Part shown: piece by piece, positions 1 through 64,000 of the stretch
Layout of the letters: each line of letters begins with the position of its first letter
Position numbering within the stretch: position 1 is the first letter of the stretch
Virus genome (UHGV): UHGV-0101699
Strand: one strand, 5' to 3'
From: a virus
DNA: 64,000 nucleotides
Position numbers and translations under genes: made by a program
The notes under the pieces: generated by a model
What the model saw: only the letters and a program-made list of their open reading frames with translations
Database searches by the model: none
What the model was told of the DNA's origin: nothing

Positions 1-1996
1 AGACATAGTCGTCCAACATGCCTGACTGAATTGGACCTGGTCTGAAAAGCGCAGTTGTGGCCACAATGGTTTTGAAGCTCATTGGCTCGATACCACCACC
101 CAGATCTTTGAGTAGCTTCCTCATGGGGCCGGACTCAAGCTGGAACACACCTTGCGTATACCCCGCGGCGAATCCATCAAGTACTTTGCGATCATCCAGT
201 GGGATGGCATCGAGGTTGACGTCCTTACCGGTGCTCTCTTTGATGTAACGTTTTGCGCTATCCAGCAGATCGAGAGTGGCCAGGCCCAGAACGTCCAGTT
301 TGATCAGCCCCATGGCCTCGCAGTATCGTTTATCGAATGCGATGCAACGCGCGTCTCCACGTCGCTCTACAGGGGTACGTTCCGTCAGAGGTACGCCAGC
401 AACAATCATCCCTGCAGCATGGCGGCCGAAGCCACGCATCAGGTTTTGCAACTTGCTCGCCGCCTTAAATGCGTCCGGATGTTTGGTGGCGTACTTGTCC
501 AGGCTGGCCAGCTGCTCGCGCAGCTCCGACAGAGATAAACTGTCATCCTCCAGGGTCTTTAGCTCCTTGGAAACAGCCATATCCGCCGCATCAACTCCAT
601 AAATACGCGCTGTGTCGCGCAGTGCGGAAGCGGCGCCCAGATAAGTGAAGTTCGGAATGCCTGCAACATACTCTTCGCCATATCGGGCATTCAGATACTC
701 GATCACCTCATGGCGCCGCGCCTGGCTAAAGTCCAAATCCGCATCCGGCAAGTCGAGACGTTCAGGGTTAATGAAACGTTCGAACAGAAGACCATGACGG
801 ATTGGGTCAACGTTAGTAATGCCGATGCACCATGCCACCAGAGAGCCGGCGGATGAACCACGACCTGGCCCGACAGGAATACCAGTCTCGCGACTATGAT
901 TCATCAGATCGCGAACCATCAGGAAATAACCGCAGAATCCCAGGCGAGTGAGCGTTTCCATTTCATACTTGAGGCGATCGACGTAAATGCGGTGCTCGGA
1001 AGCTGGTGGCGTGTAGCCAAATTCTTTGTTGCTGAGACGTTTTCGAAGCCCTGCGACAGCCAGTTTCATCAACGTTGCAGGCTCATCGTCTGCCATTTTT
1101 GGCAGCGCCGGCGCCATCTCGTGCCAGCGCCATTCGCACGCCTTAACAATGGAGTCCTGCGTTGTAGAAGCCATGGCGGCAGACACAGATACGCCCATCC
1201 GGACAGAAAACTCTTTCAGAGCCTGCAGCAGATGACGGCGACCATTTATTGCATTGTCGCGCTGGTGGGGGATACGCAGCCGGTGTGGCTGATCGACTTT
1301 GATATTGTTCATCACCATGTGGGCGATGTCTTTGATGTCAGCGTCATCAACCCCTTCGTAATAAGCTGGGTAAAACGCAACGGGCTCGATTTTCAGTGCG
1401 CTTGCCACTTTCATGGCTCGCACGTTGATCTGGTCATAGAATGGCGTAGGGTGTGGATATACGACGCTGTAGAAATTATCGCGTCCACCGGCAGTAATCA
1501 GCGCACTAATAATTTTAGCGAAGTCCGGGCGCTGGAATACGCTGCCGATATCCGAAGTCAGTAACAGTATATTGCCTTTAGCGTATGTAGCCGCCAACTG
1601 GTCGAGCGCCAGGCGTGGCACGAAGTAAAACTGCTCGCGGGTATTGGCTAAAGTCATTAGTTCGCAAATGTCGCGATAACCTTGCTCGTTTTTAATCAGT
1701 GCGGTGAAGCAGTAGTTACGTCCACGCTCCAATGATTCCATACATCCATTAGACTCTTTAGCCAGTTTAGCCCGGTACTCGTATGTTGGATCGTCGACAA
1801 CATTCAGCTTAACACCACAGATCACCGCCATCTCATCGCCAGCTGCTCGTTGCAGGGGGATAACGCTGGCGATATTCATCGTGTCAGCAGAGATAACCGC
1901 GGTATAGCCAGCCTCCTTTGCCACCTTTACTGCGTGCTCTGCTTTCAGTGCTGATTCTCCCAGGGAAAAATCAGTCCTGACCATCAGTGCTTTCAT
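1..1996 (-). CDS. dnaE: DnaE-type DNA polymerase III alpha subunit, N-terminal ~665 aa (gene runs off window start)
   Basis: Own minus-strand translation from ATG at 1996: MKALMVRTDFSLGESALKAEHAVKVAKEAGYTAV (PHP domain) ... PGRGSSAGSLVAWCIGITNVDPIRHGLLFERFINPER (DnaE palm signature); frame open to position 1; preceded by AAGGTAAAAACAC-ATG initiation region shared with other early genes. Plus-strand ORFs 57-1564 are antisense noise. Confidence 0.8.
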   Translation of the reverse strand, partial: MKALMVRTDFSLGESALKAEHAVKVAKEAGYTAVISADTMNIASVIPLQRAAGDEMAVICGVKLNVVDDPTYEYRAKLAKESNGCMESLERGRNYCFTALIKNEQGYRDICELMTLANTREQFYFVPRLALDQLAATYAKGNILLLTSDIGSVFQRPDFAKIISALITAGGRDNFYSVVYPHPTPFYDQINVRAMKVASALKIEPVAFYPAYYEGVDDADIKDIAHMVMNNIKVDQPHRLRIPHQRDNAINGRRHLLQALKEFSVRMGVSVSAAMASTTQDSIVKACEWRWHEMAPALPKMADDEPATLMKLAVAGLRKRLSNKEFGYTPPASEHRIYVDRLKYEMETLTRLGFCGYFLMVRDLMNHSRETGIPVGPGRGSSAGSLVAWCIGITNVDPIRHGLLFERFINPERLDLPDADLDFSQARRHEVIEYLNARYGEEYVAGIPNFTYLGAASALRDTARIYGVDAADMAVSKELKTLEDDSLSLSELREQLASLDKYATKHPDAFKAASKLQNLMRGFGRHAAGMIVAGVPLTERTPVERRGDARCIAFDKRYCEAMGLIKLDVLGLATLDLLDSAKRYIKESTGKDVNLDAIPLDDRKVLDGFAAGYTQGVFQLESGPMRKLLKDLGGGIEPMSFKTIVATTALFRPGPIQSGMLDDYV

Positions 1997-2176
1997 GTGT
2001 TTTTACCTTCTGTTTTTTCTTAATTTTGTCGTTGGGGAAGCCGACGAACTTCCCGTATATCGAAATCGCAACTCCTTTGGCTGCCTGGTGGCAGTCAGGC
2101 CTGTGAGCGCATGACAAACAGGCCGCGCCAGTTTCAGAAGCTGCGATAAGAGATCCAAAACAACCTTTACGCACGA

Positions 2177-3409
2177 TTAACCGAAGATTTTCTGAACCAC
2201 TTCACGCGCCGCTTGCGCAGAGGTGGAGGGGAGTTTATTGATGAATGACTTCTCGATGCCGGCTGCGAAATCACCTCGCATCATTCCGATTTTTGCGGAC
2301 AGAAGCAGCTCACGCGGGCCGATTGGTTGGCTGATCAGGTGTTGCTCATACCCGTCTCGTACCAGATTGGCGAACTTAACCATTTTTTCGGCGTATTCAC
2401 GGATGATTCCCGCTTCAACCAGCATGTTCACCTCAGCACCAGGCTTCATGTACTTGACGTGAGATACGATGCCAAAGCGAGAGAAGTTAGCCGCGTTCTG
2501 GATGTTCGTTCCTTGATAAAGCCCCGTTTCATCCCCTGAACCATTAGTGTTGCCTGTACCGATGAAGGCGAAGCGCTTATGCGGCGCCACGCGACGCCAG
2601 TCAGGTGTCGCTTCTTTGATTACGAGTGGTTCGCCTTCCAGAACTGGCTGGTAGATCCCCAGAATCTGCGGGAATGCAAAATCGTATTCGTCTGCCAGAT
2701 AGACCCAACCGTTCTTCATCGCCAGCGACAGAAGCCCAGGTTCAAAGTAGGTTGTGCCTTCTCGCGCCAGAATCTGGCCCGTAATATGGGCTTCCTCAGT
2801 TGATGCCGTATGCTGTGAGCGGATAACCGGGCGATTCAGGAGCGCGCAAAGCTGGGTTGGCAGAGAGGTTTTCCCCGTACCAGCATGACCCCACAGATAA
2901 CCAGGAATGCCGATCTCCAGCATCATGAAGATGTCTTTAATCAGATCGAAGTCGCCGTATACATAGCCGGCTTTCACTTCTGGCACGAACTCCGGATATG
3001 GCGTGTTGATGTTGACCGTCACCTGAAGGGGTTTGCCTCGGGGCGTGCCAAGTTCCTTGATAGTCAGGCCAAGCAGCTCGTGCGCGGCGACAAGCTCAGT
3101 TTTGTATTCGACTGTCCCTGCATAGCCAGGGTGGGAACTGATATCCGCGATTTTGCCGTCTGCGCCAGCCTTCTCAGAGCGTTTATTCTTTAACGCTTCA
3201 ATGGCCTTTGGAGACAGCGTTGGTTCCCCGGGGAATGCTGTGGTGTACATTTTCACTACGTCATCCACACCAAGCCCTTTGGCTTCTTCCGGAATTCCTT
3301 CGCACCGACCCATCGAAATGTGGGATTTGAGGTGATGGAAGGATTTTCCGCACCATTTGCAGGTGACGGCATCAGAGTGGGCGTTTTGTGGTAGCGCAGT
3401 CGCGGTCAT
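2177..3409 (-). CDS. cobS: CobS-like AAA+ ATPase (MoxR/CobS family) with N-terminal Cys/His zinc-finger-like motif
   Basis: 410-aa ORF; CKWCGKSFHH near N-terminus; Walker A LWGHAGTGKTSL; conserved TIR AAGGAAAAACACATG at 3407-3424. Confidence 0.65.
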   Translation of the reverse strand: MTATALPQNAHSDAVTCKWCGKSFHHLKSHISMGRCEGIPEEAKGLGVDDVVKMYTTAFPGEPTLSPKAIEALKNKRSEKAGADGKIADISSHPGYAGTVEYKTELVAAHELLGLTIKELGTPRGKPLQVTVNINTPYPEFVPEVKAGYVYGDFDLIKDIFMMLEIGIPGYLWGHAGTGKTSLPTQLCALLNRPVIRSQHTASTEEAHITGQILAREGTTYFEPGLLSLAMKNGWVYLADEYDFAFPQILGIYQPVLEGEPLVIKEATPDWRRVAPHKRFAFIGTGNTNGSGDETGLYQGTNIQNAANFSRFGIVSHVKYMKPGAEVNMLVEAGIIREYAEKMVKFANLVRDGYEQHLISQPIGPRELLLSAKIGMMRGDFAAGIEKSFINKLPSTSAQAAREVVQKIFG

Positions 3410-3471
3410 GTGTTTTTCCTTACTTGTTGTCGTTTCTGGGCTCTATTCTATACAAATGTATCAGGCTTTAT

Positions 3472-3485
3472 AGTAACTAGTTACT
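3472..3485. promoter_or_regulatory. palindrome AGTAACTAGTTACT between cobS and cobT
   Basis: read directly. Confidence 0.4.
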
Positions 3486-3505
3486 TATTTTATAGGGCGC
3501 AAGGT

Positions 3506-5785
3506 TTACTCTAAAATGATACGAGATAACTCGCTGACAACTGACGTACCCAACTCTTCGACCTTATTCACTAGCGCATAGTTTTTGTAATACCGGCGCG
3601 GCGCGTCCGTAAGAATGCCAATGGCCAACAGGTTGATGTCACTTGTGTTTTCGATGTCATTCGTTACAGAGCGCAGATGGTTACTAAAGCCATCCCCCGC
3701 AGCGCATGGGGCGCCGTCGCTCTGCACAATCATGATCTTCTTGTCTTCCATACGCCCTGCAAACAGAGAAGCCAGCTGTGCGATGCTCTCGCCATCCACG
3801 TTGTTTAGCAGGGGGAAAGTCTCCGCCACACAGCCCATACGAGCACGTATCTCTGGGGAGTTCGCTTTTTCATGCCAGTTTTTAATAATCGGCAGCATAA
3901 GCGCTTCAAAGCGGCTAAACCCACGTTTCGACATAGTTGCTACATCCGGATTGCCATACGTAGTGAAGCCGGTAATGACGTTCGGAACGTGGATACGATC
4001 TAGGGCGTCAGCCAGTGTGTATGCGGATGCCAGCGCGAGCTCGATTTTTCGGCCGCCCATTGAACCTGACAAATCGATGACCTGTTGAACGCACGCGTTC
4101 ACGGCCTTGTGGTCTTCTTTTCTCCGGAATACCCGATCGTCATTCATCGACAGTCGGTAAAGACTCGCCCCATGTACGCGTCCACGACGCTGGCCAGGGA
4201 TGAACTGAACACGGTTACGACTGGCGATCGCGCGCTCCAGGTCTTTGGCCAAGGTAGATGACACCGAGGAAGACAGATGTCTCTCCACCTTCATCACAAA
4301 CAGTTTTCTGCCCTCTGGAACAATGCGGTAGCGATCTACGGGAGAATACATAGGGATTGCGCCAAAAGCTTTTCTGGCGCGCTTAATATGCTCTTCTGCC
4401 TCGTCAATTGGCCCCAGAAAGTCGTAGGAGCGATTGTATGGCCGGTAATCAGATAGTGACGCGCTGGCCAGCTCCGACTTGATCGCCGACGCCAGCGCAT
4501 CTTCGGTTGAAGAACCTATCTCTTCATCGACGTTTTCTAATGCCTTGAGAGCATCATCAAGAGACATATCGTCAGCGTGTGGGGCAAAGCCGGCATCGCT
4601 TTCATCCGAGGTGTCCCGACCCCCTTCATCCTTCTCCTTGCCACCGTCTTTATCTGCCTTGCCTTCACCGTCTTCGACAGCTTCGCTGTCATCAGAGGAG
4701 CTGCCATGCCTGTCCTCTGAGCCATCATCCGTGGACGGACTGTAATCCCCTTCATCATCTACTTCTTCCCCTACATCCGAGCCCAGAGATGTAACAGGAT
4801 CATCAGCTGTCGTTTCTTCGCTGTCAGGCAAGTCGTCAACATTTTCATGGCCTAAATCGCCATCTTCAGGTTTACTTTCTGTATCATTTATTACTTCATC
4901 ACTGTTAGGTATGTGCTTACTTATCGATTTGTCTGATTTTTCATCATCTTCATCGTCAGAGCTAAACCCATCAGGAGTGCTTTCGAGCCCCTCTTCGTCA
5001 CAAACCTCAGTATCGTCTCCAGCAGCCGGCTCATCCGAACTGTCTTCTTCTGGTTCGGTCTTTTTGGTTACAGAGGATTCAAGCTCAGGTAACGGGCCTT
5101 CTGGCATCTCAGTCATTTCACGCAGGATCTTCGCCATTGCTGCAGCAACCTTGACGCAATCCTCAGTGCTATCCATACGACGAACAGCTTCATCGACGCC
5201 AAACTCTTTCAGTACGGCAATAGGTTTATCGATGAGGTGCCAGTGCTCCTCCATGAAATCAACAAAAGTTGGTTGGCCATCCCACGCCCGTAGAACCGGA
5301 CAGAGGAAGAACTTTAGAAACAACTCGCGTTGATCCCCGCGGCACATCGCTACCGCCTTTTTAATGTGGGGATTAAAATATTTATCAATCATTAGGTTAC
5401 GTGTGGACAATAGGTTCCGCCGGCTGCCGGTGAACACTTCACTCATGCGACGTTCGATGTAGACGTCTTCCAGGGCGTTCCAGAGTCCGAATGCCTTTGT
5501 GTTGCGCATTTTCTTGACGACTTTTTCGTCTGTGAAAAGGAGATGGCCAACCTCGTGATCAAGGAATCCACGTATGGCATTCATAAGCGCAGGGCTTGCG
5601 TCATCTGGTATGGATGGGATGTTAACCATGACTGGCTCACCCTTTTTATTGTAGCGAACGTATGCTGTGTCTCCGCATTCAGCTACAGGAATATTCTTGC
5701 CCGAAAGAAGACCAACGACGCGTTTTACGGAATCGCGGAAGTCCTGTACCTCTTTGAGTACAGTTTTGCTGGGTTTGGTTGCCAT
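3506..5785 (-). CDS. cobT: CobT-like protein: N-terminal domain, long Asp/Glu/Ser-rich acidic linker, C-terminal vWA domain
   Basis: ORF 3506..5878; likely true start MATKPSKTV at 5785 (preceded by AAGGAAAAACACATG); vWA/MIDAS-like DLSGSMGG...IVQSDGAP; ~180-aa low-complexity acidic region (about 4560-5100); pairs with upstream AAA+ ATPase. Confidence 0.6.
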   Translation of the reverse strand: MATKPSKTVLKEVQDFRDSVKRVVGLLSGKNIPVAECGDTAYVRYNKKGEPVMVNIPSIPDDASPALMNAIRGFLDHEVGHLLFTDEKVVKKMRNTKAFGLWNALEDVYIERRMSEVFTGSRRNLLSTRNLMIDKYFNPHIKKAVAMCRGDQRELFLKFFLCPVLRAWDGQPTFVDFMEEHWHLIDKPIAVLKEFGVDEAVRRMDSTEDCVKVAAAMAKILREMTEMPEGPLPELESSVTKKTEPEEDSSDEPAAGDDTEVCDEEGLESTPDGFSSDDEDDEKSDKSISKHIPNSDEVINDTESKPEDGDLGHENVDDLPDSEETTADDPVTSLGSDVGEEVDDEGDYSPSTDDGSEDRHGSSSDDSEAVEDGEGKADKDGGKEKDEGGRDTSDESDAGFAPHADDMSLDDALKALENVDEEIGSSTEDALASAIKSELASASLSDYRPYNRSYDFLGPIDEAEEHIKRARKAFGAIPMYSPVDRYRIVPEGRKLFVMKVERHLSSSVSSTLAKDLERAIASRNRVQFIPGQRRGRVHGASLYRLSMNDDRVFRRKEDHKAVNACVQQVIDLSGSMGGRKIELALASAYTLADALDRIHVPNVITGFTTYGNPDVATMSKRGFSRFEALMLPIIKNWHEKANSPEIRARMGCVAETFPLLNNVDGESIAQLASLFAGRMEDKKIMIVQSDGAPCAAGDGFSNHLRSVTNDIENTSDINLLAIGILTDAPRRYYKNYALVNKVEELGTSVVSELSRIILE

Positions 5786-5804
5786 GTGTTTTTCCTTATC
5801 GAGT

Positions 5805-5817
5805 AAACAAATTGTTT
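5805..5817. promoter_or_regulatory. AAACAAATTGTTT palindrome upstream of cobT-like gene
   Basis: read directly. Confidence 0.6.
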
Positions 5818-5902
5818 TCAGATATAAGAAAATAACACTGCGCGAACAGGGGAGGAAGCAATTCGCGCAGGGGATCAATGAGTTATAGGCGGGTTATAAA
5901 TT

Positions 5903-6133
5903 TTAGTTGATTCGAACCGCGAAAGAGAGGTCGCCAGTATTGATCAGCGTGAAAGAGCCATTTTCCAGGGAAAACCGGAAAACAGTAGCGTCGCGCGCTC
6001 TAACGTTTACCTGGTGATTTGGTAACTCAGATAGTACTTCTGCAGCCTCCAGGTGTGTCAGCGCGAAAACATTGCCTACATTCAGAGCAAGTAAATTAGA
6101 TGACAATTTTTCCATTAATAGCATCCTAATCAA
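5903..6133 (-). CDS. hypothetical small protein (76 aa), divergent from HTH gene; possible Cro-like switch partner
   Basis: ORF with normal GC flanked by AT-rich intergenic DNA; no recognisable motif. Confidence 0.3.
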   Translation of the reverse strand: MIRMLLMEKLSSNLLALNVGNVFALTHLEAAEVLSELPNHQVNVRARDATVFRFSLENGSFTLINTGDLSFAVRIN

Positions 6134-6341
6134 CAGGTTTCATTTGGAGGTGATGGTACTACCTATTGATATAAAAGTTAATAAAAATGTATCGTAATGT
6201 CTTAAACAAAAATAATCAAAAAAATCAACAGAAGTACCGGATTTTACTAATTTATACCTTATTTCGTGTGATTTATGTGCGATAATTGCCTACAAATAGC
6301 CGGATGTAAGACTTTACAATAATAACCGTTGCTGTAATATC

Positions 6342-6355
6342 GGTAAGTACTTACC
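6342..6355. promoter_or_regulatory. perfect palindrome GGTAAGTACTTACC upstream of HTH gene
   Basis: read directly. Confidence 0.6.
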
Positions 6356-6388
6356 ATACAATAAGATCACACGAGGATAGTAACTACA

Positions 6389-6769
6389 ATGACAATGGCC
6401 GATGAGAAGACCGCTCGTTACGTCGCCTACATCGATTCTTTAATCACTGTTTCGCCGAAAAGTCAGTCGGCGATCTCCCGTGAGATTGGTTACAAGAATC
6501 CCAACATTTTGTCCCTGATAAAAAAGGGAAGAATTCCGCTGCCGGTAGAGAAAGTGCTACCACTGGCAGAAGCACTGAATGCAGACCCAGTACGTCTCAT
6601 GATGATGGTTCTTGAAGACCGTCAGCCTGAGCTGGCAGATTTTTTACGAGACCAGGGCATAGCGCCGCTGACTCCGGAAGAACGTGAGGTTCTCGCAGCT
6701 TTCCGCAACCGCTTTCCGGCTCAAACTGATGGTGTTGAGCAGGTTGTGGAAGCAATTAAAAAGCTATGA
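6389..6769 (+). CDS. XRE-family HTH DNA-binding protein (candidate repressor/regulator)
   Basis: 126 aa; HTH-like SQSAISREIGYKNPNILSLIKKGRIP; perfect palindrome GGTAAGTACTTACC 34 bp upstream; adjacent to integrase. Confidence 0.6.
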   Translation: MTMADEKTARYVAYIDSLITVSPKSQSAISREIGYKNPNILSLIKKGRIPLPVEKVLPLAEALNADPVRLMMMVLEDRQPELADFLRDQGIAPLTPEEREVLAAFRNRFPAQTDGVEQVVEAIKKL

Positions 6770-7864
6770 GAAGTTTACTCTGATCAGCTCGGTGGATAGG
6801 CGATCTCCCTTCATTTTGTGGTCAATTTCTTCTAAATCTGGTTGCTCAACAATCGACGAGATGTACGATGAGAAGCTCTCAAGGGCTTCTCGCATCTGAT
6901 CCATGTAGTCATATCGGTCGTATACACGGTCGATACCTTCCAGACTATGATTCATGATCTTACGTGATACTTCCTGAGAAATATTAAGGGCTGGAAAGTA
7001 GCTGCGTGCCGTTCTACGCAGATCACGTGGGGTAAACGACTCCACTTCCCCAAGCTCTGGTCGCTCTAGAATCCGCCTCAACGCCTGGGCTATTGCAACC
7101 TTTGACATTGGCGTATCAGCTTTCTTTTTGTTCGACGGGACGAGCCACTGGCTGCCGGCGCCATAAGCAATCAATTCTTCTACGCACTTCCGCATCAGTG
7201 AGCTCATCGGAAGGGTGTGCGACCGGGCCGATTTGTTGCGAGACCCTTGATTCCATACATTTAGCTTAAGGTCGAACTCGCTTACTCTGGCCCGCAGCAC
7301 TTCATCTGGACGTCTGGCAGCTACGAGGCAAAGCCTTGCCGCCCATTTCGTGCCTGGACATACGTCGAAATAGTCCCAGACATTCCAGAATACCCAAACC
7401 TCTGCGTCCGTCAGGCATCGTTCCCGCGGGGCCGTCTTCGCGCCGCCGGCAACTTTGTTCAGCGACATATCATTCAGGGGCGATGTTTCGATAATTCCCT
7501 GGAAGGCACACCATCCCAGGAACTGCTTCATGATGGAAAAAACACGGCGACCCATCACGATCTTCCCTTCAAGGATCAGCGGGTTGACCAGCTGATTCAC
7601 CATTATTCTATTCAGGTTACTTACTTTTTCCTGAGCGATATGCGGGAGAACATGTATCAAAACACAATGGACAGCTATCTCGGGCCGGCGGCGAGTTATC
7701 AATAATGATAAGCGAGTGAATAACATGAATGCGTCGGCGAAAGTCAGATCGGCTCCCTGCATCGAGACCGATCTGGCATCCATCTGCGATGCCCGATCCA
7801 GATAGGTGATCGCTTCCTGTGACGTGTTTTCCGCTGCGCGTGCTCTGTCAAACGTGTTTTTCAT
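6764..7864 (-). CDS. int: tyrosine integrase/recombinase
   Basis: 366 aa; C-terminal catalytic region ...LRRTARSYFPALNISQEVSRKIMNHSLEGIDRVYDRYDY (R, H, Y catalytic residues in phage-integrase arrangement). Confidence 0.8.
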   Translation of the reverse strand: MKNTFDRARAAENTSQEAITYLDRASQMDARSVSMQGADLTFADAFMLFTRLSLLITRRRPEIAVHCVLIHVLPHIAQEKVSNLNRIMVNQLVNPLILEGKIVMGRRVFSIMKQFLGWCAFQGIIETSPLNDMSLNKVAGGAKTAPRERCLTDAEVWVFWNVWDYFDVCPGTKWAARLCLVAARRPDEVLRARVSEFDLKLNVWNQGSRNKSARSHTLPMSSLMRKCVEELIAYGAGSQWLVPSNKKKADTPMSKVAIAQALRRILERPELGEVESFTPRDLRRTARSYFPALNISQEVSRKIMNHSLEGIDRVYDRYDYMDQMREALESFSSYISSIVEQPDLEEIDHKMKGDRLSTELIRVNFS

Positions 7865-7962
7865 AATCTGGCCACTGTATGACGCTTTTTATACTGTGTT
7901 TATATACAGTATATTAGGCATTGTTTTTATTGAGATCAACCTAAAATACCCTCTTTTGTCTA

Positions 7963-7993
7963 ATGATTCCATACCTACCAAGTATGGAATCAT
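7963..7993. promoter_or_regulatory. perfect 11-bp inverted repeat ATGATTCCATA-n9-TATGGAATCAT upstream of int, followed by AAAGGCCTTTTTTT hairpin
   Basis: read directly; the same 11-mer recurs at 11959-11969 and 13252-13262. Confidence 0.5.
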
Positions 7994-8213
7994 AGAAAGG
8001 CCTTTTTTTGAAAATTAGTCATCAGGGCCGTGCATTTCCCGCTTGTTTGTTTGCGACATCACCCTTGTCTTTGCGTTATGTCCCATCGTTGTCCGGTGCC
8101 AGTTTAGTCATGTTTGCGTCTATGGCTGTCTCGATGCCGCCTGGTCTCGAAGGGGGGACTTCGTCAATTCATGATATGATAGCTTTAATGGTATAGCTAT
8201 GAAGGAATCATAG

Positions 8214-8573
8214 ATGATGACCTTAAAATATTATTTACGGCACTGCTTATGGGGATGGTGTGGTTATGGCTATCTGATCTATTTTATAGTGCGCGATATG
8301 AATGACGGACTAATTTTTCCTGCCTATGTTCCTTATATGCCATTTGTGGTTACATATCTTGTTTTAAGCGCCGTCCTGTACCCATTCTCATATTATACTT
8401 CGGAGAAACTAGCCCTTAAGATAATGACCAAACCCTTTTGGGATCGTCACATTGGCGTGAATAGCGGTGTGTATGGCATGTTCATTATTTTGTGGTTATT
8501 TTGCCTGCCGCTTTCGGTACCGTTATTTCTCGTATATTTATGCATACGCGCAAAGACTAGATTAAGTGCCTAA
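8214..8573 (+). CDS. pore-forming-colicin immunity protein homologue (colicin E1/10-class Imm-like inner-membrane protein)
   Basis: 119 aa, 3-4 predicted TM helices; pattern TLKYYLRHCLWGWCGYGYLIYFIV...VLYPFSYYTSEKLALKIMTKPFWDRH parallels remembered ColE1 Imm [24 protein letters not shown]...[26 protein letters not shown]; AT-rich, plus-strand, own promoter region. Confidence 0.55.
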   Translation: MMTLKYYLRHCLWGWCGYGYLIYFIVRDMNDGLIFPAYVPYMPFVVTYLVLSAVLYPFSYYTSEKLALKIMTKPFWDRHIGVNSGVYGMFIILWLFCLPLSVPLFLVYLCIRAKTRLSA

Positions 8574-8637
8574 AAAATATGAAAATTATCGCAATATAAC
8601 CACGCTACGAATGAGAAAGGCATGGAGCTGCAGGTAA

Positions 8638-9048
8638 CTACGGGTTTGTTAATTTCTGGAAGGCTGCCGCGTATTTGGCGATGTCGCTCATTTTGGCTGG
8701 ATCACTGGCTGTTTTGTGTGCCTCTTTCGGGAAGATGGCCAGCAGACTATACACGTCCTGAAACTTGGCGTGCTGGGTATAAACGAGGGCGCGGTCGCTT
8801 GTACAGTTGAACCTGTTTCGGTGACTATTTCGTTCTTGCTTGGTGAATAAGAGATGAACGTGGTAAACACGAGAGGAAACTACAGAACCAGGTTCGGTAT
8901 AGGGGCCATCTTTGCCAAAAACGGCCGGATAAAAGCCGTTTTTAAAACTCACAAAGTCAGCAAGTAAGGAGGTCTTCAGATCAGGCATTACTCTGAAGAC
9001 CGGCTCCAAAAATTGGGCGTAACTATCACTGTTCCATGTGACTTTCAT
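8638..9048 (-). CDS. YafO-like toxin (ribosome-dependent mRNA interferase family) homologue
   Basis: 136 aa; LLADFVSFKNGFYPAVFGKDGPY / HVHLLF / ALVYTQHAKFQDVYSLLAIFPKEAHKTASD resemble remembered E. coli YafO LTADFISYKRDGVLPDTFGRDALY / HIHL / HLVYCQGAFDEQAWLLIAILKPEPHKLARD. Confidence 0.5.
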   Translation of the reverse strand: MKVTWNSDSYAQFLEPVFRVMPDLKTSLLADFVSFKNGFYPAVFGKDGPYTEPGSVVSSRVYHVHLLFTKQERNSHRNRFNCTSDRALVYTQHAKFQDVYSLLAIFPKEAHKTASDPAKMSDIAKYAAAFQKLTNP

Positions 9049-9057
9049 CGATCAGCC

Positions 9058-9675
9058 TTAATGGAAGGAGAAGTTTGCGAAGACGTCCTCATCAATGAGA
9101 CCTGTCTGCGATTCGATAACCTCAACTTCGTTAAAGCACTGATTTAAAATCATCAGGAGGTCAGAAACCGCCAGACGGTACTCAGTGATAGCATCACTCA
9201 AACGTTTCAGGTACGGATGTGGCAGTTCGGCGTCACGGATGAACTTGTTAACGAAGCCTTCTAAACCGCGTATGGACAGGTCAACGTTCTTCAAGTCCTC
9301 GTAACGGCTTTCACCGAAAGTATCGCGGATCTGTTCCGCACTGTAACCTGAAATGTTATGGGTCAACTGGACGTGTTTCGCCGTCAGCTCTGCGAGCCTT
9401 TGTTCAATATCCGCAAGTTGAGCTGCGGTGTCACTCTCAGCAACCGGAATACCTTCCGTTTGCGGCAGTCTGAACTCATGGGAATCTGCAAAACCGGGCC
9501 TCGTCGACCTTGTGATGCCGCCGAAACGAGGACGCATCTTAAATTTTGTGTGTACACGCTTCGGGAATGCTTTCGGAGTGCTATTTGCATTCGAAAAGCG
9601 TGAAGCGTTAGAAGTCACGGTAGCAAGAGCATTGCTAATGACATTCATATCTTCCAAGCAATTTTCTAAATGCAT
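9058..9675 (-). CDS. hypothetical 205-aa protein immediately upstream of and co-oriented with YafO-like gene (candidate non-canonical antitoxin/partner)
   Basis: ORF with AGAGG SD; 9-nt gap to downstream gene; no similarity to YafN/Phd noticed. Confidence 0.5.
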   Translation of the reverse strand: MHLENCLEDMNVISNALATVTSNASRFSNANSTPKAFPKRVHTKFKMRPRFGGITRSTRPGFADSHEFRLPQTEGIPVAESDTAAQLADIEQRLAELTAKHVQLTHNISGYSAEQIRDTFGESRYEDLKNVDLSIRGLEGFVNKFIRDAELPHPYLKRLSDAITEYRLAVSDLLMILNQCFNEVEVIESQTGLIDEDVFANFSFH

Positions 9676-9769
9676 AAAACCTCTTTACAGCTAAATGGCT
9701 CGTACCTAAGTGTACGCTCTGTTATCAAAAGCGACAAATCAAAACGGCCCCAAACGGAGCCGTATTGTA

Positions 9770-10015
9770 TTACAGAGTGCTTGCGAAAGCAGCAAATTCT
9801 GTGTAACCGCCGATTGGAACATCGTCCAAAAACACCTGGGGAATGGTTTCTACCGGCTTCCCAACCATGCCACTCAGCTTTTGCTTATCGATCCCGGCAG
9901 CGACAATATCGATGTACTGATATTCGCCATATCCATGCCCCTGCAGCTGCTTCGCCAGCTCAACTGCCCGCTTACAGAAGGAGCAATTATCTCGGCCATA
10001 AATCACACACTTCAT
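9770..10015 (-). CDS. nrdH: glutaredoxin/NrdH-like redoxin
   Basis: 81 aa; MKCVIYGRDNCSFCKRAVELAK (CxxC active site in thioredoxin-fold context). Confidence 0.7.
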   Translation of the reverse strand: MKCVIYGRDNCSFCKRAVELAKQLQGHGYGEYQYIDIVAAGIDKQKLSGMVGKPVETIPQVFLDDVPIGGYTEFAAFASTL

Positions 10016-10398
10016 TGTTTTGCCTCGTTAAATCTTTGTTTTAAGAGATATCCTTCAAGTGGCCAGATTTTAGCGACTGCGTTCTGGCGCGCAATCTTAC
10101 GACCGATCTCCGGATCAAAGTTTTCCGGGCTTGCACAAGCTGATTCACCGGTAACGATGAATCCGTTCTCCAACACCAGTACACAAAACGTCAGTAATTT
10201 AAGCGACTCAAGATCAGCGTCGCCAGCAACTGGCACCTCTTTGCCGGCATAGGTCCCACTTGCCAGGGCGCCAGATCTGCCATCAAAGGCCGTAAAATAA
10301 TGTTCGGCGCGGATAACGCTTTGGATACGTTCTGGGGTTACTCGCGCGGCCGTTTTTCCCTTGGCCACGATTTCTTTTTCGATTTCCATGTCAGTCAT
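10012..10398 (-). CDS. hypothetical conserved phage protein (128 aa)
   Basis: ORF with AAGGAAACAAAATG TIR; start overlaps downstream stop. Confidence 0.5.
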   Translation of the reverse strand: MTDMEIEKEIVAKGKTAARVTPERIQSVIRAEHYFTAFDGRSGALASGTYAGKEVPVAGDADLESLKLLTFCVLVLENGFIVTGESACASPENFDPEIGRKIARQNAVAKIWPLEGYLLKQRFNEAKQ

Positions 10399-10407
10399 TT
10401 TGTTTCC

Positions 10408-11184
10408 TTACAGATAAGCTTGAAGCGCCACTTTGCATAGCTCAGAGCGCACGCAATCTTCGGCCGTGAACTCAATGAGCCCTACTTGGCGAGATGGCTG
10501 GAACCGCTGCAGGGCGTCCTCAAGACCAGATTTAACATTACCCGGCAGGTCGCATTGCGTTACATCACCATTCACGATGACTGTTACGTTCTCACCCATC
10601 CGAGTTAGGAACATCTTCATTTGTGACGCCGTCACGTTCTGGGCCTCATCGAGGATGACCACAGCATTTTCGAACGTGCGACCGCGCATATATGCGAAAG
10701 GTGCGATCTCGACTTTGGCCACTTCTGGTTTGAGGCAGTATTCGAGAAATGAAGCGCCCAGGCGCTTCTGGAGCACATCGTAGACGGGACGAAAGAACGG
10801 AGCGAACTTCTCGGCCATATCGCCAGGCAGGAAGCCCAAATCCTCCTCTGCCTGCAGTACGGGGCGCGTAACGATAATTCGCTCTACTTCCTTATCGAGT
10901 AATCGCTGTGCCGCGACTGCCGTCGCCAGGAAGGTTTTACCGCAGCCGGCTTCGCCAGTGGCGAACGTCAGTGCTTTGCTATCAAGGGAGATAAGATAGT
11001 GGGCCTGGGCCTCATTGCGTGCCTCTATGGGGGAAGTGTCACGCTTCGGTTTTGGGGGCAGAGCAGGGGCGGCGGTGGCCAGCTCGTCTACGATAATAGT
11101 GTCGATCTCGTATCCGAGAATACGCGATTTTGACTTAAGCGCCTGGCGAGCTGCACGTCGCGCCTGTTTACGTTTGTTTCCCAT
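10408..11184 (-). CDS. phoH: PhoH-family ATPase
   Basis: Walker A GEAGCGKTFLA, Walker B ILDEAQN; ORF extends to 11280 but terminator hairpin at 11284-11301 and MGNKRKQARR start at 11184 favour shorter form. Confidence 0.8.
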   Translation of the reverse strand: MGNKRKQARRAARQALKSKSRILGYEIDTIIVDELATAAPALPPKPKRDTSPIEARNEAQAHYLISLDSKALTFATGEAGCGKTFLATAVAAQRLLDKEVERIIVTRPVLQAEEDLGFLPGDMAEKFAPFFRPVYDVLQKRLGASFLEYCLKPEVAKVEIAPFAYMRGRTFENAVVILDEAQNVTASQMKMFLTRMGENVTVIVNGDVTQCDLPGNVKSGLEDALQRFQPSRQVGLIEFTAEDCVRSELCKVALQAYL

Positions 11185-11283
11185 ATTGAGTCCTTTCAAG
11201 TGAGTAACCAGACGAACTATACCTAAAAGAGAACGCAAAAGTAAGTAAGTAGTTACATAACAACAAGAGCGCTTATGCAAGAA

Positions 11284-11301
11284 AAGGGGCCGAAGCCCCT
11301 T
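11284..11301. terminator. GC hairpin AAGGGGC-CGAA-GCCCCTT with flanking T-runs on both strands (terminator of tRNA transcript)
   Basis: read directly. Confidence 0.5.
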
Positions 11302-11456
11302 TGGATTTTGCGCTGAAAAAGTGTTGCTAAGATGCTAGAAGCTATGGTTAAAGAACGTCTGCCGTAATGTCTATCACAGCGTTGAGCGGTCTGGCCATGG
11401 TGACAGGCGGAGTCTTTTCGATAAGAAAAACAAAACCAAACCGCTCAACGCTGTGT

Positions 11457-11543
11457 TGGCGGAGGATAATGGAATCGAACCATCATCGCTTTCGCAATGG
11501 GACGGTTTTCAAGACCGCTTGGGCGCCATGCCCTCTATCCTCC
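11457..11543 (-). tRNA. tRNA-Ser (anticodon UGA), type II with long variable arm
   Basis: reverse complement GGAGGAT...GCGGT-CTTGAAA-ACCGT...GATGG-TTCGATT-CCATT-ATCCTCC-G-CCA; acceptor, anticodon and T arms pair; CCA encoded. Confidence 0.65.
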
Positions 11544-11690
11544 GTTCGTTGTGACGCCAGATGCTTATCTTCTGGTTGCTTCAACGAGCTGCAATTCATC
11601 ACAACGGTAAGGGCATTCAGGGAATCAGATCCGTCGCGAACAGCCAAAGAGCGCGCCTTCCTTGCTGTCGTCCAAATACCCTTACCGTTG

Positions 11691-11765
11691 TGGCGATGGT
11701 GGGTGGATTCGAACCACCGACCAGTTGATTAACAGTCAACCGCTCTACCACTGAGCTACACCATC
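11691..11765 (-). tRNA. tRNA-Asn (anticodon GUU)
   Basis: reverse complement GATGGTG-TAGCTCAGTGGTAGAGC-GGTTGACTGTTAATCAAC-TGGTC-GGTGGTTCGAATCCACC-CACCATC-GCCA. Confidence 0.75.
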
Positions 11766-12037
11766 TAAGGTTGACACCGTCAGCCTCTGTCGATTCACGG
11801 ACTTGTGGGGCTGTATCGCCGATTCACCGGTGTCGTTCGCAGCAGTCCTACCGCTTTCTGCCACTTGTGCTTTACGTATTCACCAAACGCTTACAAGCCA
11901 AGATCTTCAAATACTCTCCGAGGGTTGAGGAGGGCTTTCTTTCAGATCTAATTGGATGTATGGAATCATTTAATCGTTGTGGCCACGGGGCAGTGACAAC
12001 AATGGCTATAACCAGAAGGATAATGAATCCGTGACCA

Positions 12038-12130
12038 CAACGTTGAGACCACTGGACGGATTAATGTACTTGGCCCTACATGTCTGCCGGTTCTGCCTCT
12101 GTGATGCAAAAACCAGTGGTCTCAACGTTG
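12038..12130. repeat. 18-bp perfect inverted repeat CAACGTTGAGACCACTGG (12038-12055) / CCAGTGGTCTCAACGTTG (12113-12130), 57-nt spacer, inside ~900-bp non-coding stretch
   Basis: read directly. Confidence 0.8.
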
Positions 12131-12694
12131 CGTGCTGGCTCACCTAACCAGCCGGGTTACGTCGCCATTTTTAACCCAAAACTAAACGACATAAGTAACA
12201 GAAATGACGTAACAGGATAGACGGTCGGGCCTTTGGGAGCCGGGATGTGTTGGACATAAAACCCAACCGCCCATTCTGTTACCTCATCGGTAAGGGCACT
12301 GGTTAACCAGATGCCCTACCTGCGTTTTGCAATCACACTCGCTTAGTGTGTCCCATTTCGGTGACGAGGCTGGAAACTGACCTCGCTGGTGTTTAGCTTT
12401 TTAGGCTACTGCCAGGTACTGATTGTCGTTTGCAGTTATCTTTAAACGTTCAAACAGTCGCGTTTCAACGAAAACAAGCCAATCATAGTTGTATCAATTT
12501 AATAAGTAAATACTTACCTATTATTTCATACGTCAGTTTGATCATTTTTTGATCAGTACTGGCTTCTCATCCTGCGTCCGTTGGATTGTGGCCGTTAAAC
12601 GTTTGACTCTGATCAATCGCACTTTCTTAGATCTGTAGCAGTCACCTGTTCTACGTTGTTAATACATTTTGTCGTCTATGAACGTATAAGTGAT

Positions 12695-13111
12695 TCACAC
12701 AATTTTACTTATCCATCCTTCGATAACATCATAGGCCACATAGCTTTTCGCGATAACAGTTGTCGCTATTACAAAGAACCATTTATGCTTTCCCACAAAT
12801 CTTTTCACCTTTTCATATTTACTCAGTGATCCCTCGTAATACTCAATCAGAGTAATCCACTGCTGAATTTGCTCTTTATAATGATTACAAAGATTTTTAT
12901 TTATTTGGGCTTGCTGCAACGACCGACTCCTAGACAACCAACCACCAGTAACTGGTGGCTTAATTTCAGGCAGTTCAGTATCAAATTTAGTACGTTGTTG
13001 GTTAAGCCGATCAACAACAACACGAAGTTCATCTGCGGTGAGATCATTACGAGCATAAATATCTTTCAGTTGAGCTAGTGTCATATGAAGCACTCTTTTG
13101 GTTGATGACAT
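12695..13111 (-). CDS. hypothetical protein (138 aa) with C-terminal hydrophobic segment
   Basis: ORF; AT-rich. Confidence 0.45.
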   Translation of the reverse strand: MSSTKRVLHMTLAQLKDIYARNDLTADELRVVVDRLNQQRTKFDTELPEIKPPVTGGWLSRSRSLQQAQINKNLCNHYKEQIQQWITLIEYYEGSLSKYEKVKRFVGKHKWFFVIATTVIAKSYVAYDVIEGWISKIV

Positions 13112-13262
13112 TAATTATACCATCTTCAGATATGCTCTGTAGGAGTCGCCCCGTGGAGCTACAGAAATGTAAGTTACGGGCAAACTTCTTAATCAAGTCA
13201 TGACAGATGATGAAGCCAAGGGCGACGCCTCCAAAAAAAGACAATACGATGTATGGAATCAT
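13047..13262 (-). CDS. small membrane protein (71 aa) starting MIPYIV
   Basis: AGGAG SD 9 nt upstream; ATGA overlap with upstream gene; N-terminal TM helix; overlaps 12695..13111 ORF in another frame so one start is probably wrong. Confidence 0.4.
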   Translation of the reverse strand: MIPYIVLSFFGGVALGFIICHDLIKKFARNLHFCSSTGRLLQSISEDGIINVINQKSASYDTSSTERYLCS

Positions 13263-13474
13263 GAGTATTCTCCTGCTTCAATCAGTTGCTCAAGCAGCTC
13301 TCGCCCCTTATTCGTTAACTGGTAGTTCTCTGCCTTTCCTTCCGGTTCGACATTGGCCACCAGGTTCATCTGTTCGAGCTTGGCTCGTGTCTTGGGTTTC
13401 CAGTTAGCGTAGAAACATGACCATTGGCTGATTTCACGCAGGGTTTCCTTCTCTCGCTTACTCAGGACGATCAT
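13259..13474 (-). CDS. hypothetical protein (71 aa)
   Basis: ORF. Confidence 0.45.
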   Translation of the reverse strand: MIVLSKREKETLREISQWSCFYANWKPKTRAKLEQMNLVANVEPEGKAENYQLTNKGRELLEQLIEAGEYS

Positions 13475-13576
13475 CGCCAGTCTCCTTTAGCGTGTCAGTA
13501 ATGTCGATGATGCGGTATACGCGGCCACGTCTTTCCATCAGCCCGCGCTTCACGTAATCGTTGATGCAGCTGAGCA

Positions 13577-14899
13577 TCATTCTTTATCTCCGACACGTTC
13601 TTCGGTATCGCGAAGGCATTTGGGCCACTTAAGCCGCGGATGACGCAGACTGCCATCTGGCGTGTACTCGTGAAAATTCACCTTAACAATACGGCCCATG
13701 TACTTGTCCTGGTTATGCCAGATCTCATCGAGGTAGCGATGTTTGATTCCAGAAGCGCGAACCTCGGTTCCATCTTCGAGGCGAATAACGATTTTGCCGA
13801 GCGTATGAGCAAAGCCGGCATCCGGATCTCCGGGTAGAAAGCCGATAATCTCCCCATCAGCTTCGTTTTCATCTTTTAGTTTCCACCAGCTGCGGGTGCG
13901 CTTGAACTCGTATACAGAATCCGGGTCTTTGCCCATCTCTCCTTCTTCGTTATCGTCCAGACGCTTCATAAACCGCTCTACAAAGTCTTCATGGCTATAG
14001 ATGATGTAGAAGGGGTGCATATGAATGTCAGTCGCGTAATCCTGGCCGCGTGTATTTCTGAACCAGGCCACCAACAGTGAAAGGCGCTGTTTCAGCTTCA
14101 TACCGTTCTTCTGGTATTCGACTGTTTTAGCCTGTACGCGCCACTCTGGTAGGAAGAAATCGAAGATATGATAGGTTGCGCCAACCGCCTTCACGTTCTT
14201 CTTGCGTAGCGCTGAGACTGAATTGTTAAAAGAACCTGCAGTACCTTCACCATCGAAAAAGATGTGTTTGTAGCCGGAGAGTTTGCCCAGCTCCAGCATG
14301 GCAGGTTTCAGGTGATCGAGAGATGTAATCGGGTTTCCGGTACGCGACAGAAAGTTAACCTCTTCCTCGTCCACGATCACTTCACAAATAACCCGAAGAC
14401 CATCCAGTTTGAGGCTGCCTATCATTGGCCATCTGGCTTTGGGATTCGCCTTAAATGGGTACTTGTCGCCTTTTTCTTTATAGGCGGTGGACAGCTGCAC
14501 CTCAAACTTTGGGATCGGGTTGGCGAATACCTTATTGCATAGACTTATGCCGACGCCGGCTTTCGGGTCTTTCAGCAGGAACCGGCGAAATACGTCCTGA
14601 CCGTCTGCACACATCGAAGCAACCAAAGACTCGACCGCAGTAATGGCTGCGTTCCCCGTAAGCTCCCGGGCAGCCAGTTTCTCCAGCAGCTCTATCGCTT
14701 TCTGATCACTGGGTACGGACTTGCTAAGTGGATCGGCCACTTTGTATTTCTTCACCCCGAAACGAACAAATGGGTTCAGCATGAGTGACACCATTCTTTG
14801 TTCGAAGTCATCCATACTGGCCAACGCCTCTTTCTTGGCGTTCGTTCCCATTGTTTTAATGGCGTCCAGCTTATGTTTAAGCGCGATCAGCTTCTCCAT
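13577..14899 (-). CDS. lig: ATP-dependent DNA ligase
   Basis: 440 aa; motif I KxDG in WPMIGSLKLDGLRVICEV. Confidence 0.8.
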   Translation of the reverse strand: MEKLIALKHKLDAIKTMGTNAKKEALASMDDFEQRMVSLMLNPFVRFGVKKYKVADPLSKSVPSDQKAIELLEKLAARELTGNAAITAVESLVASMCADGQDVFRRFLLKDPKAGVGISLCNKVFANPIPKFEVQLSTAYKEKGDKYPFKANPKARWPMIGSLKLDGLRVICEVIVDEEEVNFLSRTGNPITSLDHLKPAMLELGKLSGYKHIFFDGEGTAGSFNNSVSALRKKNVKAVGATYHIFDFFLPEWRVQAKTVEYQKNGMKLKQRLSLLVAWFRNTRGQDYATDIHMHPFYIIYSHEDFVERFMKRLDDNEEGEMGKDPDSVYEFKRTRSWWKLKDENEADGEIIGFLPGDPDAGFAHTLGKIVIRLEDGTEVRASGIKHRYLDEIWHNQDKYMGRIVKVNFHEYTPDGSLRHPRLKWPKCLRDTEERVGDKE

Positions 14900-15366
14900 T
14901 AGTCGGTCTTCTCCTTTAAGGTTTCTTTGATAAGTTCTGAATAAATCTCGCTGGCATCCGGCAGTCTGCCAGTTTCAGCAACGGTCGAAGATTGGCGCTT
15001 CCCTTTAATTCCACTGTAGATAGATGCACTGCCTCTCTTCGGCTGCAGAGTTCTTGCTGTTCGGTTTCTTTCCTCCACCTCTTCAATGAGCGCCGGCATA
15101 TCGACGAAATACAGCGACTCACCTTGCCGGATTTCCTCCACCATCATTTTCAGCGCCTGGCATTTTCCGGCCGAAATGGCGTTCGCACAGGAGGTGAACG
15201 ATGACGCCGGCAGTCGCTTCTCTTTGAAGGCAAGGATCGTGTGCTGACAGACGGTGTAGCTGCAGTACGAGGCATGTCCGTTAAGCTTCACTTCCGGGCA
15301 ACGCAGCGAGTAGCCGTTGAGTCCAGAGATCGAAGGGATTTTTGATAAGTCAGTTTTGGTAGCCAT
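14899..15366 (-). CDS. hypothetical protein (155 aa)
   Basis: ORF, stop/start overlap with ligase. Confidence 0.45.
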   Translation of the reverse strand: MATKTDLSKIPSISGLNGYSLRCPEVKLNGHASYCSYTVCQHTILAFKEKRLPASSFTSCANAISAGKCQALKMMVEEIRQGESLYFVDMPALIEEVEERNRTARTLQPKRGSASIYSGIKGKRQSSTVAETGRLPDASEIYSELIKETLKEKTD

Positions 15367-15441
15367 TTCTCTAAACGATAATCTTGTACTTACTAATCAG
15401 TTTAAATAACTCTGTACGGGGACACAGTACATAGTCACGGC

Positions 15442-16230
15442 TTACCAGGTGGCCCAGCCGGTCATCTTGTCACTTGCGGCTTCGTATCGATAAGGGGTTA
15501 GCAGGTCGTTTGCAGCATGAACGGCGTGGGATTTTGCTTCCTGAATCAGCATAGGCATTTCATTGGCCAAACGACTGATCTTACTTGCGTATTGCGCTAA
15601 AACCCCATCACAGACGCGGCCAGCCTCAACGATCACGTTGATTAAATCCAGATCACTACGACACAAGTCGCAGATACGCCCATAGTCCAGCTCACGAACA
15701 CGCGCTATAGCCTTGTTATAATCTCCAGACATAATCATTTCCAACAAGCCTGGTGGTGCCACCAGATCTACATGGCGCTTTTCAACATCGGGAGAGGTCA
15801 TGACGCTGACGAAAGCCTCTCCTACTGTTTCGCATTTGCTTTCTATGGCTCTTAGAGTCCCGTCCACGCTATTCTCAAGCATTTCCCTGCTTTCCATCTG
15901 GTAGCAGTTTGAGAAGATGATTTTGTCGTCATACCAGGCGCCAAAACGCGCGACTGGCCCAATGCCAGCCTCAAGCGACGGGACGATGAACGCAACCAGA
16001 GCTACACGCTTTTGAACAGTACCAGGCATTTCAGGCGTCTTTGCGTACCACACCACCACTGACGTATGTGTCGCCCCTTCTTTGAGAGGAATGCAGGATA
16101 GCGCATTCGATATATGCTCTGATGCCGTGTTGAATGAGGCATCGATGATGCTCTCCAGTTCGCTCACGCCAAGCTCTACGCCTGACTTCTTGATCATCTC
16201 TAAAACTGCCTGTTCGATATCTTCTTTCAT
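15442..16230 (-). CDS. hypothetical protein (262 aa)
   Basis: ORF. Confidence 0.5.
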   Translation of the reverse strand: MKEDIEQAVLEMIKKSGVELGVSELESIIDASFNTASEHISNALSCIPLKEGATHTSVVVWYAKTPEMPGTVQKRVALVAFIVPSLEAGIGPVARFGAWYDDKIIFSNCYQMESREMLENSVDGTLRAIESKCETVGEAFVSVMTSPDVEKRHVDLVAPPGLLEMIMSGDYNKAIARVRELDYGRICDLCRSDLDLINVIVEAGRVCDGVLAQYASKISRLANEMPMLIQEAKSHAVHAANDLLTPYRYEAASDKMTGWATW

Positions 16231-16276
16231 GTGATGTCCTCCACAACCAGAAATAAAATTATTACATGAAAATATG

Positions 16277-16290
16277 TAAGTAGCTACTTA
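16277..16290. promoter_or_regulatory. TAAGTA-family palindrome TAAGTAGCTACTTA
   Basis: perfect 14-bp palindrome in divergent region. Confidence 0.5.
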
Positions 16291-16518
16291 TCAAAAGACA
16301 GCGAAGAGGGACATAATGGCACCAACCCAACACAGCAGTGCATAGGCCACAAGAGCGTTTAGCTCGGAGCGAAGCTATCTATCAAGACTTAACCTTACTA
16401 ATGCTGTTCGTACTCTGCTAACATCTTAAAGCGCACAGCAATGTGTCAGGGTATTGACCACCCTGATTGATAACAAACGCCATAAAATCAGAATGCGTTT
16501 TGCATAGAAGAGGAAGGT

Positions 16519-17685
16519 ATGACTTTGTGGACTGACTCATATCAAAGTTCAATTGACTCAATCAGTAATTTTATCGACAATAATTTCACACATTATAATG
16601 AAATTCCCGAAAATTTATCTCGCCTAGATGATTCAGTGTTAGCGGATTGTATAATTGTAGTTGCATGGCGATACTTTAAAAACTTATACATTCATCGCCG
16701 AGACTCGCTTAACAAATACACTTCATATAATCAGAAATTTTTACACCAAGGCAACACCCCTAGCTTACAAGAACTAAAAGATGATAAATTTTACTTCCTA
16801 AATAAAATTCTAAGAATATTATTTGAGTACAACTTTTGGGCTTCTGATGATTTTGGCCCGCCCATGTTCTTAAGCCCTGAAATTCTAGAAAAACTGGACA
16901 AGCTAAAACCACCATCAGATTTCCAGGTTAATTTCATTTGGATCGAGCGATCTATGCCTGCGGCTTTGACAAAAGATTTATTGCTATCCGATAAATTTTC
17001 ATACTTAACCAAAATTGCAGTTGACGTAGAAAACTTCGAAAGCACCATATCTCAAAACATTGAAAATGGGCTTAAAGATGTCGAAAATAAAACGAATGAA
17101 TTAAGAGAGCAAATCAATGAACTTATACAATCTTCCAACTCGTCAATACAATCCTTAGACGAATATGATTCCAAACTAAAAGAATATAAAAGTGATTATA
17201 ATTTTGTTCTGTTGAGCAAAGCATTCTCAAGCTTACGAGAAAAAAAAAGAAGAGAATTCATGTTTAATAATTTTATCGTCTTGGTTTTTTCGCTATTTCT
17301 AACTTGTATCCCCCTGATTGCCTTAGCGAATCACATAAAAGGCTGGTATATTGTCGAATTAAACTTGAATTCGCTTGCTTATTACTTGCCGCTACTTTCA
17401 CTAGAGTTGTTAATGTTCTATTTCATGCGCCTTTATTATATTGAAGGGAAGGCTATTAAAGCTCAATTGCTTCAGATAGATCAACGCCTTAGTCTGTGTG
17501 AGTTTATACATGATTATGTTGAGACCAAAAAGAACTCTGGTGCTGAAAAGGAATCCTGGTCGCTTTTTGAGAAGTTGATTTTCAGCCCAATACAGGTTAC
17601 CTCTGAAAATATACCGTCTTTACTGGATGGTGCATCATCTATTGCCGAGTTAGCAGGAAAAGTATTGTCCAAAGATTCTAAATAG
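16519..17685 (+). CDS. AT-rich opposite-strand moron: 388-aa protein with N-terminal soluble domain, coiled-coil and two TM helices (candidate abortive-infection/exclusion or defence effector)
   Basis: very low GC versus flanks; TM segments FMFNNFIVLVFSLFLTCIPLIALA and YLPLLSLELLMFYFMRLYY; own upstream region with TCAGGGT-n7-ACCCTGA inverted repeat (16447-16467); strong terminator downstream. Confidence 0.7.
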   Translation: MTLWTDSYQSSIDSISNFIDNNFTHYNEIPENLSRLDDSVLADCIIVVAWRYFKNLYIHRRDSLNKYTSYNQKFLHQGNTPSLQELKDDKFYFLNKILRILFEYNFWASDDFGPPMFLSPEILEKLDKLKPPSDFQVNFIWIERSMPAALTKDLLLSDKFSYLTKIAVDVENFESTISQNIENGLKDVENKTNELREQINELIQSSNSSIQSLDEYDSKLKEYKSDYNFVLLSKAFSSLREKKRREFMFNNFIVLVFSLFLTCIPLIALANHIKGWYIVELNLNSLAYYLPLLSLELLMFYFMRLYYIEGKAIKAQLLQIDQRLSLCEFIHDYVETKKNSGAEKESWSLFEKLIFSPIQVTSENIPSLLDGASSIAELAGKVLSKDSK

Positions 17686-17690
17686 CCATG

Positions 17691-17715
17691 TTGGCTGCCC
17701 AAAGAGGGCAGCCAA
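17691..17715. terminator. bidirectional hairpin TTGGCTGCCC-AAAGA-GGGCAGCCAA between convergent genes
   Basis: 10-bp perfect stem, 5-nt loop. Confidence 0.7.
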
Positions 17716-17724
17716 CAATACACT

Positions 17725-18849
17725 TCACGAATTAAACACTTTTATACCGAGAACCTTGCTCTGGAGCTCCAGCTGCTTAGAGTAGGGTTTTGCACGATAG
17801 TAGGCTTTGAGAATTTGTTCCTGGGTGGCCTCCCCGGGATCTAGCCCTTCTTCTCCAAGACAGGCTATTTTCACATTTAACCCTATACTGGCTAATCGTC
17901 TGGCGGCCGCCATTGTGTTTCGGATCGCTTGCTTCTCGCTATCCCACATCATGATGACGTTTCGCAGACCATCAGCCTTTAACGACAGAAACGCGCCCAG
18001 TTGGTCTTCTGCGTCTACAGTCGTGTTTCCGGACAGATGCATCCCGAACGTGCCAATGGGCTCTACGTAGTCCCGGAGCGTCTCTTCGTCGAATATGGCG
18101 CGCTTAACCCCCATGACATCGAAAGCCCCTTCACAGACGACGACGGTCTGTTTACCAACTGCGTTATGACCGTTATAGAGAAACCTCCCGGATGCCGGCA
18201 GCTGCATAGGGAAGAGATATCGGCGTTCTGCTGCGCCGGTGACGTCACGCCCCTGGAATGTCTTCATCACCCCATTCAGATCGTAAATCGGTATCAGGAT
18301 GCGCATATCGAATGCCTGCCCTTTTACCTGATCGGTATATGGGTCGACATAAGCATGTTTTCCCTCGACGCAGTAACGCAGGTCAAAATATTTGGCCAGC
18401 TCCGGGGTAATGTTCCGCTCAACAAGATAGTCCGGCAGCCGACCGTCAATTGGCAGTTCATAATGCCGCGGTAAAGCCACCGGGCCTTCAAGTTCCACAG
18501 CACTGGCCAGCACAACCTCTTCTTTTTTTGGCGCCCAACCTTGAGACAAGAGTGCGTTATGTACGTACTCCTCAAAGGCACGACGAGACTTACCGCTGTA
18601 GTGTTTGAGGAAAACCAGCTTGTTAAATTGAATTTCTTCTGGGTGATCGCCGGCGAAGCATTTCCCGACGTTGTTGGTCAGGTTGAAATAGACCTTCCAG
18701 TTTGTGCTTCCGCATACCGGACATTCTTTGATATTCACTTCGCGGCCGCGGGCGCTTACACCGCCGCGACGATAGATGATGCCTTCCATATCCAGCCATT
18801 GTTCGAAATCCAGCTCGGACAGTAACTCTTTGAGGTCACTCATTGTCAT
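17725..18849 (-). CDS. dnaG: DnaG-type DNA primase (zinc finger + TOPRIM)
   Basis: CPVCGSTNWKVYF...KCFAGDH zinc-binding motif; TOPRIM VVVCEGAFDVM; 22-codon upstream ORF (18846-18914) ends in ATGA overlap with primase start. Confidence 0.8.
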   Translation of the reverse strand: MTMSDLKELLSELDFEQWLDMEGIIYRRGGVSARGREVNIKECPVCGSTNWKVYFNLTNNVGKCFAGDHPEEIQFNKLVFLKHYSGKSRRAFEEYVHNALLSQGWAPKKEEVVLASAVELEGPVALPRHYELPIDGRLPDYLVERNITPELAKYFDLRYCVEGKHAYVDPYTDQVKGQAFDMRILIPIYDLNGVMKTFQGRDVTGAAERRYLFPMQLPASGRFLYNGHNAVGKQTVVVCEGAFDVMGVKRAIFDEETLRDYVEPIGTFGMHLSGNTTVDAEDQLGAFLSLKADGLRNVIMMWDSEKQAIRNTMAAARRLASIGLNVKIACLGEEGLDPGEATQEQILKAYYRAKPYSKQLELQSKVLGIKVFNS

Positions 18850-18995
18850 TCACCGCAGTTTTTAAAAGGCAATATCTTGATAAGCCTCGGTTTTTGAATA
18901 CCATAGAGGCTCATGTGTTTTTCCTTTTGTGATTAAACAAAAGGTAATTTGGAAGGGCGTGGGGCTGTTATCCGTCTTTGCCCAACGCCTATTTT

Positions 18996-20336
18996 TTAAA
19001 GAACTTCCATGATCCGCTCGATGAAGCGCATCTGTTCGAGGTTCTGCTTAACGCGAATACTCACCCCGCCCTTCTGGTTACGAGAACCAGCAAAATAGAG
19101 TCGTGCTTCACCTTTGGCTTCTTCCTCCTCAGTCTTGTTGATAGTGATGACTAAGTCGGCAATACGGACTTTTTCGATATTGTCCGCGGCGTGCATCATA
19201 GTGGCCACTTCGGATGAGCCACCTTCACGGTTGGTCTGGGATGCCGTGATTCCTGCAACGTTGTGCTTATCGTAGAGAGCACGCAGATCGGTGTAGATAG
19301 AACGGATGTTCGCCCGGTCGTCACGGAGGTCGTAACTGGCACGCATCAAGTCCGCATAGTCGACCACCACCATATCCGGGATCATGCCATTCGCTTTCAT
19401 GCTATTGAGCATACGATCCAAATCTGCAGGCGACATGCTTCCTGACGGGCGCTCAACCACCCAGAGATTCCCCACCCCTTTCGTCGCGCCAATCTCCGCG
19501 AGTTTCCGGTGAACGTCGTCACGCTGCTCTACCAGCTTTGACATCTCCGTTTCAGACAGCCGCGCATCGAAGCGATCGGAGAGAATCGAGGTATGCACTT
19601 CGAGAGAAAGATACAAAACGTTGTAGCCGGCCAGCGTTGCGTTAATGGAAAACTCCCCCATCGCTGTCGATTTACCTGATTTCGCAAAACCCATGAAGAG
19701 CACCATCTCACGTTTCGCCCACCCTTTTTGATAGAGCATACGATCCAGCAGCGGAAGACCGGTGGTGATGCTGTTCGGCACGTAATCATCAGAGGCTTCA
19801 TATTCACGGGCCTTGTAACGTTCCGCTGCAGAGGCGAAATAGTCATAAATGCCCGTCGCTTCGTTAGAACCGATCTGCTGCACTTTGGCCATGATGGCCA
19901 TCGCTCCCTGGAAGTCGCCCTTCTCCTTCATCTCGGCCGCTTTAATCAACGCATCGTCGAACGCTACACTTTTAGCGAACGTCGCGACCTGGTCGACCAT
20001 GTAAGCCGTATCAGAGAGTTTTTCCGAGAGCACTCGCTTAAACGCCGCCACAACGTCCGGGAACATCTCTTCTCTGATCGTCTTATCGCGTTTAGCACGC
20101 TTCAACATATCGAGGATGGCCGCCGATGAAGGCGCGCTCTTATACATTCTGAAATAGCCAGATACCATGTTCACCAGTATGGCGTTCGCCGCATTGGAGA
20201 ATTGGTTGGGGGCAACCAGATCGCCGGCACGAGTCAGAAACTCATGATCGCGGCAAAAATACGCCGCCAGACGATTCTGGAAGTCGTCGTCGAACTCTTC
20301 AGACAACCCTCGTCCCGTGTGGCAAAGTTCGGTCAT
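18996..20336 (-). CDS. dnaB: DnaB-like replicative helicase
   Basis: 446 aa; Walker A GFAKSGKST in RecA-like C-terminal domain. Confidence 0.8.
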   Translation of the reverse strand: MTELCHTGRGLSEEFDDDFQNRLAAYFCRDHEFLTRAGDLVAPNQFSNAANAILVNMVSGYFRMYKSAPSSAAILDMLKRAKRDKTIREEMFPDVVAAFKRVLSEKLSDTAYMVDQVATFAKSVAFDDALIKAAEMKEKGDFQGAMAIMAKVQQIGSNEATGIYDYFASAAERYKAREYEASDDYVPNSITTGLPLLDRMLYQKGWAKREMVLFMGFAKSGKSTAMGEFSINATLAGYNVLYLSLEVHTSILSDRFDARLSETEMSKLVEQRDDVHRKLAEIGATKGVGNLWVVERPSGSMSPADLDRMLNSMKANGMIPDMVVVDYADLMRASYDLRDDRANIRSIYTDLRALYDKHNVAGITASQTNREGGSSEVATMMHAADNIEKVRIADLVITINKTEEEEAKGEARLYFAGSRNQKGGVSIRVKQNLEQMRFIERIMEVL

Positions 20337-20359
20337 GTGTTTGTTATCCTTTGGTGCTT

Positions 20360-20372
20360 AAACAAGTTGTTT
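20360..20372. promoter_or_regulatory. AAACAAGTTGTTT palindrome upstream of dnaB-like gene
   Basis: read directly. Confidence 0.6.
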
Positions 20373-20400
20373 TCTAATCGTAAAAATATGGAGAAGGCAA

Positions 20401-21126
20401 TCAACACAGTCGCCGTGCTTCTTCCAGTTCTTCCGGGTAATGGGCATAGATAACGCGCTCAGGCACCAGCTCCATCAACCAGACAGCAGAGAAGATGGTG
20501 CGGATACGCTTATCACGGGTGATGTGCTTCAAACGCTCCAGAACCCATTCAAAGTAACGTTCCTGAATTGGGTCATGCTGCATGTCTCCTAAGTGCTTAA
20601 AACTCACTACAGAGTCATCCAGACGCGTTCCCGCACGATTGGCGAGTTTGCTTTCGAAGATCTCAATCAGTTCTGGCTGCCAAAGATGCTGAGGGCGAGG
20701 TAATTTGTCCCAGAGCCGGCGCGCAGCTGCAGAGAGAACAGTTGATATAAAATAGTCATAAGAGCAGCAATACCGATCTGCAAACTGGCGAGCTTTCCAG
20801 AGAGATGTTTTGTTCACCGCCGAAAGCTCTTGGTAAGGCAGGCGTTTCAGACCAGTGCTGAATGGCGCCGTCTCGAAATGCTCGCGGCCATGAGACAGCA
20901 TGATCTGTGAGTATGCGCGCTTATAGGCTTCGGTGAACAGACAGGTTGCCATCAGCGGGTGCATGTCGCGATAGTCAAACCACTTTGTATCAAAGAGCTC
21001 AGCCTCTCCCTGGCATCGTGAAAGACCGATGTTTTCCGCAACCCACTTGTCCATAGCGACCGTGTCCCACTCTGTCATGAAGTCGTACTGGCCGTTGTTT
21101 ATGGTATCAAAAAAGATCTGGCTCAT
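20401..21126 (-). CDS. hypothetical protein (241 aa)
   Basis: ORF. Confidence 0.5.
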   Translation of the reverse strand: MSQIFFDTINNGQYDFMTEWDTVAMDKWVAENIGLSRCQGEAELFDTKWFDYRDMHPLMATCLFTEAYKRAYSQIMLSHGREHFETAPFSTGLKRLPYQELSAVNKTSLWKARQFADRYCCSYDYFISTVLSAAARRLWDKLPRPQHLWQPELIEIFESKLANRAGTRLDDSVVSFKHLGDMQHDPIQERYFEWVLERLKHITRDKRIRTIFSAVWLMELVPERVIYAHYPEELEEARRLC

Positions 21127-21404
21127 GCCCCCACCGATAGGTAACTACTTACTTAACATTTGGCTGATCATATCGACTAGTTACTGTTTTTGGAAGTGGA
21201 AACGGAAGGGAATGTGTCTGGGAATTTGGTATAAAAAGCCTGTCTCCATATAAATAATATGTAGCTTAGTATTTATATACAAAAGCAGGCTACAAAACAG
21301 ATGCCCAGAATCACATAATTTGATTTAATTCCCAGATGCTATGTTACTGACAGAACTGACTGATTAACCAAGGCTGACCATGTTAAAATCAGCGCTTTAT
21401 CCTC

Positions 21405-22478
21405 GTGAGTATTATCAATATGCGCATGAACAAACTTCCCGGATATGGTCTTCCCGAGCTGGCTTTCTGGCCTCAGCCTAAATACGAACGAAATAATTGG
21501 TCTATGTTCTGTCTGAAACTTCGTGATGATGGAACTCTGGCTTGGTATAGGCGATATGTTGATCGAGGTATGCCAAACCTCGCCTTTGATGACGTCTACG
21601 ATAGCTATCTTGATGCAAGAAAAGCGGCGGAAGAACTAAATAAAAACATAGCTTTCAATATAGATGATCTATCTTTAACTCAGCAGCAAAGAGAATCACT
21701 ACGCTTAAAAATTGATAAGGCGCTCATCTCAAAATCGCGACTGATGGATGAGGAGCATATGATGCTAAATGAGGCCATTAGAAGACACACGAACGATCGA
21801 CGTTTGTCATCAGATGAGCTAATTATCAAACCTGAAGGGTTAATCGTACGTCCCTATCTGCTAGACATACTACACGAGATGCCTTACTTGCATTGGATTT
21901 TCCTACCCACCTTCCAGACATGTTTCAGACTAACAGAACCTAACACCTGGGAGCAAGTGCATAGCCCCAGAGCAAAATCATCCAAAATTTGCTACCAGGA
22001 ACGTATCGCCAGAGGGTTTGGTTTATCAGGCACTGCACATTGGGGCAAAACAAAAGCGACTATTCGCTCAATGCTTCTGCCACGTGCCAACCAGCTACTA
22101 CAACTCGCCAGCGTAAAAAGAATGCTGGATGAGGCTCTCCGGAATGGACGAAAAGTAATCGTCGTTGGCAGCTTTGTTTTCTGGTTCGAAGACATAAATC
22201 AGATAGGTTGGAGTGTTAAAGAAGCAAATGACAGCGAAATTACCTCAAGAGGCAATACGCTCTGGAAAGAAGGTACTATCATTTCAAAAAATCACGGTCG
22301 AATAGTCGTTCTACCGTATACAAAGGAAAACGGTGAGCATGTAAAAGGCTACACCAAGAACGCCCCCAACGACGGCAAAGCGATTCCGAGGCATAAGGAT
22401 GAGTATGTTGAGCTGCCATTTGAAATTCTGGATGGTGACTTGATGTTCAGCCTGTTCGGTGAACTTAACTACGAATAA
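21405..22478 (+). CDS. hypothetical 357-aa protein on opposite strand with own promoter region and terminator (moron)
   Basis: ORF; divergent AT-rich region 21127-21404; terminator 22497-22531. Confidence 0.65.
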   Translation: MSIINMRMNKLPGYGLPELAFWPQPKYERNNWSMFCLKLRDDGTLAWYRRYVDRGMPNLAFDDVYDSYLDARKAAEELNKNIAFNIDDLSLTQQQRESLRLKIDKALISKSRLMDEEHMMLNEAIRRHTNDRRLSSDELIIKPEGLIVRPYLLDILHEMPYLHWIFLPTFQTCFRLTEPNTWEQVHSPRAKSSKICYQERIARGFGLSGTAHWGKTKATIRSMLLPRANQLLQLASVKRMLDEALRNGRKVIVVGSFVFWFEDINQIGWSVKEANDSEITSRGNTLWKEGTIISKNHGRIVVLPYTKENGEHVKGYTKNAPNDGKAIPRHKDEYVELPFEILDGDLMFSLFGELNYE

Positions 22479-22496
22479 CTGTCATAGAACGTTGTA

Positions 22497-22531
22497 TTTC
22501 TAAGGCTGGCCTGCATAGACAGCCTTAGAAA
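22497..22531. terminator. bidirectional hairpin TTTCTAAGGCTG-n11-CAGCCTTAGAAA followed by ATTTATAT
   Basis: 12-bp stem read directly. Confidence 0.7.
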
Positions 22532-22537
22532 TTTATA

Positions 22538-22900
22538 TCAGCCTTTCTTCATCAACTCGCGCTTTATTTCGTCAGTACGCATCGTCACATCAGCAGCGGT
22601 GATCGCCTCGTTCATCTTTACGATGTCCTCTATTTCCTGCGGGGACTTCTCTGCCAGATGGAAAATGGCTGCACGTATCACATCAGAACGGGTGAACTTC
22701 TCGAAGCGAGGGATGAACTTCATCATCTCCAGTAATTCGAAATACTCGTCTTCAAGAGACATCGTGCGGCTTTTGATTTTCTCTTTGCCACGTGTTGGAC
22801 GGCCTTGTGGACGGACAGGCTGGCGCATCGGGGTGCTGCTTTTAGGTGCAGCAGCTTCCGCAGCCGGACGTTTTGCCAGATCACCCATTTTCATGGACAT
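22538..22900 (-). CDS. small partition-associated DNA-binding protein, ParG-like (disordered basic/Pro-rich tail + C-terminal RHH-like region), candidate
   Basis: 120 aa; immediately downstream of ParA with ATGA-type overlap; C-terminus SLEDEYFELLEMMKFIPRFEKFTRSDVIRAAIFHL. Confidence 0.5.
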   Translation of the reverse strand: MSMKMGDLAKRPAAEAAAPKSSTPMRQPVRPQGRPTRGKEKIKSRTMSLEDEYFELLEMMKFIPRFEKFTRSDVIRAAIFHLAEKSPQEIEDIVKMNEAITAADVTMRTDEIKRELMKKG

Positions 22901-23565
22901 TATTCACCCTCCAAGGTCATTACGTATTCTACTAATGCTTCAATCTCGGCCTCAGCCTTTTTGTCGCGCTCGGCTCCAGTCATCTCAAATATGGAACGAC
23001 CCGCCTCTTCGGCATCGTCATAGACGTTGCGGTTGTAAAGATTCACCGGTACCGCCTCAATGCCAAAGGTTTCGACAATTTCTTTTGCAGCGATAATGCG
23101 CGCAGCCTGGGAAGGCAGAGACGGGCACTGGTTCATTACAGCACGGATTTTGATTTGGTCATTCACGCTGCTAACGCTGTCGACGATGGGGTCGATGTCA
23201 CGTAAGGATTTCAGATCGCGGCGTTTCGGGCGAAGCGGGATAAGGATCACGTTGGCCATCAGCATAGCCTGGCGCTGAATTTCGGAGTCGAAACCACCAG
23301 CGTCAACGACGACGTAATCGAAACGGCCGCGAAGCGAAGTGATGTGTTTGATGATGTCATCCTGGACATAGGCGAACGGGATCAGCTCCAGTTCTTCATT
23401 GTGCCGGCGGTCTTCACACCACCCTGTCGTGGTGCGCTGGATGTCGATATCAGTGATCTGGACTTTCTTTTTCTTTTTGATTTTCAGACAGGCTGCAATT
23501 TGCTGAGCAACAGTCGATTTGCCTGGGCCACCCTTGGTGCCGCCCACCACAATGATCTGAGTCAT
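22900..23565 (-). CDS. parA: ParA/ParF-type partition ATPase (type Ib)
   Basis: 221 aa; deviant Walker A GGTKGGPGKST; VVDAGG Walker B; contains KKKKK run encoded by homopolymeric tract 23463-23481. Confidence 0.8.
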   Translation of the reverse strand: MTQIIVVGGTKGGPGKSTVAQQIAACLKIKKKKKVQITDIDIQRTTTGWCEDRRHNEELELIPFAYVQDDIIKHITSLRGRFDYVVVDAGGFDSEIQRQAMLMANVILIPLRPKRRDLKSLRDIDPIVDSVSSVNDQIKIRAVMNQCPSLPSQAARIIAAKEIVETFGIEAVPVNLYNRNVYDDAEEAGRSIFEMTGAERDKKAEAEIEALVEYVMTLEGE

Positions 23566-23600
23566 TCGTGATATCCCTACGTGTGATTTATCGTCGTATG

Positions 23601-23613
23601 AAACAACTTGTTT
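23601..23613. promoter_or_regulatory. AAACAACTTGTTT palindrome upstream of parA
   Basis: read directly. Confidence 0.6.
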
Positions 23614-23749
23614 TCTTATATGCGATATAGCCTAAATGCCTACGGCTTCGGTGTAAAGGTGAAATGGTAGGTTATGTAGATACAGATAAATAAAAAATGG
23701 AGAGATTGAAAAGCTGTGGCGAGGAGGCGGCACAAAGCCGCCTGTCGAT

Positions 23750-24499
23750 TTACTGTTCGAACCAGCCGACTGGTGTTCTTGAAGAGCGCGAGATGATTAG
23801 AACAATGAACTTTTGTACATTGATCTGCACTTTATTGGGCAACCATGAGCTCAGTTCGGGGTCGAGCAGTAGGCCACGGTTCCATGGTAAAAAACCAGTG
23901 TTCTTACCCATACCATATTCACCCAGCACGTCCTCGAACTTTTCTGTTTTGGCGTTGTAAATACGGACATCGCCGGTACGCATCAGAGGGCCAGCCCAGA
24001 TCTTGGCGCCGGGAATGGTTTGGTTGTCATCGCAAACCAAATGCTCGTACCAATGAAGAAGGAAAAGATAGGTACTGTGGCACAGTCCTCGCTGACGAAG
24101 CGCTCTGACAGTTTCAACTCCAGCTACCTGATAACTTTCAACTTCAGTGTCATTTTCAACAAAGCTATATTCACGCAGAGCTATTCTGCCTGCGATCGAA
24201 TTTTTGCTATCGTCCAAAAGCCCTGAGCGGAGCAACTCTTTGATGATTTCTTCTTCAGTAGCACCTTCATCGGCTCGATCTAGGATAAACTCGCTCAGCT
24301 GACTCTGGTCATACGCACCTACTCGCTCCATAGAGACATAAAGGCAAATGTCGTCTTCTGGGTCGATGATTTGGATTTCGGAGATTTTATAGAGAGAGGC
24401 TTCGTTGATAAGAAAGCCGAAACGAGCAACGCGAGTCTCCCCAGGGTGAGGAAACTCGCTTAGGTCTTTTGAGTATGCGCTATCTAGTGTAGGAGCCAT
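23750..24499 (-). CDS. hypothetical protein (249 aa)
   Basis: ORF. Confidence 0.5.
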   Translation of the reverse strand: MAPTLDSAYSKDLSEFPHPGETRVARFGFLINEASLYKISEIQIIDPEDDICLYVSMERVGAYDQSQLSEFILDRADEGATEEEIIKELLRSGLLDDSKNSIAGRIALREYSFVENDTEVESYQVAGVETVRALRQRGLCHSTYLFLLHWYEHLVCDDNQTIPGAKIWAGPLMRTGDVRIYNAKTEKFEDVLGEYGMGKNTGFLPWNRGLLLDPELSSWLPNKVQINVQKFIVLIISRSSRTPVGWFEQ

Positions 24500-24876
24500 T
24501 TGGTAGCAGATCTATCAGCCTTTACATGACTGTCAATGCTACCATGTCCTAATACAAAGCGGCGAATAGAATGTTCGATGACCTCAGAAAATTCTTTTAA
24601 ATCGCGCAACAGTTCCGGGTACTGCTTATCAGGTTTTACGACAAAACGAACACGGCCGTTCAGGAAGATAGCTTCCGCTAACGGTTTTACGCTGGCACGC
24701 GCCATCTCAACGTCGTCCTTAAAGGTAACGATGAAGCGTGTGTCTTTGAGCTCAACCGCGTCATTGTTGAGTTTACGGACTTCAATCTTGTGCTTAGCAA
24801 GCACGTGAGTCTCAATAACACTCGTACAATCACGGATTGTCTGTATAGAACGAGAAGCGTTCAGTGCGTTGTGCAT
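24484..24876 (-). CDS. hypothetical protein (130 aa)
   Basis: ORF overlapping previous gene start. Confidence 0.45.
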   Translation of the reverse strand: MHNALNASRSIQTIRDCTSVIETHVLAKHKIEVRKLNNDAVELKDTRFIVTFKDDVEMARASVKPLAEAIFLNGRVRFVVKPDKQYPELLRDLKEFSEVIEHSIRRFVLGHGSIDSHVKADRSATKWLLH

Positions 24877-25150
24877 GTTTCCACCTTAGCCGTTAACAAC
24901 CTAATGTCAGTGCGGCGACCCCCTGTGGGGTTTAGAGGCTACGAGTATGCGTAGCTTGAATGTGACTACACGTTATGACTGTAGTCATATCAAATCTACA
25001 TCATTAAGCAGGATCATTCAACATGAGGTTGAATGAAGCACAGTTAGATGCCGTGAATATCAAGCTCTGACGACAGATGTGAAGAAAAGAGGATACGCCA
25101 TAGTTTAGGTAGTGTAACGCAGCGTATCCTCTGAGGCGGGGCATAAAATG

Positions 25151-25372
25151 CTACCGCCCCCAATCACAAATTCTTTCACCCAGCGTGTTGTGGATCAGGA
25201 TTTCCCTCTCAGTTTCTTCTGTCAGGGCGTCGTCCTTGCTGATGTAGATAGGGTTTGCCCCATCGCAGAATTGTACGCCCACGGTCTGGGGTTTAATCAC
25301 GCATCCACTTATCGCGAAGCTCGCGATGAACGGCAGAAGCATCCTTAGTCCTGACTTCATTAATCGTCTCAT
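25151..25372 (-). CDS. o-spanin (Rz1-like outer-membrane lipoprotein)
   Basis: lipobox LLPFIASFAISGC; embedded in a different frame within 3' end of i-spanin gene. Confidence 0.65.
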   Translation of the reverse strand: MRRLMKSGLRMLLPFIASFAISGCVIKPQTVGVQFCDGANPIYISKDDALTEETEREILIHNTLGERICDWGR

Positions 25373-25544
25373 TTTTCACATCCACTGTGCCTTGAAGCCG
25401 TTTGTTGTTTTCTCTCTGCGCCTTTTCTTCTATGGCCCGCCGGGCAGCGCGTCCACCCCAGGTGTACGCCCCAACGAGCACAAAGAAGACGGCAGCCAAA
25501 GTCATGATGGTCGATTTGACCTTTGAAAGCAGGCTGCCGTTCAT
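25293..25544 (-). CDS. i-spanin (Rz-like)
   Basis: N-terminal TM TIMTLAAVFFVLVGAY then charged coiled-coil; overlapped arrangement with Rz1. Confidence 0.65.
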   Translation of the reverse strand: MNGSLLSKVKSTIMTLAAVFFVLVGAYTWGGRAARRAIEEKAQRENNKRLQGTVDVKNETINEVRTKDASAVHRELRDKWMRD

Positions 25545-25546
25545 GG

Positions 25547-26239
25547 TTACACCACTCCTGCCTGATGCTTACGAACTTGCGACCAGGCAATAAAGCCGGC
25601 GACAACAATGGTCGCAATACCGAAGATAATGCGAACGGTATCCCCGCTGGTGATATGTCCCTGGGCCTTATCCATCGCAACGGAGATCTGCGGCATTACG
25701 TCCGCCAGCTGCGCAATACCGATACCTGCAGTCACCGTTGCGCCGGCTGTTTCTTTCGTGACGGGTACGGCTTTCACTGAAGTTACCGGTTTAACGACGC
25801 CGGCGCGACGCATACCTTCGTCAATAACTTCGGCCGAATACCAGCTATTGAGTGTTTTCAACGGGCCACGACCGTTCTCATGACGAATAATCGCCTCCAC
25901 CAGCGGCCGCATAGTATTGTAATCATGCAGATCGATGATCATGTCCGGCGTCACGCCTACGGCTTTAGATACCTCATTGATATAGGCGGCCGTGTTGTTT
26001 TCATGTGGCGGCGCCCAACGCTCGATGACTTCGCGGATCGTATCGATGCTGGAACCGTCTTTTGCGCGGCGCTTATCATGGTAGGTGATGAGCGTTACTG
26101 TCAGTGCTCGAATCCCCCATACGGGGTCTTTAAAAGTGCAGAACCGCGGTTCCGCCGGGTTGTTTACTAACCCTTGCCACGGCGACCCCTTATCCAGGTT
26201 ACCAGGGTTATTGTTACGAATGCCTCTTGGAGTACTCAT
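25547..26239 (-). CDS. putative endolysin (muramidase-like; N-terminal RGIRNNNPGNL motif) with C-terminal hydrophobic segment
   Basis: ORF 25547..26266, probable start MSTPRGIRNNN at 26239 with AGGAG SD; C-terminal IIFGIATIVVAGFIAWSQV. Confidence 0.55.
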   Translation of the reverse strand: MSTPRGIRNNNPGNLDKGSPWQGLVNNPAEPRFCTFKDPVWGIRALTVTLITYHDKRRAKDGSSIDTIREVIERWAPPHENNTAAYINEVSKAVGVTPDMIIDLHDYNTMRPLVEAIIRHENGRGPLKTLNSWYSAEVIDEGMRRAGVVKPVTSVKAVPVTKETAGATVTAGIGIAQLADVMPQISVAMDKAQGHITSGDTVRIIFGIATIVVAGFIAWSQVRKHQAGVV

Positions 26240-26252
26240 CCTTGTTCTCCTG

Positions 26253-26588
26253 TTATTGCAGTCCATTTTTCACGCCATAAGCGGCCAAACCCAAAAGCAG
26301 CACGGTGATCAGGAACGAGGTAATCTTGGAAATAATGCCTCCAAAGAACCCGCTTGAAATCGTGTCGAGCCGATTAAGAAGTTTGTCCAGGTTGGAATGC
26401 TGAATGCTATGTTGCGCCGGAGTCATATCACCAAAGTAGGTTCGCAGCTGATCGTTGACTTCCTGGCCAATATCATCGCGAAGCTCCTTACTTAATTTTC
26501 CTACGACTTCGCGCGCAACAATTGCGGCAATGCGCTCCACCTGCTCTGGCGTCACGCCTGCCATCTCGTTTGACATGTCTTCCTCCAT
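26253..26588 (-). CDS. putative holin (111 aa, C-terminal TM)
   Basis: position upstream of endolysin; TM ITSFLITVLLLGLAAYGV. Confidence 0.5.
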   Translation of the reverse strand: MEEDMSNEMAGVTPEQVERIAAIVAREVVGKLSKELRDDIGQEVNDQLRTYFGDMTPAQHSIQHSNLDKLLNRLDTISSGFFGGIISKITSFLITVLLLGLAAYGVKNGLQ

Positions 26589-26637
26589 GAATAAGTCAAA
26601 TCGGATGGCAGATTTATATCATAAATTAGAAACTTAT

Positions 26638-26659
26638 TGTAGGTAAGTACTTACATACA
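26638..26659. promoter_or_regulatory. TAAGTA-family palindrome TGTAGGTAAGTACTTACATACA (1 mismatch)
   Basis: intergenic between tail fibre stop and holin start. Confidence 0.5.
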
Positions 26660-26666
26660 AAATGGA

Positions 26667-28112
26667 TTAATTTAATTGCTCACTACTCATGGCCACGCCT
26701 GTATCGAAGGTATTCTGGTTTGTATTTATGGCGTCGCCCCCTTCTGATGAGTTAATTTTATTCTCCAGCGCTTCAACTCGTTTAATCAGGACCTTCACCG
26801 CCGCCAGCGTGTCCATCATTATCACGTTGTTGTCGAGCTGAAGGCGTTCACTGTTAACCTGCTTATTACCATCCAGGTACGAAATATTAACGTGTTTCAC
26901 GTATTGCTCGTCTACTTCCTCGGCCTGCTGCGCGATGATCCCCCGGCGGACGCGGTTCTGTTCGTCGTCGTTATAGACGAACGTCACCAGCTCCAGCGCC
27001 TTTATGCGGTCTACTGACTGCTGCCCATCAGTAGGCGTGATATCGTGCTTCAGGCGAGCGTCAGACGTCCCCAGAAACTGCACGCTACCGCGCTGGCTTC
27101 CGTAGATATTGCCGTCGGCCAGGAATTGCCAATACTGTATTGGTTGCGAAAATCCACCAACAGAAAGAATTAGTCGGTGGTTTGTCCCTACCTGCTCTTC
27201 GAACCACATAGCCGCCTGTCCACCATCAACGTTGCCATCACTACCGCGCGTACTAAATCTTGACGTAAAACGTGGCGCTTGTAACACGGTGCCATTTGCT
27301 ATGTTTCCAGGGTCAGTGTTTAATCTGGCAATGAAGGCTTGCCCGTACAGATCGCCGTACTGCGTAGCAATGCCATAAACCCCGAGACCGCCACGGACTC
27401 GCAGCCCCGGATAAACCGCTAAAGCCCCGTCTTCGGTGATAATTCGATGCGTATAATCTGCAGAGCTACCTTTGTGGTGAAAATCAATGTACGGCGTTGT
27501 GTCGCTGCTGATTTCCAGGTTTCCGGCGTCGATGGCAGTGAACTGTGTATTGCTATTCTTCCTGAGAATTTGCCCTGCAGCCGTTATAGTGGCACTGAAA
27601 GTAACCCCCTTACTGAATATCTGCGTCTGTGTGAACGTGTTTGCTGCGCTCGTCTTCGCTGAATCTTTCAGTGAGTTCCTGAGTTCCGCGAGGTCAGATG
27701 CTTTCGCCATCCCAGATACAGCAGGAACAGTCACAGACGTACCTGTTATAGGGTCTGTCATCGTAATGTCGCCGCTTCCGGTCAGGGCTGTAGACCATCC
27801 TTGGACAACGTTACGCCAAAGAGTAAATGCACTGGCTAGTTGGTTCGCAAAAGACGATGTGCTGGCAGTTTCTGACGTGATAATTCCATATTTCGCACCA
27901 GAAAAAGCAGTTGTTATGTTTCTCGTCAGGGTCAGTTGAGTGTCATTATTTACTGATTTGATGGCATACAGATCAGCACTTCCATTGCGATAAATGACTA
28001 AAATTGAACCCTCTTGAATACCAAGTGCGGGCTCCGACCACTTTGTTGAAATACCAGTAACCTTTGCCTGGTTTGCTGCACCCGTTACGGTGCCAACTTC
28101 ATACATTGCCAT
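26667..28112 (-). CDS. side tail fibre with C-terminal intramolecular-chaperone (peptidase S74-like) domain
   Basis: 481 aa; C-terminal SDARLKHDITP...IKALELVTFVYND... matches S74 autoproteolytic chaperone signature (S-D-x-R-L-K). Confidence 0.75.
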   Translation of the reverse strand: MAMYEVGTVTGAANQAKVTGISTKWSEPALGIQEGSILVIYRNGSADLYAIKSVNNDTQLTLTRNITTAFSGAKYGIITSETASTSSFANQLASAFTLWRNVVQGWSTALTGSGDITMTDPITGTSVTVPAVSGMAKASDLAELRNSLKDSAKTSAANTFTQTQIFSKGVTFSATITAAGQILRKNSNTQFTAIDAGNLEISSDTTPYIDFHHKGSSADYTHRIITEDGALAVYPGLRVRGGLGVYGIATQYGDLYGQAFIARLNTDPGNIANGTVLQAPRFTSRFSTRGSDGNVDGGQAAMWFEEQVGTNHRLILSVGGFSQPIQYWQFLADGNIYGSQRGSVQFLGTSDARLKHDITPTDGQQSVDRIKALELVTFVYNDDEQNRVRRGIIAQQAEEVDEQYVKHVNISYLDGNKQVNSERLQLDNNVIMMDTLAAVKVLIKRVEALENKINSSEGGDAINTNQNTFDTGVAMSSEQLN

Positions 28113-28164
28113 AATTACATTCCTTGTAATTTTAATGAGCGGCTCTCAAAGAGCCGCCTGAAAC

Positions 28165-31100
28165 TTAAGCCAGAGAGATGGAGCCAGTAGTTCTGTACAT
28201 CGAGACAACCCCTGTAAACCGGAACTGACCGCTATCGCCACGATTCGGCCACTGAATGGTAATCTGGTGACGTTGACCGAAGTTTGACGCCGGGATACGG
28301 ATTGAGAAGATTGATGTTTCAAAGTCCTTGCCATCGTTTCCAGAGTCAAAAGTCCAAACGGTCGTTTCATCAACGCGAATTGTTACGTTCTGACGCCATA
28401 CCTGAACAATCGCAACGGAACCATTGAACACCATACGCCGTTCAAAGGGCATACCGTCAATCGTTGCAATCAGGTAGCGCGTGCCGGATGAGGTATTCCC
28501 GGAAGCTGGCCAGTTTTTAACAACACGGTCGGTCATTGTCACAACGTCACCAACAATTTTATTGGCCTGAACAGTGCCAAGCACAGTGCAGTTCTCGTTA
28601 ATAGTCACGTTATTAAGCACACCAGTATTTGCGTGAACTTCACCACGAATAACTACGTTGTTGAACTGTGAACTACCGTCTTTTCCAATTCTCCAGCCAC
28701 TTGAACCGTTAACGAAATTGTCAGATCGGATTTCACCGCCAATTTTTGCATTGGTGATGGAGCCATCCTTAATCACAGCGGCATTCATGTAGGCAACGCC
28801 ATTTTCCACAACAAATGGTGTGGTCGTGTTTCCGTTAGAGGTATTGATTAAGCCGAAGCGATCAGCCTGAACCAGAAACTGGCTCTGCAAATTTTTGCCA
28901 TCGATACCTAAAGCGATACCAGCAGCATACTTTTTACCGTTGCTGTTGGTTTCCATTTTGACCATCCAGGTACTGTTAACGTTGCCGTTTTCGACAACCG
29001 TTTTCTTCAGCTCCTGCAGCTCGGCTGACTGGCCTCCTACCTGAGCTGTCAAATTCGTCTGCTGCTGAGACAGTGCGCTTATCGTTGTGGCCTGGGTCTG
29101 CTGAGTTGACTTAATTGCCGCCAGAGAGGTGGTGGCGTTATTCAACTCCGTCTGGTTTTTGATGTTTGCCGATGCCTGCGCGTCAATTTGCGACTGCAAG
29201 CTGGTATTCAGCGACGACTGCGTTTTCTCGTTGTTGGTGATGGTCTGCGCCATCTGATCAACCTTCGAAGACGCATCATTCACCTGGGACGTCAAAGAGG
29301 ACAGCTGAGACGCCTGGGATGTCACCTGCCCTTCTACATAGGTAACACGTGAGGTAAGGCTGGTGAGCGCGGATGCGTTCGCATTAGCCGAATCCTGTGC
29401 CTCTTTTGCGTCCGTGATATCGGTGACAACAACGTCATCGATATATAGATCATACCCCGGTGTACCAGTGCCAGTTGTGCCGCGGGTAGATACCCAAAAT
29501 GCGCCGCGAGTGTGGCCAGCGGCTACACGGAGCGTACCGGTGAATTTCTTCCATGCGCCTCTTGCACCCAATGCGGCTTCATTGATAGTGATTGCCGTCG
29601 GCCAGTTATTGTTGTTGGCAGCGTTTTGGGTCTGCAAACCAACGAGCGTTGACCACCCAGAGGATGGCGACTGATCTGCCGGCATCATCGCCCAGAGTTC
29701 AATGCGGAATACCGCATTTTCACGCAGAGCAATCCACTTACCGATGGTTTTATCGCTGTTTCCGCCCTCACCGGCGCTGCGGGAAACACGCAACGACTTC
29801 GTTCCGCTTCGTTTCTGAGAGCTGACGACGACCGCACGCGAGCCGCTGATCTGCTGGTTTTCGGAGTACGTCTCCAGAGAACCATCAAACCACGGGTTGC
29901 TCCCCATCGCCTGAACAGTGCTCAAAGAGTTTTTGAGCGAAGTTGTCTGGCTGCTCTGGGTTTCAATTTCTTTCTCGTTCTGCGTGACGCGGTTCGTTAA
30001 TGCCGTTAACGCAGCTGCATCCGCTTTCTTCGAAACATTTGTGTTTGTGGTCGCAAGGTCATTCTTAAGTTGCGTAACCTGGCTGCCCTGGCTGGTGATG
30101 TCATTCTCTGTCTTGGTCACACGACTATCGAGTTTAGTGATCGCGCTCGAGTTCGCCTGAGTTTCAACAGAGTCGGTCACATCGACGACATAAAAATCAT
30201 CAAAGTACATCGCGCCTGCGGACAAGAAAGCAGTGAACTGAACGTCAGCAACGACATCCTTTGTCGCCTTCCAGGTCCAGGACACTTCCTGCCAGTTCGA
30301 AGTGAACGGGCCATAAGCCTTACTTGCGATTAGACCGTTACCTTCTGCCACACGGAATTTTGTGTTGTCAGTCGACTGAATGGTGGTATTAGGGTCCTGC
30401 TTTGCCCAGATGCCAATTTTGTACGACCGATCCTTTTTGAAGGAGATCTTCTGGCCCACGCCTGCAGAACCACCCGCCGCCAGTTTGGCGGCTTTGGTGC
30501 CAAGATGTGGAACCTGCAGCGTTACCACCGTGGCAATCCCGCTCCAGCCTGTATAGCCCTCCGTACCACGCTCAAAAGACGGGTTTACGATCAGGTTCCC
30601 GGGGATCTGGCTTGCTGCATCCACGCTGGCGTTACTGGACGCAAGGCTGTTTTCCAGTGCCGTTGTCGAGGAGCTCAGGGAGTCAATATTATCCCCCTGG
30701 GTCTTCACTGTGTTCTGGAGCGTGGTAATTGCCGACGCGTTCGCATCAGCCTTCATCATCACACCGCCGGCGGCGCCCAGTCCCATCATTACCCCGTTCA
30801 CAAACTCGACTGAGGTCGAGATGTGGGCGGTGCCGTCGCCACCGGTTGGCGCACGCAGTTCCAGACCATCGCCAGGCTTCATGCCTTTGCGGCCAAGGAG
30901 AATGTAGGCACCACGATACGGTAGAGAGTTGACGACTTCGGATGTGCCACCAAGAGATTCCAGGGCAGACAATACTTTACCTCGGTTGCCAGTTGGCTCA
31001 TCGAATGTCAGGACACAAACGTAAGTCCCACTGGCCAGTGCCTCGATATCAGCCGACATCGTGGCACCATTATTCGCGCTGCCAAAGACATCGTATGTTT

Positions 31101-34100
31101 TGGATGTCGCAATCACCGTTGATCCGTCGCTGTGTTTTGCAAAAGTGACCAGCGCCCAGCTGCGACCAGGGGTAAACAGGTTTTTGCCGCTTTCATCAAA
31201 AACCCCAGGAGTTACGCTGTTGCCATTCCCCCGTGCAGTGACAGTAAACACAGTGCGACGGTTCATCGAGGCCTGCAGGCTGGTAATGCTACTGTTCGCC
31301 GCGGTTAAATCGCCCCCCTGAGATGTCACCGTGTTCCGGAGATCCTGCAATGCAGAAGCATCAGCTTTCTTGGCAATATTGTTCTGAGCTGTCGACAGCC
31401 CGTTCTCCAACGATGTGGTGCGATTTCCGATAGAGCTAATGGAAGTGCCTTGCTGATTCACTTTCGTTGTCAGCGAATCCACAGCCGACGCACTGGCGCT
31501 ATCAGACGGAGACTCGTTCCAGTCGGAAACAACGTTACCTACCTCAAACTTCGGACTGTTGATGTACACCGTCTGGTCTTTGGAGGTATTGCTCTCGATA
31601 CGGCACAGAATCAGGCGCTTGGTGCCCGTGGTAGGTGTCTGTTTCCACTTAACCCAATAGCGGGCCCATGAAGTGGTCAGCGTGAACTGCGCACGACCAT
31701 CAGTGTTGTTACCTTTCGCACCCTGGCTGGTCTCGATAGACGTTGTGGTGTTCGGATTGTAGAAGAACGCCGTCATCGTCTGGCCAGTAACGCCGCCTTT
31801 CGCATAGAAGCTGTAAACGTACTCACCTGCATCGACCGGCGACTCAAGCGTGATTTCCCGCAGATCCTTGTAACCGGAGCCGGCTTTTACAGTTGCGCCA
31901 ATTACCGCATTACCACGATACGTATCGCTGACAACGTTCGACCAGCCGGTCATATCGCCGGAGTTCTTGATCAGGTTTGTACCGCCGACAGAAATTGCAT
32001 CAACCTTGTTGTTCAGATTCGTGACAGAAGAACTCGTTGAGTTAATGTCTTTTTCGGTCTGGGTAACACGGTTGGTCAGTGCCGTCAGAGCATTTGCGTC
32101 CGCTTTTTGAGCAACGTTTGCATTTGTTGTTCTCAAATTGTTCTCAAGATTGGTAGTGCGTGTACCAATACTTAAGATGTTCTCCCCCTGCTGATTTACC
32201 GTAGAGGTCAGCGAATCAACCGCTTTCGCCGTGGCGTCGAGGGAATCCTGGACTTTGGAGGAGTCGGTTACGTTCCGCAGATGCCAGTCAGTCACATACC
32301 AGACGGTGCCGAATGGGCTGGACTGGTTAATTTGCAGGAATGGACGGAAGAAGCCGCGATCGACAATCCCCTGAGTAATTTTGAATCGCCAGGTTACTCG
32401 CTGCCATGTGGCCGACGCCTTGCGGTTGCCGCCGGATGACAGAGGCGCGCCCACGCTGCCGCTTGGCCTTGTTGCGGTTCCGAGATACAGGTTGAAATCA
32501 GCGGAGCCGGTACCACACGCGACGAGAGCAGACATTTCATAGACATCCCCCAATGTCGCCGGAATAGCAGCAAAATTTGGGTGATGGTCGCGAGCCGCAA
32601 TGCGTGCGACATAAGCGTATGGGCAATTGGCTGGCACGCCCTCAGACGAGCTGGAAACCACAGTGAAGCCCATCTGACTAAACTCTGGGTCAAATGTCGG
32701 GTTGCTAATCAAATCGCCACTTGTCGCATTCCCTGCGCGTACAGATGAATTAAGCGCAGTGATACTGCTATTCGCAGAGGATAAGCCCGACTCTGTTTGA
32801 TCGACGCGCCCGGACAACACGCTTAAAGCGCTCTGATCCGCTTTTTTACTGACGTTGTTATTGGTCGTTGCCAGGTCATTTGTCAGTTTGGTGATGCTGT
32901 TACCCTGACTGGTGATCTGGTCACCCTGTTGGGAGACGGTCGAGTCCAGTGTCGAAATCGCATTGGCGTTAGCATCTGCTGTACTTTGCGCATTGTAGGC
33001 ATCAGTTACTTCGGTAATGACCAGGTCATCAATGAGGAATGAGTTTCCCGCCTTAACGCTGCTAACGTTAGGAATAGAAATCCTCACCATTGCCTGCTTA
33101 ATACCGCTCTTCGTTGATTTCAGGTAACCAGAAACCTTCGTCCATTGAGTTGAAGAGAGATCCTTTGCCGCTTTGGTAACTGCCGGCCACTGCCAGGAGT
33201 TGTCCTGATACTGGAGCGACAAACCGATAGAGATCTGTGCATTCTCGGCCATAGCGGTACTCTTGGCATCCCGCTTAACCCAGCATTCCATATAGAAGAC
33301 TGCGTTATCGCGTACCTGGAAACCGCTGAAAATGTGATTATCGCTGTTATCAGTTGCGTTAGCGTTGTAATCATTCGGACGCGTCACACGGATGCACTTA
33401 TTACCGCCATGCGAGTCATCAGTGGTCACGATAACGCGATTATTTGATAGATTGTGGCCAACCGCGTAGCTTTCAAAAGTGCCATCAGGAAGCAGATTAG
33501 CGCCGCGTTTGGATTGCTGGTTCAGAGAGCTGCTGAGCGACGTAATGTTGCTGTTCGCCGCCGTCAGACCGGACTCCGTCTTCTCTACCCGACCTGTCAG
33601 CGTAGTGACTGCCGACTGATCGGCCTTTTTCGCGATGTTTGCGTCAGCGGCTTCGAGGTCATTGGTCAACTTAGTGATGCTGTTGCCCTGGCTGGTGATT
33701 TTGTCACCCTGCTGTGTCACCGTGCTCGACAACGTAGACAGCGCATCGCTATTAGCCTTGATCTTCACCTCATCCGTGATATCAAAGACCTTAAATGTAT
33801 CAACCCAGATTTCGGCATTAGCCGGGTGCGCGTAAAGCTTAAAGTTCTGGCCATCAGCGTTAGAGGCAGTAAGTCCAGTCTCCCAGGTAATGGTCTGCCA
33901 CTCACTGGTTAGTGTGACGTTTTTATCTTCATAATTGCTGTCGGTCTGGCCGATTTTATTCTGGCGCCGGATCAACATGTTCATCGCCCCGGACACGCCC
34001 TTGGCTTTAACCACAACACGATATTTGCGCTGACCATTAAGCGGCAGCGGCTTGTTGTTGTTGGAGAAGATGCCTGGGCTGGTAGTGGTCGTCCGGTTCA

Positions 34101-37100
34101 GCTTAACCCCAGCCTTACCATCACCGAAGTTGCCGAAAGTGACGCCTGCCGGATACTGGGTATCCCACGCAGTTGCACCCTGCAGGAAATCGTAGTTCGG
34201 GATCAGGTTGTCACCGGCGTTTCTGGCAGCGGTCAGGGTGTTATTCAGGTTCGTGATGCTGTTACCCTGGCTGGAAATCGTATCCCCCTGCTTGGAGACC
34301 GTATTTTGCAGCGTAGACAGCGCCTGTGCATCTGCCTTATTCGCCAGATTAGCGTTGGTCTGTTCGAGGCTATTTCGCAGGTCAGTAACGCTCTGTGAGG
34401 TGCTCGTGACGCGATCACCTACGGTGCTGACGTTTGAGGTGACGGCGCTAATGGCATTCGAAAGCGCGTTCATCCCAAGAGCAGAATTCAGCTGGGCTAC
34501 CTTCTCGGACAGTTTAAAACCGAGGTTAATGTAAGCCTGACCAGTCCATTGGTTCACCAGGAACTCAACCGTGCTCCAGCCAGCTTTCAGATCAAAGCTA
34601 ACCGTATTCCAGCTCGCATTACCAAAGGCAACCCTAACACCGTTCACGTACACGGCGCCCGTATCATCAAAAACACGAGAACCTGGTGCCATAGTGATGG
34701 TGGTATCAGCATTGACTTTCACGAAGGCTTTGTAATGCGCGATCACGTAACTGCCGGCGCTCGCAAAGTCCAGTTTTGCCGCGTCAGGAACCTCATCGAT
34801 CGAGATTGGCGCCTTACCGTTGATATCGCTAAAGGTCGGCTCAGTGGTATTGTTCGCCAGTTGTACGTTGTATACGCTACGCACCCACATGTTCTGGCGG
34901 CCGTTAACCATCTGGTTTGACAGCGAAGTGATGCTGTTGGAGTTCGACGTAATGTCTTTTCCCTGCTGGGTCACGGTGCTGTTGAGGGTTGATAACGCAT
35001 TGGACGTCGCATCAATCGCTTTCTCATTGCTCACGTCAACGCAGAAGACGTCATCGAGATACATATAGCCGGAAGCGACACTTGCGCGCAGAGACACAAC
35101 CACGCTGGCGGTTTTGGCTGGCGTATACTCGCCGCTAATAAGTGCCCAGTTAGTCGACAGCCCGGCGCCGGTGATCGGGATATCCTTTAACGGCGTCAGA
35201 TCTGCGTTTCGAAGGCTAATCTTGTTGTTGCCGGCATTATTGATCGCGAAGTCAGCGGATTTGCGAACCCATGCGCCGATACGATAAGTCTTGCCAGCCT
35301 GCAGCTCGACCGTTTGATTGCAGCCTGAGTCACCGCCAGAGGCCAGTTTACCCGCCTGGATGATGTATTTCCCCGATTTGGGGTTTTGGGCCTCCAGCAG
35401 AGTCCAACCAACATACTCCCAACCTTCGAAACCACGTTCAAAAGAGTTGTTTTTGAGCATGTTGCCGATGATCGCTTTCGAGGCATCCGCATCAGCATTG
35501 GCGTTATCCAGCGAGTTTGACAGGCTGGTGATGCTCTGGGACTGGCTGGAGATCTGATTTTCGGCAGCAGTTACGCGGTTTGTCAGATTAGTCACAGCTG
35601 AGGCGTCGGCTTTGTTCTTGATGCTGTTCTGCATCGAAGTGATCTGCTGCCCTTGGCTGGTAATGGTGCCCTCAACAGACGATACCCGAGAGGTCAGAGC
35701 ATTGGTGGCACTGGCGTTCGCCTCAATCGCCAGGGCATCAGTGACGTCAACAAAACCAACATCATCGAAGTACTGGGAACCGGTTTTGAGAGAAGACATG
35801 ATCGATACGTCAACTTTACCGGTCAGCGTCGCCTTCCAGGTATCAGAGACCTCTTTCCATGTTTCATCTTTGGGCAGATTCTCCGGACGGATCGGAATCT
35901 CTTTGAGCAACGTGGCTGCGCCAATACGCAGTTTGTTGTTGCCAGGGCTGCTGATTACCGCATCCGTGGTGCAGCGCACAAAAGAGGACAGCTTGTATGT
36001 CCGCCCTTCGACGACGCTTACAGATTGCGTGATTTGCACCGTGCCAGCGGCGCAAACAAGAATTTTACTACCAGAATGGGGCGCACTCGCCTTGATAATA
36101 CTGGATACGCTGTTCCCTGCAGACCACCCTGCCAGGTCACGCTCAAAGGAGGCGTTAACCAGCAAATTGCTCGGATTGCTTTTGGCAGTATCGGTATCGC
36201 TCTGGATATCGCTCAGCGAGTTATTCAGGGTGGTGATGCTTTCACTCTGGCTGCTAAGGGTTTTATCCTGCTGGGTTACGGTCGACTGCAGACCCGTGAT
36301 CGCCTTGCTATTCGCAGACACACCAGACTCAACACTTCCTACGCGATTGTCCAGCGTAGACAATGCCGCACCTTGTGATTTAAGGGTGTTGCCCTGCTCT
36401 TCAACCTTCTGGGAAATTGTCTGTACTGCACTGGCATCGGCCTTCTGGCCAAGGCTTGTTTGCAACCCGGTAATCTTGCTTGCCTGGGAAGCTTGTTCAG
36501 TGGACAGCGTATGCAGCTCTTCTGCAACAGAGGCTTTGTTTCTGTTGAATTCAGTCTGCAGGGATTCACGCGCACTCGCTTCCGCAGCATCGGCAGTGAT
36601 ACGAGCATTTTTCTCCTGATAGATCAGACCGGAGCGAATGTCGTCCAGATTTCCGCTTTCAGATGAACCGCGGATTTGTGCAGCCAATGTGCTGCGCGCC
36701 TGCGCTTCGGCGGTATCTGCATTCGCACGAGCCTGCTGCTCTTCCTGTAACGCGGCCATGCCTGCGCCCGGCGTCGGTCGACCAACGGCGATCCAGTCGA
36801 ATAACAGGTAATTGTCCGCATCCTGACCCGAAGTGAAATCGAAGCGGAAACGACGAATCGTTGTCGAATCCCGCCACTCAATGTCGTGCAGGGTCAGAAT
36901 CGCAATACCCTTGTCGTCGTATTCCGGCTCATTGATAACCACGGAGCGACCAGCATTCCAGCCAGTTTCATCAGCGCCGATCCAGAACATTCTGGCGTTC
37001 CAGGTTGGGTTGCCAACCTTTTTAACGCGCATCTTAATGAAACGATAAGCATGGGCATCGATCGTCAATCCGTTAGGGGAACGACAGGTTGAGGTCGGAT

Positions 37101-40100
37101 TGTTCGCTTTCAGCCAGCCATCGCTGGTGACGCTCATTGGCGTGTAGCCATTATCATCTTCCGTCCAGCCTTCGGCGTCCTGGTCGAAATACCAGATTTT
37201 CAGAGAGTCAAACTGTTCCCCTGTGCCAGCGGCAATCTGCGAGATCTGTCGCGCGAGGTTTTCGTCACCGGAGGTCACAACCTCAGACAAGCTATCGATA
37301 GAGGTTTTCAGCTCATTCTTCGCGCTCAGCAGTTGGTCGGCCGCTTGCTTGGCTGCATCATTAACATCTGCAATACGGTCATTCGTCTCTTTCTGAATGG
37401 CCGCAGTCAAATCTTTGCTGGTCTGGGACAGCGACGTTGTCAGTGATGACTGCGCTTTCTTAATCTCCTGCGACAGAGCAGCGTCGCCGTCTTTAATCGA
37501 CTGTTTTGCAGCTTCAATTTGGCTGTTTACATTGGAGATGTTGGTATTGATCGTCTGGTTGACCGTATCGATATTGTCGACAATTGTCTGATTGACGGTA
37601 TCAATGTCCTCTTTCAGCGACTGATTGACAGAGTCAACCTGCGCCTTAATTTCGGAGGAGGTTTGCGCAAGGTCGTTTTCAACTTGCTGAATAGACTCGT
37701 TGACTGAGTTCTGAACCTCGCCAATGGCGTTGTCTACCGCCTCCTGAGTGGCTTTGCTGTCGATTTCGTCGAGCAGCTCTTTGCCGAGTTCAGAAGATGT
37801 GATCTTGTCTTTCAGGAAAGACAATACGTCGCGAGTGGTGGCCTCTGTACCGAGGTTCGAGTTCGGCTGGCCTACCATCCCACGTTTGTTTACCGCACGA
37901 ATCCAGTAATACCAGGTCTCGTTGTCACCCAGCCCAGCGTGAGTGAAAGTCGTTGTGGCGGCCTGAGCAATGAGTGTCGCGGTGTCCAGCTTATTTGTTT
38001 TGGACGCATACACGTTGATCTGCGCGAGGTCGACTGAATCAGGGTTAACCCAATTCAATACCACGTTACGATAATCCCCCACCGCGGTCAGTGATGTGGG
38101 CGCCCCTGGCGGCGTCATCGTGCCTTTTACCTGATAGACAGCAGTAATAATCTCGGATTTTTTGCCGCCGAAGGAAACGGAATACAGCTGGAAGTCATAT
38201 CGCCCATTTTCGGCAACATTGACGATTTCATATTGTTCTTCCGTGGCGCGGGCAGATTGCCAGTTGGAGACGTTGCCCTCGTCGGAGCGGCGCCAGCTGA
38301 CCCAGTATTCTGGTGATTTACCTTCCCAGGCAAGCATCAGCTTCACGGACAAGTTGCCCGGACTGGACAGATAGGTGCCTTCTGAGATGACCAGATTGCT
38401 CGGTTTGGAATATGTGGGATCAAGAACCGTCGTATTTTCTGGAACGAGCGCGGCCCCGTTATCAATCGCCTGGTACTTAGATGCATTGTTCTGCACCACC
38501 GTGATATCAAACGACCCCGGGGTTTCACCTTGCGCGATAGCGACAACGCGCGCCCGCATTGGAACCAGGTCTGGTTCGGTGATCGTCCAGACGCCATTCG
38601 CTACTGGTTGATCGGCTGTGGCCAACGCCGTCTTGAAGGTAACTTTAGTGATGTTGTCGCCGGTCTCGTTGATGTCTCGCTCAACGATTTTGCCTTCCTG
38701 ATTGATGATGCGGATGAAGCTACCGCTCTTTTTCAGAGAGACAGGTGCATCGAGGGTGATGCTGTTTTTGGTGAAAGAGACAATGCGACCGGAATTGCGT
38801 TTGCCGGCACGATATTTGTTCTGAATCAGAACGGTTTCGCCCGGCATCAGGAACGAGGCGTCCAGGCCCGCGGTAAAGGTGATCATGTCTGACTCCATAC
38901 GCGCGGTATAGAGCAGCCACAAACCTACACGATGAGCCTGACCACGGCTGGTGCATCCGAACGCAACGGCCTCGGTCTTGCGCTCCCCGTATCGGGCCAT
39001 CGCTTCCTGATCTTCAACATACTCAACGTTCTGCTTATAGCCGTCTTGTTTGTTGTTATAAGTGATCAGCGCTACGGACGGCCGGTCTTTTCGAGCAGAG
39101 CCTTTATAGGTAAACAGGCCATCTTTTACGTTTGCGTTGGTAAACAGCATGACAGGGTCAGACGGGCTGTCCTGCATGATATTCACCATGCCACCAGCCC
39201 AGAAAACCATGCCACGGAAAGCGCCGGCAATATCCTGAATCAGACGATAAGCGTCCTGACGACTGGTGATCTGGGTGTTGATTGCAAAGCGTTTTTCTTT
39301 GCCGCCAAAGCCATCATCAACCTCTTCGTCGCAGTAGCGACCGATCTGATAAAGCTGGCCAAGGTCAATCATTGACTCCGAAACAAATTTGCCGAGGCCA
39401 TAACGAGCATTGGTCAGCAGATCGAACAGAATCCAGGCAGGGTTGGAAGACGACAGAAGCTTAAATGTTCCATCCCAAACGCCGTTATAAGTGTTCGTAT
39501 TTTCATCATAATTCGAAGGCACACGGATTTTGAGGCCACGGATAAGATACGAACGTGACGGCATAGAGCTACCAAACTGCTCAGAGTTAACCTTAAGGCC
39601 AACCAGAACGGAGTTCGGGTAGTTCATTGGGGTATCAACGATCTCACCGATAGAGTCGACCCAGGTATCGTTAAAGAGATACTGATCGTTGCTGTCGGCG
39701 GAGAGACGAAGCACGCGCACTTTATAGGCACGCCCAGGCTTTGGAAGCTGGATTTCGTAACTGCGGTAGTAGACACCAGTCTTTTTCGCAGTCAGCGTCA
39801 CGTCAGAGCTGCTCTCACCTGTAGCAATCACGTCATAGAAAGAGCCATTGCCATTGGCCAGCTGGAACTTAAACTGGACAGAAGTACCGTTTGTGTCCCC
39901 TGTTTTCTTGTCAATGCTACGCAGCGACGGGAACTTCATGATCACTCGGACACGATCAGCGTCGTCGTTATCGATGGCGACCGTAACCGCGTTTGTGGTT
40001 TTCAGCTGTGTGTTAACGGCCTTTGGCGTTTCGACAAAATCGAAACCAGGCATCGGGCTTTGGTCTTGCGAACCATCCCGGAAATCCCAGGTTACACCGG

Positions 40101-40341
40101 AATAGTTGAATGATCCGTCTTCGTTCTCCAGCGCCACGCCATCGATGAAGATAGATTTAGCGCCGTTAATCAACCCGCCAACAACACCTTCCCCGAGCAG
40201 ATCGAGGATAGACGCCATGGCCCGCGAATTAACGGTATCATCCGCTTCAACTGGTGTACGGCTTGAGCCTGAGCTCTTTTTGCCGCCCGCTCCCGCAATC
40301 AGGAGGGGCAATCTCTTTTTCTTGAACTGATCCATGTTCAA
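28165..40341 (-). CDS. J: giant central tail fibre / host-specificity protein, lambda gpJ-like N-terminus plus ~10 tandem coiled-coil + CBM-like modules (4058 aa)
   Basis: N-terminus GSSRTPVEADDTVNSRAMASILDLLGEGVVGGLINGAKSIFIDG resembles lambda J start; FN3-like TPPGAPTSLTAVGDYRNVVLNWVNP; position after I-K-L-M-H homologues. Confidence 0.85.
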   Translation of the reverse strand: MNMDQFKKKRLPLLIAGAGGKKSSGSSRTPVEADDTVNSRAMASILDLLGEGVVGGLINGAKSIFIDGVALENEDGSFNYSGVTWDFRDGSQDQSPMPGFDFVETPKAVNTQLKTTNAVTVAIDNDDADRVRVIMKFPSLRSIDKKTGDTNGTSVQFKFQLANGNGSFYDVIATGESSSDVTLTAKKTGVYYRSYEIQLPKPGRAYKVRVLRLSADSNDQYLFNDTWVDSIGEIVDTPMNYPNSVLVGLKVNSEQFGSSMPSRSYLIRGLKIRVPSNYDENTNTYNGVWDGTFKLLSSSNPAWILFDLLTNARYGLGKFVSESMIDLGQLYQIGRYCDEEVDDGFGGKEKRFAINTQITSRQDAYRLIQDIAGAFRGMVFWAGGMVNIMQDSPSDPVMLFTNANVKDGLFTYKGSARKDRPSVALITYNNKQDGYKQNVEYVEDQEAMARYGERKTEAVAFGCTSRGQAHRVGLWLLYTARMESDMITFTAGLDASFLMPGETVLIQNKYRAGKRNSGRIVSFTKNSITLDAPVSLKKSGSFIRIINQEGKIVERDINETGDNITKVTFKTALATADQPVANGVWTITEPDLVPMRARVVAIAQGETPGSFDITVVQNNASKYQAIDNGAALVPENTTVLDPTYSKPSNLVISEGTYLSSPGNLSVKLMLAWEGKSPEYWVSWRRSDEGNVSNWQSARATEEQYEIVNVAENGRYDFQLYSVSFGGKKSEIITAVYQVKGTMTPPGAPTSLTAVGDYRNVVLNWVNPDSVDLAQINVYASKTNKLDTATLIAQAATTTFTHAGLGDNETWYYWIRAVNKRGMVGQPNSNLGTEATTRDVLSFLKDKITSSELGKELLDEIDSKATQEAVDNAIGEVQNSVNESIQQVENDLAQTSSEIKAQVDSVNQSLKEDIDTVNQTIVDNIDTVNQTINTNISNVNSQIEAAKQSIKDGDAALSQEIKKAQSSLTTSLSQTSKDLTAAIQKETNDRIADVNDAAKQAADQLLSAKNELKTSIDSLSEVVTSGDENLARQISQIAAGTGEQFDSLKIWYFDQDAEGWTEDDNGYTPMSVTSDGWLKANNPTSTCRSPNGLTIDAHAYRFIKMRVKKVGNPTWNARMFWIGADETGWNAGRSVVINEPEYDDKGIAILTLHDIEWRDSTTIRRFRFDFTSGQDADNYLLFDWIAVGRPTPGAGMAALQEEQQARANADTAEAQARSTLAAQIRGSSESGNLDDIRSGLIYQEKNARITADAAEASARESLQTEFNRNKASVAEELHTLSTEQASQASKITGLQTSLGQKADASAVQTISQKVEEQGNTLKSQGAALSTLDNRVGSVESGVSANSKAITGLQSTVTQQDKTLSSQSESITTLNNSLSDIQSDTDTAKSNPSNLLVNASFERDLAGWSAGNSVSSIIKASAPHSGSKILVCAAGTVQITQSVSVVEGRTYKLSSFVRCTTDAVISSPGNNKLRIGAATLLKEIPIRPENLPKDETWKEVSDTWKATLTGKVDVSIMSSLKTGSQYFDDVGFVDVTDALAIEANASATNALTSRVSSVEGTITSQGQQITSMQNSIKNKADASAVTNLTNRVTAAENQISSQSQSITSLSNSLDNANADADASKAIIGNMLKNNSFERGFEGWEYVGWTLLEAQNPKSGKYIIQAGKLASGGDSGCNQTVELQAGKTYRIGAWVRKSADFAINNAGNNKISLRNADLTPLKDIPITGAGLSTNWALISGEYTPAKTASVVVSLRASVASGYMYLDDVFCVDVSNEKAIDATSNALSTLNSTVTQQGKDITSNSNSITSLSNQMVNGRQNMWVRSVYNVQLANNTTEPTFSDINGKAPISIDEVPDAAKLDFASAGSYVIAHYKAFVKVNADTTITMAPGSRVFDDTGAVYVNGVRVAFGNASWNTVSFDLKAGWSTVEFLVNQWTGQAYINLGFKLSEKVAQLNSALGMNALSNAISAVTSNVSTVGDRVTSTSQSVTDLRNSLEQTNANLANKADAQALSTLQNTVSKQGDTISSQGNSITNLNNTLTAARNAGDNLIPNYDFLQGATAWDTQYPAGVTFGNFGDGKAGVKLNRTTTTSPGIFSNNNKPLPLNGQRKYRVVVKAKGVSGAMNMLIRRQNKIGQTDSNYEDKNVTLTSEWQTITWETGLTASNADGQNFKLYAHPANAEIWVDTFKVFDITDEVKIKANSDALSTLSSTVTQQGDKITSQGNSITKLTNDLEAADANIAKKADQSAVTTLTGRVEKTESGLTAANSNITSLSSSLNQQSKRGANLLPDGTFESYAVGHNLSNNRVIVTTDDSHGGNKCIRVTRPNDYNANATDNSDNHIFSGFQVRDNAVFYMECWVKRDAKSTAMAENAQISIGLSLQYQDNSWQWPAVTKAAKDLSSTQWTKVSGYLKSTKSGIKQAMVRISIPNVSSVKAGNSFLIDDLVITEVTDAYNAQSTADANANAISTLDSTVSQQGDQITSQGNSITKLTNDLATTNNNVSKKADQSALSVLSGRVDQTESGLSSANSSITALNSSVRAGNATSGDLISNPTFDPEFSQMGFTVVSSSSEGVPANCPYAYVARIAARDHHPNFAAIPATLGDVYEMSALVACGTGSADFNLYLGTATRPSGSVGAPLSSGGNRKASATWQRVTWRFKITQGIVDRGFFRPFLQINQSSPFGTVWYVTDWHLRNVTDSSKVQDSLDATAKAVDSLTSTVNQQGENILSIGTRTTNLENNLRTTNANVAQKADANALTALTNRVTQTEKDINSTSSSVTNLNNKVDAISVGGTNLIKNSGDMTGWSNVVSDTYRGNAVIGATVKAGSGYKDLREITLESPVDAGEYVYSFYAKGGVTGQTMTAFFYNPNTTTSIETSQGAKGNNTDGRAQFTLTTSWARYWVKWKQTPTTGTKRLILCRIESNTSKDQTVYINSPKFEVGNVVSDWNESPSDSASASAVDSLTTKVNQQGTSISSIGNRTTSLENGLSTAQNNIAKKADASALQDLRNTVTSQGGDLTAANSSITSLQASMNRRTVFTVTARGNGNSVTPGVFDESGKNLFTPGRSWALVTFAKHSDGSTVIATSKTYDVFGSANNGATMSADIEALASGTYVCVLTFDEPTGNRGKVLSALESLGGTSEVVNSLPYRGAYILLGRKGMKPGDGLELRAPTGGDGTAHISTSVEFVNGVMMGLGAAGGVMMKADANASAITTLQNTVKTQGDNIDSLSSSTTALENSLASSNASVDAASQIPGNLIVNPSFERGTEGYTGWSGIATVVTLQVPHLGTKAAKLAAGGSAGVGQKISFKKDRSYKIGIWAKQDPNTTIQSTDNTKFRVAEGNGLIASKAYGPFTSNWQEVSWTWKATKDVVADVQFTAFLSAGAMYFDDFYVVDVTDSVETQANSSAITKLDSRVTKTENDITSQGSQVTQLKNDLATTNTNVSKKADAAALTALTNRVTQNEKEIETQSSQTTSLKNSLSTVQAMGSNPWFDGSLETYSENQQISGSRAVVVSSQKRSGTKSLRVSRSAGEGGNSDKTIGKWIALRENAVFRIELWAMMPADQSPSSGWSTLVGLQTQNAANNNNWPTAITINEAALGARGAWKKFTGTLRVAAGHTRGAFWVSTRGTTGTGTPGYDLYIDDVVVTDITDAKEAQDSANANASALTSLTSRVTYVEGQVTSQASQLSSLTSQVNDASSKVDQMAQTITNNEKTQSSLNTSLQSQIDAQASANIKNQTELNNATTSLAAIKSTQQTQATTISALSQQQTNLTAQVGGQSAELQELKKTVVENGNVNSTWMVKMETNSNGKKYAAGIALGIDGKNLQSQFLVQADRFGLINTSNGNTTTPFVVENGVAYMNAAVIKDGSITNAKIGGEIRSDNFVNGSSGWRIGKDGSSQFNNVVIRGEVHANTGVLNNVTINENCTVLGTVQANKIVGDVVTMTDRVVKNWPASGNTSSGTRYLIATIDGMPFERRMVFNGSVAIVQVWRQNVTIRVDETTVWTFDSGNDGKDFETSIFSIRIPASNFGQRHQITIQWPNRGDSGQFRFTGVVSMYRTTGSISLA
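28980..37210. repeat. in-frame tandem module repeats inside J gene (coiled-coil + beta-sandwich units; DNA motif GTGATGCTGTTrCCCTGGCTGG recurs at ~32889, 33674, 34254, 34921, 35530, 36225)
   Basis: protein-level repeats N[LP][LI]xNxSFER/GxxGW ... and DNA-level recurrences read directly; antisense ORFs in this region mirror the repeats. Confidence 0.8.
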
Positions 40342-40351
40342 AAAACTTCCC

Positions 40352-40963
40352 TTACAGTTGGTCTATGGTGATTGAAGAACTCACAATCTGTGAGCCAACT
40401 AAAATTTCCTCGCCGTAATTAAGCTGAACCGGGTTTCCCTGGTTGCTGGTGTTTTGAGGCCCATCGAAATAAAACGAATCCGTGTTATCAGCCTGTCTGA
40501 CAGACGCATTTGATGCCTGCGGCGAAATCAGCATGGACACACCGCCCATCATCAATGACATCCCTCCCATCATCAGCGCAGATGACGCACCCGCGGTAAG
40601 ACCAAAGCCAATCGCACCGACAGCGATCATCGCGGCGCCTACGAAAGTCTGGAACCACCCAAACGCCTTACCACCGCTGCCACGTGGTACGGGAGTAATG
40701 CGGATTTTTGCGATATTTTCCGACTCGCCCATCATCTGGTATTCGGTGTCGTCCATTGACCACTTGTGGCCCTGCTTATTTGTGACCTGGATGTGGTACT
40801 TATCGAAGTGGTTACGGTTACGCTTAATCCAGGCTTTAAAGCCCGGGCGATTCGCCTCAATCAAATCGATGGCTTGTTTGGTGTTGCGCACCTTCAATTT
40901 CCAATGGCGGCCAAAGTTCTTTGCCATCGCACCGCCGAGCTGAACATGAACTAATTCAGACAC
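40352..40963 (-). CDS. I: tail assembly protein I-like
   Basis: 203 aa; position between K and J; C-terminal hydrophobic/Gly-rich segment. Confidence 0.65.
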   Translation of the reverse strand: MSELVHVQLGGAMAKNFGRHWKLKVRNTKQAIDLIEANRPGFKAWIKRNRNHFDKYHIQVTNKQGHKWSMDDTEYQMMGESENIAKIRITPVPRGSGGKAFGWFQTFVGAAMIAVGAIGFGLTAGASSALMMGGMSLMMGGVSMLISPQASNASVRQADNTDSFYFDGPQNTSNQGNPVQLNYGEEILVGSQIVSSSITIDQL

Positions 40964-41748
40964 GTCTCGTCTCCCTTGAGTAAATCCCTGTGACGCAGGT
41001 GATGCGTCGTGTGCTTCTGATACATCCCACCGTAATAAGCCCGACAGCTGAGACGGTCGATCTGGTGATGCATGATCATGCCGTCGCCGATGTATACCGC
41101 GCAGTGATCTGGCATTTTCCCGTACTGGATGAAGAAGATGTCGCCGCGCTGGGGTTCCGTCCCCGGCGCCATGCGGACAAGTCCTTCATTTCGGTAGTTC
41201 TGGTCGAGGATGTCGTTGTCCCCCGTGTACCAGGAAGGAATATGCAGGTGGGCGTTTGCATTCAGCTCAACGTCAAATTCACGCTTTAGGTAATCGCGGC
41301 ACAGCATCCAGCAATCAAACACACCGAATACGTATGGGCGCCCGAGGTAGGGCATCTCAAAACCACACGGATAAATGACGTTCATTTCGCTAAAGTGGAA
41401 TGGCATATCGCTTTCCACATTTTTGCGAATTGCCAGAATCATCCACGGTAGTTCCGTCGCCTCGCACCCGGAGCGATCCGGGTCTGACGCCTCTGCGCTG
41501 CGCTCAACGTGAGAGTGCCAAATAGCGATCACTTCCCCAGCATCTTCGGCCGCAATAATGTCGCTGGCACGCATGACAAAATCCTCACGTGGCGTTTCAG
41601 AGACATTCATCGCTTCCATAAAGCGATATTTCTCACCCTGTGTGCGCACCAGAAAGCCACACGCTTCATTCGGGTAACGTTGGATAGCGCAGCGGTAGAT
41701 ATCCTGCATGACTTCTGAGCCCAGCTCAGGTAACGTCTGGTTACTCAT
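40951..41748 (-). CDS. K: tail assembly protein K-like (MPN/JAB + NlpC/P60 domains)
   Basis: JAB motif EACGFLV...IAIWHSHVERSAEASDPD; NlpC/P60-like GDIFFIQYGKMPDHCAVYIGDG; ORF extends to 41970 but MSNQTLPEL start at 41748 abuts L stop. Confidence 0.75.
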   Translation of the reverse strand: MSNQTLPELGSEVMQDIYRCAIQRYPNEACGFLVRTQGEKYRFMEAMNVSETPREDFVMRASDIIAAEDAGEVIAIWHSHVERSAEASDPDRSGCEATELPWMILAIRKNVESDMPFHFSEMNVIYPCGFEMPYLGRPYVFGVFDCWMLCRDYLKREFDVELNANAHLHIPSWYTGDNDILDQNYRNEGLVRMAPGTEPQRGDIFFIQYGKMPDHCAVYIGDGMIMHHQIDRLSCRAYYGGMYQKHTTHHLRHRDLLKGDETCLN

Positions 41749-42442
41749 ATCGTGTCGCCCCAATAAATCCGCCAAAATGAATAACGCCATTCGCGAAGTA
41801 GTTGCGACGAGCATTACAGGCGTCGTAACGCTTGGTGCAGTAGTCGGCGCCGGCCAAAGAGGTTTGCTGGTTGTTTTTGTCGAAATATGGGCCGGTGTAG
41901 CCACACTCTGTTCCGCGATATTTCCACGGGCAGCTGTTTTTGATGATCTGACGATACGGCAGTTGAACACCCATCAGATCTAAGACGCTGGACAGCTCGA
42001 ATTCGACATACTGGTGTGTCTCCAGGGTCTTCTGTTCGACGAACCACATTTCATCAGCAAAATGCTGACTTGGGTCTGCGGTCGGGTTTCCATCCGGAAA
42101 GTTCACCGCGTCCAGAAAACGTGCCAGCGTCATCTTGCGAATGATTTTGCAGCCAATCAGATCGTCATTGGCCTGCAGCTCGGCAGAAATTACACCGTCG
42201 TAGTTGGAAACCTGAATCTTTGGACGAGGAAGTGTTCCCTGACCGCTTTTATCAAAGCCAGACGCTTTAATTGGCCACGGCTCATAGGAAACTCCCTGCC
42301 AGACAATTGGCTGGCTAAGCCCGTTGGTGCCGGCATGGAAATACAACTTGCCGCCGGAGGTTGTCACCGACATATCCAGCTCGAACAACTCAATGAGCGC
42401 AGAAGGCGATAAACTCTGAATATCAGCTCTAATACCCATCAC
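41741..42442 (-). CDS. L: minor tail protein L-like
   Basis: 233 aa; C-terminal Cys cluster CGYTGPYFDKNNQQTSLAGADYCTKRYDAC. Confidence 0.75.
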   Translation of the reverse strand: MMGIRADIQSLSPSALIELFELDMSVTTSGGKLYFHAGTNGLSQPIVWQGVSYEPWPIKASGFDKSGQGTLPRPKIQVSNYDGVISAELQANDDLIGCKIIRKMTLARFLDAVNFPDGNPTADPSQHFADEMWFVEQKTLETHQYVEFELSSVLDLMGVQLPYRQIIKNSCPWKYRGTECGYTGPYFDKNNQQTSLAGADYCTKRYDACNARRNYFANGVIHFGGFIGATRYE

Positions 42443-42492
42443 TTCATCCTTGAAAAACTCAACGTCACATCCTGTGACGTTGATATATAATA

Positions 42493-42516
42493 ATAGATAA
42501 GTACTTACTTATCTAT
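42493..42516. promoter_or_regulatory. TAAGTA-family palindrome ATAGATAAGTA-CT-TACTTATCTAT
   Basis: 11-bp arms, between M stop and L start. Confidence 0.5.
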
Positions 42517-42525
42517 AGTCGCAAA

Positions 42526-42861
42526 TTAAGACTCAAAAACCTGTCTAAATGTTGCCGTAAGCACTTGATAACCTGGGTAACGTTTTACCGTATGGCTATC
42601 ACAAACCACGATAATTGCTTTGCCTCTTGGGTTAGTCCAAACGAATGACTCCACCCCTGCGCGGGCAGTCAAAAAATCATCAACGTCGTTTACCACGTCA
42701 TGGCTGCGGGTGAACGTGAGAGACCACTCTTCTTTAATCCGATTGAGCCCCTGCGACTGGCGCTGCTCGTAATCATCGCCGTAGTTCAGCACGGTCACGT
42801 TAGGCTTTACCGTTTTCTCAGACTCATAATCTGGATACCAATTAAATACTTTCCTCGACAT
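42526..42861 (-). CDS. M: minor tail protein M-like
   Basis: ORF 42526..43050; likely start MSRKVFNWYP at 42861 (112 aa, lambda M-size) just downstream of tape-measure stop. Confidence 0.6.
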   Translation of the reverse strand: MSRKVFNWYPDYESEKTVKPNVTVLNYGDDYEQRQSQGLNRIKEEWSLTFTRSHDVVNDVDDFLTARAGVESFVWTNPRGKAIIVVCDSHTVKRYPGYQVLTATFRQVFES

Positions 42862-42904
42862 ATCACTTCCTTGTGATGGCCGCCCGCTAAGGCGGCCGGC
42901 TTTA

Positions 42905-45900
42905 TTACCCTCTGGTGGTATGCGGATTAAGTGAACCACCAGAACGTTTCTCTTCGGCAATCGTCTCAAGCACAATCGACTTAATTTGCCGCGCTGCACC
43001 GTTCCAGAGATTGCTCTCACTTCCACTGCTGCTCTCGCTGGTTCGTCCATCCTTGGTCACATTGATTTGAATTGAGACAGGGGACACCGCGTTACCCGTA
43101 CTCTTTCCAGCCGACTCTGCAGAAAGTGTGACTGGAATGGTTCGACCATCTGGTAACGGGACGTAAGCCTCGTTCATTGAGCCCTCGCCAAACATCGCCA
43201 ACTGTGGTGAGGTGGCAATTCCGCCTTTCTGATAAGCTCTCAGAGGCACAACCCCTTCCCTGCCAAAGATGCCGCCATTGGCGTGTTTCTTCACATTTGG
43301 CTTTGAGCCTGATGGCGTCGAAGACCCAGCCCAAGCGGACACTGCGGTACTGGCCAGTGACAGACCGAAATTCAGCCAACGGCTGGACGAACTCGACGAC
43401 GAAGCACCTACCATGGCGAATGTAGCTGCCAGCGCCCCAGCCGCGGTAGACAGATTCCCCATACTGAGGATGCTGCTGTTAACCGCTTTGGTTTGATCTT
43501 TCGTAGCGTCAGTACCGGTGAACAATGACTTAGTCCAGTCCCAGACGCCATTCACCGCCTGGCTTAAACCGCTGGCCGCATTCTGAGACGCTTGCCCCAT
43601 AGAATTTATGCCGGAGGCTGTCTCCTTAGTGGCCTCGCCGACAGATTTATCCCCATTGGCCACCGCCCCACCAGAATTACCGAGCTGAACCCCTTGATTA
43701 GCGATCGCAGACGCTACGCCATTCATGAGATTTCCACTTTGTGCATTGCCGGCGTTTGTCGTTCCCATTCCCAACATATTCATGAGAGGCAGAGTGATCT
43801 GGGTCTTCACGACCATGTTGGTGATGTCTTTAAGGATCGATGTGGCCAGACTGGAGAAGCTCATCTTCCCGTTAACAACAAAGTCAGTAAGCGTGTCGGT
43901 TAAGCCGCTAAACAGATCTGTCCAGGTGCCCTCAATCTGCTCAGCCAGGTTCTCATACTCCAGAGCCAACTGCTGGGTCGCTGTACCTGTTTGCTTAATC
44001 AGCGCATTGTTGCCAGCGGCCACCAGCTGATTAAGCTGCTTGTTGTAAAGCGAGATGATTTTCGGGTCAGTCGCTTTATCACGCAGCTCAATCAGCGCCT
44101 TAAGATTGCGGTTGTAGGTATCCGAAAACTCGGCAGCCTTCTCCTCATGGCTTTGCATCAAGCCTGCGCTGATAATCGAATCCGATTCCGGCGCCCAAGC
44201 GCTGATCATTTGCTCGACGTTGCGGCGATTAAACATTTCACGGTATTCGGGGGTAGCGTTCCTCAAATCCGCGAGACGTTTTTTGGCCTGGTCAACCATC
44301 TCCTGCGAGATAAACTCGTTAGGCGTGGCGTTTGCAAGATCGGTTAGTGACTTAGTGACATCACGCAGCGACTGATCAAACGACACAGTAGCCTTTGAAC
44401 TTTCGCCCATTTGCCCCATGAGCTGATCAGCTTTATCCAGAGCCTTCTGGTAGCCGGCAGCCAGCTTCTGTTGCGCACTTTCCTCCCTCTTCGCGGCGCG
44501 TTCCGAGGCATTCGCGGTACGCTTCCCTGCCCTCTCGGCGGCAGCGGCATCCTGTTCACGAGCTTTGGTTAGTGCGGCTATGGCGGCTGCACGCTCCTTC
44601 TCACTCATCTTTTCCAGAGACGATGCAGTGGAGGCTTTCTGCAGGTTAAGCTGAGTTTTAAGCTGCTTCGGCCCAATGATAGGTTTTCCTTCAAAATCCA
44701 TCATTGGTGTGCCATCAGGCAGCGTGCGCTGGTAAACCGCAGAGTCCATCTGGTTGCGCATGTACTGCGCGAGCGCTTTATCAGCAGCTTTATCTCCAGA
44801 CAAACCTCCAATCCGTTTGCCATCAACGGAAAGAAGCTCTTTGCCAGTTTCTGCTGCATTGTTTCGTTCAAACTCGGCCTGTTTTAGCTCCTGAGCAATT
44901 GTCTCAAGATTCTCCTGATAACCACGAATACTGCCTTGCAGTTTACGCGCCTGCTCTGAGTTGCCCTCTTTCTTCGCTTTTTCTAGGGAATCATTAAGAT
45001 TCGCTATTTGCATTTCTACAGCGTTCTTACGTGAGGACAAGGCATCAACAAGTTGCTGTGCAGGTTCCAGATAAGATTTATTTACAATCTCACTTATTGG
45101 TTTAAGTGCTTTAATTTTCTCATCATCAGACAACGAATTATCCGACAGAATTTTTTGTCTTTTTTCCAGTGCCTCTTGACGAGCTTTCGCAAAAGTTGCT
45201 GCAAAATCTTTATTTTCATCTCTGATTTTCTCGAGTTGGGATTCAGTCGCTTCTTTTGCTAAACGTTTAGCTACAGAAATGTCTCCACGACCAATAGCCA
45301 CACTAGTTTTATCGCGTTCAGTGCGCAGATCATTCAGTTCAGCCTCAATCTTCTTACGTTCAGTCTGATTAATCTTGATAGTGGTTCCGGCCATCCCTGG
45401 TCCGTAGACCATTTTTTCACCAGAATTTAGCTCCTGCTCCTTCTGAGCTATTTGGCGATCAAGACGTTCCTTGTAATCCGCCATCTGTGCCCGCTTGGCG
45501 GCTGTCATCGCCTCGGGGATTTTGCGGATCTCATCAACGACTTTTGACGTTTCGCTGCGGAGCATAGTCATGTAAGTGATCAGCCCCGCCACTGCTGTCA
45601 TTGCGGCAGTAAACACAAAGCCAATCGGGTTTGCTGCGATAAACGCAGTCAGCCCAGCGAATGCCCCTTTCAGCCCCGTAATCGCGCCACGAATGGCAAA
45701 AATGAGCGATGGGATTGGTGCCAGTCCCATGCGTGCAGCACGATTGAAACGAGTGACCGCCGTCGCTCCCAGCGTGAATGGTGTCTGGATTACAGTGGAC
45801 ATTTTCATGAAGGTGGAAAGCATCTGGCCGCCGGCGCCGACAACACCTAAAATGCCCGCTCTGAGCATTTTAAATGCCACCATTCCGGCGACAATTTTGC

Positions 45901-47464
45901 CCAGCGTAATAACCAACTCCTGATTCTTAGCCAACCATTGCGCCAGCTCGCGCAGGCCATCAATCGCGGTGGTAAGCCCCTCTCCCAGTGAATTAGCGAA
46001 CGAAATGCCTTCAGCGCTGTTCATTACGGCCGCCAGCTCTTTCATCCCCTTGGTCAGAGAATCAAGATATCCAGCCTGCCCCACTCGATCGGCAAACAGA
46101 GTGAAAGAGGTTTGCAGCTGCGCCAACGCACCGGTGTAGGTTTGCATCATATCTTTGGCGGCATTTTCGTTTTCCGCACGCAAACCAACAAACATCAATG
46201 AAAGAGCATGTTTCGCTTCAACGGTCCCACTGGAGACGGCTTTGGTTAGCTCACCCATCGTGATACCGGCCGCATCTGCCATGGCCTTCATCGCATTTGG
46301 AACCGCTTCACCCAATTGCTGGCGGAGCTCTTCCATCGACACAACGCCTTTACCAGACATCTGTTGGACAGCCACCGCCGCTCGTTTAAGCAACTCACTA
46401 TCGCCACCAAAACGTGCGACTGAGTCCACCAGGGCCTTTAACGAGCCATCAGTGGGATCGAGCCCAGCAGAGCGGAACTTCACAAATGAGTCGGTTAAAG
46501 ACTGCATCGCAAATGGGGCGTTTTTCGCCATGTTCACGATATACTGCATGTCTTGAGCAGCGGCTTCTCCAGGATTGACTTTATCCTTGTTCAAGCCACG
46601 CAACATGACACGCATACGCTGCATTTCGGCCGCAGCCTCTACGATCGGCTTCTGCCAACCAAACAGGATGTCAGTGACCGTTCTGGCCGCATCCCCAATT
46701 TCTCCCAGAAGGAAAATATTGCCGCGTAATCCTGAGAAGACGCCATTTTCACGACCACCACCGCGATGGGGCGCAGCGGTAAATCGATCAGCGCCACCTC
46801 CGCTGCCTCCCCCGCCCGTTGTGGTTGTTCTGACCCTGACCGGACGGCTGATCAGCTGCTGGCTTCGAATAACGCCATCCATCTGATCTTTGACTTTTTT
46901 TAACCCCTCGGCCGCCTGGCTTGTCGTTGTCCCCCAATTGCTCAGACGCTTGCTGGTCGCATTTAGTCTGGTGTTCATCCCACCAAGAGAAGTAGTGGCA
47001 CCCTTGATCTCAGTGTTGAATTTACCGGCATGGTCTCCTGCGTATTTAACCCAATCAGAAAACTCATTGAGTTCCGACTGAACCTTCCGCAATGAGGCCA
47101 GGAACTTGTGCGTAGACGATGTGGCCGAATCAACGCGATCTGTGAATGTCCGCAAATCAGTGCTGATAGCGGACAGTTCACGTTGTGCCTTTCGAGAGGT
47201 GTTGGAAACGAGCTCAAAACCGGCAGCTACGTCCTGCAGTTTGTCTGCCGTAGAATTGAGTCGTGTTTCAAGAGCGCCAAGAATGCTGGAGACCGAACCC
47301 AGAGAGCGCTCGAGGTTTTTAATTTTTTGAGCCGGTTTGGTAGCCCGCTCGCCAAATTTGGTAAGTAATTTACCCGCCCGGTCGATTGACGCCGTAAACT
47401 GTTTGTCTTCCAGCGACAGGATAAACTCTACGTTTTGTGACATTCCCTTGTCATCCTCTGCCAA
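42905..47464 (-). CDS. H: tape measure protein (1519 aa)
   Basis: size, coiled-coil N-half, hydrophobic central helices, Gly-rich C-terminus; between GT and M. Confidence 0.85.
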   Translation of the reverse strand: MAEDDKGMSQNVEFILSLEDKQFTASIDRAGKLLTKFGERATKPAQKIKNLERSLGSVSSILGALETRLNSTADKLQDVAAGFELVSNTSRKAQRELSAISTDLRTFTDRVDSATSSTHKFLASLRKVQSELNEFSDWVKYAGDHAGKFNTEIKGATTSLGGMNTRLNATSKRLSNWGTTTSQAAEGLKKVKDQMDGVIRSQQLISRPVRVRTTTTGGGGSGGGADRFTAAPHRGGGRENGVFSGLRGNIFLLGEIGDAARTVTDILFGWQKPIVEAAAEMQRMRVMLRGLNKDKVNPGEAAAQDMQYIVNMAKNAPFAMQSLTDSFVKFRSAGLDPTDGSLKALVDSVARFGGDSELLKRAAVAVQQMSGKGVVSMEELRQQLGEAVPNAMKAMADAAGITMGELTKAVSSGTVEAKHALSLMFVGLRAENENAAKDMMQTYTGALAQLQTSFTLFADRVGQAGYLDSLTKGMKELAAVMNSAEGISFANSLGEGLTTAIDGLRELAQWLAKNQELVITLGKIVAGMVAFKMLRAGILGVVGAGGQMLSTFMKMSTVIQTPFTLGATAVTRFNRAARMGLAPIPSLIFAIRGAITGLKGAFAGLTAFIAANPIGFVFTAAMTAVAGLITYMTMLRSETSKVVDEIRKIPEAMTAAKRAQMADYKERLDRQIAQKEQELNSGEKMVYGPGMAGTTIKINQTERKKIEAELNDLRTERDKTSVAIGRGDISVAKRLAKEATESQLEKIRDENKDFAATFAKARQEALEKRQKILSDNSLSDDEKIKALKPISEIVNKSYLEPAQQLVDALSSRKNAVEMQIANLNDSLEKAKKEGNSEQARKLQGSIRGYQENLETIAQELKQAEFERNNAAETGKELLSVDGKRIGGLSGDKAADKALAQYMRNQMDSAVYQRTLPDGTPMMDFEGKPIIGPKQLKTQLNLQKASTASSLEKMSEKERAAAIAALTKAREQDAAAAERAGKRTANASERAAKREESAQQKLAAGYQKALDKADQLMGQMGESSKATVSFDQSLRDVTKSLTDLANATPNEFISQEMVDQAKKRLADLRNATPEYREMFNRRNVEQMISAWAPESDSIISAGLMQSHEEKAAEFSDTYNRNLKALIELRDKATDPKIISLYNKQLNQLVAAGNNALIKQTGTATQQLALEYENLAEQIEGTWTDLFSGLTDTLTDFVVNGKMSFSSLATSILKDITNMVVKTQITLPLMNMLGMGTTNAGNAQSGNLMNGVASAIANQGVQLGNSGGAVANGDKSVGEATKETASGINSMGQASQNAASGLSQAVNGVWDWTKSLFTGTDATKDQTKAVNSSILSMGNLSTAAGALAATFAMVGASSSSSSSRWLNFGLSLASTAVSAWAGSSTPSGSKPNVKKHANGGIFGREGVVPLRAYQKGGIATSPQLAMFGEGSMNEAYVPLPDGRTIPVTLSAESAGKSTGNAVSPVSIQINVTKDGRTSESSSGSESNLWNGAARQIKSIVLETIAEEKRSGGSLNPHTTRG

Positions 47465-47837
47465 AAATTTGCATCAGCTGCTCTTTGGCGTCGGGGTCTG
47501 CCTTATCCATATGCGGACGGTAGACTTTATCAGTAACGACTGGCCTTCCAATCCTGAGTTGCAACCCCTCCATGAACGCCTTAACGCCATCGCCATCCGC
47601 TTGGGCGACGCGGGCGACCTGCAGATTGCGGACATCCTCTTCCGCTCGCAGACGATCGATATTGCGGCTGAGCATCCAGAACATGGTCAACGGGACACTC
47701 AGTAGCTCTATTGGCGATACGGCGTAGTGAGCAACTACACGACTGAAATAGAATCCGAGATCTATCGAAACGGTCTTTACCCCGGATTCATCGCGGGATA
47801 TTACTTTGCCCCTTCGCCAGCCGCTTTTTCGTTCTCT
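47451..47837 (-). CDS. T: T-frame segment of tail assembly chaperone GT (-1 frame overlapping 3' end of G, open from 47837 to 47451)
   Basis: -1 frame is open across last 12 codons of G and continues to 47451; no canonical XXXYYYZ heptamer found (candidate GAAAAAG at 47824-47830). Confidence 0.5.
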   Translation of the reverse strand, partial: RERKSGWRRGKVISRDESGVKTVSIDLGFYFSRVVAHYAVSPIELLSVPLTMFWMLSRNIDRLRAEEDVRNLQVARVAQADGDGVKAFMEGLQLRIGRPVVTDKVYRPHMDKADPDAKEQLMQIFGRG

Positions 47838-48118
47838 TCATCAATCACTTCCATGGCGAAGGTGAAGATCTGCTGGAGTTGCTGGACAGTCAGTTTCTCC
47901 AGAACGGAGTCAGGTACTGACGGAATGACTTTGCGTACCAGTTCTGCGTAGGCAGTTACCTGGTCGACGGGAGACATATTCATGAGGTCTTTGTCTTCCA
48001 TCTGCTTGATAGAAACAAAGAGGCCGACGGTCATTTCAACGATGGGATATTCTTTGCCACCAAATTTGATGCTTTTTTTCGGCGGCAGAATGGAGTCGAG
48101 ATCGAGTAATTTGGTCAT
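47801..48118 (-). CDS. G: tail assembly chaperone G-like
   Basis: 105 aa acidic protein between V and H homologues. Confidence 0.65.
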   Translation of the reverse strand: MTKLLDLDSILPPKKSIKFGGKEYPIVEMTVGLFVSIKQMEDKDLMNMSPVDQVTAYAELVRKVIPSVPDSVLEKLTVQQLQQIFTFAMEVIDEENEKAAGEGAK

Positions 48119-48179
48119 GGTTTAAATCCTTTTAAACTCATACAGAGGCCCATCCATGGGCCTCTTTGGTTATCACAAT

Positions 48180-48926
48180 TTAGCTTGCGGCAGTTACAGA
48201 GACGGCTTTGGTCGCCTTCTTGGCGCCGTCATTAGTTGTGAAGGTGATATTGGCTGAACCGACAGCTTTACCAGTTACCAGTCCGTTCTGATCTACGGTC
48301 GCTTTATCAGTCGCATCAGAGCTCCACACGCCAGTCTTATTGGTTGCATCGGCCGGGGTAAAGGTTGCGCTCAACTGAACTTTAGCGCCCACTTTTACGG
48401 TCGGTGAAGACGGGGTCAGCGTGACGCTCTCAACCGGCTTTGGGAGGCTCATTTTCCCCAACACGCCAGCGTCGTCCGGGTAAGCGGAAAACTCAACTGA
48501 GAACACGCGAACGTCGTCAGACTGGTAGGTCATGGTGAAGTTACCCGCGGTTGCTGCTTTAGGGATGGTCAGAACATAATCCGTCGCATCCTGCGGGGTC
48601 AGCACCAACTCTTTCGCAACGTCGATCAGGTTCACACCCTGCGCAGACGTGATGGTTACGGTATCTTCGCCAGAACTCAGCGTGGAACCTGGCATCAGAT
48701 CGACCATGTTTTTCAACACGGATTCAGCCAGCGGCGCAGTAATGGTGATATTGCGGCCCTGGATCAGCTCGGAGATCGTGGTCTGGCCCAGCTGGTCTAC
48801 GGTCACTTTCAGCGTTTCGGTTGCGATTTCAACCTGAACACCGCCTTTGGTGTAACCCAGATCCACGCCACCAAACGACACCTTGCAGGCGCCAAGCTTG
48901 ATGTTTTTAACATGGGTATTGGACAT
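48180..48926 (-). CDS. V: major tail protein V-like with C-terminal Ig-like (Big_2) domain
   Basis: 248 aa; C-terminal VTLTPSSPTVKVGAKVQLSATFTPADATNKTGVWSSDATDKATVDQNGLVTGKAVGSANITFT. Confidence 0.8.
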   Translation of the reverse strand: MSNTHVKNIKLGACKVSFGGVDLGYTKGGVQVEIATETLKVTVDQLGQTTISELIQGRNITITAPLAESVLKNMVDLMPGSTLSSGEDTVTITSAQGVNLIDVAKELVLTPQDATDYVLTIPKAATAGNFTMTYQSDDVRVFSVEFSAYPDDAGVLGKMSLPKPVESVTLTPSSPTVKVGAKVQLSATFTPADATNKTGVWSSDATDKATVDQNGLVTGKAVGSANITFTTNDGAKKATKAVSVTAAS

Positions 48927-48976
48927 TATTGGAAAACTCCTTTTTCCGTTAAAACAGTGTCATTCCGACACACAAT

Positions 48977-48994
48977 AGTAAGTATATACTTACT
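48977..48994. promoter_or_regulatory. TAAGTA-family palindrome AGTAAGTATATACTTACT
   Basis: 18-bp perfect palindrome between U stop and V start. Confidence 0.5.
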
Positions 48995-49386
48995 TATTTA
49001 TTCAGTTCAATAAAGTACCCGGCAAATTCAAGTGGAATCCCCGTTTCAATAAGCGATCCGTCATTTATTGGATACGTTATTGGCATCGCCATCGGCCTAA
49101 CCATTTTGAAGAATACCCCGTCAGACTCAACGTTGCTAACAGGAAGGATATCCATGATTTTGTTGGCCATTTCAACAGATTTTGTGATACTCGCATTGCG
49201 AACTACTATCGTGAATGAGTCGAAGTAAAAACCCTGCAAATCCGGGTCGATGGTTATGCCTGTATTGGGATTAATCAGCAAAATGCCAGACTTAACTTTT
49301 GCTGGCATATAGTGACAGAAAATGTCCGTCCCTACTTTTCCAAGCCCATTTTTCTGTATCAATTTTGCGAATGCTTCTACAAACAT
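48994..49386 (-). CDS. U: tail terminator U-like
   Basis: ORF 48994..49473; internal start MFVEAF at 49386 gives 131 aa (lambda U size) abutting upstream stop. Confidence 0.5.
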   Translation of the reverse strand: MFVEAFAKLIQKNGLGKVGTDIFCHYMPAKVKSGILLINPNTGITIDPDLQGFYFDSFTIVVRNASITKSVEMANKIMDILPVSNVESDGVFFKMVRPMAMPITYPINDGSLIETGIPLEFAGYFIELNK

Positions 49387-49387
49387 G

Positions 49388-49861
49388 TCAACCTCGCGTA
49401 AATCCTGCTTTTCTGGCGGCTTCCATGATCGTTTGCGAAAATTGCTTTTCGCTGATCTGAGTCGCTCGCTCAAGGAAATATGGGCCCACTTTAGGCTTCA
49501 CGCCGGCGACAGGAGGGTTGGTAACATTCTTCATACGAGACAAATAACCAAGACGGTACTTACCAAGCTCCATGTATTTGGCATAGTCCCCCACCTCAAC
49601 GCCTGGATGCCCTTCTCGCTGCTTTGCGCCTGAAACGGAAAGCTCAATACGAAGCCCCGCGTATCCTTCTTTTACAACCCGCGCAAAAATGGCGCTCTCA
49701 AGCGATCCGGTTTCAAGCGGGGCCATGGCTCGTGCCAGTCGTTCAACCAGACGCGCCAGCTTTTCCATGTCCCTGATTAGATATCGCTTGAACGCTTTCT
49801 GGCTGTTATTAAGTCTGGCGCCGGCACGCTTAAACTGGTGTGCGTCATATTTCAAACCCAT
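49388..49861 (-). CDS. tail completion protein (Z / HK97 gp10-like), candidate
   Basis: position and size (157 aa). Confidence 0.45.
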   Translation of the reverse strand: MGLKYDAHQFKRAGARLNNSQKAFKRYLIRDMEKLARLVERLARAMAPLETGSLESAIFARVVKEGYAGLRIELSVSGAKQREGHPGVEVGDYAKYMELGKYRLGYLSRMKNVTNPPVAGVKPKVGPYFLERATQISEKQFSQTIMEAARKAGFTRG

Positions 49862-50310
49862 ATATTCGCCCCCAACTCAAGATGCCCAGGGCGGCCTCGT
49901 AGTCCCCATCGCCGATGTACGCTTGAGACCTTCAGCTTCTGTCCCTCCAGCACAAGAACGTCGTCGAGTTGAACAGCGGCTTCAAGTGGAGCAATAAGTA
50001 CTGCGTCAAACAATTCCAGAGCCGCCTTTCCGCGGCTTCCAGAGCTATCTGCCCTGACGGACGATTTTTCATTGCTCTGTTCAAATTTAACGACGCCTAC
50101 TTTCGTCTTCCTGACGAACTGCAATTGCGCTTCACCGTAGACGTTTTTGGAACCAAACCGGTAGATCGACAATTCGGCTTGCCACGAAATATTCATCCAC
50201 TCTCCTTGTGTGAAGTCGTCGCACTCATTACCAGGCGGAGGCGCGGTTTCCCGTCTTTGGCCTGTCGACCAGAAGTAAAGAGCACGACGTGTGTTACGCA
50301 CGACGAACAA
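49852..50310 (-). CDS. head-tail joining protein, candidate
   Basis: position; 152 aa. Confidence 0.4.
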   Translation of the reverse strand: MFVVRNTRRALYFWSTGQRRETAPPPGNECDDFTQGEWMNISWQAELSIYRFGSKNVYGEAQLQFVRKTKVGVVKFEQSNEKSSVRADSSGSRGKAALELFDAVLIAPLEAAVQLDDVLVLEGQKLKVSSVHRRWGLRGRPGHLELGANIWV

Positions 50311-51130
50311 TCATCCGATTGTTGATGTAACTAATAAGCAATCGCCAGGTGCTGCGGGCCACACGGACATTCGCCACTTTGCTTGTGCGGTACATATTGG
50401 TTGTTTCACCGATCGATTCAGACAAAATGCCGTCTTCTCGCGCACTCGCAATATCGTTGCCATTGGCGATCTCGCATGCCTCATTAACGGTGGCCAGAAG
50501 CAGCGCCTCTTTAAAGTAGTCTGGCAAATCCGCAAACTGCTCCGAAGTGATCCGCTCCCAGTCCACCAAATCCTGCCGATACACGCCGTCAGCCCCCCAG
50601 GGAATGTCATAGACATTCAGCATGTTTTGGGGACGGTCATACCGGTCGAAATCGATGCGCATGATCCTCCGGATAGAGAAAGGTAAGGTTTTGATTCGCC
50701 GTGTCGCTTCGATTAGCCGCTTGCGCATCAAACCCTCTCCATCAGCCAGCAATGTATCTCCATTGATCATATCAATGGCCTGCATTTGAGCATCGGCTAC
50801 GGTGGCAAACGACTGACCCGGGACGGATAGTTCAAAGCTATTAAGCAGCACATACATCTGCCGCTCTTCGTGGGTTAGCCCACCCGCTGTGGCCTTCACG
50901 ATGACGTAGCGCAGATCACGCTCTTTTTCGACCAGCTGGTTATGCTCTGCTGAGATCACAACCGGTATAGACATTTGGCCTTCTGCAATATCGAGAGGCT
51001 CTTCATCCACAAGTGTGGTACCTGCACTATCTCGCACAGTGTAAGAGGCGGAATCGATATCCAGTACGTTAAAGGCGAAGGTCAGAGACACGATGTCTCC
51101 GCTACGAAACGTGTCGATCAGAGCCATCAC
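50294..51130 (-). CDS. hypothetical structural protein (278 aa)
   Basis: ORF in head-tail region. Confidence 0.4.
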   Translation of the reverse strand: MMALIDTFRSGDIVSLTFAFNVLDIDSASYTVRDSAGTTLVDEEPLDIAEGQMSIPVVISAEHNQLVEKERDLRYVIVKATAGGLTHEERQMYVLLNSFELSVPGQSFATVADAQMQAIDMINGDTLLADGEGLMRKRLIEATRRIKTLPFSIRRIMRIDFDRYDRPQNMLNVYDIPWGADGVYRQDLVDWERITSEQFADLPDYFKEALLLATVNEACEIANGNDIASAREDGILSESIGETTNMYRTSKVANVRVARSTWRLLISYINNRMIVRRA

Positions 51131-51594
51131 TCACCGCCTTGTGCTTTCAGGATGCCCTCAATCATTTCAACAATGCCCTTCGCTTTCACGCCAAGCGTGT
51201 TGCCGATCTGGCGCAGGCCGGCGATACCTTCACAGTCAGCAATGGACTCCAGCTCTTCTCGGGTGAAGCGCTGCACATGTTTTGTCTCCTCCTTCGCGAC
51301 GCCACGTTTCATAGGGACAATATCAGGGGCCGTAGGCTCCACAATCTGATCGGCCACCAGCTCGTTACGATTGCTGAAGGCAGCTGATGGAGAGACATTT
51401 TGCCCATCAATCGTTTCGGCACGCATTGAGGCGCAGATCCGCTGTTGATCGAGGAATGGCAGCTCTGCTACGGAAATGCCGTCTTTAAAGTAAACGCCGC
51501 ACAGGATGCCCGTGTATCCAAGGAACTGAGGTTCCAGAAGATGAATTTTTGCTGGTTTCATGAGTTTTCCTCTGAACAGGGTGGCCAGAGCCAC
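51127..51594 (-). CDS. hypothetical structural protein (155 aa)
   Basis: ORF. Confidence 0.4.
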   Translation of the reverse strand: MALATLFRGKLMKPAKIHLLEPQFLGYTGILCGVYFKDGISVAELPFLDQQRICASMRAETIDGQNVSPSAAFSNRNELVADQIVEPTAPDIVPMKRGVAKEETKHVQRFTREELESIADCEGIAGLRQIGNTLGVKAKGIVEMIEGILKAQGGE

Positions 51595-51608
51595 CCCTTG
51601 TTACTGAA

Positions 51609-52037
51609 TCAGGCTGCAGCTGCTGTAACTTGAACAGTTGCGGTAGCTTTATGGCTGCCGTCTGCGGTCGTGACTTCAATTGTTGCAGTCCCTTCTGCAA
51701 CGCCGGTCACGAGACCAGTAGCCGCGTCAACCGTTGCAAATTCAGCATTTTTCGACGCCCAGGTAACTTTCTTGTTGGTAGCACCAGCAGGCGCCACGGT
51801 AGCCGTGAGTTGAACCGTTTTTTTCACCTCCACCGATGCCGACTTAGGACTTACCGACACACCAGTAACAGCGACAGTGGGCTCCATCGGAACCGCTCGC
51901 ATAGCTGCGGTGATACGGTTCTGCATGCGCTCGTTTACTGGATGATCGGACACCGATTTAGTGAAAGAAGTACGGAACATAACCCCCGTAAAGTCGGTGA
52001 AGGCCTTTTCAGTGATCTTCACTTTTTTTTCTGACAT
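51609..52037 (-). CDS. Ig-like (Big_2) domain protein, probable capsid decoration
   Basis: 142 aa; VTGVSVSPKSASVEVKKTVQLTATVAPAGATNKKVTWASKNAEFATVDAATGLVTGVAEGTATIEVT. Confidence 0.65.
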   Translation of the reverse strand: MSEKKVKITEKAFTDFTGVMFRTSFTKSVSDHPVNERMQNRITAAMRAVPMEPTVAVTGVSVSPKSASVEVKKTVQLTATVAPAGATNKKVTWASKNAEFATVDAATGLVTGVAEGTATIEVTTADGSHKATATVQVTAAAA

Positions 52038-52083
52038 ATATCGCTCCTATAAAAAGGGCGGGCGTATAGCCCACCCATTTAAA

Positions 52084-52111
52084 AATAATAGGTAAGTACT
52101 TACCTATTATT
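52084..52111. promoter_or_regulatory. 28-bp perfect palindrome AATAATAGGTAAGTACTTACCTATTATT (TAAGTA family)
   Basis: verified base by base; between capsid stop and decoration gene start. Confidence 0.7.
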
Positions 52112-52115
52112 AGGA

Positions 52116-52994
52116 TTAAATTTTGACGTTAGTCAGCGCCGCGATAGCTTTGTCGTGCTTATTGGCCAGAGAGCAGTACCACTTCACACGAGTACGTACT
52201 GCGTCTTTGTTCTGAACGGTGCCAATGTTTTCCACAACGATACCGGCGTTTTCGCCGCCGTACAGACCAGTTACACCGTTTTCTTCAGAAAGGTGCAGAC
52301 AGTAGATATCCGCTTTGGTGGAGTCCGCAACCGGAATGAAGTCGTTTACGATAAACGGAACGCCGTTATGGCACAGCATTGGTCGACCGAAGTTTTCCAT
52401 CATGATTTCGGACGGGCCTACGTTTACGGTTCGCAGCAGCGCACGATATGCGCGAAGATGCTCAGAACGCATCATGATGCAGTCTGCGCCCAGATCTTTA
52501 ACTGCGTCGACCAGTTCGTCGAACATAGAGAAAGTCATGGATGCGCCGGAGATGTCGATCTTCTGATCGTCATGCATCAGCTTCGGAATACCGTCGAAGG
52601 CTTTGTTGTTAGTGGTGGAGTCGCCAACAATCAGATTGCGACGGAAGGCACGAGCCAGACCTTTGACTTTCTGACGAACCTGGATAGCCAGCTGGTTGTT
52701 GGTATCAGCCATAGTGGTAGCCAGGAATTTGTCGACGTCAACGTCGCCAGCCAGAATGCGCAGCTTCGCAACTTTCTCTTCGAAGGTTGCTGCACCTTCG
52801 GTGATGGTGTCGTTCACATCAATGAAAGTAGCTTCGCTCAGGGTTTTTTCGCGGTTATAAAGATATGCCTTCGAATTGATCTTCATGAAAGGCAGGACGG
52901 CAAACAGGTCGTCACGATCGATAATGGTCTCGATCACGCCCTGTTCAAGCTCGTTATTAGACAGCTTTTCAGCTTCTTCACGCAGTAATGGCAT
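52116..52994 (-). CDS. major capsid protein, candidate
   Basis: 292 aa; position after portal and scaffold. Confidence 0.55.
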   Translation of the reverse strand: MPLLREEAEKLSNNELEQGVIETIIDRDDLFAVLPFMKINSKAYLYNREKTLSEATFIDVNDTITEGAATFEEKVAKLRILAGDVDVDKFLATTMADTNNQLAIQVRQKVKGLARAFRRNLIVGDSTTNNKAFDGIPKLMHDDQKIDISGASMTFSMFDELVDAVKDLGADCIMMRSEHLRAYRALLRTVNVGPSEIMMENFGRPMLCHNGVPFIVNDFIPVADSTKADIYCLHLSEENGVTGLYGGENAGIVVENIGTVQNKDAVRTRVKWYCSLANKHDKAIAALTNVKI

Positions 52995-53020
52995 CTTTCA
53001 TTTCCCTATGATTTAAGATG

Positions 53021-53920
53021 TTACTTGATTCCGATTTTCCCTAAACCGGCAGTCAACTTATCCATTGTCGACTTGTTCTTCGGCTGGGTTACTTTGTGGG
53101 TCGGTTTACTAATTGAACCAGCACCCTGCTTAGCTTCGCTGCGCAATAAAGCGTCAGCTTCCGGATCTGCACGTAAAATACGCTCAATCGCGGATTCGAA
53201 CGGTAACGGCTTACCTTCGCCGTCAACCAGAACAGCACGCTCTTTCTGACCTGCCGGCTTGTCATAGCCAACGACGTTACCGTCTTCACCCACTTCGAAA
53301 TGAGAGCCGTAGATAACGCGGGCCTTAGCCGGAGTCATCAGAACTTTTTCACGCAGGAAATTGGAGCCAGAAAAGGACGCACCGACGGTCATTTCAACCA
53401 GCTGGGCTTTAAGTGCGGCGTTTTCGCTCTCCAGAGCGGAAAAACGTTCATCACGTTGAGCTATCTCTGCCTGGTGAGCTTCGATCATTTGCTTTTTCAC
53501 AGCATCGAATTCACCGCGGCGTTCCAGTTCAGCTTGCTCCGCCTCACGGCGTGCGTTTTCTGCGGCTTGCTCAGCTTCAAGAAGCTGGCGTGCTCGTGCC
53601 GGATCGATATCACCGTACTGAGCCAGCTGATCGGCCATGGCACGCTCTTTTTCCTTGCGTTTCATGTTCTCTTTCAGCAGGTCAGCACCGGCTTTCTTGG
53701 ATTTACGCAATTCAGCGAGCAACTCTTCCTGAGTCATCCCTCCGAATTCATCGTCTTCGATTTTCGGCTGATCTTTCTGCTCGCCGTTCTGCTTACCAGA
53801 TTCCTGGGTGCCCTGCTCTTCTGCACCAGCGGGAGCTCCAGCGCCTGCGCCACCACGTTCATGTGATTCGGCGACATCCATGAGGCCACGACGGGCCATA
53901 AGCATTTGCCACAGATTCAT
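53021..53920 (-). CDS. scaffolding protein
   Basis: 299 aa, charged coiled-coil (EELLAELRKSKKAGADLLKENMKRKEKERAMADQLAQ...), between portal and capsid. Confidence 0.65.
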   Translation of the reverse strand: MNLWQMLMARRGLMDVAESHERGGAGAGAPAGAEEQGTQESGKQNGEQKDQPKIEDDEFGGMTQEELLAELRKSKKAGADLLKENMKRKEKERAMADQLAQYGDIDPARARQLLEAEQAAENARREAEQAELERRGEFDAVKKQMIEAHQAEIAQRDERFSALESENAALKAQLVEMTVGASFSGSNFLREKVLMTPAKARVIYGSHFEVGEDGNVVGYDKPAGQKERAVLVDGEGKPLPFESAIERILRADPEADALLRSEAKQGAGSISKPTHKVTQPKNKSTMDKLTAGLGKIGIK

Positions 53921-53942
53921 AAAAATTCCTTTTAATTACTTA

Positions 53943-55517
53943 TCACTCGGTTGCTTGAGTTGATGAGTTCCCATTCCCTTGGGATAGATCTTGTCCGCTC
54001 TCTTGGACCGTATCACGATGATAAGTAAGTACTGACTTATTTTCAAGGGTGTTAAGAGCATTTTTTGGCGGAAAATTCAAGAGATCTTTCTCAAATTCTT
54101 TCTGCATCGCGGCCGAAATATTCGGGAAGATTTTCTCAATGAGCATTTCCATCTGATATCGACGCACAGAATCCGGTGCTTCCAGCAGCCCAAGTTTCTC
54201 GGCAACGGCAAATTCATCCGTCAGACCGCGGATATCAAAGCTCTCCGGATAGGCAATCAGCGAATGCTCCTCATCGAGATCGACCCCCATCCACTTCGCC
54301 GCCAAAAACATCATCTGGCGTTCAGCCCGCTCAAGACGCTCGGCTTTAGTAATAAGCAGACTATTAACCCGCTGAAAATCATATAACTTGGCGGCCCCGG
54401 ATGAATTATCGATCCCCTTAGCGTTATCCTGCTTTGTTCGCTCGCCAGCGACCCCAACGGAGTGGTAGATCTCATTAATCACGGTCTGGATAGTGGTGAT
54501 GATCATCTGAGCTTGCTTAGGGTCTGGCGACAAATAAAAAGGCTGGTTGCCACTTTCCGAGTCATAGGTGAAGACGCGTTTTGTCCCCATTTCCATTACC
54601 TTTGCGTGATTCTCATCGCCTGGCAGGAGCGACTGAACGGGAATGGCCAGTTGGCTGAACGTCTGATCCTGAATAATGGCGTCAAGGTTCGACAGATAGT
54701 TGGCTACTGCACGGTCAAGGTAGGCGATATCATCAATAAGCGACGGGCTAAAATACGGCGATTCGCTCTCCCCTATGCAATCAACAGGAAACACAGGTAC
54801 AACGCCAAGTTTGTGTTCGCCTTTATCTTCAAGCACAACTTTTGCGGTCCGACGACCGGCATTCCCGGCGCCTTTCTTAACCTCTTCCCGGAATAGATAC
54901 CACTCGTTACGTGTCCATAGACGATAACGCTGATATTCCTGGCCAGATGAGGTAAAAGGATCTTGATCATCGCGCGCCACTTCGACAATCAGCGCCCAGA
55001 TCAAATTGCCGTCATCGTCCCACGCCATATCCAACATCTGCTGCGGAGAAATCCAGTAGGCATAGGCGCGAACATCCTTCTTCTTCTCGTCAGCGACGGA
55101 TTCTGCGTCACTATCCATCGTGCTATCGACCACCACCCAGACACGGCCATAGATGGAGGACTGGAGGTCAAGCGCGGACATAAAGCCATCGATGGAAACA
55201 TTATGTCGTGTCGCGCGTTTCCAGAACTTCTGAATTGGCTCAGGCGCTTCTTCTACATTTCGATGGATGTCCTCTTTAAAGAGATATTTATTAATCAGGT
55301 TCACCACTTCCCTGGTGTGATTGAAGCGGTAGGCGCGTTCCAGACGCTCCTTGAACTCCTGATCACCTTCTTTGAAGTATCGGAAAATGTTGTCATCGAA
55401 CCAGGCACGCCCGCCAGCGTATGTGCTGGCGAGGAAATCCCAGTGCTCTTTTTTCTTTATGTATTCGGGGTGGCGTCTTGCCACAAGATCCTTAATTTGC
55501 TTATCAGTCAATTCCAT
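53943..55517 (-). CDS. portal protein
   Basis: ORF 53943..55532; second Met MELTDKQ at 55517 has GGAAGGA SD; size and position. Confidence 0.65.
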   Translation of the reverse strand: MELTDKQIKDLVARRHPEYIKKKEHWDFLASTYAGGRAWFDDNIFRYFKEGDQEFKERLERAYRFNHTREVVNLINKYLFKEDIHRNVEEAPEPIQKFWKRATRHNVSIDGFMSALDLQSSIYGRVWVVVDSTMDSDAESVADEKKKDVRAYAYWISPQQMLDMAWDDDGNLIWALIVEVARDDQDPFTSSGQEYQRYRLWTRNEWYLFREEVKKGAGNAGRRTAKVVLEDKGEHKLGVVPVFPVDCIGESESPYFSPSLIDDIAYLDRAVANYLSNLDAIIQDQTFSQLAIPVQSLLPGDENHAKVMEMGTKRVFTYDSESGNQPFYLSPDPKQAQMIITTIQTVINEIYHSVGVAGERTKQDNAKGIDNSSGAAKLYDFQRVNSLLITKAERLERAERQMMFLAAKWMGVDLDEEHSLIAYPESFDIRGLTDEFAVAEKLGLLEAPDSVRRYQMEMLIEKIFPNISAAMQKEFEKDLLNFPPKNALNTLENKSVLTYHRDTVQESGQDLSQGNGNSSTQATE

Positions 55518-55532
55518 TTGTTTTCCTTCCAT

Positions 55533-55554
55533 GATAGGTAAGTACTTACTTATC
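55533..55554. promoter_or_regulatory. TAAGTA-family palindrome GATAGGTAAGTACTTACTTATC (1 mismatch) overlapping terL stop, 5' of portal RBS
   Basis: read directly. Confidence 0.5.
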
Positions 55555-56806
55555 TTGAGCCACCAAGAATAACACGATTTTTTACGGGATACCTACGATG
55601 AACCGGGTAGCCCAAGGCATCCGCGCTGTGCTCAATCCCCCCGCTCTTATCCATATCGCGCGAGCCTGGTTTGTAGATAACTTTCTCCAGTGAATCGATG
55701 AGATGTTTGCACTTAGGGTCGATATACAAACGAGTTTCGCCAGAGGCGCTCATCAACATGCGGTTCACTGAGTTCACACGATCAGCAATCGGTGGGTGCT
55801 TTTTCGGATAATCAACACGCAGAAAGCCCTTCTCCTTGAAGATGTCGATGTCCGATTCCCCACGAGCGTGCTGACGATAGGCGCCGGCCGGGTCTGGGAA
55901 AATTGTGACCTGCGATTTCCACCGCCAGAAGCGACGCTCCAGCTCATCGCACACTTCTGCCGTATTCGACGAAAACAAGACAAGCTCATCCACAGCCCAC
56001 AGCTCCCCATTCGGTTGTGGCTGCAGGATGACCGACGACATTGGATCAATGTTGAAGTCCTGGCCTACCCACACCGGTAATTTAGGATTGAACTGCAGCG
56101 GCTTAACGTGAACGCTACGATCGAACGGGTAATACACGCGCCCTGACATGTTTTCGAAGCTGGCGAGGTACTCCTGAGCGAACGACTTAGGGTCCATATC
56201 GTTCTTGGCTGCCTCGATTTCTGCCGTCGGAACGAATGGTGAATCAGCGGTTACAAACTGCCAGCTTTTCCACTGACCTTTGCGCTGCAGCTCTTTGTTC
56301 TGCCCGATAGTCCATAGTTTATGGAATTCGGAGAACCCTTTCGGTGTACCGATGATCAGCGCGCCGCCGCGGGTGGATGACAATGTCGGACGGAGAACCT
56401 TGTACCAGGTGTCTGGCTTCATATCCTGGAACTCGTCGAGCACAACGAAATGCAGCGCAACACCACGAAGCGTATCCGGTTTATCCGCGCCTTTAAGCGC
56501 GATCTCCGAACCGTTTTTCAACACGATGGTCATCGTGGTGTCGTTCTTCTTCCGAATCCACTTACGCGGCAGAACCTCCTGCAGATCATCCCATAGAATC
56601 TGGCGCGCCATTTGGTAGGTCGGCGCGACGTACCAAACTCGTTGTTTTCTTTCCTTAGCGGCAGCGCGAATGATGGTTGAGATCGACAGCCTCGATTTAC
56701 CCCAACGTCGTCCGGCGCACACCACTTTGAAACGATGTGGCGACTGGAAGACTTGCATCTGCCCGGAATGCAGCTGTACGAGACTTAGAGACGACGGGAT
56801 GGACAT
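55550..56806 (-). CDS. terL: terminase large subunit
   Basis: Walker A VVCAGRRWGKSR, Walker B VVLDEF; C-terminal nuclease-like region. Confidence 0.8.
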   Translation of the reverse strand: MSIPSSLSLVQLHSGQMQVFQSPHRFKVVCAGRRWGKSRLSISTIIRAAAKERKQRVWYVAPTYQMARQILWDDLQEVLPRKWIRKKNDTTMTIVLKNGSEIALKGADKPDTLRGVALHFVVLDEFQDMKPDTWYKVLRPTLSSTRGGALIIGTPKGFSEFHKLWTIGQNKELQRKGQWKSWQFVTADSPFVPTAEIEAAKNDMDPKSFAQEYLASFENMSGRVYYPFDRSVHVKPLQFNPKLPVWVGQDFNIDPMSSVILQPQPNGELWAVDELVLFSSNTAEVCDELERRFWRWKSQVTIFPDPAGAYRQHARGESDIDIFKEKGFLRVDYPKKHPPIADRVNSVNRMLMSASGETRLYIDPKCKHLIDSLEKVIYKPGSRDMDKSGGIEHSADALGYPVHRRYPVKNRVILGGSR

Positions 56807-56808
56807 GG

Positions 56809-57450
56809 TTATGCATCTCCATCATCGTCTTCGCCCGATGCGTCAAAATCGCTCTCAGCTTCGCTCAGCGCTTCTTCTTCGAGTGATTCCAACAGATCGT
56901 CATCAATCACTTCGGGCTCATCATCTTCCTTGCGCAGCTGGGCCACCTGTGATGGGGTTAGCTCGCCAAAGACAAGGTTCGGAATATCCTCTTCACCGCC
57001 TTCTTCTTTCTCCATGCCCAATGCCTTGGAGGAAATTTCGAAGCATTTGGCCAGCGTGCCGCTGGCGCGCTGCAGGCTTTTAAGATCGTCCTCAATCGAG
57101 GCCAGTGGCTTACCTTCGCGCTTTGCTGTAGTGACCTCGACCATCACCATCTGACCAAGGGCATACGCCCAGCCGTCATAGCGTGTCCGGCGGTCTTCTA
57201 TCTTTTCGGCTCGGGCTTTAGCGCGCAGTTCTGCATCGGACTTGAGAGACTCGCGCACCATCTTCCCAACAGAATCAGCGCCTTTCTCTAATCCACGCTT
57301 TTTGAAGTGTCTGGAGAGCGTTTCACGACGGATGCCGTACTCTTCTTCCAGTTTTGAGAGCGTATACTCGCCCGAAGTCCATTTCGCTTCGGCTTCCGCC
57401 CATTCAGCCGGAGTCAGGCGAGTTTTGCTCTCGTCTTTTTCGACAGTCAT
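56809..57450 (-). CDS. terS: terminase small subunit (N-terminal HTH, acidic C-terminus)
   Basis: ORF 56809..57498; MTVEKDESK start at 57450 has AGAGGG SD; HTH YTLSKLEEEYGIRRETLSRHFKKRG. Confidence 0.6.
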   Translation of the reverse strand: MTVEKDESKTRLTPAEWAEAEAKWTSGEYTLSKLEEEYGIRRETLSRHFKKRGLEKGADSVGKMVRESLKSDAELRAKARAEKIEDRRTRYDGWAYALGQMVMVEVTTAKREGKPLASIEDDLKSLQRASGTLAKCFEISSKALGMEKEEGGEEDIPNLVFGELTPSQVAQLRKEDDEPEVIDDDLLESLEEEALSEAESDFDASGEDDDGDA

Positions 57451-57492
57451 AGATCCCTCTAAAACACACACAGAGCGCTTCCTTGCGCTCTT

Positions 57493-57505
57493 AAACAATT
57501 TGTTT
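57493..57505. promoter_or_regulatory. AAACAATTTGTTT palindrome (member of 4-copy TnAAACAAnTTGTTTTCT family)
   Basis: 43 nt upstream of terS start; other copies 5805-5817, 20360-20372, 23601-23613. Confidence 0.6.
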
Positions 57506-57554
57506 TCTAGTTGTATTAATTAGGTCTGGGGAATCTGTTTGAGAGCCTGCTTTC

Positions 57555-57603
57555 GTATATATTTAATAAGTGACTTATTAGTTATATATACAGCCGCAGG
57601 CTG
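57555..57603. terminator. AT-rich imperfect palindrome GTATATATTTAATAAGT-g-ACTTATTAGTTATATATAC followed by CAGCCGCAGGCTG hairpin
   Basis: read directly; downstream of gene 57626..57892. Confidence 0.35.
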
Positions 57604-57625
57604 TTAATCTGACTCCCAGACCAAC

Positions 57626-57892
57626 TTACATCACCAGTAACTTGGCTCTGGCTCGACCTAATGTCGTCAGCCCCAGAGTTCGACGCTGGTAGCCAGAATC
57701 CTCTCGCGGCCGGCAGTCGTGCTTTTCGACCAAACCTTTCTTGATCAGCGCGCGCAGGGAGAATTGCATAGACTGCTTTGTCGTCCGGTAAGGCAGCACT
57801 TCCAGCAGCTCGTCCAGATCGAGCAAATGTCCACGTTCATGGCCTAAGTTGATGGTCTTAATGATGTCTTTCTGTTTATCAGTCAGTGTCAT
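57626..57892 (-). CDS. small winged-helix-like transcriptional regulator, candidate
   Basis: 88 aa; last gene of GNAT/ABC/ParB operon. Confidence 0.45.
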   Translation of the reverse strand: MTLTDKQKDIIKTINLGHERGHLLDLDELLEVLPYRTTKQSMQFSLRALIKKGLVEKHDCRPREDSGYQRRTLGLTTLGRARAKLLVM

Positions 57893-57901
57893 GGCAAATC
57901 C

Positions 57902-58801
57902 TTATGCCGGTAACGCAATATCCAGTGGTGCATTCAGCGGTTGTTTATCAAAAGCCAGCAGTGGCAGTGTGTCAGGCAGCTGGCGACCAAAATCAGGGTT
58001 GCGATAAACCCCATAGAGCGGTGAAGTGAAGCTCAGATTGTGAATATCCTTGAGCAGTTTCACGATGCTGGCCTCATCCACCAGGCTATCCGCGATATCC
58101 TGAATGGTAGTGCCACGGTTGCGGCCTGCTTTTGCCAGAGAACTATTCTTGTGATAGTCCGCCACCAGATCTCGCAGAGCGCGGCGCCGGCGTGAATCAG
58201 TCATCGCAAACAGCTCTTTCACAATCGCTTCGTTGTCGCCGGGATCAGAACGAAAATGGCGCTGAAAGACGCGAAGCGCGCTTTCGTAGCTCTTCGGACG
58301 TTCAGGACGGATGAAGCAAAACCCTGCTTTCATGGCAAACGGGTTATATTTGCTCATCGACGACTGGATCTCGATGATTGGCCGGTCATGCATCCTGCTA
58401 ACCAGATTAATCATGCGATACGATACCCCGACGCCACGATACTGGGTGTCCACTACAGAGCGGCTGATCACAGCGAAGTTGTTGTTTACGTAACGTCCCC
58501 AGTACTGATTTGCCACAGTGGTGTTGGTTGTGGGTTTCAGCTTTGGAAACATGCGATGCCGCGGCGCCAGCAGCAGTTTAGGGAAGGCCATAACTACAAC
58601 GCCTACCAACCGACCATCTAGCTCACAACGGTAGTAGGTAGGGGCGAACGGCTTCCCATCTGTCTTGTAGTGAAGCGACTTAAGCGCGTGCCAGTCTTCT
58701 ACCGTCCCCCTGGTGACGGTCATGCGCTCAAGAAAGTCCAGATGGCGCGGGAACTCCTCCGGGCGATACCGTTTGATGATGATGTCTGTCATGCCGATCA
58801 C
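57902..58801 (-). CDS. GNAT-like acetyltransferase-fold protein with C-terminal extension, candidate
   Basis: 299 aa; motif-A-like AVISRSVVDTQYRGVGVSYRMINLV. Confidence 0.4.
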   Translation of the reverse strand: MIGMTDIIIKRYRPEEFPRHLDFLERMTVTRGTVEDWHALKSLHYKTDGKPFAPTYYRCELDGRLVGVVVMAFPKLLLAPRHRMFPKLKPTTNTTVANQYWGRYVNNNFAVISRSVVDTQYRGVGVSYRMINLVSRMHDRPIIEIQSSMSKYNPFAMKAGFCFIRPERPKSYESALRVFQRHFRSDPGDNEAIVKELFAMTDSRRRRALRDLVADYHKNSSLAKAGRNRGTTIQDIADSLVDEASIVKLLKDIHNLSFTSPLYGVYRNPDFGRQLPDTLPLLAFDKQPLNAPLDIALPA

Positions 58802-59052
58802 CTGCGCTCGATATTGGCATTGATGAAGTCCAGGCGAAGCGATTCCATCGCCCCAACCATGACGTATGGGCGCCCACCGTTATGCCAGCAATCCAGAACA
58901 CTCCCGTCGTTATTGATCATCAGCAGCGCCAGGCTCTGGCTTTTGCCTTCTCTGGCGTACTGGAGTGCATCTTCCAGCAGGCGGATGACTTCAACGTTAT
59001 TGTTGTCAGTCTCTTTCGATGGCTTCAGCTCTACGATCTTCAAATCAGGCAT
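58798..59052 (-). CDS. hypothetical 84-aa protein
   Basis: ORF overlapping neighbours by 4 and 8 nt. Confidence 0.45.
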   Translation of the reverse strand: MPDLKIVELKPSKETDNNNVEVIRLLEDALQYAREGKSQSLALLMINNDGSVLDCWHNGGRPYVMVGAMESLRLDFINANIERR

Positions 59053-59683
59053 ATTCCACCTTCACGCGTTCTTTGTAGTGCTTGGTGATCTGCATATCCG
59101 GGCGCAGCGCGTTCTTCAGGTCTTCGTGGGTCGTCGCCACCATTACCGTCGCACCTACCTTTCGCGCGGCACGCTGGAGGTTCGACGCCACAACCTGGGC
59201 GGTAACACGATCAAGAACTGCGCCAAATTCATCCGCAGCCCATACCTTTGCGCCCGACTCAATAAGCTTGGCGATCTTGAGCCGGTATTTCTGGCCATCC
59301 GACATTTCAGAAGGTTTGCGCACAAAGAGATAGGCATCATTCAAGCCAGCCATCGAAAGCAGCCCTAACGCTTCGCTGGTGGTTTTACCCAGTTGGTCAA
59401 TGACATTGACGTCGTTGTCAAAGGTAAAGTCATCAATGGAGGCGACTGAAAGCCCTTCATCTTTCATCTGGCGTTGTAGCTCACGCAGCACGACAGATTT
59501 TCCGGAGCCTGACTGGCCAGTGATGTAGACCACATCACCCTGCTCGACTTCCAGCTCAAGATTGTCGTAAAGCGTCCAGTCTTTTTCATCCAGACCAAGC
59601 CCAAACGATTCGGCGATCTCAAGCGTGCGAGTGGTCTTGTTGACACGGGTCTGGAACGATACGTTGATGGTATATGTGCTCAT
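59045..59683 (-). CDS. stand-alone minimal ABC-type ATPase (NBD only, 212 aa)
   Basis: Walker A ITGQSGSGKS, signature MSDGQKYRL, Walker B VWAADEFGAVLD, H-loop ATTHE. Confidence 0.7.
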   Translation of the reverse strand: MSTYTINVSFQTRVNKTTRTLEIAESFGLGLDEKDWTLYDNLELEVEQGDVVYITGQSGSGKSVVLRELQRQMKDEGLSVASIDDFTFDNDVNVIDQLGKTTSEALGLLSMAGLNDAYLFVRKPSEMSDGQKYRLKIAKLIESGAKVWAADEFGAVLDRVTAQVVASNLQRAARKVGATVMVATTHEDLKNALRPDMQITKHYKERVKVEYA

Positions 59684-60357
59684 GCTTCGACTCCCCCGGA
59701 GGAAACTTTCTGCGCATAAGCAACGAACGCGTCTACCCCGCTCTCTCCCGTGATTTCTTCCATGTGGGCAAGCAAATCCCCCACGACAATCGCAGAGCCA
59801 GCAGGGAGCGTTTTAAAGCCCAGAACATCGACCACTCGAACCTCTTCGGCGGCGACTTCGCGACTGATTTCGGTGTGCTCTTCTTTCTGGCGCTCGGTTT
59901 CCTCCCCCAGATCCATAACCAGTGCGCCAGTATCCATTTCTTCGGTCATGCTACCGACCAGCACGTTCAGCTCACGCTCGTCAAAGCCGAAGACTTCAAC
60001 GTCACCAAATACCAGAGACTCCAGCTCTTTCTGTAACTTGATGGCATCGTAATCAATGCTGGCCAGCCGGTTATCCTCCAGACGCTTCGCCTTCACTTCT
60101 TCATCGGACAGATCGTCGCGAACGATCACCGGCACACTTTTCAGCCCCGCTAAAAGCGCAGCTTCGCGGCGGCCATGGCCAGTAATGATGACATCGTCTT
60201 TATCGACAGTGATCGGCTGGTCAAAACCACGCTTTTTTATGGCTGCGGCCAGGTCACGGATCTGCTGCTCGTCATGCTTTTTGGCGTTCATTTCATAGGG
60301 AATGAGCTCTGCCGGGTCTCGGTAGACGATTTCGAACGTTTTGGTCATTAAATACAC
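59680..60357 (-). CDS. ParB/Srx-fold (ParB N-terminal-like nuclease domain) protein
   Basis: 225 aa; ...PITVDKDDVIITGHGRREAALLAGLKSVPVIV. Confidence 0.65.
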   Translation of the reverse strand: MYLMTKTFEIVYRDPAELIPYEMNAKKHDEQQIRDLAAAIKKRGFDQPITVDKDDVIITGHGRREAALLAGLKSVPVIVRDDLSDEEVKAKRLEDNRLASIDYDAIKLQKELESLVFGDVEVFGFDERELNVLVGSMTEEMDTGALVMDLGEETERQKEEHTEISREVAAEEVRVVDVLGFKTLPAGSAIVVGDLLAHMEEITGESGVDAFVAYAQKVSSGGVEA

Positions 60358-61058
60358 TCCTTGTAGTTATCGACCAGCCATACCAGAGCTTCACCAGCAT
60401 TCTCCATGTCGTTGCCGGTGTTGATCGCCTGCTCTTTGATGATGGATTTGATGGTTTCGGTAACGCGATCAGAAGCGTCAAACGTCACTTTGAAGCGCAT
60501 GGTCTGGTGTTCCGCACCAACACGCTCAGCTTTTTCGCGAGAGTCCTTCTCAATGGGCTCTTCGTCGCCACGCGACAACGCCTCAAGCATTTCCAGGTCA
60601 ATTGCCGACTCACGAGCTAGTGTGGCCGCCAGTTCGTCGTCGTAAGGGGCAATTTCCGACAGCTGATAATCGAGTTCTGACTGAATTTCCTCGATCAGAC
60701 GCTGTAATGCGACCTGATCGTCTTCGCCGTATCGCTCGTTATCGACCAGAGACATTTGTTTCGCTACCAGATCGCTTATTTTGCCCACCGATATAACAGG
60801 AACCGTGGAAATACCCTGTTCCATAGCGGCTCGCCAGCGATGTTCGCCACCGAGGATCTCAAATTGGCCACCGTCCAGCTCACGCGCGAGAATTGGCTTG
60901 AAAAAACCCAGTTTTTCGATGGAGCCTTTCAGTTTTTCGAAGTTTTGAGCACCAACCGAGTTGGTGTTCCAGGGATTTGGCCGGAGTCTGGCCACTTCTA
61001 CCTGCAGAATGGTAATTTTTACGTCCATACTTTTTGATACAATCCATTGCATAAGCAC
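60348..61058 (-). CDS. ParB/Srx-fold protein (second, tandem)
   Basis: 236 aa; LRPNPWNTN...FEILGGEHRWRAAMEQGISTVPVI (GxxRxxA ParB box). Confidence 0.7.
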   Translation of the reverse strand: MLMQWIVSKSMDVKITILQVEVARLRPNPWNTNSVGAQNFEKLKGSIEKLGFFKPILARELDGGQFEILGGEHRWRAAMEQGISTVPVISVGKISDLVAKQMSLVDNERYGEDDQVALQRLIEEIQSELDYQLSEIAPYDDELAATLARESAIDLEMLEALSRGDEEPIEKDSREKAERVGAEHQTMRFKVTFDASDRVTETIKSIIKEQAINTGNDMENAGEALVWLVDNYKECI

Positions 61059-61111
61059 TTACTTACTATTCTAGCCAATTAACATATAAAAGGCACGAAG
61101 GAAAGATATTT

Positions 61112-62671
61112 ATGACTGTTAGGATTGTTTCGAACGCGGTCAACGCTATGGTCTCCGGCGCTGATGACAACGTGAAGCGACTCGTCCAGGAAATGCTGAG
61201 TTACGAAGTCGAAGCTGGCGACTGGAAAGGCACCAGTACTATGTTCAACTGGAGCAAAAATGCCTTCCCCGCGGGTTTTGCTAAATCGGTAGCAGCAAAT
61301 CTGGTGAAGGCTGGCATTAAATGCGTGCATATTCGCAAAGACAAGGTTCCGGCGCTTGGTAAACCAAACCCGGCAGTTAACCCCTTCCCCTATAATCCGG
61401 ACTATGCGTATCAAGATCAGGCTGTAGAGACACTGGTTCGCGAAGGAATGATGATTGCGCAGATCGCCACAGGCGGGGGAAAGTCGAACGTAGCTTGCAA
61501 AGCCGCGGCGCGTATTGGACGCATGACGCTGTTTTTAACCACCCGCTCTGTTCTTATGTTTCAAATGGCAGATAACTTCCAGAAGTCGATCGACTATCGA
61601 GCTGAGAATGGAGAGCCGTGGCTTAAAGGTCAGAAGGTTGGCATCATTGGTTCTGGTGAGTTTCAGGTGTCTCGCCATATCAATGTCGCAACAGTGCAAA
61701 CCCTGGCGAGTTTTCTTGAAGAGCCTCCACGCGATATGCCGGCGGAGAAAAAGGCTTATCATCTTAAGCGCCGGGAGCTGGTTAAGCGATTCCTCTCAAG
61801 CGTCTCACTGCTAATCCTCGAAGAAGCCCACGAATCCTCCGGTTCAAACTTTTATGACATCGCCAGGCTTTGCATTAACGCAGACTATCGCCTGGCGCTG
61901 ACGGCAACCCCGTTTATGAAGGCTTCAACTGAGGCCAATATGCGTCTGATGGCGGTTGCAGGACGCATCGAGATAAAGGTCACTGAAAAATATCTGATCG
62001 AGCGAGGTATTTTGGCCAAACCTTACTTCGTATACCATAAAATCGCGTACACTCCGGATGAGGCTCGTATACGAGCGGAGCTCGCTTCCAAGCATCTGAA
62101 CTTCAGAGTTGGTATGAGTACGCCGTATCAGAAAGCTTATCAGCTCGGTATCGTTTACAATATTGGACGTAACGAGGCCGTCGTTCGCGACGCGCTGATG
62201 TACCGTGATCATGGACTGAACTGTATGACCCTGGTGAGGATCAAACGCCACGGTCAGATACTGATGGAAATGATGAAAGAGAGCGGCTTACGGGTAGATT
62301 TTATTTACGGTGAATCCAACCAGAGTACCAGACAGGCTAAGCTTAACAGCCTGGCTGCAGGGAAAATTGATGTGCTGATCGGCTCTACGATACTGGATGT
62401 CGGTGTCGATGTGCCAAGTGTTGGCGCCGTAATTCTTGCCGGAGGAGGCAAGGCCGAAGTCGAAATGCGTCAACGTGTTGGTCGCGGCCTTCGTGCCAAG
62501 AAGAATCAGGCAAATGTGTGTTTTATTTCGGATTTTATCGATATAAGCAACAAACACCTGATGTCACACTCATACGAACGAAAACACATTATTGACACCA
62601 CTCCCGGGTTTGCGGAAGGCGTGTTGCCTGTCGGGAGCAGTTTTGACTTTGGTGTATTACAAAGAGATTAA
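61112..62671 (+). CDS. superfamily-2 (DEAH-like) DNA helicase
   Basis: motif I QIATGGGKS, motif II LILEEAHES, motif VI QRVGRGLR. Confidence 0.8.
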   Translation: MTVRIVSNAVNAMVSGADDNVKRLVQEMLSYEVEAGDWKGTSTMFNWSKNAFPAGFAKSVAANLVKAGIKCVHIRKDKVPALGKPNPAVNPFPYNPDYAYQDQAVETLVREGMMIAQIATGGGKSNVACKAAARIGRMTLFLTTRSVLMFQMADNFQKSIDYRAENGEPWLKGQKVGIIGSGEFQVSRHINVATVQTLASFLEEPPRDMPAEKKAYHLKRRELVKRFLSSVSLLILEEAHESSGSNFYDIARLCINADYRLALTATPFMKASTEANMRLMAVAGRIEIKVTEKYLIERGILAKPYFVYHKIAYTPDEARIRAELASKHLNFRVGMSTPYQKAYQLGIVYNIGRNEAVVRDALMYRDHGLNCMTLVRIKRHGQILMEMMKESGLRVDFIYGESNQSTRQAKLNSLAAGKIDVLIGSTILDVGVDVPSVGAVILAGGGKAEVEMRQRVGRGLRAKKNQANVCFISDFIDISNKHLMSHSYERKHIIDTTPGFAEGVLPVGSSFDFGVLQRD

Positions 62672-62673
62672 TT

Positions 62674-62952
62674 ATGACCGAAAATCGCTCAATTTCATGT
62701 CAGGTGAAGCTCACCGAAAAAGCCAACGAAAAGCTTGGTTCGTTCAAAACGCGCCTGAAAGAGCGCAACATCAAAATGTCGAAGTCAGACATCATTAACC
62801 TTGTTCTGACCAAGATGAGCACAGCAGAGTTTGAGAAGATCGCGACCTCGATGGCAGCGGCTGAAAAGGCCAGGGAAAAAGTGATACAGATCTACGAGAA
62901 CTCCGGGATGACCAAGGAAGACCTGGAAGACATCCTAAAACGGCTGCCGTAG
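62674..62952 (+). CDS. hypothetical 92-aa protein
   Basis: ORF starting 2 nt after helicase stop. Confidence 0.45.
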   Translation: MTENRSISCQVKLTEKANEKLGSFKTRLKERNIKMSKSDIINLVLTKMSTAEFEKIATSMAAAEKAREKVIQIYENSGMTKEDLEDILKRLP

Positions 62953-62977
62953 ACTTCTTCTTTTTCCCCGTCATGCA

Positions 62978-63553
62978 ATGTTCATCATGTGCTCGTCAAT
63001 AACAAAGGAGCACATGATGAATTACTTAGCAGAATTACCATTTGTTGACATCTTCGATGCCAAAGCCAACAAGGCTTTTTTCTGGCGCGTCGACAATCCA
63101 CTCGATTATAAGTGCGGCGTGAACGGGGCGAAGACGTTCGTAGAGTTTATCGAGAAGTATCCATTTATGAACAACAGCAATGTTCTTTATCGGGTCGCGT
63201 GCGATATGAGCGACTCAGGGCTTATTAAATCGGAATCAGCAAGAGGGTTCTTCAATACGCTGGATACATTGCTTTCACCGAAAAGTGAAATATCAGCCAG
63301 TGGAGCAACTAAAATCAGAGGCAGAGCACGTCGCACCATCAATGAGGTAGCATGTGATATGGGGATCACAAGCATGAAACTTCTAAACTTTCTTGCTCTT
63401 ATTGGGTGGATAGACAATGCAACTGTACAGCCAACCAATGATTCGCTTACTGAAGGCGTGTTACGAAAAAACAGCAAAATGCCGTTTGGTTTCACAATAA
63501 CCAGAAAGGGTGAACGCTTGATTGCGAGCAAATACCAAGCATTGAGTAAATAA
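62978..63553 (+). CDS. hypothetical 191-aa protein
   Basis: ORF. Confidence 0.45.
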   Translation: MFIMCSSITKEHMMNYLAELPFVDIFDAKANKAFFWRVDNPLDYKCGVNGAKTFVEFIEKYPFMNNSNVLYRVACDMSDSGLIKSESARGFFNTLDTLLSPKSEISASGATKIRGRARRTINEVACDMGITSMKLLNFLALIGWIDNATVQPTNDSLTEGVLRKNSKMPFGFTITRKGERLIASKYQALSK

Positions 63554-63684
63554 TCAACGACATGCCGGAGCTTACTTGCTCCAGCATGTGATCTACATCA
63601 CATTTCAATTATCTCGCACCTCCGGCTGAAAAAAGATCTTGATTAGCTTAGATATATGAGTAGCCTCCATTTCATAGAATTTAA

Positions 63685-64000
63685 ATGGAGGATCTGGGAG
63701 TGGCTCTTTCAAATATACAACTTCAAACCATCATTAATAATTCTGTTGACAACCCACATTATTTACTGCTGAATAATGACATAAGAATACAACGGGCAAA
63801 AGAAACAAATAAAAAAGAACATGCTAGAGGGTTCTATTTTGGAGATGAGCACATAAACTCATTAAAAAGTCCAAATATCGATCCATTTCATATATACATA
63901 ATTTCACCAGAGAATCAATCAAGAAGAGATGATTACTCGCTGGTCATATTCCCTTTCGACATTAAAAAATTAATTCATATTATTGATAGAATAGACGGCA
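63685..64000 (+). CDS. AT-rich partial ORF (MEDLGVALSNIQ...), runs off window end
   Basis: open frame from ATG 63685; very low GC. Confidence 0.35.
   Translation, partial: MEDLGVALSNIQLQTIINNSVDNPHYLLLNNDIRIQRAKETNKKEHARGFYFGDEHINSLKSPNIDPFHIYIISPENQSRRDDYSLVIFPFDIKKLIHIIDRIDG

Follow-up and report, generated by a model that had tools for sequence, protein, structure and literature searches.

Dispersed palindromes in an SSU5-like phage-plasmid: candidate binding sites for a dimeric regulator of the lytic modules

Introduction

Could a single palindromic word, repeated between the genes of a phage-plasmid, serve one regulator at many places? In phage-plasmid P1, the C1 repressor has more than 15 scattered operators. 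Here the question is raised by a window of 64,000 nt (that is, the whole stretch of DNA analyzed), which belongs to an SSU5-like phage-plasmid and shows 99% identity to Klebsiella phage pJN2-26. The first-pass annotation of the window listed AT-rich palindromes at 13 places and read them as the distributed operator set of a master regulator, with RNase III processing sites or stabiliser hairpins as the alternative. We examine both readings, together with other roles that such repeats could have.

Results

All 13 listed sequences were located at their positions. They belong to one family (family A), whose consensus tGATAGGTAAGTACTTACCTATCa is a symmetric word of 20–24 bp, composed of two independent half-sites (A)TA(G/A)GTAAGT in inverted orientation. 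About 26 copies are spread across the phage-plasmid, 14 of them inside the window. In the window, TAAGTACTTA with no more than one mismatch was observed 12 times against 0.66 expected, a number never attained in shuffles, and 13 sites score 18.7–37.6 with a 24-bp symmetrised matrix, for which the maximum among 50 dinucleotide shuffles was 17.4. The motif frequency is thus above chance. The scan also added one site absent from the earlier list, 4903–4926. In the entire 110-kb genome, the top-repeated 9-mers are AGTACTTAC and AAGTACTTA. Among the 26 sites of pJN2-26, 23 are intergenic, though 88% of the genome is coding.

The sites are confined to lytic modules, namely replication/nucleotide metabolism, packaging, head, tail and lysis, and the rep and parA neighbourhoods have none. 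The top consensus match is a 28-bp perfect palindrome at 52084–52111 (score 37.6), which begins 4–6 nt past the stop of the major capsid gene and is followed by an intrinsic terminator (52056–52076, minus strand) and then by the next gene; in SSU5 (5469) and Rhizobium RHEph10 (474), orthologues likewise come after the capsid gene. At the TerL/portal junction, the site 55532–55555 (36.1) includes the TerL stop codon and the portal start lies 14 nt beyond its end, and the junction also has a site in SSU5 (2029), pHCM2 and Acinetobacter pABTJ2 (80086). The site 54019–54042 (32.0) lies within the 3′ end of the portal gene, and is overlapped by a sigma-70-like match (TTGAAA-17-TATCAT); SSU5 (3542) conserves it, and the pHCM2 copy is identical. 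A variant with four extra bases in the centre, TATA, occupies 48976–48999 (24.5; listed as 48977–48994), followed by a small hairpin and T-run (48957–48971, minus strand), and SSU5 (9065) and pHCM2 share this variant at the equivalent place. Between tail genes M and L, the site 42491–42514 (32.5) is followed by an intrinsic terminator (42459–42483, minus strand), and the same junction is occupied in SSU5 (15587) and RHEph10 (13524). The site 26637–26660 (28.5) lies 6 nt past the tail-fibre stop and 60 nt ahead of the holin start; its SSU5 orthologue (27472) has the centre GCGC.

In the remaining part of the window, 21135–21158 (28.9) is located 8 nt upstream of a 241-aa gene preceding a DnaB-like helicase, and sites are found around this gene pair in pABTJ2 (2558) and RHEph10 (27457) too. 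A second variant, with four extra bases and AGCT in the centre, is present at 16270–16293 (24.9; listed as 16277–16290) in a divergent intergenic region, 39 nt ahead of the start of a minus-strand gene, with orthologues in SSU5 (38176) and pHCM2. The site 12500–12523 (33.8) is upstream of the tRNA-Asn region, and its pJN2-26 counterpart includes the stop codon of a small gene. Another divergent region contains 11239–11262 (25.3), 54 nt upstream of phoH. The added site 4903–4926 (22.1) lies within the CobT-like gene and has orthologues in SSU5 (43659) and pHCM2. Between the CobT-like and MoxR/CobS-like genes there is a degenerate site at 3467–3490 (18.7; listed as 3472–3485), a junction occupied in all four lineages (SSU5 45122, pABTJ2 16784, RHEph10 38558). 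The positions listed as 16277–16290, 48977–48994 and 3472–3485 are all occupied in both SSU5 and pHCM2.

Many sites adjoin or include the stop codon of the upstream gene. Based on distances determined in pJN2-26 and mapped to the window, 8 of the 14 sites agree with the earlier statement that most lie 20–60 bp ahead of a gene start; three others are at 8–16 nt, two (54019–54042 and 4903–4926) are intragenic and one is far from starts. Many have no recognisable promoter; they abut ribosome-binding sites, are intragenic or have an intrinsic terminator directly after them. Nor does the region hold an excess of sigma-70-like matches.

The family is not restricted to close relatives, since Salmonella, Acinetobacter and Rhizobium relatives carry related palindromes at matching gene junctions, with the word drifted. 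The homologous family is TTATTAGTAAGCGCTTACTAATAA in pABTJ2 (28 sites) and CAGTCAGTCAATATTGACTGACTG in RHEph10 (19 sites), and the junctions common to the families are CobT/CobS, hyp/SSB, RNaseH-like/NrdA, the divergent helicase/ParB-like 1, the position after MCP, and tail M/L. Between pJN2-26 and pHCM2, the sites are 82.9% conserved (core 88.2%) and the flanking non-coding DNA 73.6% (p = 3e-5). Family A is a real dispersed dyad-symmetric family under purifying selection. In CP027615, a second Klebsiella lineage, the arms GATAAGTAA/TTACTTATC are retained and the central 4 bp are variable. Constant arms with a variable centre are the usual operator anatomy for a helix-turn-helix dimer.

Such conservation bears on the idea that the palindromes are selfish or structural repeats devoid of regulatory role, either short mobile cassettes or recombination linkers for module exchange. 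The sites do mark module boundaries, and a gene replacement beside a site distinguishes the window from pJN2-26 at ~21.4–22.5 kb. However, they stay at orthologous junctions in very distant lineages, even as the word drifts in concert inside each genome; their conservation exceeds that of the flanks; and the exact 18-mer is restricted to SSU5-like contigs. We consider this idea very improbable.

Do the sites act as RNA? Their location between cistrons, on the transcribed strand, would suit RNase III processing sites, stabilisers or weak terminators in polycistronic mRNA, and perfect copies do fold (for example, 52097 at −11.3 kcal/mol, z −3.6). However, arms within a site are just as complementary as arms shuffled between sites (z −0.3, +0.1, +0.5 and −2.2 in the four lineages), and covariation between arms was found in none of the four. 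On the sense strand, G·U pairs are about as frequent as A·C mismatches, with no G·U excess, and other non-pairs make up 17–18% of pairs. A fold clearly better than that of shuffles was obtained for only 3 of 10 window sites, and several reach just −0.6 to −1.5 kcal/mol; stems have no more than 12 A-U-rich pairs, a consistent U-tract is absent, and Rfam gave no match for the sites. The hairpin alternative of the first-pass annotation is therefore rejected, because the arms are no more complementary than swapped arms and most sites fold poorly, and we regard it as extremely improbable.

The sites could instead start transcripts. In P1, late promoters carry the Lpa box, a −10 hexamer with a 9-bp inverted repeat near −22. 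By analogy, host RNA polymerase would be brought in by a phage factor bound to the dyad, every site being an activator-dependent promoter element. As in P1, a dyad beside a −10-like hexamer, lacking a −35, is repeated ahead of late genes: the outer arm resembles a −10 box in Klebsiella and Acinetobacter (TATCAT, TATTAT, TATAAT). In pJN2-26, 11 sites end 35–60 nt ahead of a start codon, which is a normal leader length. Full sigma-70-like matches occur at a few sites (54046–54018 and 12510–12482), and some sites come after a terminator, the order expected for a restart (pJN 28029, SSU5 55693). Unlike in P1, however, both sides of the symmetric element resemble a −10 box equally, and the resemblance is absent in Rhizobium (3/19 sites against 2/19 on the other side); intrinsic promoters are therefore excluded. 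Nothing is conserved outside the palindrome, several sites are too close to the gene for a leader with a ribosome-binding site, and at least four pJN2-26 sites have an intrinsic terminator directly after them, thus standing upstream and not downstream of it. An activator-dependent promoter at every site is consequently unlikely.

Which protein, then, would bind the sites? The leading candidate is encoded at 6389–6769 (plus strand), an XRE-type helix-turn-helix regulator of 126 aa. It matches the PHROG annotation ‘transcriptional regulator’ (1.5e-8); Pfam and NCBIfam searches gave no hit for it. The site at 6337–6360 (23.3), of which only the core is present (GGTAAGTACTTACC, 6342–6355), lies 28 nt upstream of this gene. 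The layout is as the first-pass annotation described it: the XRE-type gene, a neighbour of int, is preceded by a perfect core and diverges from a small ORF. This ORF encodes 70 aa (5903–6115, minus strand; phrog_2627, unknown function), is in a Cro-like position and heads the CobT/MoxR/DnaE operon. A sigma-70-like match (TTTACA-16-TAATAT) at 6313–6340 ends just ahead of the core, which would therefore cover the transcript start. pHCM2 keeps the core at the equivalent place (GGTAAGTGCTTACT), so that the XRE-type gene bears a core site in its own promoter region in both Klebsiella and pHCM2.

Homologs of the XRE-type protein are present on 913 plasmids, with a genus spread equal to that of TerL. 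The homolog in phage Cyrano is annotated ‘putative repressor’, and we infer that it is CYRAN_45, the Cyrano gene with this annotation, which is expressed in lysogens (PMC9928086). The helix-turn-helix is ~72% identical between pHCM2 and CP027615, against ~39% for the whole proteins, and the two lineages have the half-site in common. In Acinetobacter and Rhizobium, the recognition helix of the homolog is different, and so is the half-site. However, the recognition helices of these two are closer to each other than either is to that of Klebsiella, and yet GTAAG is common to Acinetobacter and Klebsiella. Furthermore, SSU5 has no XRE-type gene or homolog, and it retains ~24 sites whose decay is no greater than in pHCM2. 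The two genomes are 95% identical, hence the loss may be recent; in favour of the candidate, SSU5, as a phage without the gene, is described as virulent (PMC5427195). On these sequence comparisons, the XRE-type regulator, a probable prophage repressor, is the most likely binder of family A, at somewhat less than even odds.

Other candidate DNA-binding proteins are conserved in all lineages, SSU5 included. Two paralogous proteins with a ParB N-domain are encoded on the minus strand at 59680–61028, ParB-like 1 at 60348–61028 and ParB-like 2 at 59680–60348 (Pfam ParB_N, 1e-14 and 4e-9), with PDB matches to the N-domains of Spo0J, ParB and Noc. KorB of the IncP plasmid RK2 is a ParB-family protein that silences promoters at a distance from ~12 dispersed palindromic OB sites. 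If family A were the loading or binding sites of one ParB-like protein, distant promoters could be silenced likewise: as in RK2, ParB-family genes are on the element, both being conserved in all lineages, and (near-)perfect palindromes of 13–20 bp, about a dozen or more, recur about once per 4–5 kb at variable promoter distances. Fully conserved palindromes of 14–20 bp, so spaced, fit the KorB/OB pattern. ParB-like 1 retains GGEHRWRAA where the ParB arginine patch sits. The weak site 61045–61068 (11.9; listed as 61051–61069; 17.2 in pJN2-26) lies between the divergent DEAD-box helicase and ParB-like 1, 16 nt ahead of the latter, and this junction is occupied in all relatives, for example pABTJ2 (72754) and RHEph10 (106200), so that Klebsiella, Acinetobacter and Rhizobium all have a site just ahead of ParB-like 1. 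Unlike for KorB, however, these proteins showed no helix-turn-helix or further DNA-binding domain apart from the N-domain, and the ParA of the plasmid has a locus elsewhere and a small partner of its own. Among the nearest phage families of the ParB-like proteins are nucleases with a ParB domain and methyltransferase fusions located next to terminases, suggesting a role in packaging, and the sites avoid the rep/par maintenance region, an avoidance for which a partition or condensation system would have no need. A ParB-like binder therefore appears unlikely.

The host nucleoid-occlusion protein SlmA should also be considered, in which case the dense array would couple the phage-plasmid to cell-division control. 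SlmA sites require G, T, A and G at positions 1, 2, 4 and 5, a purine at 3 and a pyrimidine at 6, and with A in place of G at position 3 the Kd is ~60 nM versus ~50 nM (Tonthat et al. 2011, PMC3020112). The core GTAAGTACTTAC fits this experimentally defined specificity at each position of its 12 bp, and exact/one-mismatch matches to GTRAGYRCTYAC number 6/18 in pJN2-26 and 4/11 in the window, where ~0.1 would be expected. The E. coli chromosome (4.6 Mb) has only 24–52 SlmA sites (PMC3573117), which are independent of gene junctions, lack conserved outer arms and are reported to lie outside promoter regions. Outside the 12-mer of family A, in contrast, ATAG/CTAT is also conserved, and nucleoid occlusion would not predict fixed gene-junction positions. 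In addition, the Rhizobium version GTCAATATTGAC and the CP027615 version with its variable centre break the SlmA rule, and neither genome has an exact match; the family is thus older than, and independent of, that rule. That the sites exist to bind SlmA is quite improbable.

Discussion

We propose, with a probability of roughly 55%, that family A consists of double-stranded DNA sites bound by a sequence-specific, symmetric (dimeric) protein that the phage-plasmid itself encodes, the likeliest being the XRE-type regulator, and that this protein would influence how the lytic modules are transcribed. A site that overlaps a promoter, as does the one at the XRE-type gene, would be an operator, and one placed after a stop codon and ahead of the following ribosome-binding site or terminator would be an elongation roadblock or insulator.

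A close comparison is P1 with its C1 repressor, also a plasmid prophage with one operator word dispersed genome-wide and one copy at the gene of the regulator. Induction would presumably proceed through an antirepressor, as in a P1-like system, because the XRE-type protein has no peptidase domain. The operators of P1, however, are asymmetric 17-mers overlapping promoters of early and regulatory genes, and its late operons are controlled separately via Lpa, whereas the sites here are symmetric, lie within late operons too and often have no recognisable promoter. Operators within late operons are unusual for a repressor.

A second dispersed palindrome family, AAACAANTTGTTT, is also present and appears promoter-associated; it could be the operator set of the repressor in place of family A. 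Because this second family exists, one master regulator is too simple, and what stands of the original proposal is a set of selected, dispersed dyad sites with operator properties. If the binding-site reading is true, the lytic program of this phage-plasmid would be under genome-wide control from ~26 sites.

Identity and gene content of the phage-plasmid

The window has a G+C content of 50% and shares 99% identity with Klebsiella phage pJN2-26, a circular SSU5-like phage-plasmid of 110 kb. Identity to Salmonella phage SSU5 is lower, at about 80%. Nearly all of its genes are on the minus strand. Among them are genes for DnaE, a MoxR/CobS-like and a CobT-like protein, the int/XRE region, phoH, ligase, primase, a DnaB-like helicase, parA, and genes for lysis, a 4058-aa tail fibre, tail, head and terminase, along with a cluster containing the two ParB-like genes. 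Homologs of TerL occur in more than 1000 plasmid records, and some SSU5-like elements are described in PMC9600943 as carrying resistance genes.

Two cargo genes lie beside the integrase, namely a YafO-family toxin gene (8214-8573, plus strand; Pfam 4e-22) and one whose small product gives a colicin E1 immunity-like match (8638-9048, minus strand). The sole Rfam match within the window is a tRNA gene (11694-11765, minus strand; annotated as tRNA-Asn in pJN2-26). A plus-strand ORF of 357 aa (~21405-22478), which has no Pfam match, replaces three minus-strand genes of pJN2-26 (0084-0086) and abuts a palindrome at 21135-21158; this replacement probably explains the 724-bp offset between the window and pJN2-26 maps. 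At 31722-32252, pJN2-26 encodes a protein with a strong Pfam match (4e-86) to the FljA family of phase-1 flagellin repressors. The gene is confined to the enterobacterial lineage, and its window counterpart would straddle the right end. Directly after MoxR/CobS, a sigma-70-family protein is encoded in the Acinetobacter plasmid pABTJ2 (18154-18819) and the Rhizobium phage RHEph10 (39826-40461), and only a 67-aa ORF occupies the same place in the enterobacterial lineage (window 1971-2174).

A dispersed family of conserved palindromes

The first-pass annotation had proposed that palindromes scattered between genes constitute the operators of a master regulator. Every palindrome sequence it named is present where it had been placed, and the recurrence is well above chance, since TAAGTACTTA with no more than one mismatch gives 12 matches versus 0.66 expected. 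With a symmetrised 24-bp matrix, whose consensus is TGATAGGTAAGTACTTACCTATCA, 13 window sites score 18.7-37.6 versus a best score of 17.4 among 50 shuffles. The scan added a site within the CobT-like gene (4903-4926) that the annotation had missed; at 61051, the window has only a weak copy.

In the whole genome of pJN2-26, the most repeated 9- to 12-mers are words of this motif. There, 26 sites were identified, 23 of them intergenic and three inside annotated genes, in a genome that is 88% coding. The sites accompany early modules (exonucleases, nrdA, thyA, methylase, SSB, helicase and CobT/CobS) as well as late ones (terL/portal, capsid, tail and holin). No pJN2-26 site is near rep or parA, and the idea that the palindromes form the centromere of the plasmid ParA was rejected because none adjoins parA. 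Sites are found at orthologous positions in SSU5 (24) and in pHCM2 (26). A comparison of pJN2-26 with pHCM2 gives identities of 82.9% for the 24-mers and 88.2% for the 12-bp cores, versus 73.6% for the flanking non-coding DNA (p = 3e-5).

Protein-binding site, RNA hairpin or promoter

Could the palindromes act as RNA? The first-pass annotation had offered RNase III sites or stabiliser hairpins as the alternative to operators. In an arm-shuffle test on four lineages, arms swapped between sites proved as complementary as those within a site (z = -0.3, +0.1, +0.5 and -2.2). The arms are thus no more complementary within than between sites, so the dyad reflects two independent matches to a half-site rather than selection for pairing. 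On the transcribed strand, A.C and G.U mismatches are about equally frequent, and other non-pairs amount to 17-18% of pairs. Only three of ten window sites fold clearly better than shuffles, and no Rfam match was found at the palindromes. On these grounds an RNA hairpin, an RNase III site, a terminator and a cruciform were all rejected. The same data contradict a REP-like stabiliser, as the arms do not covary, no compensatory or wobble upkeep is seen and most members lack a stable fold. What is conserved is the sequence, with sites more conserved than flanks, and not the base pairing.

Promoters were another possibility. The outer arms resemble -10 boxes in their A+T-rich versions, equally on both sides, and the resemblance is missing in Rhizobium. 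Outside the palindrome, nothing is conserved except a weak A-run, which largely reflects stop codons. An intrinsic sigma-70 promoter was consequently rejected. An activator-dependent promoter like the Lpa box of P1 would have a -10 element on the downstream side only, at a fixed distance; the sites show no such directional element, the -10 resemblance being two-sided and the palindrome essentially symmetric. Promoters read by a phage sigma factor were rejected too, because the sites are present in pJN2-26 and SSU5, in which no sigma homolog is detectable anywhere. What remains is that the palindromes are putative binding sites for a symmetric protein that binds double-stranded DNA.

Drift of the word at fixed junctions

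The word itself changes with the lineage. In pABTJ2, whose TerL is 60% identical, the most repeated word is TTATTAGTAAGCGCTTACTAATAA, with 28 sites. RHEph10, which is syntenic with SSU5 in gene order, has its own word, CAGTCAGTCAATATTGACTGACTG, with 19 sites. In a second Klebsiella lineage (CP027615), the arms GATAAGTAA/TTACTTATC are kept and the 4-bp centre is variable. Counted from the centre, T at -9, G at -6, T at -5 and A at -3 are common to all versions. The junctions are shared as well. A site occurs between CobT and CobS in all four lineages, and other junctions common to distant lineages are those between a hypothetical gene and SSB, between the RNaseH-like gene and NrdA, and between the divergent helicase and ParB-like 1 genes; further shared positions lie after the capsid gene, between tail genes M and L, and around the gene preceding DnaB. 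The palindrome family is therefore ancient. As the specificity has drifted with the phage lineage, the binding protein would be phage-encoded. A search for unrelated phages sharing the word, which might point to a common binder, found none, all 31 viral contigs with the exact 18-mer being SSU5-like.

Candidate binding proteins

The leading candidate is the XRE-type helix-turn-helix protein of 126 aa encoded at 6389-6769 (plus strand). It matches a PHROG 'transcriptional regulator' (1.5e-8) and has no Pfam match. Its homologs occur in 913 plasmid records with the same genus spread as TerL, and the gene is present in the Klebsiella, pHCM2, CP027615, Acinetobacter and Rhizobium lineages. A homolog in phage Cyrano is annotated as 'putative repressor'; we infer that it is the same gene as CYRAN_45, a Cyrano gene with this annotation that is expressed in lysogens (PMC9928086). 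As the first-pass annotation had noted, a core copy (6342-6355) stands upstream of the gene start at 6389. It is conserved in pHCM2, a result that concerns the presence of the site only. Located immediately after TTTACA-16-TAATAT, the core would overlap the start of transcription. In addition, pHCM2 and CP027615 differ little in the helix-turn-helix, although their proteins are only about 39% identical overall, and the half-site is common to both lineages. SSU5, which lacks the gene, is described as virulent (PMC5427195).

Two observations count against the XRE-type protein. Firstly, SSU5, in which the gene is absent, retains the sites, and they have not decayed. The loss may be recent, and a comparison of SSU5 with pHCM2 revealed no directional decay, in genomes that at 95% identity are too close to decide. 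Secondly, the recognition helices do not follow the motif cleanly across Acinetobacter and Rhizobium. A single-sequence AlphaFold model of the protein (pLDDT 52) was unusable. A perfect 9-bp inverted repeat, TCGTGTGAT / ATCACACGA (6264-6272 and 6366-6374, 93 nt apart), flanks the XRE promoter region together with its palindrome, and may represent the half-sites of another regulator or a looping pair.

The ParB-like proteins 1 (60348-61028) and 2 (59680-60348), both on the minus strand, are further candidates. These two ParB N-domain paralogs are conserved in every lineage, and the site at their operon (61045-61068) has orthologs in three lineages. ParB-like 1 keeps GGEHRWRAA at the position of the ParB arginine patch. 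A DNA-binding domain was not found beyond the N-domain; the phage families closest to them comprise, among others, nucleases and methyltransferase fusions, a profile search of the C-terminal domain against PDB sequences gave only chance matches, and a homolog search with ParB-like 1 returned, among the matches listed, near-identical proteins only. Near the C-terminus, the paralogs (59680-61028) have in common some 50 conserved residues (…RFKV…NAGDALV.L), which, judged from the sequence by eye, may form a strand-helix-helix. Another candidate binder is the 88-aa protein at 57626-57892, with a weak LexA-type winged-helix match.

Position of the sites and proposed action

The sites favour the upstream edge of the intergenic gap, and the left arm contains TGA, TAG or TAA, often providing the stop codon of the upstream gene. 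Of the pJN2-26 sites, eleven have 35-60 nt between their end and the next start, and six have 8-16 nt. At least four pJN2-26 sites are followed directly by a G+C-rich hairpin with a T-run, the ribosome-binding site coming only after it. In the window, such terminator-like hairpins are located 3-10 nt downstream of palindromes on the minus strand (52056-52076, 42459-42483 and 48957-48971), and the order palindrome, terminator, gene recurs in SSU5, pABTJ2 and RHEph10. Some sites adjoin the ribosome-binding site and some precede terminators. The geometry is not fixed, given these varied positions relative to promoters.

The proposal of a dispersed operator set thus holds in part. Copies far above chance, a conserved sequence and a site at the candidate repressor's own gene speak for it. 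Promoter overlap is plausible for the XRE-type gene and for a small number of further sites, and many have no recognisable promoter. The regulator would repress where its site overlaps a promoter, and elsewhere might block or insulate elongation at module boundaries.

A second dispersed palindrome, (t)AGAAAACAA-N-TTGTTTa, has window copies at 5805-5817, 20360-20372, 23601-23613 and 57493-57505, which are 18-42 nt upstream of the CobT-like, DnaB-like, ParA and TerS gene starts; a -10-like hexamer stands about 13 nt upstream. Exact copies number 11 in pJN2-26, 11 in SSU5, 13 in pHCM2 and 4 in 40 kb of CP027615, and none occurs in the Acinetobacter or Rhizobium relatives. This arrangement resembles a promoter-plus-operator cassette.

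Match of the core to SlmA-binding sequences

The binding sequence (SBS) of SlmA, the host nucleoid-occlusion protein, is a 12-bp palindrome with G1, T2, purine 3, A4, G5 and pyrimidine 6 (PMC3020112). Both GTAAGTACTTAC and the Acinetobacter GTAAGCGCTTAC fit this specificity at every position. The window, in which the SlmA-compatible 12-bp core is written as GTRAGYRCTYAC, contains four exact matches (6343-6354, 26643-26654, 52092-52103 and 55538-55549) and seven with one mismatch. The 110 kb of pJN2-26 contain 6 exact matches and 18 with one mismatch, versus 0.1 expected. The E. coli chromosome has 24-52 SlmA sites, and at mildly increased SlmA levels division is blocked by multicopy plasmids that carry SBS (PMC3573117); the density of matches in the phage-plasmid is about twenty times the chromosomal one.

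However, the family is also present in RHEph10, with no match to the SlmA rule, and in the CP027615 lineage, with no exact match. Since these versions break the rule, SlmA cannot be the reason that the family exists, and it was rejected as the selective agent. No phage-encoded SlmA-like protein was found. SlmA may nevertheless bind the enterobacterial sites, and the fit of the core to the rule suggests a possible link between a plasmid prophage and the cell-division checkpoint of its host. An unlikely further reading is that the enterobacterial SSU5-like sites double as genuine high-affinity SlmA sites onto which host SlmA loads. If they did, each plasmid copy would be a small 'nucleoid' that stops the division ring from closing over the plasmid, and the hundreds of copies present after induction would either prevent the host from dividing or titrate away all of its SlmA.

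Known systems and implications

Among described systems, P1 with its scattered C1 operators and RK2 with its KorB/OB regulon come nearest. The present family differs from the former by its symmetry and its location within late operons, and from the latter in that its ParB-like proteins are only candidate binders. No description of the motif, and no paper with GTAAGTACTTAC, was found in the searchable literature. The palindrome family appears to be a dispersed set of regulator sites.

SSU5-like phage-plasmids are very common in Klebsiella, E. coli, Salmonella, Yersinia (pMT1) and Acinetobacter, and their regulation is essentially undescribed. About 26 conserved putative binding sites at fixed junctions offer a testable map of the control of the lytic genome, and the conserved set provides a route to identifying the regulator.

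What the first reader, a model, noticed from the sequence alone, without database searches (positions are those of the whole stretch)
5805..57505. Second palindrome family TnAAACAAnTTGTTTTCT in the 5' leaders of four operon-leading genes
Four copies share the same flanks: GTAAACAAATTGTTTTCA (5805), TTAAACAAGTTGTTTTCT (20360), TGAAACAACTTGTTTTCT (23601) and TTAAACAATTTGTTTTCT (57493). All are in the same orientation, 20-45 nt upstream of the start codons of the cobT-like gene, dnaB, parA and terS.

Several early genes also share the initiation region AAGGAAAAACAC-ATG (1994, 3407, 5783, 18912, 20336). The 13-bp palindrome could be a DNA operator for a dimeric regulator. Because it lies in the transcribed leader, it could also be an RNA hairpin acting in translational control. 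Its presence at both parA (partition) and terS (packaging) hints at a common switch.
Basis: seen in the sequence. Interest (0 to 1): 0.6.

Follow-up and report, generated by a model that had tools for sequence, protein, structure and literature searches.

The report
Dispersed promoter-proximal operator palindrome, phage-plasmid
A 15-base sequence with a palindromic core sits just after the promoters of about twenty gene groups in a Klebsiella phage-plasmid and its relatives (four of them in this window). It is most likely the docking site through which one regulator keeps replication, partition and packaging genes quiet while the virus lives as a plasmid.

Summary
GAAAACAA-N-TTGTTT (gene strand) occurs exactly four times in the window, against 0 in shuffles, 19-42 nt before the start codons of the cobT-like gene, dnaB, parA and terS.

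The window is an SSU5-like phage-plasmid of Klebsiella pneumoniae. The four copies belong to a family of about 16-20 copies per element. 15 of 16 lie outside coding sequence. They are conserved at orthologous promoters in SSU5, E. coli Cyrano, Y. pestis pFra and about 75 viral contigs. The family is absent from distant Pectobacterium and Acinetobacter relatives.

Features:
- The centre base is uninformative and the arms are near-invariant.
- The RNA hairpin is not stable, and variants are not compensated.
- Copies sit at or just after predicted sigma-70 start sites. A few lie at about -37 or are flipped.
- In published Cyrano lysogen RNA-seq, the downstream genes are at background despite near-consensus promoters.

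Best reading: a DNA operator of an element-encoded repressor acting on many promoters, as in P1 C1, L5 stoperators or RK2 KorB. The binder is unresolved.

Main rival: an RNA operator for the conserved FljA-like tandem Hfq-fold protein.

I found no description of the motif in the searchable literature.

The parts
5805..5819 (-). Motif copy 1, GAAAACAATTTGTTT, in the leader/start-site region of the cobT-like gene (ATG at 5785).
   Evidence: Exact match; sequence. The core is conserved at the orthologous site in SSU5 and pFra. In Cyrano the copy is flipped and carries 1 mismatch.
5829..5837 (-). Inferred extended -10 element (TGtTATTTT) of the cobT-like promoter, 9 nt upstream of the motif.
   Evidence: My reading of the sequence. 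The consensus scan did not call it at 9/12 stringency. Inference only.
20360..20374 (-). Motif copy 2, GAAAACAACTTGTTT, upstream of dnaB (ATG at 20336).
   Evidence: Exact match; sequence. It forms an island of conservation in the alignment with SSU5, Cyrano and K. quasipneumoniae.
20377..20404 (-). Inferred dnaB promoter, TTGATT-16-TACGAT. The -10 element ends 2 nt before the motif, so the motif spans the predicted start site.
   Evidence: My reading (8/12 consensus match, below the 9/12 threshold). The same geometry is seen in SSU5 and Cyrano. Inference only.
23601..23615 (-). Motif copy 3, GAAAACAAGTTGTTT, upstream of parA (ATG at 23565).
   Evidence: Exact match; sequence. Identical in SSU5 and Cyrano. 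K. quasipneumoniae has GAAAACATCTTGTTTTC.
23629..23657 (-). Inferred parA promoter, TTTACA-17-TAGGCT, 13 nt upstream of the motif.
   Evidence: My reading. The block is conserved in SSU5 and Cyrano, and the TAGGCT region also in K. quasipneumoniae. Inference only.
57493..57507 (-). Motif copy 4, GAAAACAAATTGTTT, in the terS (late operon) leader (ATG at 57450).
   Evidence: Exact match; sequence. SSU5, Cyrano and pFra carry two copies 25 bp apart here. The Klebsiella sequence is a 25-bp shorter fusion of the two.
57472..57491 (-). Conserved GC hairpin AGAGCGC-AAGGAA-GCGCTCT followed by GTGTGTGTTTT, between motif copy 4 and the terS ribosome-binding site. It looks like a terminator or attenuator.
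   Evidence: Called terminator-like by the scan. It is the only leader that folds better than shuffles (z = -2.1). Conserved in SSU5, Cyrano and pFra.
22538..22900 (-). 120-aa protein encoded downstream of parA (candidate small centromere-binding protein). It is a candidate binder, and its own operon promoter carries the motif.
   Evidence: 91% identical in SSU5 and Cyrano. The Cyrano orthologue CYRAN_29 is expressed at 89 against a background of 9.8 in the lysogen. No Pfam or PDB match. The ribbon-helix-helix reading is by eye only.
62674..62952 (+). 92-aa protein encoded downstream of the DEAD-box helicase, on the strand that also encodes the FljA-like gene just beyond the window end. Candidate binder.
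   Evidence: Conserved in SSU5, Cyrano and pFra at 54-58%. The Cyrano orthologue CYRAN_117 is expressed at 114 in the lysogen. The fold is unresolved: AF2 pLDDT 69.5 and no Foldseek hit.
6389..6769 (+). 126-aa XRE-type HTH protein next to the integrase. It is the presumed lysogeny repressor and a less likely binder of this motif.
   Evidence: Matches phrog_8 transcriptional regulator. Found with the integrase in 913 plasmids. Expressed in the Cyrano lysogen at 96. It co-occurs with the other palindrome family, not this one, in the Acinetobacter relative.
57626..57892 (-). 88-aa winged-helix protein encoded immediately upstream of the terS promoter. Considered as binder and largely rejected.
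   Evidence: Weak LexA_DNA_bind hit (E = 7.6e-4). At background (7.8) in the lysogen. Still 60% identical in Drgb1, which lacks the motif.

Best explanation
The palindrome is a DNA operator. It is placed over or just downstream of the transcription start of about 16-20 host-type (sigma-70) promoters of SSU5-family phage-plasmids.

A two-fold symmetric regulator encoded by the element binds AAACAA-N-TTGTTT and is present while the element lives as a plasmid. Binding blocks open-complex formation or promoter escape. This keeps the early, nucleotide-metabolism, replication (cobT-like, dnaB) and packaging (terS) units off. It only dampens parA.

Shown:
- The family, its non-coding placement and its conservation.
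- Its symmetry and the lack of RNA structure.
- The silence of the downstream genes in a lysogen of a relative.

Inferred:
- The transcription start positions.
- That the palindrome, rather than something else, causes the silence.
- Who binds it. The binder is unresolved. My ranking is the 92-aa protein (62674-62952), the 120-aa protein downstream of parA, and the FljA-like protein acting on DNA. All three rank ahead of the XRE repressor (6389-6769), which tracks the other palindrome family.
For: - Four exact copies against 0 expected.
- In the complete element, 15 of 16 copies are non-coding, P = 1.3e-11.
- The same 13-mer is at orthologous promoters in SSU5 (about 20 copies), Cyrano (about 18), pFra and K. 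quasipneumoniae. In about 75 viral contigs it reaches about 2.1 exact copies per 10 kb.
- Alignments show it as a conserved island in diverged leaders.
- Across 54 sites the centre base carries 0.01 bit, and positions +-1 to +-6 carry 1.5-2 bits symmetrically.
- Cluster copies follow TTGGAC/TTGACG-17-GATAAT at a fixed 11 +- 1 nt. The distance to the ATG varies from 12 to 44 nt.
- Some copies lie at about -37 of a promoter that has a second copy at about +12. The Cyrano cobT copy is flipped.
- No copy precedes an internal cistron.
- RNA hairpins are no more stable than in shuffles. Single-arm variants are never compensated.
- In LF82 (Cyrano) lysogen RNA-seq, 9 of 15 motif-bearing units are at background, 5 are 1.2-2.6 times background, and parA is at 5 times background (PMC9928086, supplementary file 2).
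Against: - No binder is identified and no transcription start is mapped.
- The strict consensus scan finds no promoter at 9/12 or better next to any of the four window copies.
- The conserved 'GA' extension lies on one side only, usually the promoter side. A purely symmetric dimer does not explain this.
- parA is clearly expressed in the lysogen despite a perfect copy.
- The only conserved regulator with an experimentally known relative is FljA-like. It has an Hfq-like RNA-binding fold.
- The expression data come from a relative (Cyrano), not from this element.
Confidence: 0.5

Rival explanations
1. RNA operator. The transcribed motif in the 5' leaders is bound by the conserved FljA-like protein, a tandem Hfq/Sm-fold protein encoded just beyond the window end. 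The protein blocks ribosome loading and speeds mRNA decay, as FljA does on the fliC leader.
For: - The FljA family match is strong: PF03614, E = 1e-72 and 3e-81.
- The protein is conserved in every motif-bearing genome and highly diverged or undetectable where the motif is absent.
- AF2 gives two alpha+5-beta Sm domains, and the top PDB matches are all Hfq.
- The Salmonella fliC leader carries CAAGTTGT just 5' of its Shine-Dalgarno sequence, the same 8-mer and arrangement as the motif.
- K. pneumoniae has no flagellin to repress (general knowledge), so the protein needs another target.
- Most copies lie 2-22 nt before the Shine-Dalgarno sequence, on the sense strand.
- It is expressed in growing Cyrano lysogens, log2 7-8.
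Against: - Exact two-fold symmetry has no meaning for a single-stranded RNA site, and the hairpin is not stable or compensated.
- Spacing to the -10 element is fixed while spacing to the ribosome-binding site is not.
- Copies at about -37, the flipped copy and copies beside convergent gene ends are not in leaders.
- No copy stands before an internal cistron, unlike regulons of translational repressors.
- Background-level RNA from near-consensus promoters needs more than the modest mRNA effect I recall for FljA.
- The 8-mer match to fliC has roughly 1-in-50 odds by chance (my estimate).
Confidence: 0.22
2. Dispersed centromere plus global operator. The small protein encoded downstream of parA binds all copies. 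The sites would serve both as partition sites and as silencers, as in pSM19035 omega, RK2 KorB or the dispersed N15 sopC sites.
For: - The parA operon promoter itself carries a perfect copy, which would allow autoregulation.
- ParA is a short type lacking an N-terminal DNA-binding domain, and no repeat array is evident upstream of parA.
- The 120-aa protein is 91% conserved and is expressed in the lysogen.
- The 6-1-6 architecture equals that of the KorB site (from memory).
Against: - pFra has replaced this partition module with a P1-type one, yet keeps the motif at every surviving orthologous promoter. Y. pestis is young, so this is weak evidence.
- In K. quasipneumoniae the protein is only 51% identical while the motif is unchanged.
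- There is a single copy per site, whereas small centromere binders usually need arrays.
- The fold is unverified.
Confidence: 0.08
3. A host protein of Enterobacterales, or an intrinsic property of the initial transcribed sequence, acts at these promoters, rather than an element-encoded regulator.
For: - The motif is invariant across elements of Klebsiella, Escherichia, Salmonella, Enterobacter, Cronobacter and Yersinia. It is missing in elements of Pectobacterium and Acinetobacter.
- The one-sided GA extension and the fixed distance from the -10 element fit a promoter-linked sequence.
- It partly resembles the IHF consensus (from memory).
Against: - I know of no enterobacterial factor with this consensus.
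- Perfect dyad symmetry with a free centre base is not expected for IHF or for an initial-transcribed-sequence effect.
- Flipped and -37 copies argue against a start-site sequence effect.
Confidence: 0.08
4. No function of its own. The copies are relics of a duplicated promoter cassette.
For: The cluster copies outside the window share about 30 nt of flanking promoter sequence, GATAATaacaccaacaa.
Against: - The four window copies share nothing but the 15-mer.
- The motif stays invariant while the flanks diverge between genera.
- The centre base varies freely while the arms do not.
Confidence: 0.03

Closest known systems
Phage P1 C1 repressor with its many dispersed operators (a phage-plasmid; from memory)
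   Same: One regulator acts through many sites scattered over a roughly 100-kb phage-plasmid. The sites control replication and other lytic units from individual promoters.
   Different: As I recall, P1 operators are asymmetric 17-mers of unrelated sequence, bound by a C1 monomer. No C1 homologue was noted here. The present site is a 13-bp palindrome.
Mycobacteriophage L5 / Cluster A repressor 'stoperators' (PMC6550527)
   Same: There are 20-30 short (13-14 bp) sites per genome, in short intergenic spaces, mostly in one orientation relative to transcription. They silence the prophage genome.
   Different: Stoperators lack dyad symmetry, and most are not promoter-associated but block elongation. 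The sites here are palindromic and promoter-proximal. The hosts and proteins are unrelated.
RK2 KorB/KorA and pSM19035 omega global plasmid regulons (from memory)
   Same: Short palindromic or repeated operators at several promoters couple replication, partition and other functions. The KorB site is also a 6-1-6 palindrome.
   Different: The sequence differs. KorB sites are often far from promoters. Omega binds heptad arrays. No binder has been shown here.
FljA-fliC 5'-UTR translational repression in Salmonella (PMC2652032; bioRxiv 10.1101/2025.10.27.684867)
   Same: An FljA-family protein is encoded by the element. The target lies in a 5' leader just before the Shine-Dalgarno sequence. The leaders share CAAGTTGT.
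   Different: FljA has one known target, whereas here there would be about 20. The site here is a perfect DNA palindrome tied to promoters, and some copies are not transcribed leaders.
lac O1-type operator centred near +11 (textbook)
   Same: Position: the centre of the palindrome falls at about +12 of the predicted start in the cluster promoters.
   Different: Unrelated sequence and protein family. This is an analogy of position only.

Membership tests
Self-folding RNA hairpin / cis-regulatory RNA | A structure more stable than expected by chance | tested here: not met
   Minimum free energy is -1 to -4.9 kcal/mol with z = -0.1 to +0.55 for the cobT, dnaB and parA leaders. Only the separate GC hairpin of the terS leader is significant.
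Self-folding RNA hairpin / cis-regulatory RNA | Compensatory changes that keep base pairs | tested here: not met
   All natural variants break a pair without compensation: TTGGTT, TTATTT, ACTAC, CGTGTTT, GATGTTT. Rfam finds no family in the window.
Operator of a two-fold symmetric DNA-binding protein | Dyad symmetry with an uninformative centre | tested here: met
   54 sites were compared. The centre base is A16/C11/G13/T14 (0.01 bit). Positions +-1 to +-6 carry 1.5-2.0 bits in mirror symmetry.
Operator of a two-fold symmetric DNA-binding protein | Placement overlapping a promoter or start site | tested here: inconclusive
   Outside the window there is a fixed 11 +- 1 nt from GATAAT-type -10 elements. 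For the four window copies the promoters are my own sub-threshold readings, and the scan found none at 9/12 or better. No start-site data exist.
Operator of a two-fold symmetric DNA-binding protein | A cognate protein that binds the site | not testable with these tools
   Candidates were ranked only by conservation and by expression in the lysogen.
P1 C1 operator network | The asymmetric 17-bp C1 operator consensus and a C1-family repressor | tested here: not met
   The site here is a 13-bp palindrome of different sequence. No protein in the element is annotated as C1. The consensus is recalled from memory.
Cluster A stoperators | Sites lack dyad symmetry and are mostly not promoter-associated | tested here: not met
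   The sites here are palindromic and promoter-proximal. The definition is taken from PMC6550527.
Cluster A stoperators | About 20-30 sites per genome, intergenic, with an orientation bias relative to transcription | tested here: met
   16, 20 and 18 sites in three genomes. 15 of 16 are non-coding. 39 of 54 have the GA extension on the promoter side.
FljA-type translational operator | An FljA-family protein encoded by the same element | tested here: met
   PF03614, E = 1.5e-72. The gene is at pKPN20-2 76416-76946, just beyond the window end.
FljA-type translational operator | The site resembles the fliC leader target and lies next to the Shine-Dalgarno sequence | tested here: inconclusive
   An 8-mer, CAAGTTGT, is shared with the Salmonella fliC leader, but is absent from the E. 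coli K-12 fliC leader.
ParB/KorB-type or small-ParB centromere | Sites bound by the partition protein and able to support partition | not testable with these tools
   Only circumstantial evidence: a copy lies in the parA promoter. pFra keeps the motif without this partition module.

The most novel reading that the evidence does not exclude
The FljA-like protein, a fused double Hfq-fold protein conserved in SSU5-family phage-plasmids (including those of non-flagellate Klebsiella), is a global post-transcriptional regulator. It recognises the AAACAA-N-UUGUUU element in about 20 leaders. This would make the flagellar phase-variation repressor FljA a domesticated member of a phage-plasmid family of RNA operator-binding proteins.
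Probability: 0.2. Interest if true: 0.75.

Novelty: new member of a known kind. Interest (0 to 1): 0.5.

Why it matters
SSU5-like phage-plasmids are common in clinical Klebsiella, E. coli, Salmonella (pHCM2) and Enterobacter. They gave rise to the Y. pestis pFra/pMT1 backbone, and they carry resistance genes. Their lysis-lysogeny control is essentially undescribed.

A single 13-bp site marks nearly every early, replication, partition and packaging promoter. That gives a direct experimental handle:
- a defined regulon;
- a probe for pulling out the regulator;
- a target for de-repressing or curing these elements.

The contrast with the second palindrome family suggests a circuit with two regulators that can now be tested. 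So does the replacement of both families by a single family in Acinetobacter relatives.

Tried and rejected
- **RNA hairpin.** Folding and a covariation check gave no support.
- **Known RNA family.** Rfam at gathering thresholds found only a tRNA.
- **88-aa winged-helix protein and 71-aa protein as lysogenic repressor.** Both are at background in the Cyrano lysogen. The 88-aa protein is still 60% identical in the motif-free Drgb1.
- **XRE repressor as binder.**
  - Its own promoter carries the other palindrome in all sequence classes.
  - In Acinetobacter it persists with that family's analogue while this motif is gone.
  - It is not excluded, but is down-weighted.
- **92-aa protein as a ribbon-helix-helix protein.** AF2 gave pLDDT 69.5 and Foldseek gave no hit, so the fold is unconfirmed.
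- **PDB sequence searches for four candidates.** Nothing found.
- **Whole-collection scan of viral contigs for the 15-mer.** Mostly single chance hits, so it was uninformative apart from a few multi-copy SSU5-like contigs.
- **Co-variation of the XRE repressor with palindrome family 1 in the most divergent viral contigs.** Those contigs fell outside the 80 loci returned.
- **Primary FljA binding-site papers.** Not held in the library.
- **Literature searches for the motif or for SSU5 regulation.** No description found.
- **Small RNA idea** (motif plus hairpin units on the opposite strand). Rejected. These copies are better read as upstream (about -37) sites next to the terminator of the preceding gene.

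Full report
**1. Observation**

- The pattern AAACAANTTGTTTTC occurs exactly four times on the + strand, at 5805, 20360, 23601 and 57493. None was found in 100 dinucleotide-preserving shuffles.
- Relaxing to 2-3 mismatches adds only hits at chance frequency.
- All four downstream genes are on the minus strand. In gene orientation the element reads (T/A)GAAAACAA-N-TTGTTT(A/C)(A/C).
- It ends 19, 23, 35 and 42 nt before the ATG of the cobT-like gene, dnaB, parA and terS.
- The shared initiation region AGGAAAAACACATG is also real, with three exact copies.

**2. What the window is**

- The window is an SSU5-like phage-plasmid of Klebsiella pneumoniae.
- It is 99.7% identical to plasmid pKPN20-2 over the tested 6 kb, about 98.6% to phage vB_KpnS_p4727, and about 82% to Salmonella phage SSU5.
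- 740 plasmids match that 6-kb query.
- I fetched four complete elements (pKPN20-2, SSU5, E. coli Cyrano, Pectobacterium Drgb1) and most of two more (Y. pestis pFra, an Acinetobacter baumannii plasmid). I also fetched a K. quasipneumoniae fragment and 80 viral-contig loci.

**3. The family is much larger than four**

- pKPN20-2 has nine exact 15-mers, one further exact 13-mer core, and several variants with 1-2 mismatches.
- Of 16 core hits with at most 1 mismatch, 15 lie outside annotated coding sequence. Non-coding DNA is at most 15.8% of the element (P = 1.3e-11).
- Twelve of the 16 lie outside the window. Eleven of these sit in a region of small genes, methyltransferases and other early-type genes. 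A weaker 2-mismatch variant also precedes nrdB.
- SSU5 has 20 such sites and Cyrano 18, at the orthologous promoters.
- pFra keeps the motif at every surviving orthologous promoter. K. quasipneumoniae keeps it at parA and dnaB.
- The 80 viral-contig loci average about 2.1 exact 13-mers per 10 kb.
- Alignments of the four window leaders with their orthologues show the motif as an island in diverged sequence.
- The distant relatives Drgb1 and the Acinetobacter plasmid lack it.

**4. Anatomy**

- Across 54 sites the centre base is uninformative (16/11/13/14). Positions +-1 to +-6 are nearly invariant and mirror-symmetric.
- A 'GA' extension occurs on one side only. It is on the promoter side in 39 of 54 sites. 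I cannot explain this asymmetry.
- Outside the window the copies follow near-consensus sigma-70 promoters (for example TTGGAC-17-GATAAT) at a fixed 11 +- 1 nt after the -10 element. This places the palindrome at about +5 to +19. The distance to the ATG varies from 12 to 44 nt.
- For the four window copies the strict scan finds no promoter. My own readings are:
  - dnaB: TTGATT-16-TACGAT, ending 2 nt before the motif;
  - parA: TTTACA-17-TAGGCT, 13 nt before it;
  - cobT-like: an extended -10 element, TGtTATTTT, 9 nt before it;
  - terS: no recognisable -35.
  These are inferences.
- Some sites lie at about -37 of a promoter that has a second copy at about +12 (SSU5 88319/88368). The Cyrano cobT copy is flipped.
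- No copy precedes an internal cistron.

**5. DNA or RNA**

- The leaders fold no better than shuffles, and the palindrome is not part of a stable structure.
- Every naturally mismatched copy breaks a pair without compensation. Rfam finds nothing.
- Published RNA-seq of the E. coli LF82 lysogen of Cyrano gives per-gene values with a background of 9.8 (PMC9928086, supplementary file 2). For motif-bearing units:

| Unit | Value |
|---|---|
| terS | 7.1 |
| cobT | 7.8 |
| CYRAN_58 | 5.7 |
| CYRAN_85 | 7.0 |
| CYRAN_87 | 7.1 |
| CYRAN_93 | 6.3 |
| CYRAN_101 | 7.5 |
| CYRAN_108 | 5.7 |
| CYRAN_110 | 6.7 |
| nrdB | 12.9 |
| CYRAN_105 | 12.8 |
| CYRAN_106 | 12.2 |
| dnaB | 21 |
| CYRAN_111 | 25.5 |
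| parA | 50 (several hundred in growing cells) |

- Near-consensus promoters that yield background RNA need repression of transcription. The palindrome is the only conserved element besides the -35 and -10 hexamers.
- I therefore favour a DNA operator. The transfer from Cyrano to this element is an inference.

**6. Who binds**

Conservation and expression in the lysogen give this picture.

- **88-aa winged-helix protein and 71-aa protein.** Both are at background in the lysogen, so they are poor candidates.
- **XRE repressor (6389-6769).**
  - It is expressed (96) and, with the integrase, is present in 913 plasmids.
  - Its own promoter carries the other palindrome family in all sequence classes.
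  - In Acinetobacter it persists with an analogue of that family while the present motif is gone.
- **120-aa protein downstream of parA.** It is expressed (89) and its operon carries the motif. However, pFra keeps the motif without it.
- **92-aa protein (62674-62952).** It is expressed (114) and conserved, but its fold is unresolved.
- **FljA-like protein.**
  - It is encoded just beyond the window end and is a strong PF03614 member.
  - It is present in all motif-bearing genomes, and highly diverged or undetectable where the motif is missing.
  - It is predicted as two Sm domains whose best structural matches are all Hfq.
  - FljA is reported to repress translation of fliC mRNA (PMC2652032).
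  - The Salmonella fliC leader shares CAAGTTGT with the motif, just before its Shine-Dalgarno sequence.
  - K. pneumoniae has no flagellin (general knowledge), so the protein must have another target.
  - This keeps an RNA-level rival alive at about 0.2.

**7. Comparison and novelty**

- In function the arrangement resembles the dispersed operator sets of P1 C1, the L5 stoperators (PMC6550527), and the RK2 KorB and pSM19035 omega regulons.
- It is not a member of any of these by sequence or site architecture.
- Searches of the held literature found no description of this motif or of SSU5-family regulation.
- I rate it a new member of a known kind, of moderate interest. The FljA-like reading is the most novel possibility that is not excluded.

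Noticed in passing
It has about 23 copies in the complete element, mostly between genes on the sense strand. One copy sits at the predicted start site of the XRE repressor promoter (TTTACA-16-TAATAT at 6313-6340). It could form a stable RNA hairpin. From memory, the core resembles the E. coli SlmA binding site GTGAGTACTCAC.
   Followed up: partly
L310/L311 (Acinetobacter baumannii plasmid NZ_CP027608.1), e.g. 769, 13716, 37678, 73100: This distant relative has about 26 copies of ATCA-GTCAGTACTGAC-TGAT. It is the analogue of the other palindrome family, with a symmetric arm change (A/T to C/G) and a variable central tetranucleotide. It also occupies the leaders of the cobT-like gene, nrdB, terS and hfq-dnaB. 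Enterobacterial elements carry GAAAACAANTTGTTT at the corresponding positions.
   Followed up: partly
pKPN20-2 76416-76946 (L002:26416-26946, about 1 kb beyond the window end): The conserved 'transcriptional regulator' is an FljA homologue. It is predicted as two fused Hfq-like Sm domains, and the top PDB matches are all Hfq. It is kept in elements of non-flagellate Klebsiella, so it probably has a target on the element itself.
   Followed up: partly
L134:48354-48575 (Pectobacterium Drgb1) and L310:818-1357 (Acinetobacter): Both motif-free distant relatives encode an annotated Hfq immediately upstream of dnaB. The Acinetobacter protein is 179 aa, about the size of the tandem FljA-like protein.
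   Followed up: no
window 5839-5875, minus strand: An inverted repeat, CTGCGCGAA...TTCGCGCAG, lies just upstream of the cobT-like promoter. It is conserved with a symmetric double change in SSU5 and pFra (CTGTACGAA...TTCGTACAG). It is probably the terminator that separates the small upstream ORF from cobT. In Cyrano that ORF is expressed while cobT is silent.
   Followed up: partly
window 57472-57507 versus SSU5 54-95: SSU5, Cyrano and pFra have two motif copies 25 bp apart before terS. The Klebsiella element has a 25-bp shorter version with a single fused copy. In all four, a conserved terminator-like GC hairpin follows and there is no recognisable -35. This suggests the late operon needs activation or antitermination.
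   Followed up: partly
window 3407, 5783, 18912 (and 1994): Identical translation initiation region AGGAAAAACAC-ATG at several genes. The copy at 18912 precedes an ATG that is not in the frame of the annotated primase start.
   Followed up: partly
SSU5 (L004-L006) versus window 5903-7864: Phage SSU5 lacks the integrase, the XRE repressor and the small divergent ORF module that 913 related plasmids carry. This may explain why it behaves as a lytic phage.
   Followed up: partly
pKPN20-2 1100-1360 and 107899-108016 (outside the window): Direct repeats of 21-bp period, TATGCTGTCAGCGGT. They are probably iterons of the plasmid replicon.
   Followed up: no
window 28165-40341, minus strand: A single 4058-aa open reading frame, annotated as a tail protein in relatives. 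It is far longer than the corresponding SSU5 tail and tail-fibre genes.
   Followed up: no
window about 58000-61100 versus pKPN20-2: The window lacks about 291 bp present in pKPN20-2 between terS and the helicase gene. Coordinates converted from that plasmid shift by this amount beyond about 58 kb.
   Followed up: no
pKPN20-2 81721-83273 (outside the window); L132:1063: A 1.5-kb stretch without annotated genes contains a motif variant next to an A/C-rich tract (AAGAAAACAACAAAACAAGATAAC). A copy of this segment is also present on an unrelated 189-kb Klebsiella plasmid.
   Followed up: no

Follow-up and report, generated by a model that had tools for sequence, protein, structure and literature searches.

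A putative lox-like palindrome beside a tyrosine recombinase gene and conserved solitary copies of its arm in SSU5-like phage-plasmids

Recombinase gene and repeat copies in the window

The window, i.e., the whole stretch of 64,000 nucleotides analyzed here, is an SSU5-like Klebsiella phage-plasmid. Its tyrosine recombinase gene ("integrase," int) is preceded by a palindrome of 31 bp with a 12-7-12 geometry, and the exact 15-mer GATGTATGGAATCAT occurs three times within the window as the solitary copies A, D, and E, with a further near-copy inside int (Table 1). An earlier note on this DNA, whose quoted coordinates and sequences were all correct, had reported the inverted repeat upstream of int with arms of 11 bp; the repeat is real, but its arms comprise 12 bp. 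Both exact 15-mers named there are present as well, whereas the third one, within dnaE, had been overlooked, and the repeat set exceeds the tally given at that time. When up to two mismatches were allowed, six matches were found compared to 0.11 expected from shuffled sequences, and none of 100 shuffles reached six, which agrees with the claim that the copies lie far above chance.

Table 1. Positions of the recombinase gene, the palindrome, and the repeat copies in the window.
Feature	Position	Strand	Remarks
Solitary copy A, GATGTATGGAATCAT	1732..1746	-	in frame in dnaE (DnaE, Pol III alpha), codons G-C-M-E-S
Tyrosine recombinase (int), 366 aa	6764..7864	-	Pfam PF00589 and PF22022
Near-copy ATGTATGGAATCAA, 13/14	7247..7260	-	inside int coding sequence, codons N-V-W-N-Q
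Candidate int-promoter -10 hexamer TATTTT	7943..7948	-	TA...T positions invariant across relatives
Int-proximal arm (+ strand reads ATGATTCCATAC)	7963..7974	-	exact inverted copy of the 12-mer
Spacer CTACCAA, presumed crossover region	7975..7981	.	7 bp
Cargo-proximal arm GTATGGAATCAT	7982..7993	+	12 bp
T-run/GAAAWTCT element TTTTTTTGAAAATTA	8003..8017	.	semi-conserved, past the cargo-side arm
Solitary copy D	11955..11969	+	non-coding; tRNA-Asn at a distance of 190 bp; borders an ORF-free region of 700 bp
Solitary copy E	13248..13262	+	overlaps the stop codon of ORF 13259-13474

The AlphaFold model of the recombinase (pLDDT 87) has the two-domain fold of tyrosine recombinases and a helical N-terminus. 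Its best structural matches were the core and catalytic domains of lambda Int, Tn1549 Int, XerH, IntI, and Cre, with Cre chains ranking 36th or lower by Foldseek at 11-13% identity. A sequence search of the PDB (E ≤ 0.01) yielded no match, Cre included, and the protein was not assigned to the Cre sequence family, to which it has no detectable sequence homology. Its nearest sequence relatives are P4/CP4-57-type phage integrases (27-34% identity), with the Phage_int_M and Phage_integrase domains in common; judged by these relationships, the recombinase subfamily is a descendant of integrases of this type. An arm-binding domain is absent, neither PF13356 nor PF14659 being matched in Pfam, and the N-terminus is about 55 residues shorter than that of the nearest outgroup, which carries PF13356. 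This outgroup integrase has a tRNA remnant and prophage genes as neighbours, and no comparable palindrome lies near its gene, the inverted repeats there being short (7-8-bp arms) and more than 150 bp upstream. R185, K211, R283, and Y315 are invariant within the group, and H306 is found in 42 of 46 sequences. The box-II His of the HxxR motif is replaced by Arg280 in all 46, while it is retained in 11 of 11 outgroup sequences; since this replacement runs through the whole subfamily, catalytic activity can only be assumed.

Conservation of the palindrome and of the solitary copies

Wherever it was sought at an int locus, the palindrome was found upstream of the gene; it is missing from the int-less SSU5 and L060. 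In the 116 related int loci examined the arms are invariant. The distance to int is 20-106 bp in phage-plasmid and non-phage contexts, with one exception (relative L007, about 2 kb). The spacer measures 7 bp in every palindrome found; its sequence differs from lineage to lineage and can face either way with respect to int (e.g., CTATTAA and TTAATAG). The arms read GTATGGAATCA at Int identities of 55-100% and GTCTGGAGTCA at 44-49%, the latter in both arms of the sites of Rahnella, a Pantoea megaplasmid, Erwinia, Xenorhabdus, and Providencia, where spacer length and distance range are the same. Both arms thus switch together with the recombinase clade. Three Chimaeribacter species carry the exact sequence AATGATTCCATAC-n7-GTATGGAATCATT 46-47 bp upstream of an Int with 55-57% identity, on contigs that hold no other gene matching the phage-plasmid, and in Rahnella, Erwinia, and Pantoea palindrome and int are also found in contigs with ordinary cellular genes. 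The lengths of the two inverted elements and of the spacer fall within the ranges of lox-type sites (11-14 bp and 6-8 bp, respectively), and the site is linked to and co-evolves with its recombinase. For the palindrome, the proposal of an integrase-binding site made in the earlier note is strongly supported by this co-occurrence in unrelated contexts and by the co-variation of arms and clade.

The invariant TA...T positions of the candidate -10 hexamer lie on the int side of the palindrome, and a -35 element at standard spacing would fall inside the int-proximal arm; the candidate hexamer was not reported by a simple promoter scan. The TTTTTTTGAAAATTA element recurs in many of 35 otherwise unrelated cargo-side flanks, including those of Chimaeribacter, among which no co-variation with the arms was seen.

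At the palindrome, conserved int DNA abruptly gives way to hypervariable cargo. When 200 bp on either side were compared for 82 distinct loci, the int flank belonged to one family in 77 cases, whereas the cargo flanks fell into 23 unrelated families. The palindrome sets only one border of the cargo slot, which holds toxin-antitoxin, immunity, and anti-defence-like genes and, in Yersinia pestis pMT1, the F1 capsule (caf1) operon. No int-less junction was present in any of 585 matching plasmid records, indicating that the plasmid form contains the int module as a fixed component. The suggestion that the repeats are recombination scars at module boundaries is in line with the position of the palindrome; however, it fails for the solitary copies, which lie away from boundaries, have no second arm, and are kept in place family-wide, as scars would not be.

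Alignment of relatives, which had been proposed as a check, speaks against coincidence, with every copy being invariant and syntenic across more than 100 related loci, while the flanks have diverged. Copy order and orientation are identical in about 130 related loci. In the close relative pJN2-26 (complete genome of 110 kb), every copy with at most one mismatch falls within a single stretch of 12 kb. The solitary copies and the int-internal copy are all oriented away from the core site, the 11-mer footprint is conserved alike in palindrome arms and solitary copies, and sense-strand copies to the left and to the right of the palindrome show perfect complementarity over 14 nt.

For copy A, the exact sequence TGTATGGAATCATT was found in 41 of 43 distinct dnaE N-terminal segments; in these 41 segments 92% of the wobble positions vary, whereas the four consecutive ones of the motif never do. 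The 11-mer core of the int-internal copy is kept in two relatives with only 55-57% Int identity (L136 and L148), and the copy is absent from the E. coli 82-83% group. Copy D stands out as an invariant island when nine diverged relatives are aligned and is absent from pMT1; the adjacent ORF-free region contains a conserved hairpin with compensatory changes. Copy E, invariant in 28 distinct sequences and kept in pMT1 and SSU5, provides on the minus strand the start codon and, with it, the opening five codons (MIPYI) of the gene for a small membrane protein. SSU5 retains A, D, and E without int, the loss of which appears to be recent, as relative L059, with an identical ligase, carries int. Solitary copies were found only in SSU5-like phage-plasmids. 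Phage-plasmids with a GTCTGGAGTCA-arm palindrome contained no solitary copies of either type, which implies that the solitary sites are not obligatory to the system.

The reading ATG-ATT-CCA-TAC opens ORFs of 6, 10, 20, 34, and 71 codons; the 71-codon frame described in the earlier note was borne out, but the set is not limited to the 10, 19, and 71 codons given there. The idea of a duplicated gene 5′ end did not hold, since the copies occupy three different reading frames as well as non-coding DNA and the peptides beyond MIPYI are unrelated. The solitary copies are thus neither scars nor duplicated gene starts, and, judging from their conservation, they are under selection at the DNA level. 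As they have neither a second arm nor a matching spacer, and no rearrangement ends at them in the approximately 130 related loci, a role of these copies in recombination is unsupported.

Interpretation of the site and weighing of alternatives

It appears reasonably probable that the inverted pair is the lox-like core site of the adjacent recombinase and that the solitary copies are single-arm binding elements. The predicted core site would comprise a 7-bp crossover spacer between two recombinase-binding arms of 12 bp each and would work in a Cre/loxP-like manner, its short symmetric sequence, located immediately in front of the recombinase gene, being acted on by a simple enzyme without arm-binding domain. 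Its most likely task would be the conversion of plasmid multimers to monomers on this plasmid-prophage, and binding of the recombinase at the core site would probably damp the int promoter. Hypervariable cargo on one side would follow from occasional recombination between sites on different replicons, as the boundary pattern suggests, and the recombinase/site pair probably serves both multimer resolution and cargo exchange. Nevertheless, the present data would fit either multimer resolution or integration at an attP. The three exact 15-mers and the int-internal near-copy would be single-arm copies of the same binding element, their constancy pointing to selection acting on the DNA itself, and each of them would most likely bind one recombinase monomer and serve to regulate or to structure the replication-gene region. 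That the solitary copies are single recombinase-binding sites is probable, yet it is the weakest part of this account, and they may also be bound by a protein other than the recombinase. It is rather doubtful whether the recombinase in addition controls the phage side via the half-sites in dnaE, in int, at the tRNA leader, and at the small-ORF start; to our knowledge, a recombinase doubling as a regulator at dispersed sites has not been described for Cre-like systems.

Mere coincidence, or coding constraint alone, has a negligible probability as an explanation of the repeats and is already refuted by the conservation analysis. Three copies do overlap coding sequence, and copy E encodes the conserved N-terminus MIPYI; the excess over shuffled sequences, the spread over three reading frames and non-coding DNA, the invariant wobble positions in dnaE, and the syntenic conservation are nevertheless irreconcilable with this explanation. 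It is unlikely that all copies are operators of a regulator of the phage-plasmid, be it the 126-aa HTH protein (6389-6769) or another repressor, in an arrangement similar to that of the C1 operators of P1, which are dispersed and asymmetric; the palindrome would then be a double operator lying between two divergent genes. Such an arrangement would account for scattered single asymmetric sites alongside a single symmetric pair that separates int from a divergent gene, for the HTH gene being convergent on int in all phage-plasmid contexts, and for the restriction of the solitary sites to SSU5-like phage-plasmids. It would also fit expression data from the Cyrano lysogen, in which the gene beside the palindrome exceeds the local background 723-fold and expression of the HTH gene is seen as well (PMC9928086). 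However, Chimaeribacter carries palindrome and int with no HTH homologue found by BLAST, and no HTH gene was called beside int in Rahnella, Pantoea, and Erwinia, so that the repressor-site alternative of the earlier note is disfavoured for the palindrome. Moreover, the arms co-vary with the Int clade, the AT-rich DNA upstream of the HTH gene contains other palindromes (e.g., GGTAAGTACTTACC), and of the four solitary copies all but D (namely A, E, and the int-internal one) lie within coding sequence. Assignment to C1-type operators was rejected: the promoter scan found no sigma-70-like promoter at any solitary copy or at the palindrome, and the latter, occurring without the HTH gene, does not depend on this candidate repressor.

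Integrase core sites typically comprise a 7-bp overlap region between inverted core sites, a layout that the palindrome shares. Taken with the ancestry of the subfamily and the finding of Int and palindrome at different places in large contigs with ordinary cellular genes, this might suggest an attP core for recombinase-driven insertion of either the phage-plasmid or just its int module into a chromosomal target; the solitary copies would then be secondary or former attachment sites. We regard this as quite unlikely, given the missing arm-binding domain, the fixed position of the int module in the plasmid form, the lack of a second arm or matching spacer at the solitary copies, and the fact that in the plasmid and phage-plasmid contigs examined the site was intact wherever found and never split into attL and attR. 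For the first and, as a limited test, the last of these reasons, the class of integrases with a complex attP was rejected. Action at the RNA level is very improbable. The palindrome would then be a stem-loop in a transcript, and the copies would pair as an antisense or sRNA seed, right-side UGAUUCCAUAC in leftward transcripts with left-side GUAUGGAAUCA in the dnaE and int mRNAs. The complementarity of copies on either side of the palindrome is in accordance with this, symmetric arm changes would also keep a hairpin, and copy D borders the region with the compensated hairpin. Yet only two arm sequences exist over 44-100% Int divergence, both invariant within clades whose flanks are unalignable, which implies sequence-specific conservation rather than mere pairing. 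In addition, with the palindrome upstream of the inferred int -10, the stem would not be part of the int mRNA, and Rfam contained no match.

Relation to known systems and implications

The proposed lox-like system resembles Cre/loxP of P1 and the related Dre/rox and VCre/VloxP in having a simple tyrosine recombinase without arm-binding domain, inverted binding elements around an asymmetric spacer of 6-8 bp directly ahead of the recombinase gene of a plasmid-prophage, and a presumed role in multimer resolution. Its recombinase has no detectable sequence relationship to Cre, which is outscored by lambda Int, Tn1549 Int, and XerH in fold, and the system differs in geometry (12-7-12 instead of 13-8-13), in the box-II Arg, and in the derivation of the subfamily from P4-type integrases. 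We know of no counterpart in lox systems to extra conserved single half-sites elsewhere in the genome. P4/CP4-57-type integrases, in contrast, possess the PF13356 domain and a canonical HxxR motif, lie at a tRNA-flanked prophage end without a comparable int-proximal palindrome, and have their attP at tRNA or tmRNA genes.

The sfx sites of the Rci shufflon of IncI plasmids have one conserved 12-bp arm, a 7-bp spacer, and a non-conserved second arm, and the solitary copies likewise consist of a conserved 12-mer with a conserved ..GAT on the spacer side. Unlike in the shufflon, they are spaced 1-6 kb from one another within essential genes and differ from the palindrome in the sequence on the spacer side, and the constant order and orientation in about 130 loci reveal no inversion or deletion between them, for which reason shufflon-type sites were rejected. 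The C1 operators of P1 are single asymmetric sites of about 14-17 bp scattered over the genome, some of them paired as symmetric doubles, and share with the present set the combination of scattered single sites and a symmetric pair on a phage-plasmid; here, however, the symmetric site tracks the recombinase gene and not a repressor gene, and most single sites lie in coding sequence and not at promoters. XerCD/dif-like (pdif) sites of Acinetobacter plasmids coincide with the borders of exchangeable cargo modules (PMC5790767) and are similarly tyrosine-recombinase sites at a cargo border on a plasmid. Such pdif sites are complete 11-6-11 sites, present on both sides of each module and used by the host Xer proteins, whereas here one complete site, served by its own, dedicated recombinase, marks a single cargo border.

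By analogy, the system would be a further recombinase/site pair of the Cre/loxP-like kind, with extra half-sites that have no lox counterpart. It represents a recombinase/site family that had not been annotated before and that comprises two natural classes of specificity, with GTATGGAATCA and GTCTGGAGTCA arms. Klebsiella, E. coli, Salmonella, and Yersinia harbour it on their common phage-plasmids of the SSU5/pKpn/pMT1 type, and further finds come from a Pantoea replicon of 508 kb and from large contigs of Rahnella and Erwinia. Recombinase/site pairs of this kind are candidates for use as orthogonal genome-engineering tools. The position of the cargo slot in these phage-plasmids is now precisely defined, the DNA on one side of the site being swapped between relatives. 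The conserved single half-sites within essential replication genes are an addition to the recombinase/site pair itself, and if the recombinase does act through them, a multimer-resolving enzyme would gate lytic replication genes or organise the replication-gene region.

Genomic setting and the set of repeat copies

The DNA belongs to an SSU5-like (pKpn-type) phage-plasmid of Klebsiella. dnaE, a cobS-like gene, a cobT-like gene and a 76-aa ORF lie in this order on the minus strand and are followed by the gene of an HTH protein, by int, which encodes a tyrosine recombinase, by a palindrome upstream of int and by about 4 kb of cargo (genes for a colicin-E1-immunity-like protein, a YafO toxin, a glutaredoxin and PhoH). 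The HTH gene is located on the plus strand and converges on int. After the cargo come tRNA-Ser, tRNA-Asn, copy D of the repeat, an ORF-free stretch of 700 bp, copy E, small ORFs and a ligase gene. The 76-aa ORF leads a cobT-cobS-dnaE operon, and between it and the HTH gene lies an AT-rich divergent region with palindromes of its own (GGTAAGTACTTACC at 6342-6355 and GGTACTACC at about 6155). Region and HTH gene together look like an immunity switch. A homolog of the HTH gene is expressed in the lysogen of the related phage-plasmid Cyrano, and the lytic isolate SSU5 lacks the module.

The earlier note had described two copies of a 15-mer and an inverted pair of its 11-bp core next to int. Its sequences and coordinates were correct on re-reading the window, but the set of copies proved to be larger: GATGTATGGAATCAT occurs in three exact copies (A, D and E), the inverted arms extend to 12 bp, and a near-copy is located within int. 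Six motif matches were observed versus 0.11 expected from shuffled sequences. In the complete, 98%-identical 110-kb relative pJN2-26, every copy with at most one mismatch falls into one 12-kb stretch running from dnaE to a small ORF past the tRNA genes. As the copies lie in three different reading frames and in non-coding DNA, a shared peptide, and with it the formerly proposed duplication of a gene 5′ end, is excluded.

Coordinates of the repeat copies and of neighboring features in the window
Feature	Sequence	Position	Strand	Remark
Copy A	GATGTATGGAATCAT	1732-1746	-	in frame within dnaE; encodes G-C-M-E-S
Divergent region		6134-6388		255 bp, AT-rich
HTH gene		6389-6769	+	126 aa
int		6764-7864	-	366 aa
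int-internal near-copy	ATGTATGGAATCAA	7247-7260	-	13/14 match; within integrase coding sequence; encodes N-V-W-N-Q
Palindrome arm	ATGATTCCATAC	7963-7974		one of inverted 12-bp pair
Palindrome arm	GTATGGAATCAT	7982-7993		other 12-bp arm; 7-bp spacer separates arms
A-rich element	AGAWTTCAAAAAA	8003-8017		T-run/GAAAWTCT
Cargo region		8214-9675		
Immunity-like gene		8214-8573		colicin-E1-immunity-like membrane protein
Toxin gene		8638-9048		YafO family; preceded by 205-aa ORF
Copy D	GATGTATGGAATCAT	11955-11969	+	non-coding
ORF-free stretch		11970-12690		between D and E; lower GC
Copy E	GATGTATGGAATCAT	13248-13262	+	start codon and first five codons of small membrane protein

Conservation was assessed in 52 IMG/VR loci retrieved through Int and 78 more retrieved through the ligase, as well as in Cyrano, pJN2-26, SSU5 and the Yersinia pestis plasmid pMT1. 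Throughout, the copies keep the same positions and orientation (pMT1 without D), and the motif is invariant while the flanks diverge. Exact TGTATGGAATCATT was present in 41 of 43 distinct dnaE N-terminal segments, which had been chosen by homology and not by the motif. Among these 41, 92% of the wobble positions vary, whereas the four consecutive ones within the motif never do. The constraint thus acts on the nucleotide sequence itself. Around copy A (DnaE residues ~80-92), the phage-plasmids of Xenorhabdus and K. michiganensis read GEELLPIDRD and GEEVPVYKMG, respectively, versus NGCMESLERG, and this complete difference indicates that copy A occupies a variable stretch of DnaE.

The palindrome, its recombinase and the cargo slot

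Wherever the palindrome was looked for in an examined int locus, it was found upstream of int; the SSU5 lineage, devoid of int, lacks it. When one genome of each species was scanned, it turned up in seven genomes, namely in four SSU5-like contexts (Y. pestis, Kluyvera, Buttiauxella) and in three Chimaeribacter species. The latter carry exact AATGATTCCATAC-n7-GTATGGAATCATT 46-47 bp upstream of an Int that is 55-57% identical; no other gene at these loci matches the phage-plasmid, the neighbors being LacI-type regulators and sugar-metabolism genes. Int homologs with 44-49% identity occur in Rahnella, on a 508-kb Pantoea replicon, in Erwinia and in Xenorhabdus and Providencia phage-plasmids, all of them with an equally placed palindrome of identical geometry, the arms of which read GTCTGGAGTCA, with two positions changed symmetrically in both arms. 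The nearest outgroup, P4/CP4-57-like integrases, possesses an arm-binding domain. The gene inspected from this group adjoins a tRNA remnant as well as prophage genes; nothing comparable to the palindrome is found close to it, just short inverted repeats with 7-8-bp arms more than 150 bp upstream. Since no partner gene is conserved on the cargo side, where the neighbors are all mutually unrelated, and since the HTH gene is missing from non-phage contexts, Int is the sole constant partner of the palindrome. Over the whole range of homologs there are two arm sequences only, each invariant in its clade amid unalignable flanks; this argues for sequence-specific recognition by a protein, beyond a conserved hairpin. 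In one close relative (L007, IMGVR_UViG_3300045988_154041) the palindrome lies 2009 bp from the int start versus 99 bp here, which suggests an insertion between the two.

Int contains Phage_integrase and Phage_int_M domains. In fold, its confidently predicted structure (pLDDT 87) comes closest to the core-binding and catalytic domains of lambda Int and to Tn1549 Int, XerH, IntI and Cre; a comparison with the PDB gave no sequence-level match. It lacks the ~55 N-terminal residues that form the arm-binding domain of the outgroup. R185, K211, R283, H306 and Y315 are conserved, whereas at position 280, where the HxxR motif has its His, all 46 members of the arm-less subfamily carry Arg and all 11 P4-like outgroup proteins carry His. 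Type IB topoisomerases carry a basic residue at the equivalent position, so by analogy catalytic activity of Int is plausible.

Within 200 bp, the int side of the palindrome belongs essentially to one family in 77 of 82 distinct loci, whereas the cargo side falls into 23 unrelated families. Palindrome and copy D are 1.2 to 6.3 kb apart, and on its far side the slot ends close to the tRNA genes rather than at D. The idea that the solitary copies mark module borders, also raised in the earlier note, was rejected for D, which the alignment shows as an invariant island within semi-conserved flanks. In pMT1, the caf1 F1-capsule operon sits in the slot; this plasmid has lost copy D and the tRNA genes but retains A, the int-internal copy, the palindrome and E. 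In the Y. pestis pMT record L156 (NZ_CP045159.1), caf1, caf1A, caf1M and caf1R fill the slot at 16409-22197, the operon beginning ~630 bp from the palindrome, the putative recombinase core site. Other relatives carry TsiV-like, Acb2/Tad1-like or Gp38_N-like genes there. Common to many otherwise unrelated flanks is the A-rich element, located 11-25 nt past the cargo-side arm. It shows no co-variation with the arms and possibly serves as an accessory site or as part of an outward promoter. In the Cyrano lysogen, expression of the gene next to it (CYRAN_43) exceeds background 723-fold.

Possible roles of the palindrome and the solitary copies

From these sequence comparisons, we read Int and the palindrome as a lox-like pair, in which a simple recombinase would act on a 12-7-12 site located upstream of the recombinase gene. 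The palindrome is intact in every examined locus in which it occurs, on plasmid or phage-plasmid contigs. Multimer resolution would be the most economical role, as compatible with the phage-plasmids as with the large contigs that carry cellular genes. The observed one-sided cargo mosaic would arise if two molecules occasionally recombined at the site and the product were then resolved by homologous recombination in the backbone. A conserved TAtttT hexamer is located 14 nt past the int-proximal arm; a -35 element at standard spacing would lie within this arm, so autoregulation of int via the arm appears likely. Scans for sigma-70 promoters and terminators in the vicinity of all copies reported neither at any of them. 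The motif was also considered as an extended -10 element, but such an element is lost in the alternative arm GTCTGGAGTCA, and this reading was abandoned. Spacer flipping was rejected as a mark of recombinase action by reasoning, as conservative inversion cannot flip the spacer relative to the flanks and template switching can flip short spacers between perfect inverted repeats.

The int-less junction of SSU5 was found in 0 of 585 matching plasmid records, which indicates that the HTH-int module belongs permanently to the plasmid form. SSU5 itself appears to have lost int recently, since the related locus L059 has an identical ligase yet carries int. The lack of int in SSU5 was therefore rejected as an argument against Int binding.

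The solitary copies share the 11-mer footprint conserved in the arms and add a constant AT or GAT on the would-be spacer side; the remainder of that flank follows the local context, without concerted evolution among the copies, and no second, degenerate arm was found 7 nt from any of them. A and the int-internal copy lie left of the palindrome on one strand, D and E right of it on the other, so that all four point away from it in all lineages, a number too small for statistical significance. They occur only in phage-plasmids whose palindrome shares the 11-mer; those of Xenorhabdus and Providencia, in which the arms are of the other kind, have no solitary copies of either type. No inversion or deletion between solitary copies was seen. 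The favored reading is that each would bind one recombinase monomer, with a regulatory or architectural role; it is given slightly less than an even chance. Another regulator of the phage-plasmid possibly binds them instead, or pairing at the RNA level possibly accounts for them, the latter being in line with a conserved hairpin with compensatory changes adjoining D. This hairpin (GTTGTG...CACAAC) directly follows D at the start of the ORF-free stretch, which also gives weak, sub-threshold tmRNA-like matches at 12347-12517(-) and in one relative (L136) holds a tRNA-Gln. An Rfam search of 11300-13400 returned two tRNAs and sub-threshold noise only. The stretch may encode a structured RNA, represent the decayed remains of a tRNA cluster or serve as a replication origin.

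Int and its site would work like Cre/loxP of P1, but Int stands outside the Cre sequence family, being an arm-less branch of the P4-type integrases. A literature search for the arm sequences returned unrelated primers only and no paper in a relevant context, and in a recent phage-plasmid review multimer resolution appears only among the general functions of plasmids. The conserved half-sites dispersed outside the palindrome add to this and could raise the novelty of the finding if they are functional.
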